From: Klebsormidium nitens
Lineage: Eukaryota > Plantae > Klebsormidiophyceae
Length of the DNA stretch: 64,000 nt
Direction of reading: 5' to 3'
Assembly (NCBI GenBank): GCA_000708835.1
Contig: DF237335.1
Coordinates: forward strand, 23,880 to 87,879
In this document: positions 1-64,000 of the stretch, one piece after another
Layout of the letters: each line of letters begins with the position of its first letter
Position numbering within the stretch: position 1 is the first letter of the stretch
Program-made: the position numbers and the translations under genes
The notes under the pieces: generated by a model
Databases searched by the model: none
What the model saw: only the letters and a program-made list of their open reading frames with translations
Told to the model about the DNA's origin: nothing

Positions 1-410
1 GCAGATGATCGAGCCGATGTTGACGTGGATCACAAGAACCATCACAAGGTCCTGCAAAAAGAACTGGAAAAGAACTGGAATTTTGTTTCATGTGCACTGG
101 AGTGCGCAATCTCTAAGCCCATGCAGACGAATGAGCCAACGTTGACGAGGAGCACGAGTACCATCAAAAGTTCCTGCAGACGAAATTCGATAAAGTTGAC
201 TTATTTTGTGCCGTTGGCTTCGTAATGAGAAGACCCATGCAGACATCAAGCCGACGTTGACGAGGATCACGAGAACCATAAGCAGGTCCTGCGAGCAAAA
301 AATGGTTCATATCTGTGCAATTGACTTTGCAAGGAGAAGGCCCATGCAGGAAAGTGGAGCTGCTATTGACCAAAATCAAGAGAACCGTCAGCAGGTTCTG
401 CGGGGCAGAC
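1..410 (-). repeat. Four diverged tandem copies (109-122 bp period) of a DEK1 3' splice site plus exon start
   Basis: Minus-strand YAG acceptors end just before 397, 288, 173 and 51. They are followed by NLLTVLLILVN, DLLMVLVILVN, ELLMVLVLLVN and DLVMVLVIHVN. Confidence 0.85.
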
Positions 411-3400
411 AAGAATGGCTGAAACTATGTCTTTGACGACATCATCTGTTCAATACCTACGTGCGTAGCAGTAACTTTTCTGCAAGAGAAAAGTTGACCT
501 CGGCTAGAAACTCGAACGCAATCAGGGTGTCCGGAAAAGAAAGAGAGAAGAAGGACAGCTGATATTTTCGTTCCAAACTTGGAACATAAAGTGTGCCGAT
601 TCAGTTTGGAACACTGAGAAAGAGAGTCAGTGGTGAGGCTCATGCTTCCTGATGGAAACGACTTCGACCAGAACCAAGAGTTCACCGCAGAACATATTGG
701 GGAGGCGGTACCATCAGGCTTAAGGACAGCTTGAAAACCGATTCAGTAAACATCAAGCTGATTTCGAGGGGAGACGGACAAGGGGCCGGCCATTGATGAG
801 AGCTTTAAGGACGACAAGCAGGTCCTAAACAAGGGGGAACCAGGAAGCCCTCTTAAACCTCAGATTCAGAGAATGGGCATCTATTCCGAATTTTGGACTT
901 GTTTTTGGGACCTGACCTCTACTCGGAACTCTTGCCCACTTCAAGAGTTCTAAGACTGGAAATGATTTCAGAGTCTGCTTGAAGGGTGGATGAGAAACCG
1001 GACATGACTCCCAAAACTACCACCGCTCACCTTCTTAGTGACCGCCAATCCCCCAAGACTGAAGAGCTGCCCCTCCATTGGCACCTTCCTCGGGGCGAAG
1101 AACTGGCACCCGTTCCCCAGCCATACCGGCCCGCCGACCGACAGACACGCCGCGAGGAACGGGAGCGTTATCGCGAGCGCAAAGATGATCGAACTGTTGG
1201 TCAGGTATGCGAGGAGGAGCCCCGTGGCCATCGAGACGGCCATTCCGCCGATTCCGCCCAGGACGACGCCCCACGAGGGGCGGAATCCGGCCTGGCGGAG
1301 GGAGCGCCAGTGGGCGGTGAGCACGGCGGCCAGGAAGGTGAAGAGTAGGCTCGCGATGCCGAACTCGTACTGCAACGGGGGGGTAGAAGAAGCTTGTCAA
1401 ACGGGGGGGGGAGAAGGAAGATTTTAGAAGAGGATGATATCTTGCAGGTGAACAGGAGGCTCGCTATGCCCGAACTCGTATTGCGGAATGGTGGGGTAAG
1501 AAATCAGTGGTCGATCATTTGGGGGGGGAAGGAGAAGATCATTCATCAAAGAATTAGGAAGGAGACACGGCCGACGATAAGGCAAGGTCTACAAGTCAAA
1601 TCCTACTGCAAAGGGGTCAAGAATGGCTTGTTAAGCACAGCGGGAGCAAAGAGAAGCATCTTCTTATGACGGGTAAAAGTGTCAAACGATCTCGAAGTAG
1701 GGCGGCTCAACCTGCCAAGCATCTTGATCCGGTTATACATTACCTTTGGACGACATGCGTTAGCACCACGCCAAGCTCGAGGGAGAGCAAACCCTTTGCA
1801 GGTTCGAAATCATGAAGACCCTATGTCTCAAGCAACCACATTACCGTTGCAATAAAATCCGTTCACACGAGCAAGGCGCAAGCGGCGGAGGTGTTACGGG
1901 GTTTACCTGCTCGTGCGGATCATTGATGAGCTCCACTTTGGGGTGCGTCGAGAGCGCCATGAGAACCGTCTCCATCACAAACAGCAGCGTCAGCAGGCCC
2001 CACACTTTTCCGGGGGTCCCCGCCACAGCCAAAAGCGCCCCCCTAACCCGCTGCTCGCACGCGTGCCGCCGCTTCTCTGCGTCGCCCTGCTCAACCATCG
2101 CCTCCTCGGCCAGTGTCAAGCGCAGCAGGTCTTGTGGGGGCTTCTTCTCCTTGACACTCGCAGGCTCGGCGGGCAGGATCTCCCCGCTGTGGGGTGTGGT
2201 GTTGTATGCTATTTCGGACCCCCCGGGGAAAGCCCTGGGGGACTCGCTCTCCTGCCAGCCATTAACCCTCGGCGAATCGACCTTGCTAACCCCGTTCTGT
2301 CCGCCCCTAACCGCGCCGCCGAACACCGGGTTACCATACTGGACTCCTTGCGTAGAAGCCGAAACCCCACCGTTGGGCACTGGGTAACCATAGCTTAACC
2401 CGCTCTGCCCCACCGTCACTCCGCCGTTATCATACTGAAGCCCGCGCTCTTGCCCCCCGACTGCGCCGTTATTGAGCGGGTTTGCATAACTAAACCCCGG
2501 ATGCCCCCCCCGGGTCATGTTTTGCGCCATCGGCATGCCGTAGCTCGTCCCCACCCCCGCACCAGAAGCTGCATCACGCTCTCCGAGATGCCCCCCCTCG
2601 TCGATCCCCCCACTCGACCAGCGTCGGGGAGAGTCTCCATCTCTCGCCATCTCAACCTCGCCCCCTTTCGCCCCCCGTAGAAGCGTGTACCGATCGGCCC
2701 CCCCACTGCTCACTCTATTCGCCTCCCTCAAAACCCCACCCGAAGTCGCCCCTGGACCGCTTGCCCCCACCGCCACGGCTCTCGCGTCCCTCGCCCGTTC
2801 CACTCCCACACGATCCTCCGAAACCCGCCCCAGACCGGTTTGGGCCCCTAACCCACTCTTCACCTTATTCGCTTCCCTCAACCCCACTCTCTCCCTTTCC
2901 CCTCCAGAACTACTCCCACTTCCCATGCGCCGCGCGCCCCCGACAACCGAATCTAGGTCCGAAGACGAGGCCGAAAAGCTGCCCTCGAGAGAGCTCTCGC
3001 GGACGAAGCTCAGTCTGTTGGGCGGTTCTCGGTGCAAGTTCGTGGCCAAGTGACCGGAGAGGACCTGGCTGTGAGTGGGCGTCTGGAACGCGCCGCGCAG
3101 CTTCTCGATCGTGTCCCGGAACAGCTGCCGCCGCATCTCGCTCTCGCTGACCACGGGGAAGAAGCGCATCATGGCCGCGATCGCGAGAAGCGACCCGACG
3201 AGGACGTACGCGAGGCAATGCCCGAGGAACCAGTAGTTAATCCCGAAGCTGATGAGGAGCAATCGGTACGCGCAGACCAGGAGCAGCGCCTGCGCGGGGG
3301 TCCTCAGCGGCGGCTTGACCAGGATCTTGTTGCTCTTGCGCTCTTTCAGCGGTTTGCGCAGCGACGCCTCGTACTCGGCCGCTTGCAGCAGGAACGAACC

Positions 3401-6400
3401 GGTCACGCAGTCGAGCACGATGAGCGCGGTCGAGGTGATGAACCCCAGCCACCGGGCCTTGTCCGCCGTGTAATAGTAGACGATTGAGTAGATGAGGAGA
3501 GTGAGAGCGGACGCGCTGTAGAGCAGCTTGTCGTTCTTGCGCTTCCGCCTGAGGCGCGCGTCGGTCTCGCAGTTGGGCACCTGGGGCGGGTCTGCGGGCT
3601 GGCCCTCTAGGAGGAGGCCGGACTGGGACTTGAGCAGCACGCCCGTCTGCAATCAGTGAAGGAATATATCAGCATTAGTCACTGCTTTGTTATTAGTGTT
3701 TTGCAGACGGGGTTGAGAGAACAGGGGGCTTTTAGATGGCAGACAAAAGCAGCACGAAATCACCAGACGTGTCAGTTCGCTTTGAACTGAAACAGAAGCC
3801 AGAAGCCTGGAGCCTGAAGCCCCGAAGCACGAAGCCCAGAACAGTAAATCAAGCAATGAGAGGCAAAGCGAAATAATGAAAAGGCTTGACTACAAGACGC
3901 GAGCTCATATCTCACCCTGCAATCGACCTTTTGCGAAGTAGTTGCATAAAGGTGTGCTTAAACCCGCTCTGAATCTGCTATTCACCAGACCTCCTGATTC
4001 CAAGTGGTCATACTGGCTGTTATTCCTCTCGCTGATCATCAAACCCACAAACGAGTCGTTTCTCAAACTACACCCATAAGAAGACCGACCCCACTTTCCC
4101 GCTGTTGCGAAGGCAAACGCAGAAAGGCATGCCAATCACAGTTGGAAGACAAAACCTAACACTTGATGCGGCACCCTTGTCCGTCTTCTTTCCACAATGT
4201 CCCCGGAGATGCTCACTCCTCCGATATATAGCATGCACGCATAGAAACATGCCTTGCATACACCCAGTGGTCTACGCGACCCTGAAAATCCTACACACCT
4301 TATTCTGGCCCCCATGCAAAGTTGACTTCTGGACAATCGAGGCGTCAGACCTGCTCTGACTCCTGGCATCAATAGCATCCTAAGCTCTAAACCAATCCCT
4401 GCATCCCTAAGCTCCCCACCTTTCCTCCAGATCACAGCCCTGGGTTCAGGGTCATAAGAGCTGAGCCCTTCTTAGTTTCAAGGTCCTGAAAACTTGCAAT
4501 TTAAGAATTCCCTCACCTTGGACAGAGTCCGCGCGTACAGGTATGCTTGTGTCACCCACTCGTCCACGTTCAAGCCCGGACCACTGAACACCATCTTGAT
4601 CAGGGGGAGGAGGTCAATCCCGACAACAATGGCGGAGATGCCAAAGAAGTAGCCGGAGCTTTCGGTAGGTATGCTGGAGTTGCGGATGCCAGTATTGATG
4701 TAAACGGCCGCGACCTCGTACGCGCACAACAGGAGGACGGCAACGAACAGGAGGCCAGACGCCGCGCCTGCACACAGAGGTTTTCCGAATCTGACTCTTT
4801 GACCAATGGCTGGAAGTGCTTGATAGAGTGCCACAGAATGCCAATCAGGAGCGATTGACATGATCTTGCAGATCATATTTGGTACCCTAGATTGTCGTTG
4901 GGAGGAAGGCTCGAAATTGTGCCCCAGAAGTTGGACGAAAGGAAACGACTATTGAGAGCCTTCTCCAGAAAGAGGCTACAAAGAGGGAGTTGAGCGAGGG
5001 CAATGCAGCGAAAACTGCAAGAATGATTGTCCTTCCTGGTTCCGCAAGGGCACAGGGAAGGAGAATGGATGACGGGGCAAACAGCTAGCCTGGACGCAGA
5101 AAGCAAAGCCTACAGCAAGAAAACCAGTCACGACGTCGATCATGATTTCTATCGGAGCACATGCTGGAACCTTCTGCAACTCTCTAGGATTTGTGAAAAG
5201 CGGCATTGCCACTCACGGGAGCTTTGCCACTTGGACTTTGATCATGATCTTTATCAGAGAACATGTTCAGATCCTTCTGAAACTTTCTACGATTTGCGAA
5301 AAGCGGCATTGCCACTCACGGGAGCTTTGCCATTTGGTCTTGTACCATAGCCCGAGAGCGTACAGCGCGAGCAGAAGCGCTGTTCCGGGCATCATCACCG
5401 CTAACCCGATGCTGTTAGGATTGATGACCCGGATCAGCTCCGCGCCCCAGGCGAGTGACATGGCAACGGGAGAGATCACGGCCGCCCACGCAATGAAAGC
5501 TGTCGCGCCGCAGATGGTCCCGAGGAGGACGCCCTCGAGACAGGCGGGCCAGTTCAGAGAGTACACCCAACTGCAAGACAAGGAGAGGTGTGAATGAGCA
5601 GTGCAAAGGAGGACTTTCTTAGGGCCGTGGATTTGGTATTCAGGGGGTGCGGAAGAAGATTGGATAAGGAGTGCCAACACTTTCAGGAGCGCAAGTGCCT
5701 GATTGGAGGGGTGTGGAAGAGAGCTGGGGAACGTGAAATACTGGAGGGGTGCCAATAGAAGCTGGGAAGAATGAGATGAAGCAACTCGGAAAGAGGGGGG
5801 AATTCTGGACTGTACCGGTGGACGGGGGTGAAACGAACCAGCTGTGTTACTGGAAAGGCTGAGAAGTGAGATATAGAGTTACGAGAAAGGCCCCCCTCAC
5901 CCCCTCCCTTCCCCTTTCTTGGTGCCTCTGCTCTATGTCAGTGGCTGCATTGCATTTGACCAGGAAAGACCTTCTTCCAAAAAAGCCTCCTATACTTGTG
6001 CCCCTGTCCTATAAAGCCCATTGCCAGCAGATCAGTACTTTGAATAACAGCAAAGAGCGAAGCAGAAATGGGCAACTTTTGACGCGGAAAAAAGTGCATG
6101 ACATAGCAGAACTCCGAAGCAGGCCTCCACACTGAGAATGCAGCCAAATCCGGACTGTTCCAGACACATGCTTGGGAGTCTGGCCTGAGGCGCACTGTCT
6201 CGGGGCCAAAAGACTGCAAGGAGAATCAAAGATTCAACAAGCCTTTTCGGGGCCCAGTCAGACTGAGGTCAGACACGAGGAAAGCGATGTGACAGAAAAT
6301 GCATGGACGAAGAGCCGCTCCCTGCACAAGCACAGTTCGAGGAGACAGTATGTGCAGGAATTTGAGTTTTGCGCGGTCAAGATAAGACCTCTGGCAACCT

Positions 6401-7742
6401 CTCATCTCCTTGAGCAAAGGAAGTCCGCAGAAGGAGTGTAAATCCGCCGTCTGCATGCTGCTGCATGAGCTCAGCATTGCGTGGACGCACCAGAACGAAC
6501 CAACATGGGCAAAAAGGATCTGAACAGGCTGACTGCTTTGTTGACAGTCTTTTGCAACTGTCGTCAACAGTCATTGAAAGGACAACGAACAATCTGACCT
6601 CAAAACTTAGTCATCAACAACCGAGTTTACGCAGACGTCTCAGACGTCTCCAACTGCACCGCAGCCCCATTCGATCACAATGCAAAGGGTGCTTGCCCAA
6701 GCTTGCAACTGGAGACAGCCGTGCTGAATCTGCGCCGTCGACATGCAGACTTTCTGTCCCCGAGACCTAGAGTTCGTCAGCCTTCCATTTGCATGGGTTG
6801 ATAAGGATCCAATTTAGAAAGCAGCAAACGGCCCCACTTGACACGTTTTGGACTTTTCTCGGGAATCTTGCAACGACTTCTGGGTTTTGCAACAACTCCC
6901 GAGTGGCAAATGCATTCGACAGAATGCCCGGAAAATGAGGTGCAAGAATCCGCGGCAAGAAGAGAGCAACTCATGATGCGACAAACTGTAACACATCCCT
7001 TCAGTTCTCCACAGACTTTCTCTCCACAATTGTACTCTGACACACTGAGAATGTTGGGGCTTATATCAAGCCAGGCTGAAAATGGAAGCACCTCAAGCTC
7101 AAGGTTGAAGCAGACAAGCTCCGCAAAGGCCACAAAGCAGGGGCAATGAGGAGATCATACCCGTATCTCGAACTTTCAGTACTGCGAGCCTTCCTTCAGC
7201 CCAAACAAAATGTAAGCAACATCAAGAATCCTGGTACATAAGCTGGAGAGAGATAAGGGCATAGAAACTTGCCCGTGGATTCTTCTCCCAAGCGAGAGAG
7301 TACACAAACGTTTGAGTCTTGATACAGAAGCTGGAGACATTAGCTCATAGCAGCCTGCCCGGCCATCGTGCACGGTCGTCATCTGACCCTCAGGTTGATC
7401 ACCAGAGTCTCCAAGAACAGCAAAAAGAAAGCAATTTTTGAGAATTGGACTTCATAGCGGGAGACATACGGGCACGGTGACTTGCCTGTAAATCCTCCAA
7501 GGTCGCCATCCCACCCGCAGGTTGATCAGCAGAGACACCAGGAACAGCCCGCCCAACAACAGACCGTCCCGGAAGCAGACCGCACGGATGCTCCGGGGGT
7601 CTGACAGCGAGGTGCTCGCATGCACGTAGCTCACGTGAAACCCTGGAATCCCGCTTGCGTGTCTCAGGGCAATCTGGTCAGGGTTGCGCCACCCAGGGTT
7701 GTCCATACTGGTGGGCGCACCCACCGGTGTGCCGGCTTCCAT
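1..7742 (-). CDS. DEK1: DEK1 phytocalpain, N-terminal multi-TM domain and loop (partial, continues off the left edge; spliced)
   Basis: Phase-consistent exons 7742-7486 (GC donor), 5570-5320, 4767-4517, 3646-1907, 1369-1085, with the next exon starting at or left of 397. They join to WRPWRIYSWVY...GLWYKTKWQSSRAA...LLCAYEVAAVY...GYFFGISAI...GLNVDEWV...RWLGFITS...YWFLGHCLAY...YEFG...PFLAACLSVGGPVWLGNG, which follows the plant DEK1 membrane domain as I recall it. Confidence 0.92.
1320..1490 (-). repeat. Degenerate duplicate of a DEK1 acceptor and exon start inside the upstream intron
   Basis: ggctcgctatgcccgaactcgtattgcgg near 1460-1490 versus ggctcgcgatgccgaactcgtactgcaa near 1348-1375. The copy has AA instead of AG and a 1-nt insertion. 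Confidence 0.75.
5134..5340 (-). repeat. 103-bp tandem duplication of a DEK1 exon end plus GTGAGT donor
   Basis: gaaaagcggcattgccactcacgggagctttgcca occurs twice; donor copies at 5314-5319 and 5211-5216. Confidence 0.85.
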
Positions 7743-8752
7743 CTCAGACTCTGAGTTTTTCTGGAAGTGGATTTGACCGTGTAACAACACAGGGTTTGAG
7801 CAGGTTCAACGTGTTGCTTCTTTTGTCTCCATTCTGCGTGATCCGGCTTGGGCCTAGACTAGCAGGACACTCTGCGGGCTGACTCGATTAACAACCAGAT
7901 GTAGCAACGAGCGGTTCGACTACAATTCGGCCAGACGCATTTGTAGCTGTGTAGCCTAGACCTTGAACCAATTTCAGGACAGCAAGGTAATCAGTCTTTT
8001 CCACGATCGTCCCAATCCCTGGAGCCTGGAGGTGGACTCTTCAGTCTTTGAGAGAGCATTTTTTTGCACAGGCCTGCCCAGGAATGTCTTCTAATTTTTT
8101 GTTGCTGCTGATTCTCCTAGAAGTCAACGTGCTCAGCCGCTTCAAAGCGCGCTGCGGTCGCTCTCTGACCTCACAAAACATTGCACCACGACAGACAATG
8201 CAGCTCCAAGTCCAGACGTCTTGCAAGTCCCATTGAGGCGGTTCAGGAGGGCTTGAACGTGACGTCTCCTTGCCAGCCTTGCCTGTCTCACCTCCCCAGG
8301 CTTCGCCGCGCCGCCTGCAGAGTGCTAGCCTTTGTCGCGTTGCCAGCTGTCCCTTGAATCTGCTCAGCACCTTCCTCTTCATTTGCTTCGGCTGACATCA
8401 ACGTCGCCTTTGGTTGTTGCATTCCGCCGGATCGGAAGGGCTACCCGCCCGGGTATGAATACCGGTACCTACTCTGCCGCAGGCCATGGGGGAGCGCCGC
8501 TTATCTCGAACACAACTTCCGCCCGATTTCATGCCAAGGTGCAACGGGAGTCCGGCTCCGGCTGCTAGCTGCACGTGTTCCGCCGGAAATATTTTTGTGG
8601 GGAGAGAGGGACCATGCATAGGTACTGCCTGGTTCTACATGCAGGCTATCAAGCTACAATAATATTGTATGATGATCCTTTGCACCAGATCTTCTTGATC
8701 GAAGCTTTGGCAACGTCAAAAGATGTTTTGAAGGCGAAGAGTACGAGCTTAA

Positions 8753-9501
8753 GGTGGTAGGACGGTATTCGACAGTGGGAGCACATTCAAAACCCTATAT
8801 CTTCATGTAGACATCATGGAATCGCATTCCGTTTTTTTGAGGTGGTTGGGGGCATTGAAAGGCATCTTTAGGAGCCCCTCAACCTGTGATACAACATGCC
8901 AAAGCAAATCGAAGCACGTGACAAAGTGGCAAAATGTGCAGTTTCCGCTGCAGGACCCCCCCGGCAAAACGGCTTTATGGCAATATTTTTGAAAGATAGA
9001 ATCTGCTCGGAAGGGAGGCATTCAACATGGGGGGAAGCTAGGATGTCAAAACATTTTTTTGTAGCCCAACTTATAAGGCGGTGTACCAAATACCACCATG
9101 TTTTTCCGGAAAACGTCTGTTTTGTGCAGTTTTGGGAGATTTCCGGAAAAACATGGTGGTATTTGGTACACCGCCTTAGAAGTTGGGCTACAAAAAATGT
9201 TTTGACATCCCAGCTTCCCCCCATGTTGAATGCCTCCCTTCCGAGCAAATTCTATCTTTCAAAAATATTCCTATAAAGCCGTTTTGCCGGGGGGGTCCTG
9301 CAGCGAAAACTGCACATCTTGCCAACTTGTCATGTGCTTCGATTTGCTTTGGCATGTTGTATCACAGGTTGAGGGGCTTCTAAAGATGCCTTTCAATGCC
9401 TCCAACCACCTCGAAAAAACGGAATGCGATTCCATGATGTCTACATGAAGATATGATAGGGTTTTGAATGCGCTCCCATTGTCGAATACCGTCCTACCAC
9501 C
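8753..9501. mobile_element. Non-autonomous foldback/MITE-like element, ~360-bp terminal inverted repeats and 27-bp spacer
   Basis: 8753-9112 is a near-perfect reverse complement of 9140-9501. Ends are GGTGGTAGGACGG...CCGTCCTACCACC, flanked by TTAA at 8749-8752 and 9502-9505. Confidence 0.92.
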
Positions 9502-10212
9502 TTAAGCATTTGTCACGTATATGCCCGCTATAGCTAGGAAATTCGTATTCTGATCGTGCAATTTCCCCGCTTTTGCCCTTTCTATGTCTTATATGCATGT
9601 CGTACAATGCTAGGATTATCCACGCGCGGGGGAGCACTACGGAGGACTTTCTGGCGGCCAAAAGCGCCTCAATCATCGATCCTGGCCATGCCATATATAC
9701 CGCGATGGTCTGCATGATCGTCCATGCATGAATGGTCATGATCCATGCGAACCGGCGGTCGGACTATGATACGATGGAACTCACATGCGTGCCGCGTCTG
9801 CACACATACTAAAAGCCTCTTAAGTTCCGATGCGGTCACTCAGTGTGACTTGCCGGAAGGACTGAGCTCAGGCAGTCACCGCGCTTAGCTTGCGGACGAC
9901 TAAAATCATTGCTCCAGAGAGATTAACATTCATCATATTTGTAAGAAGCAGGCGAGTCAAATATCCTGGAGTACTTCGAAAGAGAATTCTGCTCTTCAGT
10001 TGGCTTGAAGTTACACGCAGGGAGAAGGCCAGTGAGTCGTTTGGACCGGCCATGTCTTTATTGCTTATGCTGACCATCAACGTACATGCATACCTGCTGG
10101 CCGGTGTGATCGAGACATCGTTATTGTGGGGACACAAAACTGCGACAGAGGACCCAGTAGCCAGAACAAAGCCAGGGGAGTTCAAACCGCGCCTAAATAT
10201 TATCACTCAACA

Positions 10213-13200
10213 CTAAGCTTGTAGGGCCTTGACAAGCTTGGAGGCACCAAACAGCGCCGCTCCTCCGGCAACAGTAAGAGCCGCCACTACATACTCAGCA
10301 ATAACGATGGCACTCGAGTCCTCAGGACCAAAGTATACAATAGCGGGGCCAGCGGCCAGAACGACCAACGAAGCTAGCAAAAGAGTTCCTGCAAAGAAGA
10401 AACGCGTGAGGGCCAGTCCTTCGTAAGGACCTTTGCAAGGGACGTTGACATGTGTAAGAAAAGAAGCTCTTACACGCCACGACGCACTTTCACATCTAAA
10501 AGCAGGCCTCTGCAAATCAGCGTCAAGTGGTTTAACCATGCAGCTAGTTCTCGACACGAATCAGTTCGAACACGTGAGAAACCAAGAGGCACCACTGCAA
10601 ACATGCTCTTGCTGGAAAAGAACCTCAAAACGACATTGTGCAAGTCTTTCGGATTTTAACAAATCTGCGGGTGACAGCCTGAGTGGCCTGTCTGACAACA
10701 GTAGGCGAAAGAAGCGAGAGTCAGACAGCGTGGTTCGTGACCCTACAAAAATCAAGCGAGAGCCCGGGAGAAACATTCTTACCGGGCAGTTTCCTGTCGG
10801 TGACGGCACCCAAGAGCCCCAAATCCTCGGCCTTGGAGAGCAAGCCGAGGGACTCAATGGTGCTCAAAGTGAAACCGAGCCCTTCCAACGTGGACAGAAG
10901 ACCGGACTCTTCGGCCTGTCGACGCAAAAGTACACAATGTCAGGTCGGCAACTTTCGGTAATCTGCAGCGAAAAGCTCCGAGGAAACGTTGAGCTCGAGA
11001 CCGTCCATTGAACTGGGGCCAAGCGAGGTTGTCAGAGTCAGCCCGAGTTGCTTCTGAATGTGAAGGCGCTGATGTTGGTGGTAAACCAGAAGTTGACGAA
11101 GGCAGAGCGACAATTCCATCTCTGACAACAGTTGAGGTTCATATAGTCTAAAGCAAGATTCTTCGGGCAAAATATTCGTATCTGAGTTCTGATTTGAAAA
11201 GAAGCTCATAATCTCTCTCTTACGGGAGGGTTTTGATGGGCCGTTACAAAGAAAGCATTCTCTGTCGGTATACAGTGAGCAGAAGGGGGTTTGCCGTAAC
11301 TTCGATGTGGATTTCTGATGATAGGAGACCATCATTGAGTTGAGGAGCAACCCTTTACTATAGCGCTCCACGTTCAAAGAGTTTGTTCTTAGGATCTCCA
11401 AACTTGAATTGACCACCAAGACAGCAGCCACTGATCCAAAGACCTGATCGAGTGCATCTCTTAGTTCAGCAAACAGCAGGTATCTCCACGGGTGTGGCAT
11501 ACGGAGGGGCATGGCAAACGTGGAAAAGTGTCAAATGATTCTGTACAAGGACCAGACAGCAGCCTTCAGTACTGGACCTGAGATGCTGGAGGAGTACTGC
11601 TGACCAGTTCGAGGGCTGCCAACCTTTCCTCTACAGTCTCAAAGGAAGTGAATCTGATATTCTGCCGCACATGGAGATGGGAAGGCCGGAACGCCTCAAC
11701 TTCCCAGCTATAGGATTTGGACCATATTGCATGTCCCGATTTGACAAAGATGCTTCGACACCTCTGGAAAGCTGCAAATCCTGCAGCCTTCAACGATGCG
11801 AGAAATGGACCGTCTAAAAAAAACTCGAGTTGGAGCAAACTCAGACTTTGGGGGAAATCCAGATGAGTACGCGCTTCAAGACTCACCTTATGAAACGGAT
11901 GCAAATCCGGCACCCAGCTGTGCACCTCACAGTGGAACCACACGAAAAGAGAGATTAGTCCTCAACTCTTGAATGAAAAGAGAGCTGGAGTTTGTGCTCT
12001 TTTACACTAACCTTTGTCAGGAGGCGCAGCTCCTGCACTCTGCTGAGCACCTTCACATCCCCAGAAATATTCCGCTTGTCCCTGATCAGGCCCTTGGTTT
12101 CTTTGGGGCCAAACACCTCCACAACCTTGATCTGCAAGATGGAACAGAAGATATCATTAGGAAATTCACCGATTCCCAGTACAATGAAGATCCAACTCGC
12201 ATAAAAAGTCGGGACAGACACAACGAAGACGGGGCACTTTGCTCCTCACAACTTCATTCTTGTTCCTCATGCGGCCTTGTTGTTCTGCTGGGAAACCGCA
12301 TTCAAGTGGCGGCAGAGAGAGACATGGGCGTTTCAGCTCTTCAATATTCAAAGGTATCCACTCAATGCTTATGAAGGTCACTGGAGGCACCTGCCAACAT
12401 TGACGGAGCTCAGTGATGGAAGTCGGTCATAGGTGATATACTGTCTCCTGGTGGTTCTGGAACCGCACATCGAAACAACACCGTGAAAAGAGGCTGCAGC
12501 TGAAGGCGTCTGAGACGAGCCGCACTCCTGCCACCAATAAGTGCAGAAACTTTGAAACATGCGCATCAAAGTCTTCAGCCAGCAACGTTGGTGAATCGAT
12601 CATAAGATCTTTTAGAATGATGCGAACGCATTGCGTCCTATGTCCAAAGGGCGTTGCTGGCAGCGGCAACCTGCTTGCAAAGTTACCGTTGTAAAACACA
12701 GTCATCAGAGGATAAGCAGAAACGAAGTAACCTCAGAATCTGTTTCTTTCGTTTTAAGATGCAAATATGGTTTTGATATCAGCTACTGCTGCGCAAAGAA
12801 AAAGGCAGCTTGTACTGTCTGCCAGAGCACACCAGAATAAATCTTTGTTTATGCGAACTCCATTTTAAGGTCACGTCATTATTGGCCGAGGCACCTGAAA
12901 TTTGCAGACTTATATTAGACTACTTGATGAAACTTTCACAAGAAATCCATCCGTATCCACACAATGCAGAATTACACGCATAGATGCAGATTCAGAACAT
13001 GTCCACAACAGATGTGATAAGCTATCAGTCAATGCTGACCCCTAAACGAAACTATGGTCAAGCTTCCAATATCTAGCTGCCACTCATAAACAGCCTCCTT
13101 TAAATTTTTAAAAGCCGCTTGCAGAACTGCCTTTCTAAGTCTTTAACCATGTGATATGAAAATGCATCCTTTTTCACACTCGACGCAGCACTCATTCATT

Positions 13201-14384
13201 GAAATGAGTGCTCGGAATGTGGAAACTCCATTCCAAGTTGACAAATAATTTGCGTCTATCAGTCAAGATGGTAATCATCATAGCCTCAGCTGCAGCGCCG
13301 ACAATGCTGGCCTGACACTTGTTTGCATGTTCTAGAGGGTTCATGCAAAAGAACCTACTTGCTAGGGTTGATCAATGGGAAACCACACAAAAAGGAAGAT
13401 GGGAAACCATACAAAAGGTCTTCCATTTTGTCAACCTGAACAGTAGATGACAGACTGGGTTCAACATGTGTAGCTCAGGCGAACCGAGTGTCTCTTAAGC
13501 TGAACCTAGATCTGGCGCAATCGGCTCTACCGTAGTGTCTAGAACAGGACTGGCTCAAGAGTAACCGTTGGTCTTGCAGCAGCGCACACACAGCATGATG
13601 AGCTCCACGGACAAGATTCCTTGGGTCATGTAATGTAATCCAGGGTGGAGTCAAGGGCTTGCAGTTGTGCAAGTATGGAGAAAAGATCTATTGCACTGAG
13701 GCAAAATATTCAACGGCAAATGTGGGCGCACTGAAGGCAAACTATTCAGCTGCAAATGTGGGCCATCGAAAAGCAGGTGCAGCAAAGAAACAATCTCCTC
13801 TACTCCTTAGGAAGCTCAGCAGAGTCCAGGCATGTTCAAGCCAATCCAGACAAGCAATGCTGCTCTGAGATGAGATTTGAATGCAGCGCCCTGGATTCGT
13901 TGTTGGTTCCTTTAAGCTGATCCCAGATCTGCATGTTCTACATCGAGGGCTGTTGCCAAGAGGCAATGCAGTCACCAGATGCAGCGCCTCCCCTCCCAAG
14001 TCTCTTTGGGATACAGACAACTTTTGATGAAGCGATAAAACAGTCGTAAGCGACATCCAAAGGAACGAAACGAGTAAACAAGAGCACGAGTCTCCGTACC
14101 GCTTTCCTAGGGAGTGACGCTGCACCATTGGCTGCCGCGCTCGCCGCATTCTTAACAATCTGTGTCCCGCTCTTTTTGATTTGCGTCCCGCTCGCTATCT
14201 TCTGGGTGCCGGTGTTTTTCTTGGGAGGAGCTATCTTTTTAGGGATGACTTTTGTGGCCGCCCTGATGGGGGCAAGCCCTCCTTGCGGGCATGCCAAGAT
14301 CTGGTCCCCGCCGACCGCCTTCCTGAAGGCGAAGCCGGAGGGGCTGGCGGCCTGTAGGCTGCTGAGGGCAGCTTGCGACGCCAT
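10213..14384 (-). CDS. DUF1118-family thylakoid membrane protein (RIQ1/RIQ2-like), 4 exons
   Basis: Exons 14384-14100, 12131-12012, 10915-10783, 10388-10213, all phase-consistent. Transit peptide, then [50 protein letters not shown] and two C-terminal TM helices around GPEDS. Confidence 0.88.
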
Positions 14385-15014
14385 TATTCTTCAAGCACGT
14401 CCCCAAAAAGCTGGCGGAGCCTTCTGTAGAGCGCTCACGGAAAGGGAAAGAGAAGTACGAAACAGAGCTCTGAAAGCCACGAAGAACACAATGCGAAGAG
14501 AAGCTTTCAGTGTCACAAGCAAGCGAGCACGATTGAATTGCGGCTATCGCGTAAGAACTTTGTACACGTGGACGCTTAGCATTGCTCGAGAGTTATCCAT
14601 GCGGATTCGCCGGCGCTTCCACACCGCAAACATCCCAGAAGTTTCTGACAATCGGAGCAGGGAATCTCCATTCGACTCTTTCGAGCTTGGCTACGAGTGT
14701 GCCGCAGAAAACGCTGACGCAGCAGCTTCGCGCAATGGCGGAGGTCGACTTCTAGAACTCCACGTTGTTTCAGAAGAAAGGAGCAAAGCAACGTTGCTCA
14801 TTGAAAAGCTTTTCGGCCTTTGCAAGGGCAGCATTTTGTTGGGAGGGGAAGGGGCAGTGCTTGCGCAGAGAAGTTGTTTTTCGCCCCATACGGAGTCTGC
14901 TCGGTTTTTTGTTGAAGTGCGGCGGTGGTGGATAGGTCACTGGTAGTTGAAGAGAACTTGTTTGGTTTTCTGGATTGAATCTTATCAGCGGATTTCTTGC
15001 CAGCTTTTGGAGAC
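14385..15014. promoter_or_regulatory. Shared divergent (bidirectional) promoter/5'UTR interval
   Basis: 630 bp between the ATG of the DUF1118 gene (14384, minus) and the ATG of NTRC (15015, plus). Confidence 0.6.
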
Positions 15015-21115
<6,101 letters not shown>

Positions 21116-22493
21116 CACCCGCTGAGTAGGTAGCTGCGGGTTGGAAAGCTAGCGATGTTGAGGTAGGGACACGATTAGCGTCGGCCACTCCAGTGCTATG
21201 ACAGACTGTACACATAAATTACATTTGAACGCGGGCGCCCTGTCGCCCATATGTGCACTTCGATATGTACAAACCTGATGTACAGCCGCGTGTTGTGCAA
21301 CCAGAGATTTCTTCTACTTCCTCCTAAGATCGGACGTTTTGGAATCATTTTGTGACTTGCTGATCCTGCATGGGTTGGCTACGCTACTTCTCAGAGTATC
21401 AAATCACTTACTGTGAATCGCTGGAGATGCGGACGGCCGAGGCTATTAACTTCTCGATTGGAGAAGGGCTGCGATTCCACAACTGGCACGAACCCCCGAT
21501 CTTGTCTTTGTTGAGTGTGGACGGCAATCTTTTTTCCAAAGCTTATGTCGTTACTAAATGTGATGTTTGCGCCCTCGATGGTTTAACTCACCCGATCGGA
21601 GCTTTTTGAGGACTGAGGATTGGTGCTTATAGTATCAAATCAACTGTAGGTACGCTTTGCATGCAGGCTGTACGGCAGGCTTTTTCGTTTGCTTCTGCAA
21701 TTCAATTGCCTTTGAAGGCAAGTGCGCGGCTTGCTGTTCTTGGATCGCGTTGGCAACTGCGTTTTGAATCAGCTGTGATGGGCCTTTTTGCACTTCTAAA
21801 GATGCAGGAAAATAATTTATATTATCAGGTTCCAGGACCATGCAGCCATGATTGCCAATTTGAGGTGTGGCCTCAACGATGCTCAGAGAAACAAATGAAT
21901 CCATGCGCTTCTAAACTCGTTGCTTCGAGGGCTTAAATGGTTCACGTCAAAGGGCAATCTTGGGTCTTCATTGCCCAAGCGATCGACGTGAATCAGGTCA
22001 TGTGCCAACCTTGCAAATTTTATTTAGAAATCTCGCCTGCTTGCTTTGTCCACCTTGCTAAGTTTCAGTCGCTATCGAGATCTGAGTCGGATGTCATCAC
22101 CCCAGTTTTCAGCCTTTTGGACAAGCGAGCCTGTCGTCTTCCTAACGGGGGAACAATTTTACCTTAGTCATCGAGTAGTCAACTCATGCGCCGCCACTGG
22201 CTGACGCAGCTCTAAACTACGCAGTGCATTCCGTACGTTGCTGTGTGGTTCTTTTTTGCAACTTTCTGTGAGAACTTCGAGTGTTGCATTGTGCGGAGCT
22301 ACGCACATTATCTCTTTCTAGGCCGACTTGAAGCCGAGCGTCTTTGACCTACTTCCAGCACCATCGATGTACGTCAGACTTGGAAATGGATGACCGTTGA
22401 TCAGGACGTTAGCCCTCGGATCTGCGCCGTGCAGTGCTGCAATGCTTCGTTTGCCGGCCAACTCGGCATTCGAGACGTTCTGGACGTCCGAAG

Positions 22494-22610
22494 CAAGTCA
22501 CTTTTAATGTTTAGAAAGCTGCTATGATTTCATTTTCTGGGCTCCCCCGAAACAAGTCACTTTCAATGTCTGGAAAGCAGCTATGATCTAATCTCTGGGC
22601 TCCCCTCAGA
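22494..22610. repeat. ~60-bp two-copy tandem repeat
   Basis: caagtcacttt(t/c)aatgt(t/c)t(a/g)gaaagc(t/a)gctatgat...ctgggctcccc occurs twice. Confidence 0.8.
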
Positions 22611-25090
22611 AGAGTTTGCAGGTGTCTGAAGCTGCGAAAGATCAGTTTCGGCCTCGCGTCAGACCCATCCGTCACCTGGTTTCTCTCCGTCCGGTTCTAA
22701 AGTACTTGGTCTTTTTTTCGCTGACGCTTTTTCAATACACTCGAAACTTTGAATCAGTAACACATCAGGTGCATTTCTTGATAAAACCCTTAGTTTACGT
22801 TTGAGGATGATTCAGGCCTTTCCCTTCTCGAGGAGACGCAGGCGGATGACCTTCCTAGCTAGTCCTACCCCAAGCTCTTCCGACAGAATCTTGAGCCAAA
22901 ACCGACTGTGATTGTACTGGAAGTTTTCCTCTGCTCTCTTCGATCTGTCAACCGTTGGAACAGCTTGAATTGAACGGCCGACAATCCAGTTCAAAGCTTG
23001 CGTCGTTCCATTTGTTTGTTGTATTCGACAGGCAATGAATCACTTTACACCAAAACATCATTTTGGGTTTGAAGCTGCGGCTTGGTATTGAATCTGTTAA
23101 GGCCAAAGCTTAAGATTCAGGAGCTTACAAGACCCTCTGGAACAATTCCGTTTACAAATGGACTTTTCTTTTTAGACAGTTGCCAATTACGTGACTATAA
23201 GCCTGAATACTCTTTTTCTCTGAATCATCCAGCGATCTGCTAATCAAATGGAAAGAACACACTCACTTCAAGCTGCCTGGCGAAAGTGTGCAGCAGCCTT
23301 GCGCCCACGTGCTCCTTGACCTTCACACCTTTGTGTCGAGGGCATTTTGCGGGTCGGTCTGTCATCCTCTCGGTCAAACCATGAGCACTGATTTCGCGTA
23401 ACCCTCGTAAAAGGGTGGCCCAGTATCATCATCCAATCGAAAAGTTTCGCCCACGCTGATTCGAAAGCGGGGGTACCGCTCTGAATCCTCTTTCACGTTA
23501 TCTCGGTACTTGAATTTCAAAATTCCATTTTAGATTGGCCGTGACGGAATGACCTCGTGAGGTGCCTCTTCATGAACGGCACAAACCTCTCTTCTTGATG
23601 CCAGCTGTGGCCCCGAGTCCTCTTCTTTGCTAGTGAAGCAGCCGTATCAACCTTTTTCGGAAATTTTCAGGCCTTTTTGGGGAGGGTAGCGACTCTTTTA
23701 ACGCTTGCGCGCTGAAGGTGGATTCATCACCCGTTCAAAACTTGTCTCAGGAGGCACGGTCGACCCGTTCTCAAGTGAGTCAGCCTGAATTTTGTAAGTC
23801 TACCAAGGGGAAGGACTGAGAGCTTGGCCTCTGATGCCGTTGAATGCGTTTGCTGTTTCTCTCGGTAGATGTAACCGTGTCAAATTAAGCGGTTCTCATA
23901 AACAAAGCAGGCAGGCCACAGCCTATTCGGAAGGAGCCCCATGCGGGCTTTTCAAACTTTGTTTGTTTTCTTTTCTCAGACCTTTTGCTCGATCCTCATA
24001 CTAAGAAGTTATCTGATTCCCTGTGGCAAGGAAGACATGTCAACCCGGTTTTGCAGGCCACCTGCGACCAGCCGTGTCTGAAGCCACAGTCTTGAAAGAG
24101 CACTGAAGAACGTCTCAATTTTCTTCGTATTCAGCTGCCGACACGACATTCTGAATTGGGACCTGTTAATTTGATTCGATCATCGAGAAATAAAACTGGT
24201 GCTAAATCTAACTGACCTCTTTCCTTTCTTTTCCGGTTACGTCTTGACATTCCAGACCCACAGTGCCCTTCTCCTTCGCATGCTGTTCCAAGTTCTAAGA
24301 GCATACTTCTCGTTTCTGTACAATCATCCCACCAAGCGAGGTTCAAACGAGACACTTATGCGACTCCGAGATTCCACTTCTATCTTTGAAGCTTATGCTG
24401 CAGTTTCTCAAGGTCTTTCAATGCCTAGACGCCTTGCGGACGAGGCTCTTGCGAAACCTTGCGCTTCGGCCATTTCTCTCGCTCTCAAATTGCGCGTATC
24501 CTGAATAGGCGATGACTGCAAGTGCGGACCGTCTTGAGGGTCACCTCAAGACAAGATCAACGCGATCAGGACGCTTTTCTGGATTTCAGAGTGCTATAGG
24601 AGTTGCACTGTTCGCTAGAAAAACCTTGGCAGTACGCTTTGACCTTATTGGGTTTGCCCCCGTGACGCCTGCGCTGAGTCGGCCTGCAAGTCCTGCGACC
24701 GCCCACGTCATGGAAGGACGTGGCAGTCTGCATCCAAAGTGCCACGTCATGCAAACACCCTGGCGCTGCTCTAGGTCGGACCTCGCGTCGTGGAGCTGAT
24801 CATTTGAGTCACACCGGGACTCGCAAGCCGCCCCTGTGTCAGAATGTTAGTCCTGACTTTTTCTTGAAAGGTCGCTGGCACTCAGGTAGCAGCTCGTTCT
24901 CCCCCGAACGCTCAACATTGCTTGATGAAGTGACGGCTCAAAAAACGTGTGTACACTCTGTCATGTCGCCTTTTTGCAACTTAGATCCACGCAGCAAGCT
25001 GAACTGCCATTTTCGACGCTCTCTGTCTTTGTGCACCTAGCTCGTAAACATCTGCGCTTACTGGCGCCCGCATGCGAATCTCACGTGACC

Positions 25091-28000
25091 AGCAATGATT
25101 GCAATTCCCGGGCTGACGTCACGACTCCCCTCAGCAGTGTTTATTTGGATCCGGAACAGTGATGCTGCTCGCGATATGCATCAGGGTCTTCGCGCCCCTA
25201 GGCATCTACCACTTCGTTCTGATTTCTGACATCAACCTGCCCTTACTCAGGTCCTTCGGAAAACGGAACGTCTGCTCTGATTACGGCGATGATCACGACT
25301 GCCCATCTGAGATCCCAAATTTGGGAAAGGAAATGTCTACTCTTCAGTTTGAATCATTTGGTTTGGAGCTAACAATCTGAAAGTTTGCATGCGGATCCGT
25401 ACGCTTGCCGAGTTTGACTTGCCCGCCTTCGTGTCATCAAAATCCCGCTCATCCTGGCAGGTAACGTTTAGAACCAGCGAGGATTGCGATATATAGGTCG
25501 AGGTTTCGCCTCAACACGAAGACCCAACTCTATGACGCTAGCTCTGTTCCTTTGCTGATCGCTATTTGCTTTACATTCGTTTGATTGCCTGAAAACTTGG
25601 TCATTGTGATGCGAATCGCCCCATCATGCAGTCTTTCATCTGCACGTGACGCGGCTTGCAAATCGGAGTTACTTTTCCAACTCGCCCTTTCCCGGGCAGG
25701 CTGAAACAGTCTGCTATGTCGTCATTGCAGACCTACATAAGTCAAATCTGCTGACAAACAAAACCAGTGACTAGTAGCTGCTCTACCCCCGCCAAGGTGA
25801 CCTTCAAAACAACCGTCCAATTCTTACATTCTCAGAATGCGCGCGCTTTTGAACTGCCGCAAGAATCCCCGTTCTTGAAGTGAAGTTTCTGAGTTCTCGA
25901 GACTGTCAAGAAGATCATGCACCAGCAATGATAGCCTTGTGGCTGTGAGGGATACACTCACGACAGCTCTGTTAGTCTACTTGACGCTGTTGTTATCCGG
26001 ACCGGCAGGCCATATCAGCAAAAGTGTCACGACCTTTCAATTGAGACGTCTTCATGCACTGAACGTTGTTTTTCTCGGCTATACGTATCCATAAGAGTCG
26101 GAGCGGGTTTGGGCGTTCCTTTGTTGCCTTTCTCAGCCCGCATGACGCCTTGAGAAAGGCGTACAAGGAAGCCTCGCACGGCTTCGAGGCATCCGAATTT
26201 TCCTCGATGGATAACAGTCGCCATGCCGTTTGACCAACTGATTCCGATCAGGGCAGTCGATTGAGTGCGTCGTCCGCTAGCAGTGAAGCGTTCCCGTATT
26301 CCACTTTCTTCGAAGAATCTATTTTGAGACCTCTACTCCCGCCTGATGGCTCAGGGTGAGAGTAAGAGGACCTTCACGGTGTGTTTTCTGGTTGGCGAAA
26401 ATCGGTTGGCTTTTCTCCTACGAGTGCCCAACGCTGCTTGGAGTAACCGATCAATTTCCAAAATTGTTGCGTAGAGGCTCTGATGGCAGCTCGACATGCA
26501 TGACGAATCTGCCGTCAACAAGCTAGAGCTCTTAAGCTCTAGCTCTCTCTCCCTGCACCTGTCTCGATAAGAAAATGCACTCATCGTTGCCCTGCATGCA
26601 AGTCCCACCCGACGAGCAATGATTGCAAATCTGCTGGGCTGAGGTCTCGTGCCACCTCAGCCGCTGTAGTGTACCCGACCTGACGCTGCTCGTATCATTA
26701 TTGGAGTCCACGGGCCTGGCTTTTCTTTCATCATTGCCCTAAAAAGAGTGTTCTGATTGTGTCCAATATCGCCCCCGTCCTCAACCCGTCCTCAATATCC
26801 CAGTTTTTCGAATCATAATCGCCTATCTCATGAGGCCCCACGTCTTGGGCAGACGCAGGTCTATTTTCAGTCTTGGTCATACTTGTTAAAACTGTCACTC
26901 TGTTCCGGATTTTGCCTGCCGACGTCTTGGCTTGTTCCGAGATAGTCCTGGCCCGGGGACTTGCCGTCAATGGAACCGCTGCATGGAAATAGAGCCGGCA
27001 GTTTGCATGAAAGGTCCTCTCGTTCCGAGGTGAATGGCACGCTTCGTTGAGGTGTTTGCTCAAACATACGTAACATCGATCTTCGTGAGGCGCGCTTTAT
27101 AGGAACAGCCTGCCCGTTCTAGCCAGGTTGTAGTAGAATGAGCGATGATTGCCTCCATATTTTGAAGCTGAGGTGTCACCTCAGTAGCATTTGGTGCGAA
27201 GCAATGACGCTACCTCATTCATTGTCTTCTTCCAAAGATCTGGTGATATCCGGCTCCCGTTGCTTGATAAGCTGACAAATACAGCTGTAATGGCCCAATC
27301 TGCACCAACAAACGGCTTCAAGTTTCCGTTTAACCTTCCCAGGCTGGCGGGCTCGGCCGATCAGTCCGCAGAGATCAGTGGGTGCACAGTCAGTTCCGAG
27401 ATCAATCATTTGCTGAGAGATCAGAGCTGCGGCAGAAGTCAGCTGCTGCATGACCTCCCGTTGTGGGTCCAACGCCTAATTTCCTCAGCATGTGCGCCGC
27501 GTTTTTGATTTTAAGGAACTAGGAACCTGTCTTCATATATGTCGAGGTCTCTTTGATTGAGATTGAAAGGAGGTCTCCACCAGCAATGATTGCACCAGTA
27601 CGAATTGAGGGGTCACTTTTAGCCATCAGTCTACTTCGTGCGGGACGCAGTCGCTGCTCGGAATCCTCGAAAGCACACACGCAATCGTTCCTGACCGTAA
27701 TCTTCGCTGGTCTGAAAACCAGACTTCATGGGACGGAATCCAGCATCTGTGTGCGCTTAGGAGGGCCATTGGGTTTCGTGAGTAGTGTTCCGCAAGGTGT
27801 TGATGCGTCGTATTTGAAGTCTCGGATGCAGTACACACGAGATGCTGCGTAACGCTCGTTCTACGTTCGTCCCAAGAAAGCGGAAAGCGGCACATTTTGC
27901 TCGTCCAATGAGTCCTTTCGGAAGAGCGCTTCATTCAATCCATCTTTGGTTCTCGTGTGGCCATGATAACATTGTGCGTTTCTGGATTCACCAGAAGCTC

Positions 28001-29032
28001 TGCCTGAGAAGATCTGATGCCGTAAGCAAGTGCATCACTCGGACATCCAATCCGTATCTTTGGAAGCTCTCCGGCCTTTTTTCCCTACTACTGTTGCAAT
28101 GTCATCGAAGCGGTACCCACTTTCTCGAAGGGCTCGTCCATCCAGTGTCTGCCCGAGAGAAATACTCACCGACTTGCTCTTTGCATCCGATGTTCAAGCT
28201 GCGGTTCTTTACAAGACGGCTTCGTTTCCTCAAAACAACTAGTTTCTCGACCCGACTGTAGCTTCTTATCTGGTTTGATTCAGCGCCTCTACCTGGTAAG
28301 CTTCGAACGACGTTGGAGGGCAGCCGGGATAGGCAATCGATTGAGGTATCGTTGTTCCATTACCAAAAGTAGCTCGAGTTTGAAATCTTTGAAGCTGCCC
28401 ATTGAGGCGAAAGCAGTGCGCCAGGCAGAAAGTGAGGACGGCCGTTGATCTTGTTTGAACCACGATACTTTTTGCCGCTGATATTCAGGAATTTTGCGCA
28501 TGGTGCTGAGAGGCGGACTGATCAGCCGTGCAAGTCGCCCGCCTGAGTTGGTTTGAAAGGAAAAGCTATCTGGAGACCCACATCACACTCCCCTCCCCGG
28601 TAAATTGACGCCTAAAAGGCGCCAATAAGGCCGTGCCAAGCAGTTGCGTTTGACTTGCTTAGAAACGTTCGCTTCCTGTTTTCGATCTATGGCCCACCTT
28701 GAATACTCAGGCATAATGGACGCCCGCGAGTCCTGTGCCGACTGGCGTCGCTTTGTCACCCAGGGCCTTAATGATGCCCTTTCAACGCGAAACATTTGCG
28801 TTAGTTGGTGCGAATTAAACTGAACGTGGGCACCCTTTTGGCCCGTAAAAGGCACCAGTCTGTCTGGGGGTAATGTTTCTGATGGCAGAAGCAGGAACCA
28901 TGATCCCTAAAAGCGTTTGTGCGACCTATATCGGTCGGCATTTGGCGGTCGTTCAAATCTGATTCAGCCCTGATCTGGTATAGTTCAACCGGGACGCAGC
29001 GATGATTGCGCTGCCATTGAGGCACAACCTCA
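25091..29032 (+). repeat. Dispersed motif family AGCRATGATWGC, usually followed by a TGAG-stem hairpin (6 copies)
   Basis: 12-mer at 25091, 25924, 26615, 27141, 27582 and 28998. Hairpins include GCTGAGGT..ACCTCAGC at 26638-26661 and CTGAGGTG-T-CACCTCAG at 27168-27184. Confidence 0.7.
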
Positions 29033-30633
29033 TTGAGGGGATTACCAGGCCGTTTGAAGCTGCGGCGTGGCTACTCGACATTTATCGCGTCGAGGAGTGC
29101 AGATTGTCTCATCGGGTCTGTTCATACCTTTCCTTTTCACTTAGAACGTGAACATGTTCTCCTCTGACACCACGGCGACCCAGAAAGGATTAGGCATTGA
29201 GCCCCGCTATTCATGCAGCTCGGGATAAATATATCGCCCTTTCCCCGTCGACGACTGTCCCTTCAGCTACTCCTTTTTTGATCTGCATCGGGATTGGCGC
29301 CGATGTTCATATATGCGGCGGCAGACTGGTATCTTCGAGAGCAAGCCTGGCGTACGGTCAGAAGGAATCAAGGCACTCTCTTGCATACGGCATGCCGATC
29401 TCTTGCCAAACTTTAGGTGCAAATCCTCCCTCTGCTTCAAAGCTTGCACTGGGCGCCTTTCGGTCGCAGCCTAGTTCACGCGTTTCTTCGACTAACACCG
29501 ATCTTGCCCGCAAAATCGCGTCAAACAAACGGATCTTGACGTCCCCAAGTCCAGCAACGGTTTCGTGTCAGAAGCTCTGATTCAATCTGGCTTTGTTTGT
29601 ATTAAAGCGCCGTTAAGTCATCTGCTGTTTTGAGCGTTTGGGGATGCTGAAGGATTACAAGTGGCCGTAAAACGCCATTGCGCTTCTTTGTAACCCTCAA
29701 CTAGCTCCGTGCATGATGATAACAAAACAATGGCGTGCGGTGGCCGCTTGTCAAAGCTGGTTTTGCAAGACTGTGTTGTTCTTCCCTTGTGCTGGCTCGG
29801 TCAAAACGGGCTCCAAGTATCTCAGCAATGAAAGCAAGACTTTGAGGGTTCACCTCAAAGTCACAAGGCTCTTGCTCGCCTTCGGAGCTGCTCAAAATAC
29901 CTGCGTGCGTATCTTGAATCCCTACAGCACAAGTTAAGCCGTCTTCCACATTGTAGATGAAATAAAAGCCGTCATCCTGTAGGACTAGCCGTGTTCCTTT
30001 GAACCCACTGAAGTCCGCTTCGCTTCGCGCAAGGTGGGTTGCAGTATTTCGCCTACATGCAAGCCGTGCCACGACAACGCGCGGCTTTCAATCTGGACAA
30101 GGACGCGCTGCTGCAATGCTTCATTTTCCGGGCAACCGGATTAGTGTGGGCGGATTTCCAGATTGTGATTTCCAAGTTGCTCAGCAGAATGGTATCACGA
30201 AAAGCGCTGCGAGCGAGGCCCTCTCAATTGACCCAACTTCCCGCAACTTCCCAGGTTCAGTCTCTCCTTAAAGAATCTGCAGTTTGTTCAGTGTTCTTAA
30301 CCAATTTTCGTCGCCGTTCGGTCTTGCGGTGCTCGCTTTTCACGATCGGAGCAACGGGTCTTGGAAGGGAAATTACCCCATGCTCCCAGTCCGTGCTGGC
30401 TATCCAGGAACCCATTATATGAGATGGATTATTTTGTTTCGTCAATGTGGGGAAGCTTGAAATGGCAGGCAAAGGCGCTTTGGAAACGGAGCCAGAACGT
30501 CTGATTGGCACTGGCGAGGAAATGACTTAATACGTGGTTCGACTTTTGAAGCAATTCAGATTCTGCTGTCTCTCAGAGCCAGTTCAAACAGAACGGGTTC
30601 CGCTGAAAGGCGCGGGAAATACCGGTTTGGATG

Positions 30634-30741
30634 CTCAGAGGCCCAGAATCTTCTATGGTGCACGCGGTGCCTGATGCGGCCGTACGCGCGCGCGCTCAGC
30701 GCGCGTAGTGGCCGCGCCTCATCTACTGAACAAAATACTCC
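30634..30741 (+). repeat. ~110-bp CG-rich dispersed repeat, copy 1 (copy 2 at 34028-34126)
   Basis: ctat-g-cacgcgg(t/c)gcctga(t/c)gcggccg...gcgcgcg...caaaa(t/c)actcc is shared between the copies. Confidence 0.65.
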
Positions 30742-32953
30742 CGCAGTACATGTTTGTAAACGCCAAGGATGTTTGGAAGATTGGGTGACTGGCAAAACAG
30801 ACTGCCGCGGACAAACTTGACCATCTGAATGCGCCGCCAGCAGTATCTTATGCAAAGATTCAAAAACGACAACTATGAGTCGAAGGACCGACGCGGTGCG
30901 GCCGCCCGCTGAATTCAGTGATCCCAATGGGATTTTACTCAGCCCGAAGCGATCTATACGTGCTTCAATCCATCCGTAGAAATTACCAGGGTGAGTCCGG
31001 GATACAGCGGTTAAGTCAGATACAACGACTAGCGCTAAGTGCGTACGTAAGAGAAGGCCGCGCAACTACGTGTGCGCGCACGTGAGTGGGCAAGTGCGCG
31101 CGCGCGCGCGCGTGCGTGCTGCGCACTGAGAACATCCTATGTGGCTGGCGAGAACAGTGCCCAAGCGATTAATAGCCATCTGAACCATCAAGCACACTCT
31201 GTATCTCGTGCGTCGGAAAGCATCCTGGCTTACACAAGCCGAGAATAGCCGTTTCCCTTCTCAATCAGCTTGAACGTCCAACATAATTACGGCATCTGCT
31301 GATAAATTGTTTTAGAAAGTCGCGATTATACCTTTACGTCAGCGTGACTGAAATTAATCGGACATGCGGAAGATTCGAAGGCGCTTCTTGTTTATCACCG
31401 GCGTCCGCTGTTGGCGCGGCAGTGATGGGAGACGGCAATTGGTCGCCAAAGTCCGGGAGAAATCCTGTCCTGATGCCACGTGTCACGAACAGTGCGCTCG
31501 AAGATGCCAGCGTTCTGTACGACGTAGCGGGACGTAAAGCAGTTGAATACTGAGATTACAACAGCCAGCTCTATGCAGTTCTTCTTCAGGGACGTGCTAC
31601 TAACACCCTTGGTTACAACGTCCTGTTGCTGATTAATTTCGCACCCTGATTCAAAACACGATGTCGGTTTCCTCGGGCTTTTGTGTGCGTGCACGCTACC
31701 TAGCAAACCCAACTCATCCTCTGTGACGTCTTCCATCAGCTTGCGGTCCAGTTTTACCTTTTTCCCATGAACTGGGAAGAGCTGTGCGCTTCAAGTGCCA
31801 AGCTTTTATCACACCAGATTATATTCGAGCGCTGGCACTCACTTATGCAAAGTCTATAGTGTTCACGAAGTCTGAGCTAGCGCACAGCTGGTCAATAATT
31901 GCATCTATATGAAATCAAATAGATTGCATATACAAGCCAATCATACCCTCTTTTCAAGAAAGTCCATCGAGCGCTCGAGGATAATGAGTGCTCCAAATTA
32001 TATTGGATCGACGCTTTTTTAGTGTACGCCGAAGTTTAACTAGAGCTGTACGTGCTGGGATGCCAGCCCACGTAAGTAGGCAAACTGATCCACTTACGTA
32101 TACGGGCCACCTAATAACTAGAAAAAGGACGGAAATTTTTTCTCGCTGCCTCTCGTTCCTTTGAGGTGGGCGTCGAACTTCATAACAAGTTAATAAATTT
32201 GGTCCCAGGGGCGGGTCAAAGCAAAGAGACCACTAGTGAGCCGTTACAATAAATCCAGCCGTTCAATGAGCACCGTCCTGATTGCCACTGATTCGATTAC
32301 AAGATAAAAGGAGACGCCCACTCTCACTTAAAAGGCATCAGGCCTTGTGCGCGCGCGGATGTTGGCAATGAAGGGCCCAACTCGTTGCTGACAAAGACTT
32401 CAAGGCCAAGAGTCCGTGTACGTAGGTAATGGGCTCATCCGCTTTATTTTTGACAAGAATGACACGTCACGTTTTGCTGGCCTTCTTGAAGGCCACAGAT
32501 GTCAGACGATGCCACGTGACTCCCTAGAGTCATCAAAACGAAATTGTACGGGGGTGCCCGTCATTGCTTCGATTACCTTGATCAAGCTGACTTTACTAGC
32601 GCGACAGCTGCCGTCACACGTCGAGCGCTTTTTGACTCGCAGCGGCGAGGCGTTTGAAGTCTAGGGACTTTCCGTGAGGCACTTTGAACAGCGGATTCAG
32701 AAATTCAGCGAGAGGACTTAGTGCGAGATCGACACACTCAAACCAGCTGGTGTGGCCAGCTGTGTTCGCGAATATGTACGCTTACCATTGTGCGGGCGTG
32801 TAAATGTACTGCACCATTATTGGACGTGCGCCCTGACAGGTTCGCGGTCAAACGAAAGCAAGAAACCATAGTCATGCTCCCGCAAAAAATGCTGGTCGAC
32901 TTGTCTTGAACGGTCCTGCTGCGTTCAATCGCGTTGCAGACAGGAACCAACCA

Positions 32954-33286
32954 AGCGTCAGCGATTCGGACGCCTTTTGGTTCGAACCCCGTCCGGACGG
33001 CTGGCATCAAATATAGAATGAAAGCCCACTTTGGATTCCGGACGCTAAGCCAGACATTTCTTTTGCTTTCGGACGAGGTCGCGACCGAGACTCCCGCCTC
33101 TGGGAAATTATTTATCGCCCCCGTGGTTGAATACGGAGTACGGTTCATATTTCTAGTCATCCGTCAATTCGGACGCTATCCGCCAACACTGTCTTGCGTC
33201 CGACTGACGGCACATTCGATCAATCCTGGAGACCGGACCGAGGTTGGCCAGAGACCCGCACGCGCGCGGCCGCTTCGTGGGCCACC
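32954..33286 (+). repeat. ~340-bp diverged dispersed repeat, copy 1
   Basis: Colinear with 36214-36561: agcgtcagcgatt, repeated ttcggacg, gtcgcgaccga, gttgaatacggag, ggacgct.tccgccaac, gagacccgc.cgcgcg, gcttcgtgggccacc. Confidence 0.8.
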
Positions 33287-34027
33287 CGAACGCGCGCGCG
33301 CGCGCTTCGTAGGCAGGGGACGCGTGCTCGGCGGCCTCAGCCATTGAATGTGGCAGAAATGTGTAAAAAGAACTAGAATGAGCTGGCAATGATGAGGTCC
33401 AAAGCCTGGGGCACGGAGGGCCGCCTCAGGGCACCCTCGCCATTGTGCTGCTGACGCCATCACCCCGCCACCACCGGCATTTCTCCATGCAACTTTGCCT
33501 GATCTCTTGTTTTGTAGAATTGACACCTTGTTAAGGAATTCCTGGAGAGAACGTGGCTTCTAATCAGTCGACCTTACGGACATCAATGAAAGGACACCTT
33601 TTGTTGACGCGAGGTCTCTCAGACGGCTATGATCGTATGAATCGAGTTAAGGATCAGTCTTTGGTCCCTTCCGCCTCGCCTAATCAGGTGGATCGGCCCT
33701 AGAAAGGCGGTGATGTACAGCAAAGCTGGGGCGTCTCCCCATGACAAAGTCTGTGCGAAAATACTGACGCCAGGGCCTTTCGGGACCGAAGATCAAATTT
33801 GCAACTCTATATTTGCCTGTTCAAACTTGCTGCGGATAAGATGAACTTTCCCAGTGCGTCATTAGCAAAGGCGCTTCGGAAAGTGACGCAGAGCGTTGGT
33901 ACTGGCAAGGAGATCCATTCGACGCGTGGTTCGTTTTGTAGAGCCACGCGAACTCAGCTTCTGGCTACTCAGAGCCAGCTCAGATAGACCGGCTTCCGCT
34001 AAAAGACAGCTGGAGAGACCCGCTGTT

Positions 34028-34126
34028 CTGAGGGACCGGAAGGCCTATAGGATACACGCGGCGCCTGACGCGGCCGCGAGCGCGCACGCGCGCGAGGCCG
34101 TCTCACCGAGGAGGCCAAAACACTCC
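34028..34126 (+). repeat. ~110-bp CG-rich dispersed repeat, copy 2
   Basis: Similar to 30634-30741. Confidence 0.65.
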
Positions 34127-35189
34127 TTCACATTCCTATCAGAGTCCATAAACGCTGTTCTGTTTGGGGCACCGCGCGCCAGTACCGACGTCCGCTTGGA
34201 TGCCTGCAGCTGACGTGATCGGATCGGCACGGATGCCCACTGACGTCAGCCCGGCCGACGCGCGCACAGCGTTGCTTTCTTACTTAGGGGCCAACTTGAA
34301 GAAAAGCAAGCGGGAGGTCTTCCCGTAACGTCAATACGATTGTGACATTGATGGTATCGGGCGCGCTCTTTGTTATCTCAGACGTTTGAGTGTCTTCACT
34401 TCCGGCGCGGGTAGCAACTAGCATATAAGAGGGTGACGTAGATATGTCCGCATCGATCGAGGTACTCTTTGCTTCGCAGAGAGAGGTTGGAGAGCGCAAC
34501 GATCCTTGCGTTGCGAGAAAACCGCCCTCGCCTTACCATTTGCAGAATCGGCTAGTCCCCTAACAGCTTTGATGCAGTTGTGCCCGGCGGTATTGTCTTT
34601 GAACTGGCGAGGCACGAAGCTTCGAACACTGGCCGCTAATTTTGCACCTGGGCGGCTTTAATCAAGTTGGCTTAGACCCCTCGTAACACCATTCCTTCAG
34701 GACGGATTTGGGAATTCGACCTGTATGACGTGTCGGCGATGAGGAATTACGGCATGGAGCCCCCGCAGACTGAGGGTACTTCATCAGATTCTCGTGTACG
34801 TTTTCTCGATGCCAGAACACGGAAGCTGTCACTATTATGTCAATTGTGCCCGTTCCGCTTCGCGTTCCATTTCTGAACGGGACTGCGGTGCAATTCAGAA
34901 TAGAAAGAGAACATTGATAGCTTGCAGCGTTGGACCGCCGATTAGAGGGCTACGAGAAATCAAATGCACTTGGCGTCCTGTTCGGACAGGTTGAACTTGA
35001 TCAGCGAGTCTCATTTTGACCCAATATCTCTGGAACTTAAGTAACCGCTTTGAAGACGATGATAGCCCCGATCCTGCCTTGACGCCTGTTCATTTGGCAG
35101 CAGTAACATTCATTACGTTAACTGACGCCGACAAGACCGCGGCACAAGCTGCGGTGCTAACCATTGCAAGGAGGCAGATAGATCTACCT

Positions 35190-35289
35190 CTCGCCCCTTT
35201 ACCTCGCACCTTAACCTCGCCCCTTAACCTCGCACCTTAATCTCGCCCCTTAAACTCGCCCCTTAACCTCGCCCCTTAACCTCGCACCC
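35190..35289. repeat. 13-bp minisatellite CTCGC(C/A)CCTTAAC, 7 copies plus a partial one
   Basis: Tandem units counted directly. Confidence 0.92.
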
Positions 35290-36213
35290 AAGCTGTCGTT
35301 TTCGACGGAGGAGTCGATAGCTCCCGCGAAGGCGGAGAGTTTGGTATCATATCTTCGAATTCCGCAACTCCGCACCAAATGACCTACAGACTGGCCGTGC
35401 AACATCTTGGTGCGAGTTTAAGGTGCCCGGGCCTACTATGCTCGCTGGCTTTGGGTCTTTTCAATTGGGCTTCGAATCGCATTTGGTCCCAAGAGGCGCG
35501 AAGACGCCACTTGTGGGCCGCTTGATAGATCCAGCTCAGCCGCAAACATCGCGCGCCCCAATTGCCAGAAGCTATTTCGGAAGCAGACGCCAACTCTTCT
35601 TTGGCGAAGCAACGAGACACTACGCGCGCTTTGACGTCATTGGTCTTGGAGGGGCCGGCTCGAGCTGACGGATGCTTCTCAAGCTACGACTCAGTTCGCA
35701 CTGGGCTTGTCTTCTGTCGCTTGACAAGGATGACAAGTCGCATGCTGCTGGTCTCCGTAGAGGCCGCTGCACGCGACCATGTCAACTTCTAGAGTCAACA
35801 TACACGCAAGTGTGTTTGGGTCCCCTTTTGCGTCGATTACTTCTGCCAGCTCATCTGACTGCTGGCTGACGTCACAAGTCGCGGAGCGCCGTTACACCCG
35901 CATCATCCAGGCGTAATCTACTGCATCACAGGATCTCAGGGCATGCACAGTTCTCAGGGCAGAAGACGTACGACATCTATCAGCCCACGTCGCTCTCACT
36001 TCTCCTGACGTTCTCAAACTTCAAGGTGTAGTCACCTTCCTGAGCGGGCATACTTGTACAGCCATTGTGATTTGTGCACACTGAAAGATTCGCGAACAAA
36101 CAGATTTGCAATCTTACAAATGCATAGATCTCTTCGTACCTCCCAAGTCAACGCTGGTCGACTGTCTCGAATGATCCCGCTGCGCTCACTTGCATCGCAC
36201 AGTTAAGAAACAG

Positions 36214-36561
36214 AGCGTCAGCGATTTTGGTCGCCTTGTGCGCACGCTCTCGTAGGGCGGGCGACCATGTTTGAACCAGGTTCGGACGCCAGGCTTCGAA
36301 ACGGCCGAGTTTCAGATTCGGACGCTAGGTCAGACTTTACAGTCGCGACCGAAAGTCCCAACCTCTGGAAGGACTTCACTCGCCTTTCTAGTTGAATACG
36401 GAGGGCAGTTCACCTGTCTGTTCTTTCGTCGATTGGGACGCTTTCCGCCAACTCTGCTTGTGTGCGGCTCAACGATGGCACGTCGATTGACCCTGGAAGC
36501 CCTGAAAAAGTCTCATATCTTGCCCGAGACCCGCGCGCGCGCGGCTGCTTCGTGGGCCACC
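36214..36561 (+). repeat. ~340-bp diverged dispersed repeat, copy 2
   Basis: Colinear with 32954-33286. Confidence 0.8.
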
Positions 36562-39500
36562 TTGACGAGCGTGCGGCCGTCCCGTAGATCACAGACACGC
36601 GCGCGCGGCCGCTTCGTGTGTGTTTCAGATCGCTTTCGCAAAGCTGGCTGACTCCGAAATCAGCGTCCTCGAAATCAGGACGTCATGACAAGCTAAAGAC
36701 GGGCGTCATGATTGTCCCGGTCCAAGTTCTTTAAACCCGAACCTGCAAGATGACGACTTGTGAAGCGGCATGTTCAGGCCGCCTACGGGGAACTTGACTG
36801 TTACTTAACGTTGGAGCCACCCGCTACAGCTTGTAGTTGAGAACCTCCTAAGTGGTGCCTCCCCGTGTGTCTTCGCTTTTGAATCTCTTACGGTGGGTTT
36901 GATTCTATGTGGGCGTAAAACGGCCGTTCTCTTTCCTGGGCGGATTCTGTGCAACGTATTTTGGTCGTCTAAGTGCGGAGAAACCTCTTGGAGAAAACCT
37001 GATCCTGGATTCTACTTCTCGATCGGATGTCGATCTCAGAGAAGTCTTCGCGGCATTCACTTAAAAGCATCTGGCGATGCTGACAAATGCATCGGTGGCC
37101 CTGATTGGCCATGAGGACTCGGTGCGTTCATGATCGAAGCCGAACTGCCGCGATGTGACAGACGTGAAGACACGAAGTCGACCATTTGTTTTCAATGGGC
37201 GCCAATCTTATCATCCTCCGCACGTTACAGAGTAGCTCAGGAAAATATTGCACTTCCTGCGTTTTGAGTCTTCTGTAGCCCTAAAGGACGCCCGGCCAGG
37301 CTCGAGTGGCGGCGAAACCCTGAACTGACAACGGAGTTGCAATCTTTCTTCTTTCTTGTAGGTGTGTCGGGAATGATGATCGCGCGCTGACTGACACGTG
37401 CTGTTTTCTTCAGGCGCTGAAGCTCTTTGGGTTTCGTGCTGACGTACTCGGGCTGGTCTGACAAGATACCTAACTGCGAAGCTGCCAGTCAGGATCCTGA
37501 CTAGACAGCAATATTAGAGTCTGGGGCCGCCGGCATTTCGCTTAGAAGACTCATAAGAGAGCTCGATATTCTGGAAGTCAAATACTTCGCTCATATACTC
37601 CTACAGTTCCTGCCCGACATCACGGCCCCACAAGCTGAATGTTTCCAGAGTAATTGGAGCAATGACAAATTAAAAGCGCATAGATTGGGTCTGATAATGA
37701 GTCATCGCTCCTTCCTCGTTTGCGCTGATGCTAGCTTCCGAGTCGTTGACACAATCCGGCTGGCTCATTGTTCATTTTCTATTCTTCGAGGCGATCAAAA
37801 GCTCTTGCGGCATTGTACATACTAATCTGTGTACAACGAGCAAAAGTAAATCAGAACGCGCGCTCCTGAGGATGCTGTAATCAGTGGTGCATTCAGCTGA
37901 GCGCTGAATATACGGACGACGGTCTTTCTTCCAATATTTGGCTCTTCGAGGCGCCACCGATTGTTGCCAGTGCCAGCAGCCACGAAAATGAGTATATCTC
38001 GTTGTTCGAGGAAAATACGTCACGTATGCTCGCTTGAAATCACTTTTCTTTTCCAATTCTGTTATCAGCAATCAACGGCCAGGGATTGATACAATGTGTG
38101 AGCGAGTGCTCAGTAATTGTTTGCCGCGTCTGAGGCCGCTCGGATGTTGACAGGTGTGAACTTTCGGTTGAGACGGCAAACTTTTGGTCTCTGTCTGGTT
38201 CACTAGAGCTTGCCAAAACAGTAAAAGACTCTCCTTCGCCGATGCATCCTCATGCGCGGCATGATCAAATCATATGAGTACACACGTGCTGCAATGATGT
38301 ACGAACAGCGTAGGCGTGCTGCACGACATGAGGTGGCATGCATTGAAAGCTAGCTCCACTGTACTGCGCAACTCGGCATCGGCGCTCGAAATTCTCCGGA
38401 AGGATTTAAGTATGAAAACGTATACGATCAGCTTGAAGAGTGACATGCCTCTCAGGGAAGCGAGGCCAAGGCTCGCAGACCAGCACTAGCGCCTTCTGTA
38501 AGATGACCAACTTTCAGCACTTTTTCCAATACAATTGTGCCGCCGCTCATTTGCGGAATACATGCTGACTCGACTTAATCTTGATCAGCACGACCCCAGC
38601 ACGACCACGACGTGTGCATGTGCGGTCGCCATCAAATCAAGGGAAGCGTTCCGGGAGCGTTCCGGCCGGCTCGTATAATCTGCACTTAAGCTTGGCCCGG
38701 GGGCGTGCTACATACGTCACAGTAAACGAAGCTGACATTTGCTGATGCAAGTATATTGACGGATTTGGCCGCCCGCCGAGCAGCGTTACAGCTCCTTACA
38801 AGTAATTGAGGCTTCGGTTTGAGTTTCGTCTTCTACAGAGAAAGAGCGGCTGTCATTGCTAGCTCGTCGGGGTTACTAGCTGATTAGCGAGCCTCTGTCT
38901 GCAACGTCGGATTACTCGCCAACAGCTAGGAATTTTCCTTTATCCAATTTCCCTGTGCAGTCGTTTAGTAATTGATTGTAACAGTCGACGTAAGCAGCGC
39001 TTGCTTCACGAATCACAAAGCTGGTGGTTCGAACTTCGAAGAGTTCAGGATGACGCAATCATTGATGCAACGGAAAAGGCGGGATTTTGCGCAATCAGAG
39101 GACCTTCAGTCAGTTTACTTCAACTCACTGCCCAGTCAAGCTCAGCCTATCACAGTGAACAGACTGAACTTCAAGGCTTGAAACAAGTTTCAGAGATTTT
39201 TCTGGATTTCCCGGACCTGACAATTCCTGTGAGCTTGGAGACACTGTAACCAACTGATCGTTGGCATAAAAGCCGCCAACCGCAGCGCGCCACGTGTCCC
39301 CCCGGCCGAAAAACCTGCCCGCATGGCAGAATCGGCCAGGCTGCCTGGGCTCGGTTAGAGACTTTTGGGTCAGCGCCTGGCTTTCGAAACCCGACCTTTA
39401 ATCGGAAAAGCATCACCAGTCCTGACTCAGCTGTGTCGGAACATCCAGGCCCGGGAAGTCGGAGCTCGCTCAGACGCCTGAGGCTGCGGCCTGGGTCAGG

Positions 39501-40213
39501 CTCCCTCCCTCACGCCTCGCTGGTCTGGAACCGGCACTTCGGAATCGCAACAATTTGCCACTTCGGAGCTCGCTCAAGACGCCTGAGTCAGGCTCCCTCT
39601 TCAAAGAGCCTCGGCCCAGAACCGGCAGTTCGGGATCGCTCAACCGGGACAGTCTAAAATGGAGCTTGCTGAGACGTCTGAGTCTGACTCAGGCCTCCCA
39701 TTGCAAGGGAGTTGGAGAGAATCTGTACCTATAAAGAGAGGTCCTGCCCCCTCATACATTCATTCCTTTAGCACTCTTTCCCAGCGTCTCAGGAAAGTTC
39801 CAAAGCACGCGTGCCACTCAGATTTCAGCGACCTACAAGCATCCTTTTCTCAGAGACAACATGCCCGCCATGTTCTGCAGCGCCTTTCTTAGCAAATCAC
39901 GTACCACTAGCTTACTTTGAATTGTAGAAGGCCTGATTTGCCGTGGATCAGCTGCCACTGTGAGTGCGAGGTACCAGCGGGCTAAGCTGGTCAAGTGGTG
40001 GAGGGCAGCTCCAATCCCGCTTAGCATCTGTGCGCAGCTGCCAAGCGCATAGTGCAATGTGTTGTGCTCGAGTTGCTGGCAGTGTGGTCCGAGTTATGAG
40101 CTTCTGAACGTACGCTCTTGTGTAGGTAGTAATAAGCTGTTAGCAGAGGGGGCCAGCTTCGTCAAACAGCTTGCAGAAGAGCACCATTAAATTTGCAACT
40201 GGGGGCTGCTGGC

Positions 40214-41703
40214 ATGGCTTCTGACCTGCGTTTCCACTGGGAAAGGTAAGCCATGTTTATGAGCTGAGTATGCCCCACGTATGCCGAGCAAGAAGGGCTG
40301 ATCATTGATTGCGTTGCACTGAAAGGCCTTTCCATACTGTTGTGCTCTGACCCACAGGAAGCAAACTGTCACTTTGTGTACCTGCCTGTCTACGCTCTGT
40401 TGCTTCTTTATATGAGTCGATCTTGCAAAACCTGGACATGGCTGTGGTGGAGGTTTAGAGCAAGAGATTTAATCGGTGCTGCTAGGATCACTAGCTAATA
40501 TGGAACCCTTCCCCTCACTCGAATGCTGACTTGCACCCCCTATCTGTTTCTCTTCAGTGATCCTTCCTCCTCTGAAGAACCGGAAGGAGAGGATATTGAA
40601 GGTGTTGAGTATGCGCCCCGCTCTGTTGACGGCTCAGAGTCTGGACGCTCACTTGCGGACTTCCTCCAAGACGAAGACTGTGCCAGTATCCAAGGTCCGT
40701 CCTTCTACAGGGCGTTTAACAACGAGAAAAGCCTCAGCCCAGCTTATCTGCCAAGGGGTCTCCCAAATCTGCTAAGCAAGAAGAGACCCGCTCCGGTGAG
40801 CTTGCTTGTATTTTACATGCTTCCGGTGTGCAGCATTTGCGCGTCTTCTTCTGCCTTGATTCCATGACATAGGTTTTTGGAAAGAACCTTCCTTGCTTCT
40901 TGCAGCGCTAAGCCTTTGGCCTTCATTCGAAGACAGGCCCAGAAGTTTTGTAACTTGTCGTGCTTACAAGTCGTACCTAGGAGCAATGAATGCTTGACAC
41001 AGCTTGTGTGCTTGTGAAATCCTACTCTGCAATTCACCATTGTTGAAAAGGCTTTGCGCTGCTCTGAAGAACCATGAGTAGCTCATTTGCATGTATGCCT
41101 TGCAGGGGTATCTGCCTACGTCTCCATTCGCTTGGTCCTGTGGCAGCGCCTTCAGACAGCGGACCTGCATAACGCCCCCAAGCTGCAACTCACAGGTGAG
41201 GTAACAGGCTATTACAAACTTTGAGCAACTTGTGATCAAACCCGAGGGGTGCTACACACAATGATTTCAGCCGTTCTCCCAACCGATGATTGCACCTCAG
41301 AAGGTCCCATCAGCGACGGAGCGTTCTCATTGTGAGTTGCTTTGGAGAACGCTTGACAGGGAGGATGATGATCCATTGCGCAGACGAGGGAGTGTTCTAA
41401 GTCTGCTGATTACTGCCTCGATTCCAGATAAAGGTCTATTGCAGTCTAGAAGAAAGGTTGCTTCGTTTTGCACTTTAGAGTTGTTGAGTCTACCTCTTAT
41501 TTCACCGATCTTAGAAACTTCTTGTCTTGCATTTACAAAGTGCCTCCCCTTCTCAGGTACCTTCATCTTCTCGCGTCCTTCAAAGCAATGGCGGCAAGAA
41601 GGGTTCAAGTCAACCTTCAGCTGGCGACTGTAGTCAAAGCCTAACACTGAGAAGGAGAGGCCTCGTAAAGAAGCGGCGGCGCGTCATCCTCTCGCAAGAG
41701 TAA
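40214..41703 (+). pseudogene. Truncated paralog of exons 1-3 of the PrimPol-helicase gene (138 aa, then TAA)
   Basis: Exons 40214-40245, 40558-40795 and 41557 onward mirror 45760-45791, 46115-46352 and 46936-47121. GLVKKRRRVILSQE* versus GLAKKRRRVILSQDS (TCA to TAA). Confidence 0.8.
40388..40437 (+). repeat. 50-bp palindromic box (intron 1 of the truncated paralog)
   Basis: gtctacgctctg-26 nt-caaaacctggac. Confidence 0.75.
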
Positions 41704-42359
41704 GAAGAAGAGCAGCCGGTGCTCCCCCCCATTGGGTGAGAAGTGCGCTCAGCACAACAGCGTCCCTCTCCGCATGCAAAAGGCGGAACGTTGTGACGGT
41801 CCGTTTGAGTGACCCCAAAGGCTAATGCGACCTAAGTGGGTTTTGAGGGTCGGTGCGAACCCTTGGGGCTGCTATGCCAGTTTTCTGAGGCCTCAAGTGT
41901 GCCAGTGACTACCACGTATGGAATCCTGAGGGCTTGTTGGAGTTGAGTCAACACGGCAACGTAAATGTTGTTGCAGCCAATCATGTAGCGTCAAGCTCGA
42001 GTAGGGTTAACAACTTGGGGTGACAAACAGATGTCTATCGTGCTCTGCGCAGCGAAGGGTAGGTCTATGTGCAAATGATCGACATGTTCGATCTACCATG
42101 CATGTTCATGCTTTGAATCTGCACACGGCATCATGCAATTAATGATGCAGGTGTTTGCATTCCTTTGTTGAAGGTCATGCACATTCATATATCGATCGGG
42201 GCGTCTCGCACGCTTATGTATCATCGCCGCGCATGCACACTAAAGTCGTCACTCTAGAACAAAAGCGCGGAAAATATGCGCATCAAATCAAAGATATATA
42301 TGCATAATTGTATGCATGTTTGAGTTCACACGATCAAGCTCATACCAATGGAACATACG

Positions 42360-43064
42360 TTATGCATGATACACATGTACATCACCATCTGATCGTTTTA
42401 CACGAGTACCAAAGTATAAATACAAACAACCTCCAAACAATTGACTTGATGGAGACAAACCATCTTGCATGCCAGTAATGTAAGCGCTTGTCCGAACAAC
42501 TAGAATCGGTTTACTTCTGATCTGATCTTTTAACTCAGGAACGATGTCAAAATATGTACAGTGCTTTGGGCGGACTTTTGTCATGTGGCGCTTGTCTAAG
42601 GTTGCTAGTTGACTAGTATTCAAACGCTCTGCCACCTCAATGACTGACGCGTCCACGAGACCCAAAGGGAAATCTGAATACTTCTTCACTAACTCTAGGG
42701 CTCGTGGCAGGAACGACGGTTCCCATACGTCGACGATGAACAGCCCTTTCAAGACCCCTTCTTCAAGACACACAACTTCAATCTCCGTTCCACTATCTTT
42801 CACCAGTAGATGAGTTACCTCCGGAAGACAAAGTGACGGAAGAACCAATGGGTACCCCTCAGGGATAAGGACTGCTTCCATGATCTCATCGATGACTTTG
42901 TGATCAGCATCATTGTAGTCGAAGTACGCTTTAAGGAATCCCGCATCCACCACAAACGCATCTTCTAAACGCCGTCCCTCATGTGTCTTGACTGTTTTGA
43001 AGGTCGGAGCCATTGCCACGTTGTCTGCTTCTTTCCTTCTCGACCGCTTCCCAGCTGCAACCAA
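42360..43064 (-). CDS. VapC-like PIN-domain ribonuclease (bacterial toxin type), no intron within the domain; first ATG at 43013
   Basis: FVVDAG, LVLPSLCLPEV, ALELVKKYSDFPLGLVDASVIEVAERLNTSQLATLDKRHM..VRPKH; all four acidic PIN positions are present. A candidate acceptor (tttgctttggttgcag) just before 43054 means it could instead be a terminal exon. Confidence 0.85.
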   Translation of the reverse strand: MVAAGKRSRRKEADNVAMAPTFKTVKTHEGRRLEDAFVVDAGFLKAYFDYNDADHKVIDEIMEAVLIPEGYPLVLPSLCLPEVTHLLVKDSGTEIEVVCLEEGVLKGLFIVDVWEPSFLPRALELVKKYSDFPLGLVDASVIEVAERLNTSQLATLDKRHMTKVRPKHCTYFDIVPELKDQIRSKPILVVRTSAYITGMQDGLSPSSQLFGGCLYLYFGTRVKRSDGDVHVYHA

Positions 43065-44914
43065 AGCAAAGGTTGGAATCAGTGGTTAGAGAACTCGTAT
43101 CTCTTGGGGAGCAAACACTGTTTACAGTCTATCTATGCAAGCTGAGATGCCGCCTAGAGTAAATAGCTTCAAAGCAACTACCGTAAGGCGTAGTCTAGCC
43201 TCCCTCAGCCTAAAGGTTTTGTGCCAAATAGTCTGGTCCGTGACAACATGCACACGACTGGCCCTACCAATTACTGCTTGCAAAGGCCTACAGATTGTTA
43301 GGGCAGATGCATCAATTCCTAACATAGCTTCAACTGACAAAGAAGGGAGACCTTTCAAAACCGGCTGGAAAACCCTTTGCATATTGGCGGTTCCGCTGGT
43401 ATCCTTCAACTGTGTTGTCACTCACGCTTCGATCCACGCTTGAGAGCGTCCACGACGCATGTATCGCGCCTTCCGTTCCTCCATACTGATAGACTCGGCT
43501 TGCTCGCGCCACATGGCCCATTGGCGGTCCGTCTCGGCCCAATGTTCAAGCTCTTCCCGGTCCATAGTCTTTCCCTCAGGGATCCAAGACTCTTCAAAGA
43601 CAATTGCAACTGGTCAGATTGCAACGCAGGCATCTCCTTAGCACTGTTAGGGTTTCTGGGGCTGAGGTCCGAACGACGACATCGCAACAGCTTGTGCCCT
43701 AGCCAATCACCTTTTGCAAACATTTCATGAGCAAGTAAGAAATTTTGACAACGACAGAATACTTGAAGCAGATGATAACTGCAAGGATGCTGATAATGTC
43801 CGTCAAAGACCACATAATGGAAAGTCAGCGATCACAGCACTGCTGCAGCAAGAAATCTATGAAGCTGCCCATATCGCAGGGACCCTGATACACGAGAGAC
43901 TCCTTGAACTGCAGGAGATCTGAGAAATGCATACGTCAGCAAGAGTCTCCAAGGAGCGGCTATCATAAAAAATGTTTTGATGAAGGCGAGCAAGGCTTTC
44001 ACAAAAGGTGTCCTGAACAGGTCCCCAAAAAAACCTCAACCTTGCTGGAAAAACGAATTCGCTCAGACCTATTTCTACAACCCAGGCCCCTTCTGGAAAA
44101 TGGTGGTTAGGGAAGCTCCAGTTCAGCTCGTACGTCAACTTTGTACCAAACGCCTAATGACACTGCCCTTGCTGAATCCAGAGATGAATGCTTCTGTAAC
44201 ATGTTCCCCTACCACAAAAGTACCTAAACCCCTTCCTTTCCTCCTGTTGCTGCGAGAACATTTCTGACATAAAGAGAAGCTTGCGAGAGGAGGTTCCAGC
44301 AGCCTATACTACATACCGGTGGCTCGCTCCCCCTTGAGCAGACTTCCAGACCACATCGGACGCCCCACGTTCCTGGCCTTGGGAGCAACAATGATTGCAT
44401 GCTCCTGGTTGTCTTGCCGGTGAGGCCCCTGGCAACCACAAAAGTACACCCTTCAAGAGAAAGTCAAGGTGATTGAGCAATGGCTGAAACAACAACACCG
44501 CCGCCCCAGCAAAAGAAGTGCCAGTAGATGACGCTCCTTTCTTATGCCACACAGCTTTTTAATGTAAGCATGCAAGTCCGAGAAAGATGCAACAACGGGG
44601 TCGAACCTTGAACCTTGCAACATTAAGGTTATCCAAAACAAAAAAGAAGGGGGGTCGAGACAGAGCAATCCGCCTTATTCAGGCGTTCACGTCCAACAGT
44701 GGCCGTACACAAGGCAAAATCTCACCTGTGCAGCAGGGGCGCAGCAACGAACTTGAACGACGCGACAGGCGGAAGCCATGCGTGCCTACTTTTCGAAACT
44801 TTGCGCAACCAGTGCAAGTCGAGTTGGAGAGACTCTGCTGCGACTGGTCCAGCCAGGGTGGCTCCCTTGTCCTGCCTCCAACTAACCAAGATTGTTGACA
44901 TAAAACCCGCCAAG

Positions 44915-45440
44915 CTCAGCGTGTACCCCCCGGCCGGAAAACCTGCCCCCCTGCCCGAACCGGCCAAGCTGCCCCTCGAACTGGCCTGGGTTAGAAACTT
45001 TCTGGGTTACCTTGAAAGGGAAAGAAACCAGCCCCAAAAATTTCACGGAGGAACTGCATCGGAACAAGGCACTGATCACCTGCCGTTTCACCACGTGCCA
45101 TGCCGGCTGAACCCTAAAGTTCCCGATAATCCAGGAGTCAGGCCAGAGAGACAGCCAACACTCCCGACTGCAACCGCTGACTCGGAGCTCGCTGAGACAC
45201 CCGAGTCAGGCCTCCTTTCCAGAGAGACAGCCAACGCTCAACCGCAACAGCTGAGTTGGAGCTCGCTCAGACGTCTGAGTCAGGTTTCCCTTGAGAGAGA
45301 GCTCGGAATGGCTTCGGAAACGCTCAACCGCTTCAGATTTGCTCGAGGAAAGTCTGACTCAGGCCCCTCTCGCGAGAAGCAAACAATGGGGCTTAGGGCG
45401 GCAAAAACTCTATATAAGGAGGTCTCATTCCTCTTTTCAG
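44915..45440 (+). promoter_or_regulatory. Putative Pol II promoter of the PrimPol-helicase gene: repeated GAGTCA/TGACTCA sites and a TATATAA box (45411-45417)
   Basis: The paralogous copy at 39280-39760 also has repeated TGASTCA motifs and TATAAA (39730-39735). Both lie upstream of a conserved GGCATGG start. Confidence 0.5.
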
Positions 45441-45759
45441 ATCAGCCAAGTCTATCATCCTTCAGCCCTCCCTCCTCGCAACATCCCAGCAGCAACTTCT
45501 TTCCGACCTGCATACACTGTTCTGAAGCGCCCTCTTCAGAGCAACACCAACAGCTTCCTTCAGTCTGTAGGAGACCTTTACAGCATGCTTTTCCTGCTCT
45601 GAGCGGGCCTCTTCCTGCCTGCGACCTCCTGCACGCGAGCACCGATTTCTTGCATAGTTAGGGAAGCCAGGAAGCCCCGAGCCAGTCTCAGCATCCGTGC
45701 GCAGCTGCCCAACGCAGCTTGCAACAGCACCAATACAGCTGCAACTGAAGACTGCTGGC

Positions 45760-48700
45760 ATGGCTTCTGACCCGCGATCCCACTGGGAAAAGTAAGCCGC
45801 TGCTCATGAGCTGAGTATGGCCTCAGTATGCAAAGCCAGAAGGGTCTTCTTGATAAAATTTGATTGAGACTGGTACGGATCGTGATGGAATTGCACTGAA
45901 AGGGGCTTTTCCATATTTGATGTGCTTCGAATCATTCGAAGAAGACCTGTCCATGTTCTGTCGCTTCTTTATATGTGTCTCTGATGCAAAACCTGGACAT
46001 GGCTGTCGTGGAGGTTTAGAGCGAGAGGTTTAAACGATGCTGCTGAGATCACTAAGCTGAGCCCTGTCCTCCAAAACCCAAAGGATGACCTGCATCCTTA
46101 TCTATCCTCTCCAGTGATCCTTCCTCCTCTGAGGAATTGGAAGGAGAGGATATTGAAGGTGTCGAGTATGCGCCCCGCTCTGTTGGCGGCTCCCAGTCTG
46201 GACGCTCGCTGGAGGAGTTCCTTCAAGACGAAGACTCTGCCAGCATCCAAGGCCCGTCCTTCTACAGGGCGTTCAGCAATGGGAAAAGCCTCAGCCTAAC
46301 TCAGCTGCCAGAGGGCGTCTCAACTTTGCTCAGCAAGAAGGAATTTGCTCCGGTGATTTTATCGGCTTCTGCTTCTGATTTTGCCGTGCTTCCGAGACAG
46401 CTTCTGTGATTGTACAACGGCACCTCAGTTGACTGCCATCTAAATCTGTTCAGTGAACCACCGTTGAGTAGGCTCTGGTCTGCTGCTGAAAATGCATAGG
46501 TTGCTCACCGGCATGTATGCCTTACAGGGTTACGTGCCCACCTCTCCATTCGCTTGGACTTCCGGTAGCGCCTTTGGAAAGCGGATATGCATAACCCCGC
46601 CAAGCAACTTCCAGGTGAGTTAAGAGGCTAGTACAAACTTGCGCAACTTGTGATTAAAACTTCGTGATACTGCACAGGTTGATTGCAGTTGTTCTCCAAT
46701 CGTTGCACCTGAGAAGATTCCATCAGCGTGGATCGTTTCTGTTCCAGGCTTGTTGTTGCTCAACAGGACGGCCTTAGATGCTGCCTACAGTGACCTTTCC
46801 AGTATGTTGACAACCGCCTCAATACCAGATGATGGTCTGGTGCACTTTGTATAGGCTGTTGAGTCTGCTTCTAACTTCTTCGATCCTTCAGTCCACTTCT
46901 CCCTCGTTTACTCACTGCCTTCTCTCCTCATGTAGGCGCCATCATCTCGTTGCATCCTGCAAAACGTTGGTGGCAAGAGGCTCGCAAGTGAAGCTTCAGC
47001 TGGCAATTGCAGTCCGAGTCCAACATCGAGAAGGAGAGGCCTCGCAAAGAAGCGTCGGCGCGTCATCCTCTCGCAAGACTCAGAAGACGAGCAGCCGGTG
47101 GCCCCCCTGCCTCTTGTAGAGGTGAGTCGTGCTTGCATACAAGTTTCGTCCAGGTTTTGCAGATGCGAATTTTCAAACGACAAAACGTGGATATCAGCTG
47201 GAGTCCCTTTTCTGCAGCCAGCTCTGCTCGTCTTCTGTGTTTTCTTGATGCAGAAGCTGGACAGGCGCTTAGAACTCAAATGTCGAGGCACGTCCCTAAG
47301 CTTGGAAATAAAAGAAGTGACGGTCCAGGTTCTGTCGTTTCTTTATACGCATCTCTGATGCAAAACCTGGACGGCAAAGATCTCAAGGCCCCAGATTCTT
47401 TACTCTCAAAACTTGCGAAAGTCGAGGCACGTGCCCAAGGTCAGAAGCAAAATCAAGTCGCCGTCCAGGTTCTGTCGTTTCATTACACGTGTCTCTGATG
47501 CAAAACCTGGACAGCACAAAACTTCAAGGCTCTAAAACAGTGAAAAACCTTCGCAACAATGCAGAAAGCGGGCAGTGCCAACTGCTTAGCACTCAGATCA
47601 ACGCCTTCCATTTGTTGGCCTCGATCAAGTTCTTTGAAACGGGGGGCAAAGCCAGCATTTCTGACGCACACTCCTTCGTCCTTTCTGCAGGTGGCAATCG
47701 GTCAACCCGTTGATAGGGTGCGCGCAACTGATCGCAGCCAAGAGCATGGTTTCGCACAAGAGCAAGCTCAGGTACAGCGCCTGGCCATAAGGACCGTTTA
47801 AGGTTAGATGAAGGCAAGTTGGTAGAAGCTCGCAGCAGACTCAATGGCAGACACGCACGTGTGAGCAGTCTAGTCGGGAACGAGAAACCCCAAATCAGCC
47901 CTTCAAACGATTACAGTATCTTGCATCCGTTTGTGCAATCCGATTCATACATTGGAAGAGCCGCTCAAAGCTGAACGGCTTCCTCACGAGTGTCGTTTCA
48001 ATTGCTTGCTTAAGTGAGCCGTTCCCTCCGTCAGCTTCCGAAGTGTTGTCTCCTTTTGGCAGCGTTCTTGCAATACTTCTGCTCGATATTCACCTTGCAA
48101 AGAATTGAGGCTGCAAAAATCAATCATGTGATGCCCGTCTAGCAGAAGTAGCGTAATTTCTCAGGCTCTGTTGCAGATCCCTGGTCGTGTGATGGTGCAC
48201 ACCGAGCGTGACGGCACAATCCAGACAGTGCAAGAGAACAAACTCGGAACGGCCTTCTTCTCCAAGCTCAGTCGAGCAAAGCTCCACTACCAAGACCCTA
48301 AGAACGGGCCGCAGGGTTTCAGCAAGCGGTATGCTGCTCTCTGCGAGCACAAGGTGGAGCTGCAACTTCTCGACCACAAGGGCTATCGCAGCTATGGGTC
48401 GTACTCAGACTGGCCGACCGCGCGGGACTTCACTTCGCAGCAGCCTTTCCTCGAGGAGGTGCTTGTCGAAGGGAAACCCTGCAAGCCGTTCCTAGACATG
48501 GAAAGAGATCAGGGGTTGCCCGAGGGGGAAACTCTTGAGAGCATCATCAGCCAGTTTCAAGAGGCCATCACGAAGATCTTTGCGGAGGACTACGCAGTCG
48601 AGATCCAAGAGCGGGACTTCAACTGGGTCCACTGCGACTACGGACCCGGCGGCAAGTTCAGCGTCCATCTCGTCATCTCAACGCATGGGCCGCGACAAAT

Positions 48701-51700
48701 GGTCTTCCGTTCCAATCTCGCCCCTAACGTTGACCCGCAAGGAGCAGGGCACCTTGCCCGTAGGCTTGCTAAGGTTCTCCCCCCGACCCTGGCTGACCTC
48801 ATCGACCAGAGTGTCTACACTCGGAATCGAGGCATCCGGATGCCTGGTTGCGCAAAGCCATCCAGACCCGACTGCCCCCTGCGTCCCCTGGACCACGCCA
48901 AGCCATATGCTGACAGCGTCATCACCTGGCAAGGTAGGTAGCCTCTTGTATACGACGGCTTGCTTTTTCTGGAGAAACTCTTCGCTGAGTGGCAGGATAG
49001 AGGCAAGTCGCGGTCCAGCTTTTGTCAAGTATTTTAAAGCAGAGATATGCAAACCCTGGCCAGACGCCGGCACATGACTGCCGCATGGCACTGCCCGATA
49101 GCTTCAGGCTTGTTGACCTGTGAAGTTTGTCAGAACGGAACTAGGAACGTATAGCAACTTGACTTGGACTTTATAGGCACAAGAATCGTGTGTCCAGTTT
49201 TTGTCAATTTATATTACGCTCATTCTTTGCAAAACGTGGACAAGTTTGTGCGCACCATCTTTGAAGTAGGTCGTGCGCTCAAGACTGCAAGATATAGACA
49301 AGGCCCTTCTGCTGGCTGACGTCATTAAATGATCTGCTTGAGTCGGTCGAATTGAGCACCTTTCGTCCGAAGTGTCATCAGGCAACTTGACTTGGACTAA
49401 GTTCATAAGGACAAGAATCGCCTGTCCAGGTTTTGTCCTTTTATATTACGCTCATTCTTTGCAAAACGTAGACAACTTTCTGCGCACCATAACTGAACTA
49501 GAGCGTGTGCCAAAGACTGCAAAATGTAGACAAGGCTCCACTGCTGGCCCGCTGACGTCATCAATCTGCTTCGTTGTTTGACCAGGAGGTTGACTTCATC
49601 AAGGTCCCCGTCCTCGTGCCTGATGCTATGCGACAACAGCGGCGCCCCACCAAGCCCGCCGAGATGGCTGTCCTCAGCGCCTCCAATCTGGACGCCTACA
49701 CGGTCCAGCGTTGCCTAGAGCTCTTGCAAGCACGGTTACATCCAACGGCCTACAAGCGAGGGGCGAGTAGGGAGCTGAACTACAGCTGGACGGACCGAGA
49801 AGGAGAGCCGTGCTACACCGGGAACACTCACTCTGGAGGGCGCGATCTTTTGTGCATCGTGAACGAGACTCAGAACGCCGTCTTTGCCAAGTGCTCCAGC
49901 GAGAGGGTCGACTCCACAACCGGAGTGTGTTGCATGGAGCAGCCTGCCCACTATCTCGGCCGTTTGTACGAGGACGTGGAGACTTGGAAGGCCGGCGCCA
50001 TCGAGATCGACATGCGCTACCTCGAGCGGGACCCCCTTGCTGCTGGACCGATGGATCTGCAGCTGATCCGGATGGGCTCGAAGGGGATGACGGACAAGAT
50101 TCTTCTGAACAGCGTGGTCAACAGGTGAATCCGCAAGTTTCGATTGCTTGCAACTGCAAAGATCTGCCGCTACTCGCTAGTATTTTCTGGTTGTCTTCCT
50201 GAGTCCGTCAAGTTCATCTGTCTTGCTCAAGTTGAAAGCACAGCATATCGCATGTAAGCAGTTGCAGCAGCTCTTGGATTCACCTTATAAACGGTTCCAA
50301 TTGTAATGACAACCTGTTTCTTTTGGCGCTTTCTCAGATTTGGCCGCACGTATGATAGGCTGATAAACGGTTTTAGCCTCGAAGTCAAGCGGCTTTCCTG
50401 CCCACCGTTGAAGTAGATCCTTGGCTTCGCAGGTGGCAAGCTGGCGAATTCCAGGCGCTCCTCGTTCGAAGCCCGATGGGCACGGGCAAGTCCGAGCTGG
50501 TCAAGCGGATCAAGGCCGAGGAGCCCGTCCCTCAGAAGATTCTGCTGATCACTTATCGGCAGACGCAGGCGGCTGATGCACACGGCAAACACCCGGAATT
50601 CGCCCACTATGCGGACCTCAAAGCCCTGCCATCCCAGCTGAACGAGCAAGGGGACTTCGTTGCTCCTTTAGCCGACCAAGTGCGGTTCCCAAAGGTCATA
50701 GTCCAGTTCGATAGCCTTAACCACCTCCTCGTCGACAGTAGAGTGGTCGACTCATTCGATCTCGTAATTCTTGACGAGAGCGAGTCCATCTTGGCCCATC
50801 TTTCAGCTGACACCTTCTCCAACAGACACCGGACCGTCAACTTCCTGATAGAGCTTCTGGACCAAGCAAAGCGGATCATAGCGCTGGATGGGCACTTGGC
50901 TCAGCGGACGTTCGACTTTCTCACAATGAGCGGCATCCCGTGCGGGCCTGTAGTGGTCAATAATCACCTACCCGAGCGTCCGCTCGAGTTTACAATTCTA
51001 GAGAAGGACGAGGGGAAAGCTTACTGGCAAAGGTCCATCTGGTCTGCTCTAGAGGAGGGCAAAAACTGCATAGTGTACAGCATGTCGGCGGAAGAAGTCT
51101 TCAAGTTGAGGGACGCCACCGAAGCTACAGGCCTGCTACAAGCCTCGGAAATACTCGTGATCACAAAAGTTTCTCCCGGAGACATCAAAATGGGCCTGAA
51201 CAACGTGAACCTCTCCTGGAAACGCCGGTTGGTCATCCTCAGCCCCACAGTGGAGGCAGCGGTCGACTTTTCGGCGCGGTGGTTTCACCGCTGCTTCATC
51301 TACATCTGTCCACAGAGCACCACTCCGAGGGGCTTGGATCAGATGAAAAGCCGCGTTCGAAACCTGGAGGAACCAGAAGTGTTGTGCTACGTGCAAGCCG
51401 GCATCATTTTGCCGAGCAAGACGGGGCTGGACGCTTTAGGTGCGTGCGATGGAGGTCAGTGTACAGCCGCTGAACAATGGCTTGGTAAACCATAGGCTCT
51501 GCTCCGATAGACTGCCTTTGTTGCAAAGTAGCTAGAGTCTTTTAAAAGCATGACCGTAAGACTTAGGCATGGGCCTAGGCTTAGGGCGTCTATGTTTTGT
51601 CAGGTTCCAAAGCACGTGCTCGAATTCCGAAAACCAGTACTAGTTAGTAGGTCCGATTTGCCGTCCAAGTTCTGTCCTTTCTTTATATGTGTCTCTGATG

Positions 51701-53268
51701 CAAAACCTGGACAGCGCGAATCTCAAAAAGATGACAAGGCCTTGAGCGTTTATGTTTTGTGGAATTGGACAGCAGCTATGCTCGTCTAAATTTTGTCGAG
51801 AGCGAAGGCACGTGTTAGACCTTGACAGCGAAGCAGATCGGGGGCGCCCATGTTTTGTCGATTCTATGTATGCGTTTCCGATGCAGAACCTGGACAGTGC
51901 AGATTTTGAGGCCCTGCTCGAAGTCTTTGCAACGAAGATAGCCTGTACGAGCTATCACGGACTTACATCTTTGTGTGATTCATCCGACCTTATTCTTGGT
52001 TCTAGATCGATTCTGCTGAGTTGAAATCCCCTTTACAATTCTGAGTAAGCAGCACTTTCAATCTGAATCTTGCCAACGTACTTCCTTCGTGTACTCTATG
52101 TGCAGACCCTGTGGGCTCGACTCAGGCTGTCTACCTAACTGCCATGGGGCCCAAACAAGCAGCAAGCCGGCGGCTGGGGGTAGAGGAATCCTACCAGTTC
52201 ATGCGCTGGATACACAAGAACGTGGAGGCCCGTCAAGAGACGAGGCAACGAGGGGAAGGGGGACAGAGCATCTTCGCGCCGATAGAGGACGCTGTAATGA
52301 GGGTCTTAGCACATAACGAAGCTGAAAGCAGCAACAAAACCTCGCACTTCTATGAGGTCTTCACTGAGTTGCTCAAGAGCGAGGGGCATATTGTGAAGGG
52401 GGTGCGCCAGTTGGACCTCGCGCCGAAATCCTTGGCTGGCCCGGAAGAAGACGAGGAGGGGCCTTCCCGAAGCTATCTAAAGCGGCGTCTGCTGGGGGCG
52501 CCTGACATCTCGCTCGAGGAGGCTAAGCGCCTTCAGCTTCTGATTAACAAGAAGCAAGATCGGGAGGGGGACTTTGCGAAGGTGGAGCGGTTCAACTATC
52601 GGAGGTTTTACAAGCTTCGACAGCTTGATGGACCCTTTCTTGACATCTTTGGGGGACAGCATCTCGACTCCCTCACCTTGCTGCTTCAAGTGGTCGATCC
52701 TGCCTATCAATTCCCCGAAGACGAGATCGGTAGAGCGAAGTCCGCGCCACTCATGGCAAAGCTCGCGAGAGAGGTCGTTTGTGTGCTTGGGCTCGACCAT
52801 CCGTTGGATTACGCACATGAGTCCGAGAAACTGGAGGTTCTGAGGCCGAAGCTGGCGGCGACCGAGTACTTCCGCGACTACGGAAGATGTGTTCGGCTGT
52901 TCACTGGACGCACCGTTCAACAGATCGCAGATCTAGACGACCCGAAGGCGGTCTCCCACGCCTTGAACCACATCTTCAACCGGATGGGCGTCCATGTTAA
53001 GCACGTCCGGTTGGGCCGGCAGACAAAAGCTGACTGCAAGGCTACTAAGAAAAGGGAGCGCCTGTATGGGGGTTGGCAGATTGAGCCTGAATGTTCCGGA
53101 AGAATCGTGGGTGCGAAGCTCATGGTGCAGTTGCTCAAGCTACAGGTGGAGGCGTCTTCATTGATGCTGAGAGATCTGGACTCAAGTCTAAGAAGGCTCA
53201 TAGAAAACGCGCCGTTCCAATACAGGCACCTTGTAGAAGCCCCATGCATGTTGGAAGCCGTAGTGTAG
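45760..53268 (+). CDS. Spliced PrimPol-type AEP primase + Zn finger + UL9/origin-binding-protein-like SF2 helicase fusion (~1347 aa)
   Basis: Exons 45760-45791, 46115-46352, 46936-47121, 47691-47771, 48177-48933, (49108-49148 candidate), 49586-50124, 50433-51439, 52106-53268; 4044 nt in total, in frame. Motifs: EEVLVEGKPCKPFLDME, KFSVH, IDQSVYTRNRGIRMPG, CYTGNTH...AKC...C, VRSPMGTGKS, LLITYR, VILDESESIL, ILSPTVEAAVDF, QMKSRVR. Confidence 0.85.
45949..45998 (+). repeat. 50-bp palindromic box (intron 1 of the helicase gene)
   Basis: gtccatgttctg-26 nt-caaaacctggac. Confidence 0.9.
47148..47512. repeat. Three boxes in intron 3: 47148-47192 (reverse, shortened), 47323-47372 and 47463-47512 (140-bp tandem unit)
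   Basis: gtccaggttctgtc...gatgcaaaacctggac occurs twice. The whole 47270-47535 block is an inverted copy of 60545-60812. Confidence 0.9.
49013..49473 (+). repeat. Three boxes (49013-49061 degenerate, 49192-49241, 49424-49473); the last two lie in a 232-bp tandem duplication
   Basis: gtccag(t/g)ttttgtc...ttgcaaaacgt(g/a)gac. The flanks caacttgacttggact and caagactgcaa...agacaagg are duplicated. Confidence 0.85.
51663..51895 (+). repeat. Two 50-bp boxes (51663-51712, 51846-51895) in the last intron of the helicase gene
   Basis: gtccaagttctg...caaaacctggac and gcccatgttttg...cagaacctggac, each preceded by CACGTG. Confidence 0.88.
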
Positions 53269-53512
53269 GCTCTACTTGCTTTCGAAACAGACCGTCAAAT
53301 GTAATATAATTGAAGCACAAACCGAAAGTTGGAGCTAACGAGAGTTTTGATCGTGGGTTAAGTTGTATGCAACAAGTCATTTCCCTGATCAAAACATCTG
53401 CTATTGCAACACACGGCATCTCTATGCCTCGACGTAGCCTATCGTGTCTGGATGCGCACTATGATACGAGGCAAGTTACAAAACATGGACGAGTGCAGAG
53501 CTTCGGAATGCT

Positions 53513-53562
53513 GTCCACGTTTTGCATCAAAGACACATATATATAGATGACAGAACGTGGAC
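53513..53562 (-). repeat. 50-bp box (reverse orientation) between the helicase gene and the intronless cassette
   Basis: gtccacgttttgcatc...gacagaacgtggac. 53490-53630 is an inverted copy of 63485-63620. Confidence 0.9.
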
Positions 53563-53710
53563 GGCGACTTGCATAAGCGCGCACTCGTTGGCAAAATCTG
53601 GACGGCGATCTGAGCGCATTCTTGTTCTTCGGTTTTGGTACTATGGACTCGGTCACGTTTCCATGAAATAGCAATCATTGTCTGACAAACTTGTTGAAAC
53701 CCGAGCTTTG

Positions 53711-54124
53711 CTAAGGCTTCGAAGCTTTCATCTCGTCAACTGCTGCCGTTGGAAAGGTGGCGGCCTTCGCACAGACAATCTGATTGTTGTTATCGAACTG
53801 AACGCCAACTTCCTTCAGCTTCGACACTGTCCTTGCGTGAGGATTCCTTGTTCTTCCACTCCTCAGACGCTTGGCAGCGTCTTGTAGTAAGATAGCTTGC
53901 TTATGTTTTTGATACCATGCCTTCTTGTACCTAAGTGCCCGCTGCTTGTTGCATCTGTACGAGTCTCGTCTCTTCAACTTAAGCTCAACTTTGCACCGTG
54001 GCATGGCGTCTGATGCCTGGAGAGATATTGGAAGCAATGCATTCTGAACAACTCGATGCTTATTCCCACAATGGGTACATGGAATCAAGCGCGAGATGGT
54101 CACCTCTGTGCCGGTCGACTCCAT
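53711..54124 (-). CDS. Small basic hypothetical protein (137 aa) with a CxxC motif; virus-like
   Basis: ATG start, intronless, CTHC, YKKAWYQKHKQAILLQDAAKRLRSG...P.ARTVSKL; resembles 59487-59765. Confidence 0.6.
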   Translation of the reverse strand: MESTGTEVTISRLIPCTHCGNKHRVVQNALLPISLQASDAMPRCKVELKLKRRDSYRCNKQRALRYKKAWYQKHKQAILLQDAAKRLRSGRTRNPHARTVSKLKEVGVQFDNNNQIVCAKAATFPTAAVDEMKASKP

Positions 54125-54186
54125 CTCGTCGAAGTGTTCTATACTACTCGGTCATGTTTTTTTTTTCCAACTGATCAACGCAAACC

Positions 54187-54540
54187 TCATTTACCTTTGG
54201 CATCCTTGCAGACCTCGAGTATCCCTTTGGCGATTGACAGTAGAAGCGCTGCCTCATTTTCAGAATATCCACCGCTTTCATGATCTATTATAGAGGCAGA
54301 GACTATGCTGAAAACATCATCCCAAGAGACAATCAACGTATCTTGATCGCAGACCTGATAACGGAACAGTAGTACGCCCTTCCGAATCAAAGTCATGTCG
54401 ATCGGAACTCGAAGCCCTTGATCCACGATCCTTTCATAGCGAAGAGGTCCGAAGCTCTCAATCTCGTTGATGACTGGGAGCAAGCTATACAAACGGGGAT
54501 TTGACTGCTTTGGCACGTAGTATTGAAAACCTCGCTCCAT
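54187..54540 (-). CDS. Hypothetical protein (117 aa)
   Basis: Its ATG overlaps the TAA of the upstream ORF (TAATG at 54538-54542); globular-looking composition. Confidence 0.55.
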   Translation of the reverse strand: MERGFQYYVPKQSNPRLYSLLPVINEIESFGPLRYERIVDQGLRVPIDMTLIRKGVLLFRYQVCDQDTLIVSWDDVFSIVSASIIDHESGGYSENEAALLLSIAKGILEVCKDAKGK

Positions 54541-55397
54541 TATTCTGTTATTAGAAAGGAAAAGAAATCCGGCATGCTGTAGGCTCTGTCCCCCCAGTCT
54601 TCATCACTGTCGACTGCAACACATTTGAACGTTGTTGCCTTGCTTCCTCGAGCCTTTCCAGTGGCTTTTGAAGTGCCTGTAGTAGCTGATTGTTTCGCCT
54701 TACCATTACAAGTTGACTTCCTCTTGCAAGTCTGCTTTGAAGCCTTGCTCGATGCTTTGCACTTCTTCGTGCTCTCTTGCTTCTTCTTTGCGGAAGCGTG
54801 CATCTCGATGAGCTCGTCGACCGGTATCTTAGTTGCTGATGTTGAAAAAGTCCCCTGGAACGGGAGGCCAACAGGTCGTTCACACTTTTTGATTGGAGAG
54901 ATCTTCACTTCATATCCGAATTCCTTCTTGGCTGAACCTCTAGTCGATTCCTGCAGCAGAACACTCACAGTGCAGGGTGCTTTGATGGCTGCACCGTTAC
55001 ATTTGAGTGCCCGAAAGAGCTGGCTTCCAGCTCGAGTGCCTGCTTGTGAAACACGCCCCTTGTCAGCATCAATCTCGAGACGTGTGTCTTCTAGAAGGCT
55101 CGAAGCATCTGATTGGTTATGGTCAAGCGCAAGAAGCACTTTAAAGGATCGTTTCAATGCAATATCCATTAGGCCGGCTGTATGATGTAACGACAGACAA
55201 TAAACCTGAACCCAAAGTGCTTCATGCCCCCTACTTTGGAGGCTGGCCCACTGAAGCACTTCGATCGTCTCGTTGATCTGGCAAGGGTTTTGACAGACAA
55301 TCATCAGAAGTTGCCCTTCTATAAGCAGATTGTTGGCTACATAAAGCACATTACAAAGTTGAACGGCCCCAGTCACAATTCTGAGGGGCAGATTCAC
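54540..55397 (-). CDS. Hypothetical protein with a Lys-rich C-terminal tail (start uncertain; ATG options near 55303 or 55169)
   Basis: 858-bp open frame coupled by TAATG to the next ORF. Confidence 0.5.
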   Translation of the reverse strand: MNLPLRIVTGAVQLCNVLYVANNLLIEGQLLMIVCQNPCQINETIEVLQWASLQSRGHEALWVQVYCLSLHHTAGLMDIALKRSFKVLLALDHNQSDASSLLEDTRLEIDADKGRVSQAGTRAGSQLFRALKCNGAAIKAPCTVSVLLQESTRGSAKKEFGYEVKISPIKKCERPVGLPFQGTFSTSATKIPVDELIEMHASAKKKQESTKKCKASSKASKQTCKRKSTCNGKAKQSATTGTSKATGKARGSKATTFKCVAVDSDEDWGDRAYSMPDFFSFLITE

Positions 55398-55894
55398 AAT
55401 TCGTACGGATTAACACTTAAATTGGGACCCCTGGAGCAAAGTCTTCCTGGGAGCTTTTGCCATTTTGACCACGTCTTGGGAAATTATGTCGTTCCAGGGT
55501 TTGAATTCTGGAATGAAGCAGAAGATCAATCAGTATGTATCGGACTCTGGAATTGAAACGGTGATGCATTTTTGTCGGCTCTCTCTGACTGTATTAGTAG
55601 TTCTGACATTCATCATTTCTATCTGAAGTCTTTGAATTCTAGAATCGAGACAAAAGGGCAATTTTCATGGATATGCAGCCTCCTTCTTACCCAAGTTCGG
55701 AAGCAAAGGTAGGATCTTGGAAAGGCCACCTCAGGTGGTAAGAACAAATGAGGCAATGGTCGATACATCGTTTCAGGGTATTTGCTCTGAGCAGCCGAGA
55801 GTTCTAGAACATGATTCCCTAGGGGACGCATCTCAAGAAGGCGCCCTCGTTTTAATTTCAGAATTATTATAGGCCTCTATAGTATAAGGGAGTC

Positions 55895-56962
55895 ATGGAC
55901 TCAGAAGCATCCGTTCAATCGAGCACAGAATCCACTTCCAATAATCAAGGGGATGTACAGCGAAAGATATCATCAGGTGAGGCAGCTTTGCGCAACCTGT
56001 TTAAGGATGGAAAACGCGCTAACATAACAATTCAACAGTACCTCAACAGTGTGCGAATAATCCATCACCTGGTGACTGGCAAAAAGGTTTTGCCATCCAC
56101 GTTGGATTGGATCCAATCAGTAGATATCATACTTGAAAAACTCAACGCAAAGTACCCTAACCCTGGCACCTATAAGAATAAACTTACCCCATTAATGGTT
56201 TGTGCTCACGCGAAGGGTTGGGAGGAAACTTATAAAAAGTATTTTGAGAGCTTTTCGGAGAAGAAGTTGGCTCTAGAGAAGAAGGCCGATGAACAGAAGG
56301 CAACGGAGAAAGAAACTGCGAATTGGATCTCGATGAACGAACTCAAGGCCAAGGCAGAAGACCTTAACCGGCAGATAAGAAGGAGCATCATGCCGAATCA
56401 TAAAAACAACGGTGGATCAAGCCTGAGCAGAGAAGAAGTGAAGGTAGTGTTTCAGCACTTATTGCTTGCGTTCAATATTCACGAGCCACCTAAGCGAAGA
56501 GATCTCAGCGGTCTCCCTCTTTAGAAAGCAGACGGAAGCTTCTACTGCGATCAAGCTAGAGCAGCCTATAAGGATACCGGCAACTGCCTTCGTGAAAGCA
56601 CAAGTGGTGAATTCATGCTTGTACTGAAGACATACAAGACGAGCAAGCGATATGGAACAAAAGAGTTTGAACTCACACAACGCCTAAACAACTACATCAA
56701 ACGGTCGATTGAGTTAGTTCCTCGAGGTTTTGTATTGTCTCGGTTGGGGAATCCGACAGAAGGGATGTCAGACAACTATCTTACAAAATTCATGGCATCG
56801 ATAACGTTCCCTAAAGGGAAGCATCTGAACCAAAACCACCTCAGACACCTCTTCATCAGCGAACATTTCGCAAATGATCATTCAATCGCTGAGAGGAAGC
56901 AGTTAGCCAATCGCATGATGCACGACTGGTCAACTGCAATGATCACCTATGAAAGAAAGTGA
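55895..56962 (+). pseudogene. Tyrosine recombinase/integrase (PLV/virophage-like), ~355 codons with one in-frame TAG at 56522-56524
   Basis: The 209-aa and 115-aa ORFs are in the same frame, joined by 30 sense codons (KADGSFYCDQARAAYKDTGNCLRESTSGEF). Motifs: PPKRRD (R), YKTSKRYG (K), NHLRHLFIS, RMMH, TY. Confidence 0.85.
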
Positions 56963-56989
56963 AAAGTATTGAATCGGATTTGTAGAATA

Positions 56990-59470
56990 TTAAGCCGATG
57001 AGATTAGTAAAGTTGGGTCAGAAGCCCAGGATCCGTCCCAATGAACTTCGTCGACTCTTAAACGGATTTCTTGCAGCCGTTTCTCCAGCTCACTCCTTGT
57101 TGGAAAGATCAAGCCGCGACCACTGGTGTCTTTGTAACCTTCCAGTCCAAGTGTCCGTTTGATCCGACCAATCAAAACGTCTTTTTGTTGCGGCGGATCT
57201 TCTTTCGCGCCTTGATTGTCTACGAAGGACCTGTAAGTTCGGAAGATGGTGGCGCTTAGCACCTTCGTCTTCTTATCTGATGAGAAGTTACCGTTGTCCA
57301 GCAACCCGCAAATCATCTTCGCCCAAAATGGAATCGAGTGCTCCCTGAGAGCAGAGCTCCACTTGCTTTTCGGGATCTGCTTGGGGTTCCAAGTGTCGAT
57401 GCCTTCTCTTGACATCAAGTACCGGTAGAAATGTTCAGCTGTAGTGCTAGTGAGGCTTTCACAAAGCCGATCAAAGTACGGTTGATCTCCGATTCTAGAG
57501 TCGGAGGCTTCAAAGCATGCATACCTTCTGTCCGTCGCTTCTTTCTTTATTGGCCAGTCCTCGTTAGTATTGAACCAGTAGTTTGCAAGGTCGGGTACTT
57601 GAAGGGGATCGATTCCCTTCTTTTCCAAAATGGTTGAATTCTGGGTGATTAGACTCTTGAGTCGATTATTTGATTTGTATGCCCCACCCCAACTGCTTAC
57701 TTCATCGAAGCATACCAAGAGGAGGTTTGCAGCTATTCCATTGAATTTGCCAATTACCTTCTCCATATCATTACAGTACAGATAGTATCGAGATCCGATG
57801 ACATGTTTCCCCACAAAATCGGTCACAATCGATTTGCCTGCGCCCTGATCAGACCTAAACACAAGTGCAGTACCAATCTTCTTGTGCGGTTTTTGCACAA
57901 GGTGAGCTAACCAGTTTAGAAGGTAGTCCGCTACAGCAGGATCATTGTCCGCCAATACCTCGTTGATATGCTTCAGGAGAAGATCGATTTGTAACATGTC
58001 AACAGGTTGATGCGCTTCTTGAACGAAGGGAAACCCGTAAAACATGTTGTAGTTGCTAGGAGACACCAAACTAGGGTTCGCTTCAAAGACTACCTTGTTG
58101 AGCGTCCTTCTCGCTGATGACTTGCACCAGACCTTCCCAATGTTGCCAATCTTGAGACTGTCCAGGTTGAATGATTCGGACCGTTCCAGGAACTCCGCTC
58201 TTGTTCGAAGGATGCTGTCATTTGGCACCCATGCAGTGCCTCTTTCAACGAAAAGGGTCTCGATAAAGAGAACTTTTGAGCTGCCGTCTAGAACGCAGAA
58301 GTAGTGGTTCATCGTATCGATAGCAATCTGTGTGAGTTGTTGGCACATGTTTTGATACGGCACTTTGTCGACATTGCTTTTGCTGCTTGATATGATTCTC
58401 TCCGCTTCCTCGATAGGGCGCAGATCAAAACGTGCTTTGGAGTTCAAAAGCGAAGGCCAATGGTGCAGCCCGAGAAGAACTCTTGGTCGTTCTTTGCATC
58501 CTGTTGACAGGCAGCGGTATTCCATGCAAATTCCGTTGCAGATGATGCTAAAACTGTTGCTCGTGTGTTCCTCTCGGTAAGGACAAACCCTGCTCTCCTT
58601 CACTCTGAACTTTAAGATGGCTTCCCCATCTCGAAACTTGATGCCTCTGTAGAAACTTGTTTGATCGTTGCATCTACTTCGCAGTAGCTGCGTTGCAACT
58701 TGGATTGCCTTTTCGGCCTCGATGGAAGAGGTCGCTTGCTGAGACGAGAGTTCTGTGGTAGTTGTCTGTTTTGCTTTTGCTTTGCTCACATTTGATGTAT
58801 TATTGCTGGGGTGTTTTGCCGACCCCTGGGCAGCTTGCTTTGTGGAGTCTTGAGCGTTCAAGATATCTACGAGCCACAACGGAAGGCAGGCAAGCTTCGT
58901 TTGCCAAGGGGACCTTAGCCATCTGTATGAATGCTCTTCACCGTCACGAATGATGGTAGTGGGGGGTGCGAAGCAGATGCCATTGCCTCTGAAATCGATT
59001 GTCGTTTGGCTGGAGTTGATGTATAGCTTGGTCGCATCTGCCTTTCGTTCAAGCCCGGGAGAATCTGCTCGAAAGTAGTAGTGCAAACCGCCACTCTGTG
59101 TTTCGGCTGTCCACGTGAGAGGTTCGCCGTGTGCTTGTGTCAAGCTTTTCCAGACATCAAGACCATTAGCGACGGCATTGCTTTCATTCATCTTGGGCAA
59201 GTCGATATCAACCATGATAATGCTATTTGGTCCCGTTCGTCCGCAGAGAAGGGCAAGGGCATTCTTGTCGGAACAATCACGAATAAGATCTTCGTGCAAC
59301 CCCCAAGAAACATCATCCACGATGCTTGAGTATAAGCATCTAAAGTTACTTGCGTCTTTCTTCTTATCCACTTTGTTCCATGTAAGCTTGAGCGTAACCG
59401 GCAGGAGATGAAGGCTCCGATACGATGAGATGCTTTCATTGAGGTCCGGATTCATTTTAAAGCTGGGCAC
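56990..59470 (-). CDS. Bifunctional primase-polymerase (Prim-Pol) + Zn motif + SF3 (D5-like) helicase, intronless, 826 aa (first ATG 59455)
   Basis: IIMVDID, AETQSGGLHYYF, IDFRGNG..FAPPT; CPYREEH...C...C; Walker A SDQGAGKS, Walker B VCFDE, motif C YWFNTN, DRRY. Confidence 0.9.
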   Translation of the reverse strand: MPSFKMNPDLNESISSYRSLHLLPVTLKLTWNKVDKKKDASNFRCLYSSIVDDVSWGLHEDLIRDCSDKNALALLCGRTGPNSIIMVDIDLPKMNESNAVANGLDVWKSLTQAHGEPLTWTAETQSGGLHYYFRADSPGLERKADATKLYINSSQTTIDFRGNGICFAPPTTIIRDGEEHSYRWLRSPWQTKLACLPLWLVDILNAQDSTKQAAQGSAKHPSNNTSNVSKAKAKQTTTTELSSQQATSSIEAEKAIQVATQLLRSRCNDQTSFYRGIKFRDGEAILKFRVKESRVCPYREEHTSNSFSIICNGICMEYRCLSTGCKERPRVLLGLHHWPSLLNSKARFDLRPIEEAERIISSSKSNVDKVPYQNMCQQLTQIAIDTMNHYFCVLDGSSKVLFIETLFVERGTAWVPNDSILRTRAEFLERSESFNLDSLKIGNIGKVWCKSSARRTLNKVVFEANPSLVSPSNYNMFYGFPFVQEAHQPVDMLQIDLLLKHINEVLADNDPAVADYLLNWLAHLVQKPHKKIGTALVFRSDQGAGKSIVTDFVGKHVIGSRYYLYCNDMEKVIGKFNGIAANLLLVCFDEVSSWGGAYKSNNRLKSLITQNSTILEKKGIDPLQVPDLANYWFNTNEDWPIKKEATDRRYACFEASDSRIGDQPYFDRLCESLTSTTAEHFYRYLMSREGIDTWNPKQIPKSKWSSALREHSIPFWAKMICGLLDNGNFSSDKKTKVLSATIFRTYRSFVDNQGAKEDPPQQKDVLIGRIKRTLGLEGYKDTSGRGLIFPTRSELEKRLQEIRLRVDEVHWDGSWASDPTLLISSA

Positions 59471-59486
59471 CCCTCTATGGTAAGTA

Positions 59487-59765
59487 CTAAGGAAAATAAT
59501 TCCCGGAATCCGGACGCGTCAAAAACTTGCCTTCTTGCACATACCCGGCAACTACAAGCTTTGCCATGGTGGAGGGTCGAAGCCTCTTGCCTTCGGAATA
59601 TCGAATTAAAGCTTTGCGTAGACATATCTCCACTTTAGCTTTGCTATAGTGCTTACGAGACCAATCTCTATATTTGTCGAGATTCGAATGTCGGTAGCGC
59701 GCTTCATACAGCCGCCGGTGATGGTTGGGATTAGGTTCTCTTGTGTCTAAGATTGACTCAGCCAT
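59487..59765 (-). CDS. Small basic hypothetical protein (92 aa), likely paralog of 53711-54124
   Basis: YRDWSRKHYSKAKVEICLRKALIRYSEGKRLRPSTMAKL; lies directly upstream of the Prim-Pol gene on the same strand. Confidence 0.6.
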   Translation of the reverse strand: MAESILDTREPNPNHHRRLYEARYRHSNLDKYRDWSRKHYSKAKVEICLRKALIRYSEGKRLRPSTMAKLVVAGYVQEGKFLTRPDSGNYFP

Positions 59766-60103
59766 ATCAACGTGCTTTACTCTCTACCCTATGAAAAAGA
59801 AGATACTTGAAGGTCTCCTGACGAATCAGTAGATTCACCATGACGTCTGGACACCTCGACCGCTCGCTATTTTCTCATGTGAGGGGATTTCTAAAAAGGG
59901 ATTCCCACGACTTGAAAACAAGTGCCAAGGTGTCCATGGTGCCAGAGACTTGAGAGTCTGCAGTGCGATCATGTTGTTGACCATTATTATACAAGTATAT
60001 TAAAGAGGTGCCAGTAAGTGTCCTGACTCCGCCCCCACATGAACGAGAGCATCCCACACGCTTGCGGAAAGCTCAACAGCTATCAATCAATGTACACAGT
60101 CTA

Positions 60104-63100
60104 TCATCTATACAAGAGAGCTGCGCGAACTGCCGGCGACCATAGTTTGACTCTGCCAGCAATTTTAATCTTCTGGTCATCAACACGTGTCAATTCTGCG
60201 TTGCGCCCGCTTACTACATTAGCTAGAATGATCATGAATGCCTCAAGACCACTAAACCAAGATAGCACCTTGAATTTGATCAGGAAGGAGTTGACGCTCT
60301 CGACGGCACTAGTATTCACCCAACGTACAGTGTCGTATAAATCAGGGTTATATTGGGGGCCACACTTGTGCGCCTCCTGGCCAGTCTTCTGGAAGTGGAA
60401 CCTGCAGAGTGCAGTATCGAAGCATTTTACTAGATGCACGCATACATCTTTTCAGAGGCGGTTGCTTTGAGCACACATTAGTATGAGCCATCAAACAAAA
60501 GAAATAACTCTAGATGAAGTGCCAAAGTATTCTCATTGAAATGGAGCCTTGCAATCTCTGCCGTCCAGGTTTTGCAGATTAGATGCATATATAGAAAAGA
60601 CAAAACGTGGACGGCGACTTGTTCTGTTCCCAAGCTTAGGCACGTGCCTCGACTGTCGCAAGTTCTGAGAGTAAAGCATCTGGGGCTCTAAGATCTTTTG
60701 CCGTCCAGCTTTTGCAGATGAGATGCATATATATAAACGACAAAACGTGGACCGCGACTTGTTCTGTCCTCAAGCTTAGGCACGTGCCTCTCGACTGTCG
60801 CAAGTTCTGAGTCCAAAAAGTTGATTATCTTGTCCTAGATCAACGACCAGTTCGCAAAAGCATGGACGTATTTGCGGTTTACACACTCACCGGTCGATCA
60901 GAAACCGTACGTCAGCAAAGAATGCAGGCTCTCGCCTCATACTGTACGCCCTCAGCTTGCACGAATTATCGTAGATCACATAAGAAGGCAGTGTGTGCCG
61001 GTGGAGGCGGGTGTACAACACCGCGAACGGATCACGAGGACTCTCCCCCCGGAGCATCACGTGCCAGCCGTAGATCACCCTGTGAGGGCAGCAGAACACA
61101 AAGCCCCCCTTTGTATGCTTTTGCAGCCGCTTGCCCGCTTTCTCACTCTTGGCAGCCGCAACCTTGGCATCATATTCCCCGACCGTGAGACCGCTTTTAC
61201 AGCGGTGCTCCTCGCTGCTTTCGACGGCCCGACCAAGCTCATCCTCGAACGGCTTGTACTGGGGCAGGGGCCGCTTCTGCTCCCAACCGGGAAGGGGATA
61301 GCAGCCGAGCACAGTCTGCTCTCGGCTGTACGGGTGGTTTTCGGGGAGCGCTTCGAGGAGCCGTCCGTCCCCGGAGAGCCCTAGCCGATCGTGCAGCAGC
61401 TCGCGCTCGGCTTGGTTAAGAGCATACACGGAGGGGTTCGGTGGCTGCAAAGCCTCGACACCGGGAAGCAGCCTGTTCGCTCTCCCTCTCTAGAAGTTGT
61501 AGCTCTCCTCTCGCTCCTCGTTCCAAGACCCGGGGACGTCCCGTCGCAACTGTAGCAGCCAAACGCAGGCATCCAACCCCTCGATAGCAGACAGCGCCCA
61601 TCCGGCTCGACCGACCCCCAGCCCGACCGCCCCGCGTCCGAACAACGTCAGCCGGTACAAGTGGTGCAGCGTGGGGAGAAAGAAGGCCGGAAACACTCCG
61701 TCGTGGTTGTCCAGCAACCGACGAAGGATGGGCGCATGCTCGGCCAGCACGGCCTTTCCCCCCTCGTCTGCTGAACCCTCCAGAAGGATCGTCCGAACAA
61801 CAGCCAGAGCCGCTCCATGCTGGATCAGGTTGCTGTCGTCAGCGACGGTCTGAGGGGCCCCCAGAGCGTAGAGCACTTCCGCCCACCACTTTCGCGGCGA
61901 ACGCACTCGACCGGGGTTGACGCCCGAAGCAGCAAGGGTCTCCCCCCGGATCCCCTCCAACAGCAGCCGTGCAGCTCGGTTCTTCGATCGGATCTGCCCG
62001 ATCTGCTCCTGCAGAAGGCGCCTCCTCTGGACAGTGCAGCAGGACGGGCTCGGCATCCGCATCGTCGGGGTCGGGGACGAACTCCGAGACGAGCTCCACA
62101 TCATCGCGATCTAACGCAACCTAGGTAGAAGTCAAGAAGTCAAATTCCCGGAGATGATCAAGTGGGCATCATCTGAAAGGCGCGTTTAGATTTAGGTCGA
62201 CAGTGCTAAAAGATCTCGTGTCAACCTCTTAAGTCCCACTGCAACAACCTCGGCTAAGCATTAGAAGGATTCATCGCGCCTATACGGAGCAGACTGGCAT
62301 CGAACAGCGTGCGCAACTTGCGCTCAATCGCTCCAAAGTCGACGTCAGATTCAACACCATGGTTGCCACAAAGACTGAAAAGCTCCGCAGTTTGAGTTTA
62401 GGATAAATAACTCTGCTTGAAGGAAGTTGCGCCGTGCACATTTGCCAGAACTCTAGCAGTTTGAGCGAGGATCTCGTCCGTTCAGCGTGGGGAGGAAATG
62501 GTCTGGAGCCACCTTCTGGCACCTTTGATTATCACTTATAAAGTAAAAATGTATATAGGATTGGTATACACTTTTTCAATGGCCTGGCACCATGGCACCT
62601 TGGGCACCTCATTTTCAATCATGGAACTTTCAATTCACAAAAACCTGAACGAAGAAAAAACAAGAGGTGGTGGTGTCCAGGGTGCCATTGGGTGAGAACC
62701 TTACAAAGATATTTTTGGTCACAAGCATGATCCGTTCCACCTACCAGCAGCTCTTGGAATTCACTCCCACTCAGCTGCGCCCCCAGATCCGGGTCCTTTG
62801 GATGATGTTGGCTGTACCGCGCCAGCAGAGCCCGCAGCTCCGGCTGGTGGATCAAGCGCCGCTTCAGCCCCCGCCCCTCCAGCGCAGTCGCACTGAAGTT
62901 CACACCGGCTTCCATGTGCTTCACGACGGTCCCCCCCAAACTGTCACGACTCGGAGCTGTGAAAGGCCGGAGTTCGCTTGCCGCCGTCCGCGCCAGCCCC
63001 CCTTTCGATCGGCTACCATCCGCGCACGCTAGCCCGACAATACCGTCGCAGAGCAGAACGTCTGGGTGAGGCCCGCAAAGGCTGCAGCACTCGAGGATGC

Positions 63101-64000
63101 TTCGCCCACACAGCCGGAAGAAGGCCAAGCAGACCTTCCGCCACGACTCCTCGCTGAGAGAGGGAGCGGCTCCCGGTGAGAAGAGCGTCCGAACCGCCTT
63201 CTGTGCGCTGATCAGGGCGCTGAACGCGGATCCGGTCCCTTGAACCGAACGGAGCAGGAGCTGGCAGGACTCTTGCGTGACGATGATGGCTCTGCTCCAC
63301 GCATACAGGCCAAGCGCTTCCCCGTTGAAGTGGACGGTGTGCTTCAACGGGCATCCGCAGCAGTAGATCCGGACCTTGACCTGCGAGGATGTGCGCGCGC
63401 TTAGCCAACGTCCGTCCACGTTCTGTCATTCATATATGTGTGTCTTTGATGCAAAACCTGGATAGCTTTTTGAAGCTCCGCACTCGAACAAGAATGCGCT
63501 CAAAACGTCGTCCAGTTTTTGCCAAGAGTGCGCGCTCAAGTCGCCGTCCACGTTTTGTCATTTATATATATGTGTCTTTGATGCAAAACCTGGACAGCCT
63601 TTTGAAGCTCTTCGCTCAGATAACCGTTTGGCAGTTTCTGCGAATTTTTATACCTGTCTCATATGCAAAACCTGAATTGCACCAATCGGAACCGGACACG
63701 TGGCAACGCCTCGTGCGGACACGTGGCAGGCACCCTCACCTCAAGCTGAGAGCTCTCAATCTCAGAAAGCTGCAGTAAAAACGAGCATCTTCTCACTTTG
63801 ATCTGGCAGAAGTTTGCATCACGTACCTCTTGCGACCATCGCAGCGAATGCACGCATGCGCTCTGCAGCAACGCCTGCCACGCGATGCCACAGGGAGCCA
63901 GCCCGGGCTTTGGGCAAGGTGCAGACAAGCACCCCGCGGCGCTCAGCTCCTCGAAGTCCCTCTGCACGAGCACGCTCACTCTCACGGGCCGCCGCATCGG
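60104..64000 (-). CDS. KDZ (Kyakuja-Dileera-Zisupton)/HMGXB3-like transposase with a cysteine-cluster domain; spliced, 5' end beyond the window; one in-frame TAG at 61490-61492 and an unresolved junction near 62010
   Basis: Exons >64000-63827, 63380-62745, ~62124-60891, 60401-60104. Motifs: CSLCGPHPDVLLCDG, GGFVFCCPHRVIYGWHVMLRGESPRDPF, YVIYDNSCKL, FLIDR|FHFQ...HKC, NTSAVESVNS. Confidence 0.82.
60563..60752 (-). repeat. Two 50-bp boxes (60563-60612, 60703-60752; 140-bp unit) in the last KDZ intron
   Basis: gtccag(g/c)ttttgcagat...gacaaaacgtggac; inverted copy of the 47270-47535 block. Confidence 0.9.
63414..63677 (+). repeat. Two 50-bp boxes (63414-63463, 63546-63595) and one degenerate copy (~63628-63677) in a KDZ intron
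   Basis: gtccacgtt(c/t)tgtcatt...gatgcaaaacctgga(t/c). Confidence 0.9.

Follow-up and report, generated by a model that had tools for sequence, protein, structure and literature searches.

A probable composite mobile element family of Klebsormidium-type algae that combines a KDZ-type transposase gene with replication genes of viral origin

Polinton-like viruses (PLVs) and virophage-type elements (Polisuviricotina) integrate in algal genomes, and their usual gene pair is a primase-helicase with a tyrosine recombinase (YR) (PMC10120064). In fish, Teratorn joins a piggyBac transposon to a herpesvirus (PMC5822658). The Kyakuja-Dileera-Zisupton (KDZ) transposons encode a CxC cluster followed by the KDZ domain and occur as many dispersed copies per genome; their ends and 8-bp target-site duplication are known only for Zisupton (PMC12730594). 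The known cargo of KDZ transposons is TET/JBP genes in fungi, and no paper naming them alongside a primase was found in the literature searched. Self-synthesizing transposons (Polintons/Mavericks and casposons) combine an integrase or transposase with their own DNA replication proteins, including a protein-primed family B polymerase (PolB). An origin bound by the herpesvirus protein UL9 has inverted arms flanking an AT-rich center.

We analyzed a 64,000-nt stretch of Klebsormidium nitens DNA (the window), which holds a PrimPol plus UL9-type helicase gene, a Prim-Pol plus D5-type helicase gene, a YR-like gene, a KDZ-like gene, a VapC-like PIN gene, and a palindromic box. The region that starts at 44.9 kb and runs past 64.0 kb is probably one copy of a multicopy family of large composite mobile elements, which, judging from the sequences compared, is so far known only from Klebsormidium-type green (streptophyte) algae. 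This copy is partly decayed, with in-frame stops in the YR and KDZ genes, and module content differs among the copies of the family. On balance, we see the family as made of a KDZ-type transposase gene, virus-derived DNA replication genes, and co-evolving palindromic repeats of its own, a combination for which no published description was found in the literature searched.

The gene for PrimPol, UL9-type SF2 helicase, and DUF8368 (48171 to 53268, plus strand) comprises four homology blocks, drawn from alignment to relatives (48171 to 48929, 49577 to 50125, 50425 to 51420, and 52114 to 53238), with zero stops within any block and three introns between them, in one of which the best-scoring donor does not agree in phase with the best-scoring acceptor. 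The helicase core matched Pfam Herpes_ori_bp (E 9e-16, 57.6 bits; cutoff 20). In the PDB, the family profile matched UL9-type origin-binding proteins (E 2.7e-37); on the primase side, it matched human PrimPol with an E value of 2e-24 and the D5 primase domain of poxviruses with one of 1e-8. The PrimPol block of the window alone gave an AEP/PrimPol match with an E value of 0.033. Likeness to the CyRepA1 plasmid replication protein family was also found (E 1.9e-31). Codon comparison places the gene under purifying selection (dN/dS of 0.20 to 0.23 against the copy in locus L002, which carries one or more stops). We lean toward a replication initiator of viral or plasmid type as its product. The C-terminal DUF8368 domain (block D) gave an AF2 model with a pLDDT of 83.7 and no fold match among solved PDB DNA-binding domains, including that of UL9 (best E 0.39), so that binding of the box by the helicase draws no support from structure.

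As the initial annotation had proposed, this Herpes_ori_bp/PrimPol gene is one of two different primase-helicase fusions. The other, a Prim-Pol (AEP) with a DUF5906/D5-type SF3 helicase, is an intact intronless ORF of 826 aa (56990 to 59470, minus strand) that matched Prim-Pol (PF09250, E 3e-13, 50.8 bits) and DUF5906 (PF19263, E 2e-17, 64.6 bits), both above cutoff, as well as a PDB primase (E 7e-14) and a PHROG DNA primase (E 7e-32); it is 55% identical over 823 aa to an ORF in L014 and 32% identical to one in L003. Next to it lies the YR-like gene (55895 to 56962, plus strand), with one in-frame stop. Neither its pieces nor the YR ORF of L014 matched Phage_integrase in Pfam, and its fold model had a pLDDT of 45. 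Its C-terminal piece matched ORFs in five viral contigs, and two of those ORFs gave Phage_integrase E values of 3e-5 and 5e-5 (24.2 and 23.6 bits; cutoff 27.1). The L014 homologue is intact as read and stops short of the catalytic C terminus. Of the primase-helicase and integrase that typify PLVs, the window thus has two primase-helicases and one YR-like gene, the latter recognized via its viral homologues.

The GC content at 54 to 60 kb (0.45 to 0.47) is below that of the flanks. Two small minus-strand ORFs mark the start of this stretch, one of them Cys-rich with a weak likeness to endonuclease VII (53711 to 54124) and the other at 54187 to 54540. They are followed by a conserved partner ORF, o54540 (54540 to 55397, minus strand), without a match in Pfam, PHROG, or NCBIfam, for which tblastn found homologues in L009 (E 1.6e-37), L014 (E 1.8e-22), and L002 (E 2e-7); it adjoins the helicase gene, the KDZ gene, or both in L002, L009/L010 (two copies), and L014. 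Between the Prim-Pol and KDZ genes, a small conserved ORF (59487 to 59765, minus strand) has a homologue in the same relative place in L014 (E 1e-12).

The 3' part of the KDZ-like transposase gene (60104 to 64000, minus strand) contains at least one in-frame stop, and the gene leaves the window about 2.2 kb before its 5' end. Matches to the KDZ domain (PF18758; E 0.007 and 16.5 bits in the window, E 2.7e-4 and 21.2 bits in L009; cutoff 26.6) and to CxC4 (E 0.012 and 0.001, respectively) are below cutoff and recur in the two homologues, with CxC4 upstream of KDZ on the gene strand. For the two integrases claimed in the initial annotation, the KDZ and YR assignments fall below the Pfam cutoffs, and both genes carry stops. 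Of the 57 KDZ homologues, all belong either to K. nitens, with at least 16 gene models, or to metagenome contigs of algal type, and the diverged K. nitens copies are spread over separate contigs, where their neighboring host genes differ (for an aminotransferase, a CLC channel, and riboflavin synthesis).

The linkage of these modules recurs. Two metagenome contigs (L009/L010) carry the helicase gene (plus strand), an o54540-like ORF twice (minus strand), and the KDZ gene (minus strand) in the order and orientation of the window at about 52% protein identity, in line with the proposed co-occurrence of helicase and KDZ genes elsewhere. In K. nitens, L014 contains KDZ, the small ORF, an intact Prim-Pol, YR, and an o54540-like ORF, again in the order and orientation of the window, and has a D5_N gene at the place of the UL9-type helicase. 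A helicase gene and a Prim-Pol homologue (E 7e-48) are found together in L003 of K. nitens, where the orientation of Prim-Pol relative to the helicase differs from that in the window, and L002 has the helicase gene, then an o54540-like ORF, and then, where the contig ends, a weak match over 30 aa to the start of the YR (E 0.005). The modules are therefore, in our reading, probably linked rather than nested by chance. The YR/Prim-Pol cassette is absent from L009/L010 and present by KDZ in L014, which fits an optional or captured module and agrees with its earlier description as cargo or a nested element. Since L001 and L011 hold the helicase gene and boxes but lack KDZ in the 5 to 10 kb downstream, the helicase unit may stand alone in some loci.

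To the left, an element 5' segment (44883 to 47107, plus strand) contains a 74-nt tandem repeat (45143 to 45284), a box (45945 to 46000), and a conserved upstream exon-like ORF (46137 to 46409; dN/dS 0.18 to 0.41). A truncated second copy of this segment, which the initial annotation did not mention, lies at 39247 to 41728 (plus strand; 69 to 75% identity to 44883 to 47107 and 72 to 79% to positions 4705 to 6506 of L002), with a degenerate box (40383 to 40439, by box profile) and an exon-like ORF (40523 to 40867, plus strand) kept in L002 and L009. Between the two copies lies an intact ORF of bacterial PIN type (42360 to 43064, minus strand; PF01850, 31.2 bits, E 3.8e-7, cutoff 23.6 bits), as had been recognized before; its best PDB match is VapC26 (E 1.3e-11, across nearly the whole length), and another minus-strand ORF lies upstream of it (43122 to 43421). 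No PIN homologue was found in any of the related loci L001 to L094, and we dropped VapC from the element: by this comparison, the PIN ORF is a neighbor outside the conserved family.

The box is a palindrome of about 50 nt with eight exact-pattern matches in the window, where none is expected; a profile found 14 copies, all at 40.4 to 63.6 kb, and none in positions 1 to 39000, an intron-rich flank of 39 kb. Three units, two of them in a tandem of about 140 nt, lie upstream of the primase block (47145 to 47532). Within the helicase gene, weak to moderate units occupy intron 1 (49007 to 49475, plus strand; 232-nt tandem) and two units occupy intron 3 (51657 to 51906, plus strand), and a unit of opposite polarity follows about 220 nt beyond the stop (53490 to 53627, minus strand), a switch also seen in L009. 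Two further units sit in a KDZ intron at 60544 to 60790 (minus strand), at a position where all relatives have an intron or linker, enlarged in the window, and two to three sit in another at 63395 to 63687 (plus strand), where L014 has unrelated tandem repeats and L009, L012, and L013 have no intron. Pattern and profile thus both place the same palindrome in introns of the helicase and KDZ genes, as the initial annotation had it.

Every helicase-bearing locus of the clade has the box (the window, L001, L002, L003, L009/L010, and L011), and it was not found in the KDZ-only loci L012 to L014 or in 1.15 Mb of viral loci. In these sequences, the box is a follower of the helicase module, not of KDZ; the earlier idea that it unifies the element holds insofar as the box is element specific, but not for the KDZ side. 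Each helicase lineage has its own box arm variant, and three places recur among lineages: one upstream, one in the gap from block B to block C, and one, with reversed polarity, shortly after the stop. Arm cells are paired in 85.9% (29 to 45% when slid), and between the window and L009 lineages three arm positions are altered on both sides in a compensatory way, with the palindrome kept. Single strands of the box gave folding z-scores of -2.2 to -5.6, and the conserved unit reaches beyond the palindrome.

Capsid, packaging ATPase, and PolB had been reported missing, and none had a Pfam match among 35 ORF translations from 39 to 64 kb, a set that includes every ORF of at least 130 aa. Capsid families were also absent from the PHROG scan of the window ORFs, scans by which divergent capsids are poorly detectable. 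Distant relatives of the helicase were found in 80 loci of IMG/VR, among them giant-virus bins as well as PLV contigs of about 20 kb; one of them, L067, has a YR-like gene, a helicase, and a Pox_A32 packaging ATPase, and no A32/FtsK-type ATPase was found by Pfam in the window ORFs. The proposed capsid-less state agrees with this pair of observations, and the replication genes of the element appear to derive, with somewhat better than even probability, from polinton-like or giant viruses. The comparison of ends, in which the KDZ-side end of the window copy falls beyond the window, yielded none of the expected terminal inverted repeats or target-site duplication and no motif common to left and KDZ-side ends. 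The label "self-synthesizing" in the initial annotation goes further than these data, with DNA polymerases limited to two primase-polymerase domains and no sign of ends, a target duplication, an empty site, or extrachromosomal copies.

In the explanation we propose, the KDZ protein would excise and integrate the element, and the PrimPol/UL9-type helicase/DUF8368 initiator would start replication from the boxes, always accompanied by arrays of a lineage-specific palindrome of about 50 to 75 nt with an AT-rich center. The conserved small ORF would be a third family component, and one subfamily would add a cassette, of a kind found in PLVs, with a putative YR and a Prim-Pol/D5-type helicase. Morphogenesis genes would have been lost from the viral ancestor, and the replication genes would later have gained nuclear introns, several of them made of the element's own box arrays. 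A bolder version, that of an unnamed class of capsid-less, self-replicating, KDZ-moved transposons of streptophyte algae whose PrimPol-helicase fires from co-evolving palindromic origin arrays, whose replication slot is exchangeable (UL9, D5, or Prim-Pol type), and whose own repeats seed spliceosomal introns, we hold to be possible but doubtful.

The main competitor is a recurrent nest of three separate elements, namely the helicase-box unit (about 9.5 kb in L001), a transposon of the KDZ type, and a virus-like YR/Prim-Pol element, which would meet through a target preference for inserting within or beside one another. The KDZ-free helicase loci L001 and L011, the cassette-free L009, the other orientation of Prim-Pol in L003, the lower GC of the cassette, the restriction of boxes to helicase loci, and the extra truncated 5' segment at 39.2 to 41.7 kb would all suit it; yet order, orientation, and the small ORF between helicase and KDZ are kept at about 52% protein identity, cassette placement is common to the window and L014, and box arrays entered KDZ introns in the window, and we judge a nest unlikely. 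Diverged KDZ copies (at least 16) on separate contigs among unrelated host genes, stops in copies (the YR and KDZ genes of the window and the helicase gene of L002), and variable module content speak against an immobile cluster of old virus-derived genes, domesticated and amplified by segmental duplication into intron-bearing nuclear genes. Such a cluster would account for the canonical splice sites, the dN/dS of 0.2, the ordinary gene models in the K. nitens annotation, and the element ends not being found, and we regard it as distinctly improbable. An assembly chimera of unrelated sequences is conceivable in a repeat-rich region known from assembly alone; with the same adjacencies repeated in assemblies made independently, from K. 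nitens and from two JGI samples, it is barely credible.

The boxes call for a separate judgment. Most likely they are cis sites of the helicase, candidate origin- or iteron-like binding sites. They might instead be no replication site but a small nonautonomous mobile repeat of the MITE or introner kind, through which introns arise or grow larger: the box-bearing helicase introns 1 and 3 are missing in L001, L003, L009, L011, L004, and L008, which include K. nitens and intronless relatives, arrays sit in KDZ introns that are missing from some relatives, and units are arranged in tandem. We consider this rather unlikely, given no copies in the 39-kb intron-rich flank, lineage-own arm variants at recurring places around the helicase, and a conserved unit longer than the palindrome, with no target duplication noticed in a nonsystematic look at the unit alignment. 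Similar palindromes right after gene ends in a PLV-like relative point to a possible role at transcript ends as an alternative to replication sites.

If the linkage holds, the family would join Teratorn as the second example, of independent origin, in which replication genes of viral descent are fused to a cut-and-paste transposase. Its hosts belong to the lineage closest to land plants, and its transposase to KDZ, a superfamily with scarcely explored biology. The family would offer a sequence-level system for how PLVs shed capsids and become genomic residents, and natural covariation across its lineages would match a replication initiator to the DNA sites that it likely uses. Introns made from the element's own repeats would bear on intron gain.

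Compared with described systems, the window resembles PLVs in its primase-helicase and YR-like genes, and its pair of helicase and YR-like genes recurs in IMG/VR contigs of about 20 kb, one with an A32 ATPase; it differs in its KDZ transposase, nuclear introns, and PrimPol plus UL9-type SF2 initiator and in having no detected capsid, penton, protease, or packaging ATPase. KDZ transposons occur as dispersed copies too, and they have the CxC-KDZ order that the matches of the window suggest at Pfam scores below cutoff; the ends and 8-bp duplication were not found. Polintons/Mavericks and casposons likewise link an integrase or transposase to replication proteins, but have PolB where the window has predicted polymerase activity from two primase-polymerase domains only. 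The box resembles introners and MITEs as a short inverted-arm repeat forming introns that relatives lack, and it differs from them in being confined to the element within the window, lineage specific, and tied to one gene, with no target duplication noticed. Unlike the sites of UL9 and CyRepA1, the boxes are predicted sites, known from sequence, in many tandem arrays that are partly intronic, and no resemblance to the DNA-binding domain of UL9 was detectable in the C-terminal domain; the helicase cores are homologous, and the box too consists of two inverted arms around an AT-rich center. With Teratorn, which keeps a near-complete virus genome with capsid genes, the element shares a cut-and-paste transposase linked to virus-derived replication genes, here from another transposase superfamily, host, and virus lineage and with replication and recombination genes only.

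We looked into the coding content of the window, which has a GC content of ~0.50 and few long ORFs, the aspect of an intron-rich eukaryotic genome. On the forward strand, four open blocks (48171-48929, 49577-50125, 50425-51420, and 52114-53238), none of which contains a stop, correspond to consecutive parts of single proteins in relatives and make up a helicase gene at 48171-53268. Of these, the first resembles PrimPol; the third, a UL9-type SF2 helicase by its Pfam Herpes_ori_bp match (E value of 9e-16), also matches the CyRepA1 plasmid replication family (NCBIfam, E value of 1.9e-31); and the fourth is a DUF8368 region, also carried by relatives. A profile built from 40 full-length relatives matched UL9-type origin-binding proteins (E value of 2.7e-37), human PrimPol (E value of 2e-24), and the poxvirus D5 primase domain. 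Of the three introns, two are bounded by strong GT-AG sites in phase with each other; in the remaining one, the strongest donor and the strongest acceptor are out of phase, which implies an unusual splice site or no more than a single frameshift. Purifying selection acts on the coding blocks, whose dN/dS is 0.20 to 0.23 against L002, the nearest relative, with which they share ~80% nucleotide identity. With the helicase block as query, an exhaustive search retrieved 1939 relatives, mostly of ~1050 aa with the helicase in a central position; for this gene and for the KDZ gene, each query was a single block.

The helicase gene is accompanied by an imperfect palindrome of ~50 nt with an AT-rich center, termed the box. 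Its exact pattern, a 12-nt degenerate pattern for the box arms, matched eight times versus zero expected. A profile search found 14 copies, all between 40.4 and 63.6 kb, and the absence of any copy from the remaining 39 kb of the window leads us to reject, for the window, the idea that the box is a genome-wide intronic repeat. The copies are embedded in units of ~130 to 230 nt, frequently in tandem, and lie upstream of the primase block, within introns 1 and 3 of the helicase gene, in two introns of the KDZ gene, and, with reversed polarity, ~220 nt beyond the helicase stop. In the window, as the initial annotation noted, introns of both the helicase and the KDZ gene hold the box; across loci, it goes with the helicase, and loci with the KDZ gene only carry no box copies. 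Each clade locus with a helicase has its own palindrome variant upstream, between blocks B and C (the DUF8368 part being block D), and past the stop. Box units form the bulk of helicase introns 1 and 3, which are shared with L002 and are missing from K. nitens relatives, from the related loci L009 and L011, and from intronless viral-type relatives. One intronless relative (L004, 13431-14012) is GC rich (0.64); at the end of its contig, ~55-nt repeats in tandem and a perfect inverted repeat of 55 nt resemble the tip of a linear element.

When 12 copies from the window were aligned with 12 from L009, 85.9% of the box arm cells were paired, compared to 29 to 45% with the partner slid, and three arm positions had changed on both sides together between the two lineages. 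Single strands of the box also fold better than shuffled ones. The alignment shows, from few events in two lineages, that the symmetry of the box is kept, as either a hairpin or a symmetric protein site would have it. We modeled the DUF8368 region (52111-53268) with AF2 and obtained a mostly helical structure with one beta hairpin (pLDDT of 83.7, pTM of 0.82). A fold search with this model against solved structures gave no match, so that we reject a UL9-like C-terminal domain, and binding of the box by the helicase is proposed from their association.

The GC content falls to 0.45-0.47 at about 53.7 to 59.8 kb, a stretch that begins with two small ORFs (~53.7 kb onward). A Cys-rich 137-aa ORF at 53711-54124 (-) weakly matches endonuclease VII (PHROG, E value of 9e-4). 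This lower-GC stretch also contains o54540, a conserved ORF without assigned function (54540-55397, -); a tyrosine-recombinase-like (YR) gene at 55895-56962 (+), where two ORF pieces form one gene with one in-frame stop; an intact 826-aa ORF with Prim-Pol and DUF5906 regions; and a small conserved ORF at 59487-59765 (-). ORFs in five viral contigs resemble the C-terminal piece of YR, and two of these ORFs fall narrowly below the Phage_integrase cutoff; it is indirectly, through these homologues, that we assign YR as a putative tyrosine recombinase; the fold model, built from a 7-row alignment, has a pLDDT of 45. For Prim-Pol, an exact sequence lookup returned no record, a metagenome scan returned nothing, and a word-based search gave a single match, bacterial or phage type, in an uninformative context. 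Viral contigs scanned with single proteins, Prim-Pol and the helicase block, also returned nothing, and NCBIfam had no match for PIN, Prim-Pol, YR, or o54540. In agreement with the initial annotation, we found no capsid gene and no packaging gene in the window.

The KDZ-like gene extends from 60104 to the window end on the reverse strand, with its 5' end ~2.2 kb beyond, and contains at least one in-frame stop. Its Pfam KDZ and CxC4 matches are subthreshold, in the correct order, and recur in a relative. The 57 relatives of the protein all come from K. nitens, with at least 16 gene models, or from similar contigs, and the KDZ copies adjoin differing host genes; the KDZ alignment found none in viral contigs and nothing in a metagenome scan. 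In L014, a K. nitens locus, tandem 110- to 125-nt repeats unrelated to the box (10308-10478 and 23292-23578) occupy the KDZ intron position that matches the window array at 63395-63687 and occur again 13 kb off, inside a D5_N gene.

We compared the window with related loci, the closest helicase relatives being from K. nitens (assembly GCA_000708835.1) and metagenome contigs. That the helicase and KDZ genes would co-occur elsewhere was borne out by L009/L010, where the helicase (+), two o54540-like ORFs (-), and KDZ (-) follow the order and orientation of the window at ~52% identity. These loci are without the YR/Prim-Pol cassette, which is found beside KDZ in L014; there, KDZ, the small ORF, Prim-Pol (intact, 55% identity), YR, and an o54540-like ORF are arranged as in the window, and the D5_N gene takes the place of the helicase. 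Since L014 shares the cassette, we reject the reading that it is a private insertion of the window locus; the initial annotation took it for cargo or a nested second element, and we read it as a second replication/recombination cassette that would be exchangeable or optional in the family. In another K. nitens locus (L003), a Prim-Pol homologue comes after the helicase. In L002, the helicase contains at least two in-frame stops and is followed by an o54540-like ORF and, at the contig end, a weak match to the YR start (E value of 0.005, 30 aa). In L001 and L011, boxes accompany the helicase, with no KDZ nearby. An intact VapC-like PIN ORF (42360-43064, -; VapC26, E value of 1.3e-11) lies in a lower-GC stretch between the 5' segment of the element (44883-47107) and its partial second copy (39247-41728). 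It had been counted as an element component, which we reject, as no related locus examined has a homologue; it is possibly a separate acquisition from bacteria.

The best fit to these data is a family of composite elements that combine a KDZ transposase, an initiator of viral origin along with its own sites, a conserved small ORF, and the second cassette, and the window is best read as holding one copy in decay and an additional, truncated 5' piece. Movement and replication of the element are inferred. Comparison of left ends with KDZ-side ends by short words gave chance-level matches only and no terminal repeats, and an alignment of three left boundaries revealed a shared promoter-like stretch with no clear terminus. 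We saw no element ends, target duplication, empty site, or free form of the element; the KDZ 5' side lies beyond the window. Rfam and tRNA scans of the region gave no matches. Elsewhere in the window, a 766-nt stretch at 8747-9507 is 92.7% identical to its own reverse complement and thus forms a long inverted duplication, and the host-like flank contains a GC-dinucleotide-rich 30-nt repeat (33254-33314) and a 13-nt tandem repeat of 7.4 copies (35190-35285).

The helicase family extends to viruses, its profile recovering 80 IMG/VR loci, among them giant-virus bins, contigs of megabase size, and numerous contigs of ~20 kb; a YR-like ORF is close to the helicase in 5 of the 80. In two viral contigs (L044, 9116-9532, and L038, 6916-7500), the UL9-type helicase is immediately preceded by a Prim-Pol-type (PF09250-like) segment, which suggests that the primase domain was swapped within the family. 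On L008, a compact, gene-dense 37-kb contig, a DUF5906 protein (3776-5848, -) and the helicase (10001-13165, +) are 4 kb apart, possibly an old pairing of two replication helicases. NCLDV-like genes, including a D5 helicase, have already been reported in Klebsormidium (PMC5294986). We found no paper that joined KDZ names with primase, or PrimPol and UL9 with transposon. On the 23-kb IMG/VR contig L067, four 62-nt palindromes with AT-rich centers lie immediately after gene ends. This contig, one of the five with a YR-like ORF close to the helicase, is a polinton-like virus genome; its helicase has 1219 aa, a packaging ATPase (Pox_A32) is also encoded, and the gene set fits the usual make-up of such viruses, a primase-helicase and a YR in 15 to 30 kb (PMC10120064).

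Follow-up and report, generated by a model that had tools for sequence, protein, structure and literature searches.

A 50-bp palindromic repeat beside a UL9-like primase-helicase gene in Klebsormidium nitens: candidate sites of the co-encoded helicase

Inverted recognition boxes split by an AT-rich spacer make up the HSV-1 origins OriS and OriL, and the same genome encodes UL9, an SF2 helicase whose C-terminal domain binds DNA (PMC12543377). A comparable arrangement can be observed in a window of K. nitens DNA (the whole stretch of 64,000 nucleotides that was analysed, from contig DF237335.1), where a palindromic 50-bp repeat accompanies a gene for an SF2 helicase with a predicted C-terminal DNA-binding domain. 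The details are different. The repeat arms, GTCCASGTTYTG, show no relation to the boxes of UL9, GTTCGCAC (as given in Table 1 of PMC12543377), and they enclose a spacer of 26 nt. Unlike UL9, the K. nitens helicase is fused to an AEP primase and does not contain the RVKNL motif. HSV-1 has three origins per genome, whereas the K. nitens sites number 17 and form short tandem arrays, mostly in spliceosomal introns.

The homologous regions (hrs) of baculoviruses are a second system of this kind. They are built of 3-8 repeats of 64 bp, with one imperfect palindrome of 24 bp per repeat, and are described as both origins and enhancers (PMC4535591). As in the hrs, the K. nitens palindromes are imperfect, occur in scattered short tandem arrays and in both orientations, and have a core that is better conserved than its flanks. 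There is no sequence relation, however. The hrs occupy intergenic positions in the genome of a free virus, and their binding protein, IE-1, is no helicase; the K. nitens units (132-232 bp), by contrast, are placed in the introns of an element that is nuclear and intron-bearing. Judged by analogy, the layout nevertheless appears to resemble the baculovirus homologous regions more closely than a single herpesvirus origin.

In virophages and polinton-like viruses, the primase-helicase gene adjoins inverted repeats or palindromes that were proposed, hypothetically, as its origin (PMC11296320). Palindromes of 52 nt are also described in TIRs, preferentially together with non-pPolB replication genes (preprint 10.64898/2026.07.28.741278). 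The linkage of helicase and palindrome in such "replicative end modules" is likewise found here for the UL9-like family. The end modules, however, combine D5-type (SF3) primase-helicases with terminal sites, whereas the K. nitens helicase is of the SF2/UL9-like type and its sites are internal, multiplied and, in the host copy, placed in introns.

Finally, MITEs and introner-like elements share with the K. nitens repeat their short length, inverted-repeat ends, multiple copies, intronic location and occurrence in both orientations. The repeat differs from them in that it shows no target-site duplications, never supplies splice sites or a whole intron, and forms tandem arrays. It is undescribed in the literature found on Klebsormidium origin-binding protein, introner, MITE, or Kyakuja helicase/primase. 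The 50-bp units are predicted here to be the likely cognate binding (origin-like) sites of the co-encoded AEP-primase/UL9-like helicase, with a rough probability of 0.5.

The repeat family and the genes that carry it

The family comprises 17 copies, 13 of exactly 50 bp and four that are degenerate or partial. These and the surrounding genes are as follows:

46939..53268, + strand: AEP-primase/UL9-like SF2 helicase gene, 5' end further upstream (tblastn of homologues, Pfam, splice signals)
52471..53265, + strand: C-terminal domain of 265 aa, predicted to bind DNA, helix plus beta-hairpin, winged-helix-like (AF2 pLDDT 93.1)
60107..64000, - strand: KDZ-type transposase gene, 3' two thirds, running off the window (exon map)
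40388..40437, + strand: 50-bp core, delta type, in a truncated 5' duplicate of the helicase gene (52 bits)
45949..45998, + strand: 50-bp core, delta type, in a probable 5' helicase intron inferred from GTAAGC after 45793 (65 bits)
47145..47191, - strand: degenerate core of 45 bp with a spacer of 21, reversed, in the same intron as the 47237, 47323 and 47463 copies (32 bits)
47237..47265, + strand: partial core (right part of spacer and right arm), start of the alpha array (14 bits)
47323..47372, + strand: 50-bp core, alpha unit 1 (140-bp tandem), helicase intron 47122-47698 (exact pattern)
47463..47512, + strand: 50-bp core, alpha unit 2 (exact pattern)
49013..49061, + strand: degenerate core of 49 bp, helicase intron 48930-49570 (nhmmer match 49003-49059, 16 bits)
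49192..49241, + strand: 50-bp core, gamma unit 1 (232-bp tandem; nhmmer)
49424..49473, + strand: 50-bp core, gamma unit 2 (nhmmer)
51663..51712, + strand: 50-bp core, helicase intron 51421-52110 (nhmmer)
51846..51895, + strand: 50-bp core, helicase intron 51421-52110 (nhmmer)
53513..53562, - strand: 50-bp core, beta unit, 245 nt past the helicase stop, with half-sites at 53479 and 53592 (exact pattern)
60563..60612, - strand: 50-bp core, alpha unit, last KDZ intron, sense (exact pattern)
60703..60752, - strand: 50-bp core, alpha unit, last KDZ intron, sense (nhmmer)
63414..63463, + strand: 50-bp core, beta unit (132-bp tandem), KDZ intron between exons 63997-63806 and 63401-62742, antisense (nhmmer)
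63546..63595, + strand: 50-bp core, beta unit, same KDZ intron as the 63414 copy (exact pattern)
63633..~63677, + strand: degenerate core, same KDZ intron as the 63414 copy (17 bits)

The helicase exons lie at about 46939-47121, 47699-47795, 48141-48929, 49571-50125, 50425-51420 and 52111-53265, followed by the stop codon at 53266-53268. Those of the KDZ gene, whose introns contain five of the copies, are 63997-63806, 63401-62742, 62120-62034, 62026-60923 and 60400-60107. The segment 40177-41728 is a duplicate of 45723-47107.

An nhmmer profile, built from the 13 full-length copies and run on the window, recovered its 13 source copies together with the four degenerate or partial ones. An earlier note on this DNA had counted about 16 copies; the 13 copies of exactly 50 bp were all confirmed at their coordinates, and the total was raised to 17. 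The exact pattern GTCCASGTTYTG-N26-CAAAACSTGGAC occurs at 5 places, versus 0 in 100 shuffles, and the 12-mer arm with at most one mismatch gives 31 matches versus 1.17 expected, every one at or beyond 40426. All 17 copies fall between 40380 and about 63675, and the profile gave no match above 5 bits in positions 1-40000. The claimed confinement to the element holds at the scale of the window, with no copy in its first 40 kb.

Scanning viral_contigs for the core pattern gave 0 matches. The same scan of metagenome_contigs retrieved one contig (L001), whose 117-bp tandem repeat is GC-rich and bacterial-looking and has unrelated spacers; it was dismissed as a chance arm match. A 130-aa ORF across two units, used as a proxy for a translated repeat, found nothing at E <=10, and words of five or six residues from the translated cores had no meaningful occurrence in 35 homologous proteins.

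The core is embedded in longer tandem units of 132, 140 and 232 bp. Eight arrays of 1-3 units each, with periods of 132, 140, 183 and 232 bp, are located in helicase-gene introns, 245 nt past the helicase stop and in two KDZ-gene introns, in both orientations. The copies had been described as almost all intronic. This applies to 14 of the 17 by homology-supported exon maps and, with an inferred 5' intron, to the 40388 and 45949 copies; the 53513 copy instead lies downstream of the helicase stop. The orientation relative to transcription does vary as claimed, since the KDZ gene has one sense and one antisense array. In the helicase gene every well-formed copy is sense.

This distribution introduces a serious rival explanation, a selfish miniature repeat (MITE- or satellite-like) without a replication role that would spread, as a core of 50-62 bp or as a 132-140 bp unit or array, through the non-coding DNA of a transposon-rich island. 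In a variant of it, the arms would be terminal inverted repeats for the KDZ or another transposase, or the arrays would move by recombination. The core is found in at least four unrelated flank contexts as well as in both orientations. The 2.5-unit array 47237-47560 recurs inverted at 60542-60800, in the intron of a different gene, and the beta unit 53491-53627 is 90% identical to 63486-63617. This copying of arrays between unrelated introns has the look of selfish spread and counts against an origin. Arrays make up 47-85% of their carrier introns of about 520-690 nt (five of the eight introns mapped), and two of the three array-free introns are only 299-345 nt long, which agrees with a repeat that inserted into pre-existing introns and expanded there. 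With at least 17 KDZ paralogues (58-90% identity), a source of transposase is available, and 12-nt inverted arms are of the kind by which the terminal inverted repeats of MITEs are recognised. On the other side, no target-site duplications or direct repeats were seen by eye beside the cores or units of the 13 copies. There is no empty site for comparison, because in the sole paralogous segment homology ends at the splice site. The arms are better conserved than spacer and flanks even among units of one genealogy, and the adjoining 40 kb of intron-rich host sequence is free of copies. Furthermore, selfish spread leaves unexplained the palindromes of the same layout next to viral helicase relatives (see below). 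Taken together, it is considered rather unlikely.

Two further identities were rejected. The inverted, 90%-identical beta blocks at 53.5 and 63.5 kb are not the ends of a transposon, as the right block lies within a KDZ intron and the gene extends past it. The repeat is not an introner either: the splice sites are outside it, and the arrays never fill a whole intron. The five copies in KDZ introns also count against sites of the helicase: the KDZ and helicase genes may belong to different elements, because their K. nitens paralogues have no scaffold in common. No tyrosine recombinase was detected by Pfam in stop-to-stop ORFs of at least 60 aa between 38 and 64 kb, and the ORF at 54543-55409 had no usable match in the protein atlas.

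Core architecture and conservation

The proposed architecture of inverted boxes flanking an AT-rich spacer was borne out by the 13 full-length copies. Two inverted 12-bp half-sites flank a 26-bp spacer, which has an AT content of 67%, versus 49% in the arms and in the region. The spacer is always 26 nt because no well-preserved copy has an indel. Conservation amounts to 1.64 and 1.80 bits per position in the two arms, 1.21 in the spacer and about 0.25 in the flanks beyond 10 nt. The spacer divergence of the earlier note was overstated: pairwise identity is 65% in the spacer versus 88% in the arms.

The four homologous 140-bp alpha units likewise reach an identity of 89% and 96% in their arms, compared with 74% in the spacer and with 76% and 62% in the flanks. 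Their right flank contains 46 gap-pairs and their core none. The motif GGCACGTGCC is restricted to these alpha units. In the delta pair, the core is 82% identical, no better than the surrounding duplicate (about 85%), which counts against its being a site.

The arms are conserved as sequence rather than as a stem. They pair in 85.9% of cells versus 87.6% in shuffles, and do not covary (score 0.034 versus 0.051 in shuffles). Moreover, stem positions 6/45 are unpaired in 10 of the 13 copies and 10/41 in seven. The absence of covariation and the two mostly mismatched positions thus indicate that the arms are kept as sequence, which fits a protein that recognises duplex half-sites. A G-box/ABRE identity of the arms was dropped because their central C/G position is variable.

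The missing covariation and the unpaired stem positions likewise speak against an RNA-level element, i.e. a pre-mRNA hairpin that affects splicing or gives rise to a small RNA. Such an element would agree with the sense orientation of all well-formed copies in the helicase gene and with one mismatch that becomes a G-U pair on the opposite strand. Only 5 of the 13 copies, however, have a clearly better fold than their shuffled versions, one of the KDZ arrays runs antisense, and Rfam gives 0 matches at E <=1 in 40-64 kb. A 12-bp stem is also too short for Dicer-type processing. This explanation is disfavoured and regarded as highly improbable.

The primase-helicase and its C-terminal domain

The primase domain of the K. 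nitens protein gives a weak DNA_primase_S match. Pfam Herpes_ori_bp matches the helicase with E 5.5e-17, over profile positions 52-199 only, and the SF2 core matches UL9 chains in the PDB with E 1.3e-7. By this sequence similarity, the core is homologous to that of UL9.

For the C-terminal domains the relation is weaker. The top VIA match of the model is HSV-1 OBP 547-832 (9hgi_A), with a weak Z of 6.0, below the level of 8 advised by the tool (rmsd 7.2 A, 179 residues aligned). It was the only match with Z >=5 among 48,161 chains (next best: Z 4.8), it was also the top match of an earlier, poorer model (Z 5.6), and most of the lower-ranked matches are DNA-binding domains of the winged-helix type. 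With Foldseek, neither C-terminal model had a match in the PDB, and there was no sequence match. The translated last exon lacks RVKNL, the recognition motif of UL9, and among the paralogues there is no conservation of the aligned stretch.

If the 50-bp units are indeed sites of the helicase, a dimeric or two-copy DNA-binding domain at its C-terminus would recognise both half-sites, while the AT-rich spacer would be the place of duplex opening and priming. The sites may have been multiplied by local tandem duplication and by the copying of whole arrays to nearby introns, among them those of the adjoining KDZ gene.

Palindromes beside viral relatives of the helicase

Relatives of the helicase (20-30% identity) were collected at 46 loci of viral contigs, i.e. 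virophage and giant-virus contigs, several of them virophage-like by Pfam. A palindrome was defined by 12-nt arms with at least 11 of 12 positions complementary, a spacer of 12-45 nt and a start no more than 150 nt after the stop codon. The PrimPol-D5 ORF was considered as a control set and had no viral relatives; therefore, ORFs within the same loci were used instead. A palindrome follows the helicase ORF at 21 of 39 evaluable loci, versus 30 of 341 other ORFs (OR 12, p 9e-11). Once near-duplicate loci are removed, the figures are 19/35 helicases versus 14/149 ORFs of at least 300 aa (p 2e-8) and 8/58 ORFs of at least 500 aa (p 5e-5). The post-stop palindrome is thus about six times as frequent for helicase relatives as for other genes of the same loci.

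In these viral relatives the palindrome is located 0-129 nt past the stop. The arm sequences differ between viral lineages and the layout is constant. For 16 of the 21 downstream palindromes, the arm motif recurs outside the palindrome, with up to 17 sites per locus. As the 46 loci show, this helicase family is generally paired with a large-loop palindrome next to the gene, in a lineage-specific manner. The window matches the viral layout in that its copy at 53513 begins 245 nt past the helicase stop.

A position shortly after the stop is also what would be expected of a transcript-end signal. The sites could accordingly be regulatory or transcript-end signals inherited from a virus, either enhancers/operators or 3'-end sites of the helicase gene, recognised by some factor of the host or the element that is not the helicase. 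The baculovirus homologous regions, which have the same layout, are enhancers as well as origins (PMC4535591, PMC2834656). Among the long ORFs that accompany the helicase in these viral loci, however, only 9-14% are followed by a palindrome, so that it is no general terminator. In addition, the loops are large (26-45 nt), and the copies in the window are mostly intronic rather than at gene ends. Such signals are therefore judged improbable, more so than selfish spread. A narrower objection to an origin is that the viral post-stop palindrome could be a 3'-end signal specific to this gene, or could mark where a mobile helicase cassette ends.

The idea of origin or binding sites put forward in the earlier note consequently stands in part. 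It is favoured by the architecture, the UL9-homologous core, the palindrome linkage in viral relatives and, weakly, the structural match of the C-terminal domain. Opposed to it are the missing RVKNL, the arms unlike UL9 boxes and the dense copies: 17 sites in about 23 kb are far above known viral origins. Binding sites of the co-encoded helicase remain the preferred reading. A broader version is less probable: the palindromes would be working origins, the insert a virophage-derived self-copying element, and initiator plus palindrome the general replication unit of a whole family of virophages and giant viruses.

These results bear on the initiation of DNA replication in virophages, polinton-like viruses and their endogenous relatives. 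The window offers a candidate initiator-site pair: on the DNA side, half-sites of 12 bp with a constant spacer of 26 bp, and on the protein side, a C-terminal domain of 265 aa that is modelled with confidence. Together with the general pairing in viruses, this opens the matter to a direct test by binding assays. If the reading is true, it would connect small DNA parasites of eukaryotes with an origin-binding helicase of the herpesvirus type, and it would mean that such sites survive and multiply inside the spliceosomal introns of an endogenised copy.

Architecture and conservation gradient of the 50-bp unit

The repeat family in the last part of the window is real. Its pattern as first described has five exact matches in the window against none in 100 shuffles, and the 12-mer arm, with one mismatch allowed, has 31 occurrences where 1.17 are expected, always at or beyond position 40426. 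The 13 copies of exactly 50 bp reported in the earlier note were all found in place, and an nhmmer profile made from them, with every filter off, regained them at 46-70 bits. The profile adds four degenerate or partial copies:

47145-47191, degenerate core, reversed, 45 bp
47237-47265, partial core, right arm only
49003-49059, degenerate core, 49 bp
63633-63675, degenerate core

In window bases 1-40,000 no profile score exceeded 5 bits with filters off. The claimed confinement to the element is shown for the window, which is its scope. A generic scan for palindromes with any 12-nt arms gave a clear excess at spacer 26 only, in the last 24 kb; the excess at spacer 28 comes from those copies again, read with a one-base offset. 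A candidate member in a metagenome contig (L001, 2930-3197) was rejected. It is a 117-bp tandem repeat in a GC-rich, bacterial-looking contig, with a chance fit of arms to the degenerate pattern and GC-rich, unrelated spacers.

The copies were aligned in the orientation set by their asymmetric spacer. Information per position is 1.64 bits in the left arm, 1.80 in the right arm and 1.21 in the spacer, falling to about 0.25 more than 10 nt outside the core, and two copies agree on average at 88% of arm positions and 65% of spacer positions. The description of inverted boxes around an AT-rich spacer is borne out, with 67% AT in the spacer versus 49% in both the arms and the surrounding 24 kb. Arm positions pair in 85.9% of cells, versus 87.6% when partners are shuffled, and positions 6/45 and 10/41 are unpaired in 10 and 7 of the 13 copies, respectively. 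Accordingly, the unit is not a conserved hairpin but a pair of related half-sites (GTCCA-S-GTT-Y-TG and GTCCAGGTTTTG), inverted relative to each other and set a fixed distance apart. Double changes in arm pairs are confined to one cell, and only 5/13 copies fold clearly better than shuffles. A hairpin acting at the RNA level is very improbable.

Placement of the units in genes and tandem arrays

The following features were found in the last 26 kb with Pfam, the last two below threshold:

42363-43085, minus strand, PIN-domain ORF
50377-51492, plus strand, Herpes_ori_bp helicase ORF
56993-59518, minus strand, intronless PrimPol+DUF5906 ORF
48132-48938, DNA_primase_S
minus strand, CxC4 and KDZ

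A tyrosine recombinase was not detected by Pfam in 38-64 kb. The proteins most similar to the helicase gene product are from K. nitens and annotated 'replication origin binding protein'; one paralogue is 90% identical, and 12 or more others share 47-55% identity. Their tblastn footprints place the exons at 46939-47121, 47699-47795, 48141-48929, 49571-50125, 50425-51420 and 52111-53265, with GT and AG signals at most boundaries. K. nitens paralogues, at least 17 of them at 58-90% identity, confirm the KDZ gene, which is on the minus strand and extends beyond the window. The two sets of paralogues have no common scaffold (0/8 named helicase scaffolds among 17 KDZ scaffolds), and the two genes may therefore belong to different elements. 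The best named matches, P0006 for the helicase and P0019 for the KDZ gene, are each about 90% identical to the window. They come from two separate short scaffolds, a pattern compatible with a sister copy divided between these.

As the earlier note held, almost all copies are intronic and their orientation relative to transcription varies. The introns of the helicase and KDZ genes hold 14 of the 17: three helicase introns contain nine, the last KDZ intron two (sense) and an upstream KDZ intron three (antisense). Two more lie in a probable helicase 5' intron and its duplicate, and one lies 245 nt downstream of the helicase stop. Array-bearing introns measure about 400-690 nt, with arrays making up 47-85% of the ~520-690-nt ones; array-free helicase introns measure 299-345 nt. 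The profile scan of the window found no copies in the 620-nt KDZ intron 62121-62741. Splice sites are never supplied by the repeat.

The cores are parts of longer tandem units:

alpha unit, 140 bp, cores 47323, 47463, 60563, 60703; also bears a second palindrome, GGCACGTGCC
beta unit, 132 bp, cores 53513, 63414, 63546
gamma unit, 232 bp, cores 49192, 49424
delta pair, cores 40388 and 45949, inside a segmental duplicate of the helicase gene 5' part

The delta pair is one event, since both cores lie in this duplicate (40177-41728 versus 45723-47107, 80-85% identical). Its homology stops exactly at the 5' splice site 47121/GTGAGT, and the PIN-domain ORF lies between the two copies. The four alpha units share one genealogy over 140 bp; identity among them is 89% and 96% for the arms, 74% for the spacer, 76% for the left flank and 62% for the right, where 46 gap-pairs occur against none in the core. 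Across five local duplicate pairs, differences fall at 8/120 arm and 17/130 spacer positions. Only the delta pair departs from this, with a core (82% identical) no better preserved than its surroundings.

A 2.5-unit alpha array recurs inverted in introns of two different genes, and the beta units at 53.5 and 63.5 kb are 90% identical. Such copying of entire arrays from one intron into an unrelated one, with a transposase family nearby, would suit a selfish miniature repeat. However, inspection by eye of the 13 full-length copies showed no target-site duplications, and conservation is specific to the arms.

Several other features were observed. The 56993-59518 ORF (842 aa, Prim-Pol + D5-like DUF5906) is a second primase-helicase of another type in the same region; the profile scan found no cores in or beside it, and a single-protein scan found no relatives among viral contigs. 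A different imperfect palindrome lies at 53345-53394, 77 nt past the helicase stop (GTTTTGATCGTG - 26 nt - CCTGATCAAAAC, 10/12 positions matching); its arm ends have the GTTTTG/CAAAAC hexamers common to the spacer-proximal ends of the core-family arms. Tandem repeats occur at 35176-35301 (13 nt, 7 copies) and at 45143-45284 (74 nt, 1.9 copies, within ORF 44627-45658). In the host part, 8747-9507 resembles a foldback or MITE-type insertion, with nested inverted arms at 8797-9059 and 9192-9454 (263 nt, 95% complementary), outer 52-nt arms (96%) and an inner 58-nt pair (98%).

The helicase and its viral relatives

The family architecture is AEP primase, PriCT-2, UL9-like helicase and C-terminal domain, in proteins of 1000-1400 aa. 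The label 'UL9-like' holds for the SF2 core, the only part matched by Pfam (profile positions 52-199 here, up to 374 in paralogues) and matched also by PDB UL9 structures. It does not extend to RVKNL, the recognition motif of UL9 (PMC12543377), which is absent from the last exon; the corresponding stretch is variable among paralogues. By sequence, the last exon matches no family and no solved chain. Its first structural model was of low quality (pLDDT 59.9). In a second, for which 65 homologues were collected and 62 sequences aligned, the C-terminal 265 residues reached pLDDT 93.1 and pTM 0.88. Foldseek found nothing in the PDB for either model. The C-terminal domain (547-832) of OBP, the origin-binding protein of HSV-1, was the top VIA match for both models, though a weak one, at Z 5.6 and 6.0, below the tool's advised trust level (second model: rmsd 7.2 A over 179 residues; next match Z 4.8). 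Most of the lower matches are DNA-binding domains of the winged-helix type, which align with a helix and beta-hairpin at model residues ~158-204. The predicted likeness to the OBP origin-binding domain counts as suggestive solely on account of the independent homology of the N-terminal halves.

A helicase-core profile found 46 loci from viral contigs (20-30% identity), many of them giant-virus bins. Five small annotated loci hold between them Sputnik-type major and minor capsid genes, an A32 ATPase, an rve integrase and a tyrosine integrase; by this gene content, the five contigs are virophage-like. Families of at least three fixed-spacer palindromes occur in 8/46 loci, with lineage-specific arms. 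Examples are:

L002, GGTGGGGTAAGT - 27/28 nt - ACTTACCCCACC
L040, TTACTCAAAATT - 26 nt - AATTTTAAGTAA
L033, tandem array, 128-142 bp period, directly past the helicase stop
L011, 63 bp, GGTCGTAAGTCG - 39 nt - CGACTTACGACC, six copies as mirrored triplets at both contig ends

The mirrored triplets of L011 (a 15,586-bp IMG/VR contig) imply that its terminal inverted repeats span 2.9 kb or more. A 1484-aa helicase ORF and a GIY-YIG ORF are also present on this contig.

Linkage was scored for 12-nt arms at least 11/12 complementary and not low-complexity, with a spacer of 12-45, starting at most 150 nt past the stop.

Table. Palindromes beside helicase and other ORFs (ORFs called mechanically; loci phylogenetically non-independent; five near-duplicate loci removed where de-duplicated)
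Downstream, all evaluable loci, ORFs >=150 aa: helicase 21/39, others 30/341, OR 12, p 9e-11
Upstream, all evaluable loci, ORFs >=150 aa: helicase 11/39, others 34/326, p 0.004
Downstream, de-duplicated, ORFs >=300 aa: helicase 19/35, others 14/149, p 2e-8
Downstream, de-duplicated, ORFs >=500 aa: helicase 19/35, others 8/58, p 5e-5

After de-duplication the upstream signal falls to p 0.05-0.2 at 150 nt. The downstream palindromes of the viral loci begin 0-129 nt past the stop; their spacers are 59-100% AT, and the genomes they come from 17-32% GC. The window's helicase gene, with copy 53513 at +245 nt, passes a 300-nt limit and fails the 150-nt one. A helicase gene with an adjacent palindrome is a family-wide linkage, as distinct from a function. 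This linkage also speaks against the selfish miniature repeat, which we consider unlikely, though the foremost of the alternatives. Inherited regulatory or transcript-end signals are a good deal less probable, and slightly less weight again goes to something else.

An origin-like reading of the units

The window units resemble HSV OriS/UL9 in logic and the baculovirus homologous regions (hrs) in layout. They belong to neither, since the recognition motif and boxes of the former differ from the window helicase and arms, the C-terminal fold match is weak, and the hr sequences are unrelated. The literature search (main texts, few subscription journals) found no description of the window repeat or of a linkage between the UL9-like family and palindromes. 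The nearest published ideas are two hypotheses, both concerning D5-type helicases: a 'replicative end module' in polinton-like viruses (PMC11296320), and, for endogenous virophages, terminal palindromes tied to non-pPolB replication genes (preprint 10.64898/2026.07.28.741278).

We favor, with a probability of about 0.5, the reading that the core units serve the primase/UL9-like helicase as cognate sites, with an origin-like function and an hr-like layout. The C-terminal domain of the helicase would bind the half-sites, and the AT-rich spacer would be the place of opening and priming. The multiplication of units that gave rise to arrays and reached the KDZ introns would then be secondary.

Follow-up and report, generated by a model that had tools for sequence, protein, structure and literature searches.

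A transcribed, intron-bearing gene family of likely giant-virus descent in Klebsormidium nitens, and a copy with its primase and helicase parts out of frame with each other

Fusions of an AEP domain with a UL9-like SF2 helicase have been described in mimivirus R8, ASFV pF1055L, a homologue from Ostreid herpesvirus 1, and some mriyaviruses (Yutin et al. 2024 preprint, 10.1101/2024.02.29.582850). Among algae, viral DNA pieces of Ectocarpus siliculosus carry an 'OBP' gene of ~1160 aa with the Herpes_ori_bp domain PF02399 (Delaroque & Boland 2008, PMC2373305). NCLDV-like core genes have also been reported earlier in Klebsormidium flaccidum/nitens (Gallot-Lavallee & Blanc 2017, PMC5294986), in a survey that shares with our study both the organism and the phenomenon of nuclear giant-virus genes; its markers were DNAP, MCP, ATPase, D5, and VLTF3, and the R8/UL9-type primase-helicase is not among them. 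The primase-helicase architecture is one already described, in R8 and pF1055L, of which Klebsormidium has a further family, bearing introns.

We analyzed a window of 64,000 nucleotides from K. nitens (GCA_000708835.1 DF237335.1:23880-87879), in which a preliminary description, made without database searches, had placed a PrimPol-ZnF-UL9-like helicase gene on the + strand. Its start and stop are as that description gave them (Table 1). The start codon lies in the context GCTGGCATGG and is also that of the deposited protein KFL_003860070 from Klebsormidium nitens, which is 100% identical to the AEP exon of the window over the full length of the exon. The TATA promoter named in the preliminary description is not confirmed: upstream, TATATA at 45411 is the only TATA-like word within 860 nt, and contigs already cover 45600. 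Four long open pieces lie on the + strand (48132-48941, 49556-50128, 50377-51495, and 52045-53268), and the domains follow one another in the order AEP, Cys-His-Cys-Cys (CHCC) segment, UL9-type SF2 helicase, and C-terminal domain (CTD).

Table 1. Exons, introns, and sites of the gene and its truncated upstream duplicate, in window coordinates.
Feature	Position	Strand	Remarks
Exon 1	45760..45791	+	Start ATG 45760; ends in phase 2; joint 45791>46115 in 8/8 runs
Intron 1	45792..46114	+	GTAAGC..AG, 323 nt; one ~50-nt palindromic repeat copy at 45949-45999
Exon 2	46115..46352	+	Acidic/Ser-rich N-terminal region EELEGEDIEGVE; motif common to paralogs P0003, P0021, P0025
Intron 2 as annotated	46353..46527	+	Donor GTGATT; in-frame TGA 46407-46409; retained in window-identical RNA contigs
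Exon 3	46528..46614	+	Contigs and deposited protein
Intron 3	46615..46935	+	GTGAGT..AG, 321 nt; joint in 8/8 runs
Exon 4	46936..47121	+	Basic NLS-like run RRRGLAKKRRRVILSQ, including KKRRR; basic run kept in P0006, P0021, P0025
Intron 4	47122..47690	+	569 nt; two tandem ~140-nt repeat units; joint in 7/8 runs
Exon 5	47691..47771	+	81 nt
Intron 5	47772..48176	+	405 nt; joint in 7/8 runs
Exon 6	48177..48933	+	AEP primase-polymerase domain: D107-x-E109, S162-x-H164, D210 (exon numbering); ends in phase 1
Intron 6	48934..49585	+	GTAGGT..CAG, 652 nt; two tandem ~165-nt repeats; removal gives +1 frame shift vs exon 7
Exon 7	49586..50124	+	Cys/His segment EPC-x5-H ... AKC ... CC; UL52/PrimPol-like by pattern only
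Exon 7 sites	49591-49593; 49628	+	AEP-frame stop TGA; first in-frame ATG of second frame
Intron 7	50125..50432	+	308 nt; joint in 8/8 runs
Exon 8	50433..51454	+	UL9-type SF2 helicase core: GTGKS, DESE, QMKSRVR
Intron 8	51455..52105	+	651 nt; two palindromic repeat copies; joint in 7/8 runs
Exon 9	52106..53268	+	C-terminal domain kept across family; TAG 53266-53268
Truncated upstream duplicate, exons 1-4 with introns	40167..42079	+	~80% DNA identity to gene

Junctions were read from contigs of eight public runs, seven belonging to named studies and one without a study; all eight were labelled 'RNA?' by guess, and beyond that label it is the GT..AG skips and one poly(A) end that speak to their nature. 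Seven GT..AG introns are skipped in these contigs, each in six, seven, or all eight of the runs, which bears out the proposal of a virus-type replication gene interrupted by spliceosomal introns. The preliminary description counted seven to eight of them; seven are indeed removed, but the eighth (46353-46527) is removed in the deposited model and retained in window-identical contigs, bearing in mind that contigs show presence rather than absence and that a rare transcript lacking this intron, or a rare in-frame isoform, could be missed. One contig is continuous over 46255-46605/46612, with 0 other letters relative to the window, and then joins 46612>46934 across the following intron, so that it is more than an unprocessed RNA. 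The homologue of intron 2 in the upstream duplicate has the donor GTGAGC and is spliced, whereas the donor here is GTGATT. This diverged duplicate has three introns in common with the gene, is itself transcribed and spliced at three GT..AG introns, and ends in a loose poly(A) end at 42079, which shows at least one of the runs to be RNA.

The window copy is split, its primase and helicase halves lying in different reading frames of the RNA. The joint 48933|49586 (48931>49584 in the contig) occurs in 6/8 runs, from six studies, and one 844-nt contig crosses it with 0 other letters. At this joint the mRNA reads ...TGG CAA GGA GGT TGA. Because the junction shifts the frame, the AEP frame ends there in ...ITWQGG and a stop, and the ZnF-helicase-CTD frame, which runs for 907 codons without a stop on the same transcript, is out of phase with it. 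The deposited protein (462 aa) likewise has the C-terminus ITWQGG, its model stopping at the same TGA as the RNA-derived frame. Joined, the exons translate in three frames (45760-46406, 46468-49590, and 49586-53265, the last given as its real coding part). Reading 48925-48940 and 49570-49595, we found no GT/AG pair that would restore the frame. The proteins of paralogs P0006, P0003, and P0025 continue as ITW|FD where the window copy shifts frame, and a loose contig end at 48929 carries the in-frame junction of the sister copy KFL_006750050.

The gene had been described as fully spliced and apparently intact. The splicing stands for seven introns; the single intact frame does not, given the joint 48933|49586, the deposited stop, and the retained intron 2. 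A true junction that breaks the frame, which the preliminary description had named as evidence against its own reading, is present in the window copy at 48933|49586, and an intact fused protein from this copy is not borne out, such a protein being encoded by the sister paralog KFL_006750050 instead. With the primase and helicase parts in different frames, the copy would probably make a primase-only protein at most.

At the level of domains, the earlier assignments fared better. The NLS-like KKRRR run is present in exon 4, and the motifs called PrimPol/NCLDV-like are found in exon 6 as FLDMERD (DxE), KFSVH (sxH), and IDQSVYTRNR, with D107-M-E109, S162-V-H164, and D210 aligning with the PrimPol motifs. 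The residues E94, D107, K160, S162, D210, and K227 do not vary across 30 sequences, in which H164 is conserved to at least 90%. In the AF2 model of this exon, pLDDT is at least 80 over residues ~90-250 and below 50 over residues 1-82; a Foldseek search with the AEP model gave 30 matches at E<=0.001, led by human PrimPol (3.7e-09) and followed by the MPXV E5 / VACV D5 AEP, the HSV-1 helicase-primase, and ASFV PrimPol. The Pfam model PF01896 (DNA_primase_S) scored 15 bits (E 0.034), short of its gathering cut-off of 26.8, and since a profile-to-PDB search matches PrimPol at 3.7e-22, we take this miss as a sensitivity limit of that model. These results support placing the AEP domain with primases of the PrimPol, giant-virus, and herpes kind.

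The exon 7 segment gave no match in a Pfam search; its pattern EPC-x5-H ... AKC ... C is found in the window and in most of 14 aligned family rows. The UL9-like helicase is confirmed, with RSPMGTGKS present in exon 8 and a Pfam match of the helicase exon to PF02399 Herpes_ori_bp at 61.6 bits against a cut-off of 20 (E 5.5e-17). On its own the exon matches HSV-1 UL9 at 1e-7, in an alignment that takes in motifs I, II, III, V, and VI, with GTGKS, DESE, and QMKSRVR among them; the family profile matches UL9 at 1.1e-37. The CTD model (pLDDT 74.6) returned no match in Foldseek. In VIA-align its best match is residues 547-832 of UL9 (9hgi_A), a weak one whose Z of 5.9 is below the level that the tool calls reliable (rmsd 7.0, 180 residues), although no other of the 48,161 chains reaches Z>=5; by sequence, no similarity is detectable between the UL9 C-terminal domain and that of the family.

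Like the group of R8 and pF1055L, the Klebsormidium gene has an N-terminal AEP domain with intact catalytic motifs followed by a UL9-related SF2 helicase. While R8 and pF1055L were compared by description, giant-virus ORFs from IMG/VR match the AEP, helicase, and CTD of the window in that order. The giant-virus genes are single uninterrupted ORFs, whereas the Klebsormidium gene lies in an algal nuclear genome, is interrupted by 7-8 spliceosomal introns, and has, unlike them, a long acidic/NLS N-terminal extension and many paralogs. The window copy differs further from R8 and pF1055L in that its AEP-helicase fusion is broken by the frameshift. The helicase core is common to HSV-1 UL9, but orthoherpesvirus UL9 lacks the AEP domain that the Klebsormidium family has. 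Human PrimPol (PDB 5l2x, 7jk1) has in common with the family the AEP fold and the DxE, sxH, and VYTRNR motifs, at a Foldseek TM of about 0.5 and an identity of only about 20%, as well as, by its pattern, a putative Cys-His-Cys-Cys segment after the AEP; the PrimPol zinc finger has a role in priming. Human PrimPol has no helicase, whereas the Klebsormidium family carries one together with a further C-terminal domain. The Ectocarpus 'OBP' is also in an algal nuclear genome, but that of a brown alga and inside a recognizable phaeovirus-like fragment; neither introns nor expression nor an expanded family is given for it in the table that lists it.

The window copy is one of many. At least 12 proteins named as K. 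nitens belong to the family, with paralog identities ranging from 47-92%. The AEP and helicase are together in one polypeptide in P0003, P0001, and the sister KFL_006750050 (P0025, 1397 aa), though not in the window copy; the sister, which is transcribed, reads through all four domains without a change of frame. Other database models are AEP-only (444-482 aa: P0018, with the N-terminus MASDPRSHWEN, P0019, P0020, and P0024) or helicase+CTD-only (680-743 aa: P0002, P0004, P0005, P0007, P0008, and P0009).

A helicase tree, rooted at its midpoint and built without the named reference proteins, is the basis for the direction of transfer. In it the 10 Klebsormidium rows group as a single branch (SH-aLRT 100) surrounded by giant-virus rows from IMG/VR. 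All 80 of the 80 viral loci have a single ORF around the helicase match. With phmmer, all 80 of these ORFs matched the helicase, 7 matched the AEP, and 4 matched the CTD; local jackhmmer raised the AEP to 44/80 and the CTD to 63/80, with ZnF in 1 and the same order. A search with the AEP exon gave 54 long representatives; the helicase is present in 41 of them, the Cys/His segment in 38, and the CTD in 36. The family likely descends from a giant-virus primase-helicase gene, and since the viral relatives are uninterrupted ORFs, against 7-8 introns here, a long nuclear residence is plausible.

We consider it likely that the locus is a transcribed, intron-bearing copy in a K. nitens multigene family, probably derived from giant viruses, in which splicing splits the primase and helicase frames and leaves a primase-only product at most. 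Such a gene would have passed from virus to alga and gained its introns afterwards, and duplication at the DNA level may have enlarged the family. The KKRRR run would bring intact members into the nucleus, where they would couple a primase-polymerase to a UL9-like helicase and a putative C-terminal DNA-binding domain. The window copy is probably decaying; it may have been disabled recently, through a weakened intron 2 donor and shifts of both the donor and the acceptor of intron 6, with a downstream frame that would not yet have decayed. Relative-rate counts for the window copy against its intact sister (13:10, 7:5, 11:8, and 7:10) include none that is significant, and at 48749-48812, within the AEP exon, the sister differs from the window copy by five synonymous changes and one Thr>Ser; together with the 907 open codons, this suggests that the frame break is recent or tolerated. 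Equal rates and an open frame fit just as well with translation of the downstream part, from an internal start site or in a minor isoform. This leads to a different reading, possible but on balance rather unlikely, in which the locus has undergone functional fission and makes two products, KFL_003860070 as the AEP primase-polymerase and, by an internal transcript start or some other route, a ZnF-helicase-CTD protein of its own, the pair cooperating like the herpesvirus primase and helicase subunits. The second frame does keep all helicase motifs, the ZnF, HEL, and CTD parts (the last three counts above) show no excess of unique changes, and the family has AEP-only and helicase+CTD-only models, although these short models may be annotation fragments. 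A single contig nevertheless spans exons 6 and 7, and the contigs give no sign of an independent start for the second frame; the first ATG in that frame stands behind a 460-codon frame, beyond ordinary scanning. Retention of intron 2 compromises the first frame too, and so looks like decay rather than design. The broader proposition, that Klebsormidium has domesticated a giant-virus primase-helicase as an expressed, nuclear, intron-bearing family and that this locus has been caught in fission into primase and helicase genes, is one we put forward tentatively and think unlikely as a whole.

Two further readings seem to us improbable to differing degrees. The gene could belong not to the host but to a mobile element or integrated virus that is still active, and serve as its replication module, which we doubt strongly. 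The family is multi-copy, with many members on short scaffolds (7.9-13.3 kb), and a ~50-nt palindromic MITE-like repeat has 8 matches in the window against 0.02 expected, 5 of them inside the introns of the gene and all of those in gene orientation. A lower-GC stretch adjoins the gene, with inverted ~130-nt copies of this repeat on its flanks; it contains a Prim-Pol+DUF5906 ORF without introns and another ORF that weakly resembles a KDZ transposase. Yet 7-8 spliceosomal introns interrupt the gene, its neighbors (a PIN-domain gene, an NTRC-like gene, and DUF1118) are host genes of an ordinary kind and are expressed, and the paralogs, at the identities given above, are not near-identical. The upstream duplicate has the same introns, which points to segmental duplication. 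Pfam found no capsid/MCP, packaging ATPase, PolB, or VLTF3 family in the stop-to-stop frames scanned (150, 43, 22, 6), a set that took in part of the open frames which overlap the gene in another phase or on the other strand. The preliminary description named two possibilities, an active element gene or a domesticated replication/repair enzyme, and either may apply. The preliminary description's own reading, a single intact PrimPol-ZnF-helicase protein from an uncaptured splice form, we regard as most improbable. Both halves are open and conserved, the sister makes the fused form, and contigs drop rare variants; against this, intron 6 is crossed by a single type of joint, at a depth similar to that of other joints, no GT/AG pair near either of its ends restores the frame, and the deposited annotation stops at the same TGA. 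The frame had seemed intact with plausible splice sites chosen, and the real junctions show otherwise.

In an alga closely related to land plants, transcribed replication genes of viral origin that are open, intron-bearing, and multiplied count as candidates for genuine domestication. If domestication is true, a streptophyte alga would have gained from viruses a second PrimPol-like system with which to begin or resume DNA synthesis, with possible roles in repriming, repair, or antiviral interference; alternatively, the family could belong to an unrecognized class of self-replicating element. If fission is true, separate primase and helicase genes would be the arrangement that herpesviruses use. 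The two splicing lesions of the window copy show how such genes break up, and KFL_006750050 is an intact, expressed member usable for biochemistry.

Four long open pieces lie on the forward strand between 45760 and 53268, in a virus-type primase-helicase gene whose exon 6 encodes an AEP, exon 7 a Cys/His segment, exon 8 a UL9-type SF2 helicase and exon 9 a C-terminal domain (CTD). The AEP exon is identical over its whole length (100%) to the deposited model of this copy, KFL_003860070, which has 462 aa and starts at the ATG at 45760. A search of 24 runs returned the stretch, or part of it, in 20, and in 18 of these 20 the fraction of the stretch's words present (0.58-0.68) was about the exon share. 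Splicing was read from the contigs of eight public runs; seven named studies are represented, and one run has no study. None of the runs is recorded as RNA. At least one of the eight must be RNA, since a contig on the adjoining transcript leaves the window sequence as poly(A) at 42079. This end, together with the seven GT..AG introns skipped in the contigs (see the table), establishes that the 7-8 spliceosomal introns proposed in the preliminary description are real.

Features of the window, with positions counted from its start
Feature	Position	Strand	Remarks
603-aa open frame	1844-3652	-	most GC-rich part of the window (0.61)
DUF1118 exon	10216-10560	-	3.1e-11; ordinary host gene, upstream
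NTRC-like thioredoxin reductase exons	15987-19844	+	Pyr_redox_2 in three pieces and a thioredoxin piece; ordinary host gene
Truncated duplicate of exons 1-4 with introns	40167-41729, transcript to 42079	+	about 80% DNA identity
PIN-domain gene	42446-44829, possibly to 45277	-	PF01850, E 3.9e-07
Intron	45792-46114	+	GT..AG, skipped in 8/8 runs
Intron	46615-46935	+	GT..AG, skipped in 8/8 runs
Intron	47122-47690	+	GT..AG, skipped in 7/8 runs
Intron	47772-48176	+	GT..AG, skipped in 7/8 runs
Intron	48934-49585	+	GT..AG, skipped in 6/8 runs
Intron	50125-50432	+	GT..AG, skipped in 8/8 runs
Intron	51455-52105	+	GT..AG, skipped in 7/8 runs
Repeat copies	45949-45999, 47323-47372, 47463-47513, 51663-51713, 51833-51906; also 53497-53627, 60544-60811, 63395-63611		
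Intronless 842-aa open frame	56993-59518	-	Prim-Pol PF09250 3.4e-13 and DUF5906 PF19263 1.7e-17
KDZ-like frame (Kyakuja-Dileera-Zisupton transposase family)	60890-61489	-	PF18758, weak: E 0.0085, 16.2 bits vs cut-off 26.6

The same description had called the gene fully spliced and apparently intact, which does not hold: joined at the observed junctions, the exons give three frames rather than one. The first lesion lies between exon 6, which ends in phase 1 at 48933, and exon 7, which begins in phase 0 at 49586. Because of this mismatch the mRNA across the joint reads TGG CAA GGA GGT TGA, and the AEP frame stops as ...ITWQGG*, exactly where the deposited model stops. The joint is covered by an 844-nt contig with zero differences from the window. 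At the matching place the paralog proteins read ITW|FD(E/K)E, and a loose end at 48929 corresponds exactly to the in-frame junction of a sister copy, KFL_006750050; relative to that junction, the donor of the window copy is displaced by +4 nt and its acceptor by +9 nt, so that the net shift is -5 nt. Inspecting the bases by eye around 48925-48940 and 49570-49595, we found no canonical donor/acceptor pair that would restore the frame.

The second lesion concerns intron 2 (46353-46527), which is removed in the deposited model and retained in window-identical contigs, one of them already spliced at the next intron. An in-frame TGA at 46407-46409, within the retained segment, would end the frame from the ATG at 45760 after 108 codons. 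The donor of this intron is GTGATT in the window copy, whereas it is GTGAGC in a truncated duplicate upstream, where the homologous intron is spliced. The assembly bubble here also has an alternative path, shorter by 190 nt and carrying four SNPs; this path belongs to the sister gene, as two of the SNPs account for the K>T and L>P substitutions of KFL_006750050.

KFL_006750050 itself, which falls in one 90% cluster with KFL_003860070, has 1397 aa and is collinear with all nine exons in a single frame throughout. Per-exon identity to the window is 85-100% (87-93% over the four domain exons), and its transcripts are present in the same runs as those of the window copy. It carries 24 extra residues (SDPAGVDG..., about 648-671) between the Cys/His segment and the helicase, and a loose end at 50124/50125, seen in two runs, starts with letters matching this insert; from these two observations, its equivalent of intron 7 appears either to stay in the transcript or to be far shorter. 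The family comprises twelve proteins named K. nitens, and six JGI proteins are also related to it. The upstream duplicate is transcribed and polyadenylated near 42079, with three GT..AG joints (40243>40556, 40794>41105 and 41192>41554), and would encode only the acidic/NLS N-terminal part. As this duplicate carries introns, we infer that the family grew by DNA-level duplication, after intron gain.

What the break means for the window copy depends on the state of the frame downstream, which runs for 907 codons with zero stops. In relative-rate counts with P0006 or P0003, two paralogs, as outgroup, window-unique and sister-unique changes numbered 13:10 in the AEP, 7:5 in the Cys/His segment, 11:8 in the helicase and 7:10 in the CTD, with no excess of window-unique changes (all p > 0.5). 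Over the part of the AEP exon covered by a sister contig, the two copies differ by five synonymous changes and one Thr>Ser. The open frame, the even counts and the mostly synonymous differences together mean that the break is either recent or tolerated. Two independent splicing lesions within one copy make recent decay the likelier reading, which we put at about even odds. A functional split of the locus into two proteins would sit with the open downstream frame, and we consider it rather unlikely. The dominant transcript of the window copy would yield at most a 462-aa AEP-only protein, or, with intron 2 retained, only a 108-codon N-terminal peptide; normal scanning would then not reach the helicase frame.

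The domains encoded by the gene could be assigned with differing confidence. Against Pfam, the AEP piece gave a weak match (PF01896, E 0.034), and against PDB the single exon found human PrimPol first (E 0.032), with DxE, sxH and VYTRNR aligned. A profile built from the exon, two Klebsormidium-clade proteins and 27 giant-virus N-terminal parts matched PrimPol at 3.7e-22 and the poxvirus D5/E5 primase at 5e-11, and E94, D107, K160, S162, D210 and K227 are invariant in its alignment. The AF2 model, which has good confidence at residues ~90-250 and poor confidence at 1-82, found PrimPol (3.7e-09), then poxvirus D5/E5, the HSV-1 helicase-primase and ASFV PrimPol. The helicase piece is above the Pfam threshold for Herpes_ori_bp (PF02399, 61.6 bits vs cut-off 20, E 5.5e-17), its motifs I, II, III, V and VI align with HSV-1 UL9, and the family profile reaches UL9 at 1.1e-37. 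Both motif assignments made beforehand, PrimPol/NCLDV-like for the AEP and UL9-like for the helicase, are thus borne out.

Pfam gave zero matches on exon 7, exon 9 and the N-terminal exons. The Cys/His pattern EPC-x5-H...C...C is conserved across the family and, judged by pattern alone, may be of UL52/PrimPol type. For the CTD, the model (pLDDT 74.6) had no Foldseek match in PDB at E<=0.001, and in a wide structural search the UL9 C-terminal region came first and was the sole one at Z>=5 (Z 5.9, rmsd 7.0, 180 residues aligned), a suggestive but not reliable resemblance between a predicted structure and UL9. The C-terminal exon was uninformative in the ESM Atlas (best score 0.79), and a word-indexed search with it against longer proteins found nothing, which we count as a search failure, since tblastn finds the CTD in both P0003 and the sister copy; the C-terminal parts of relatives carry the precomputed label PF28041. 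In intact members, the basic KKRRR run would send the protein to the nucleus, where the AEP, assisted by the Cys/His segment, would make primers or extend DNA; unwinding would fall to the UL9-type motor and DNA binding to the CTD.

An alignment-based scan of IMG/VR gave 105 relatives, of which 80 were carried forward; many of these are MAGs or contigs of giant viruses, the longest measuring 1.15 Mb. When the helicase exon alone was used to scan viral contigs, no relatives came up, although the alignment-based scan did find them. In all 80 the helicase lies within one uninterrupted ORF of 689-1506 aa (some cut by contig ends), with about 240-590 residues before it and up to about 660 after, and matches to the window exons follow one another along these ORFs in the same order. 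Against the 80 ORFs, phmmer detected the helicase in 80; its counts for the AEP and the CTD were 7 and 4. Local jackhmmer, whose E-values refer to this small local set, gave 44 for the AEP, 63 for the CTD and 1 for the Cys/His segment. An exhaustive search with the AEP exon gave 148 representative clusters at E<=0.001; the helicase is present in 41 of the 54 new representatives of at least 780 aa (in 40 with the AEP ahead of it), the Cys/His segment in 38 and the CTD in 36. A metagenome scan gave 330 relatives; identity is at most 32% throughout the best 80, which include no closer donor.

In a helicase tree of 82 rows, built after 18 short-cover rows had been left out, the ten Klebsormidium-clade rows, including three of the JGI proteins, fall together on one branch (SH-aLRT 100), with viral rows around it. 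Nearest to it are proteins P0013 and P0023, then the viral rows L047/L050, and then L003/L053 (1.02-Mb contig). As the root is a midpoint only, we infer rather than demonstrate the direction of transfer, which on these sequences would be from virus to alga.

The architecture is already known. According to one preprint (Yutin et al. 2024, 10.1101/2024.02.29.582850), an AEP is joined to a UL9-like SF2 helicase in mimivirus R8, ASFV pF1055L, an Ostreid herpesvirus 1 protein and some mriyaviruses, and orthoherpesvirus UL9 is described there as lacking the AEP. Other reports list mimivirus gp8 as a bifunctional primase-helicase of unclear role (PMC8097291), an R8-like "OBP" gene among the viral DNA pieces found in the Ectocarpus genome (PMC2373305) and NCLDV core genes in the K. 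flaccidum genome (PMC5294986). In the literature searched we found no paper describing the Klebsormidium family; the supplements of PMC5294986, with a K. flaccidum genomic-context figure, might show related loci. Unusual here is that 7-8 introns and transcription come together with family expansion and an intact member of 1397 aa.

The PIN-domain gene, with three introns seen as CT..AC joints, sits between the upstream duplicate and the gene and has the highest contig depth of the stretch covered by run contigs; a loose end at 45277 (255 nt; also 30 nt) has no match elsewhere in the window. The 603-aa frame near the window start has no Pfam family, and several long frames on the opposite strand overlap it. 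Among the window frames scanned with Pfam, none belonged to a capsid, packaging ATPase, PolB or VLTF3 family. The 842-aa frame is a second primase-helicase type, unrelated to the gene and convergent with it, which lies in a lower-GC stretch (0.45-0.47) and has a GC3 of 0.53 vs 0.67-0.77 in the gene's exons. Scanning viral contigs with its protein alone gave no relative. Contig cover over 53341-60000 is zero in runs X10, X12, X19 and X20, which says nothing on the Prim-Pol ORF.

The gene and this downstream region both carry copies of one repeat. A palindromic core of about 50 nt, GTCCAGGTT...AACCTGGAC, lies inside a repeat unit of about 130-140 nt, and a 21-nt word of it has eight matches in the window vs 0.02 expected. 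Five of the eight lie in introns of the gene and share its orientation; there is no match in the first 45 kb. Of four repeat copies folded, two gave clear hairpins (z -3.5 and -4.5). With inverted copies of about 130 nt (88.5%) on both sides, the 53.5-63.6 kb stretch may be a candidate TIR-bounded element with MITE-like derivatives, as judged from sequence. The KDZ-like frame falls inside this repeat-flanked stretch. We also considered an introner origin of the introns and rejected it, because the repeats fill only part of each intron and so do not explain where the introns came from. In two runs, low-depth contigs (4.5-7.6) join 49209 back to 45970 with three extra letters, accompanied by loose ends at 45999 and 49192; these contigs probably derive from transcribed copies of the intronic repeat elsewhere in the genome.
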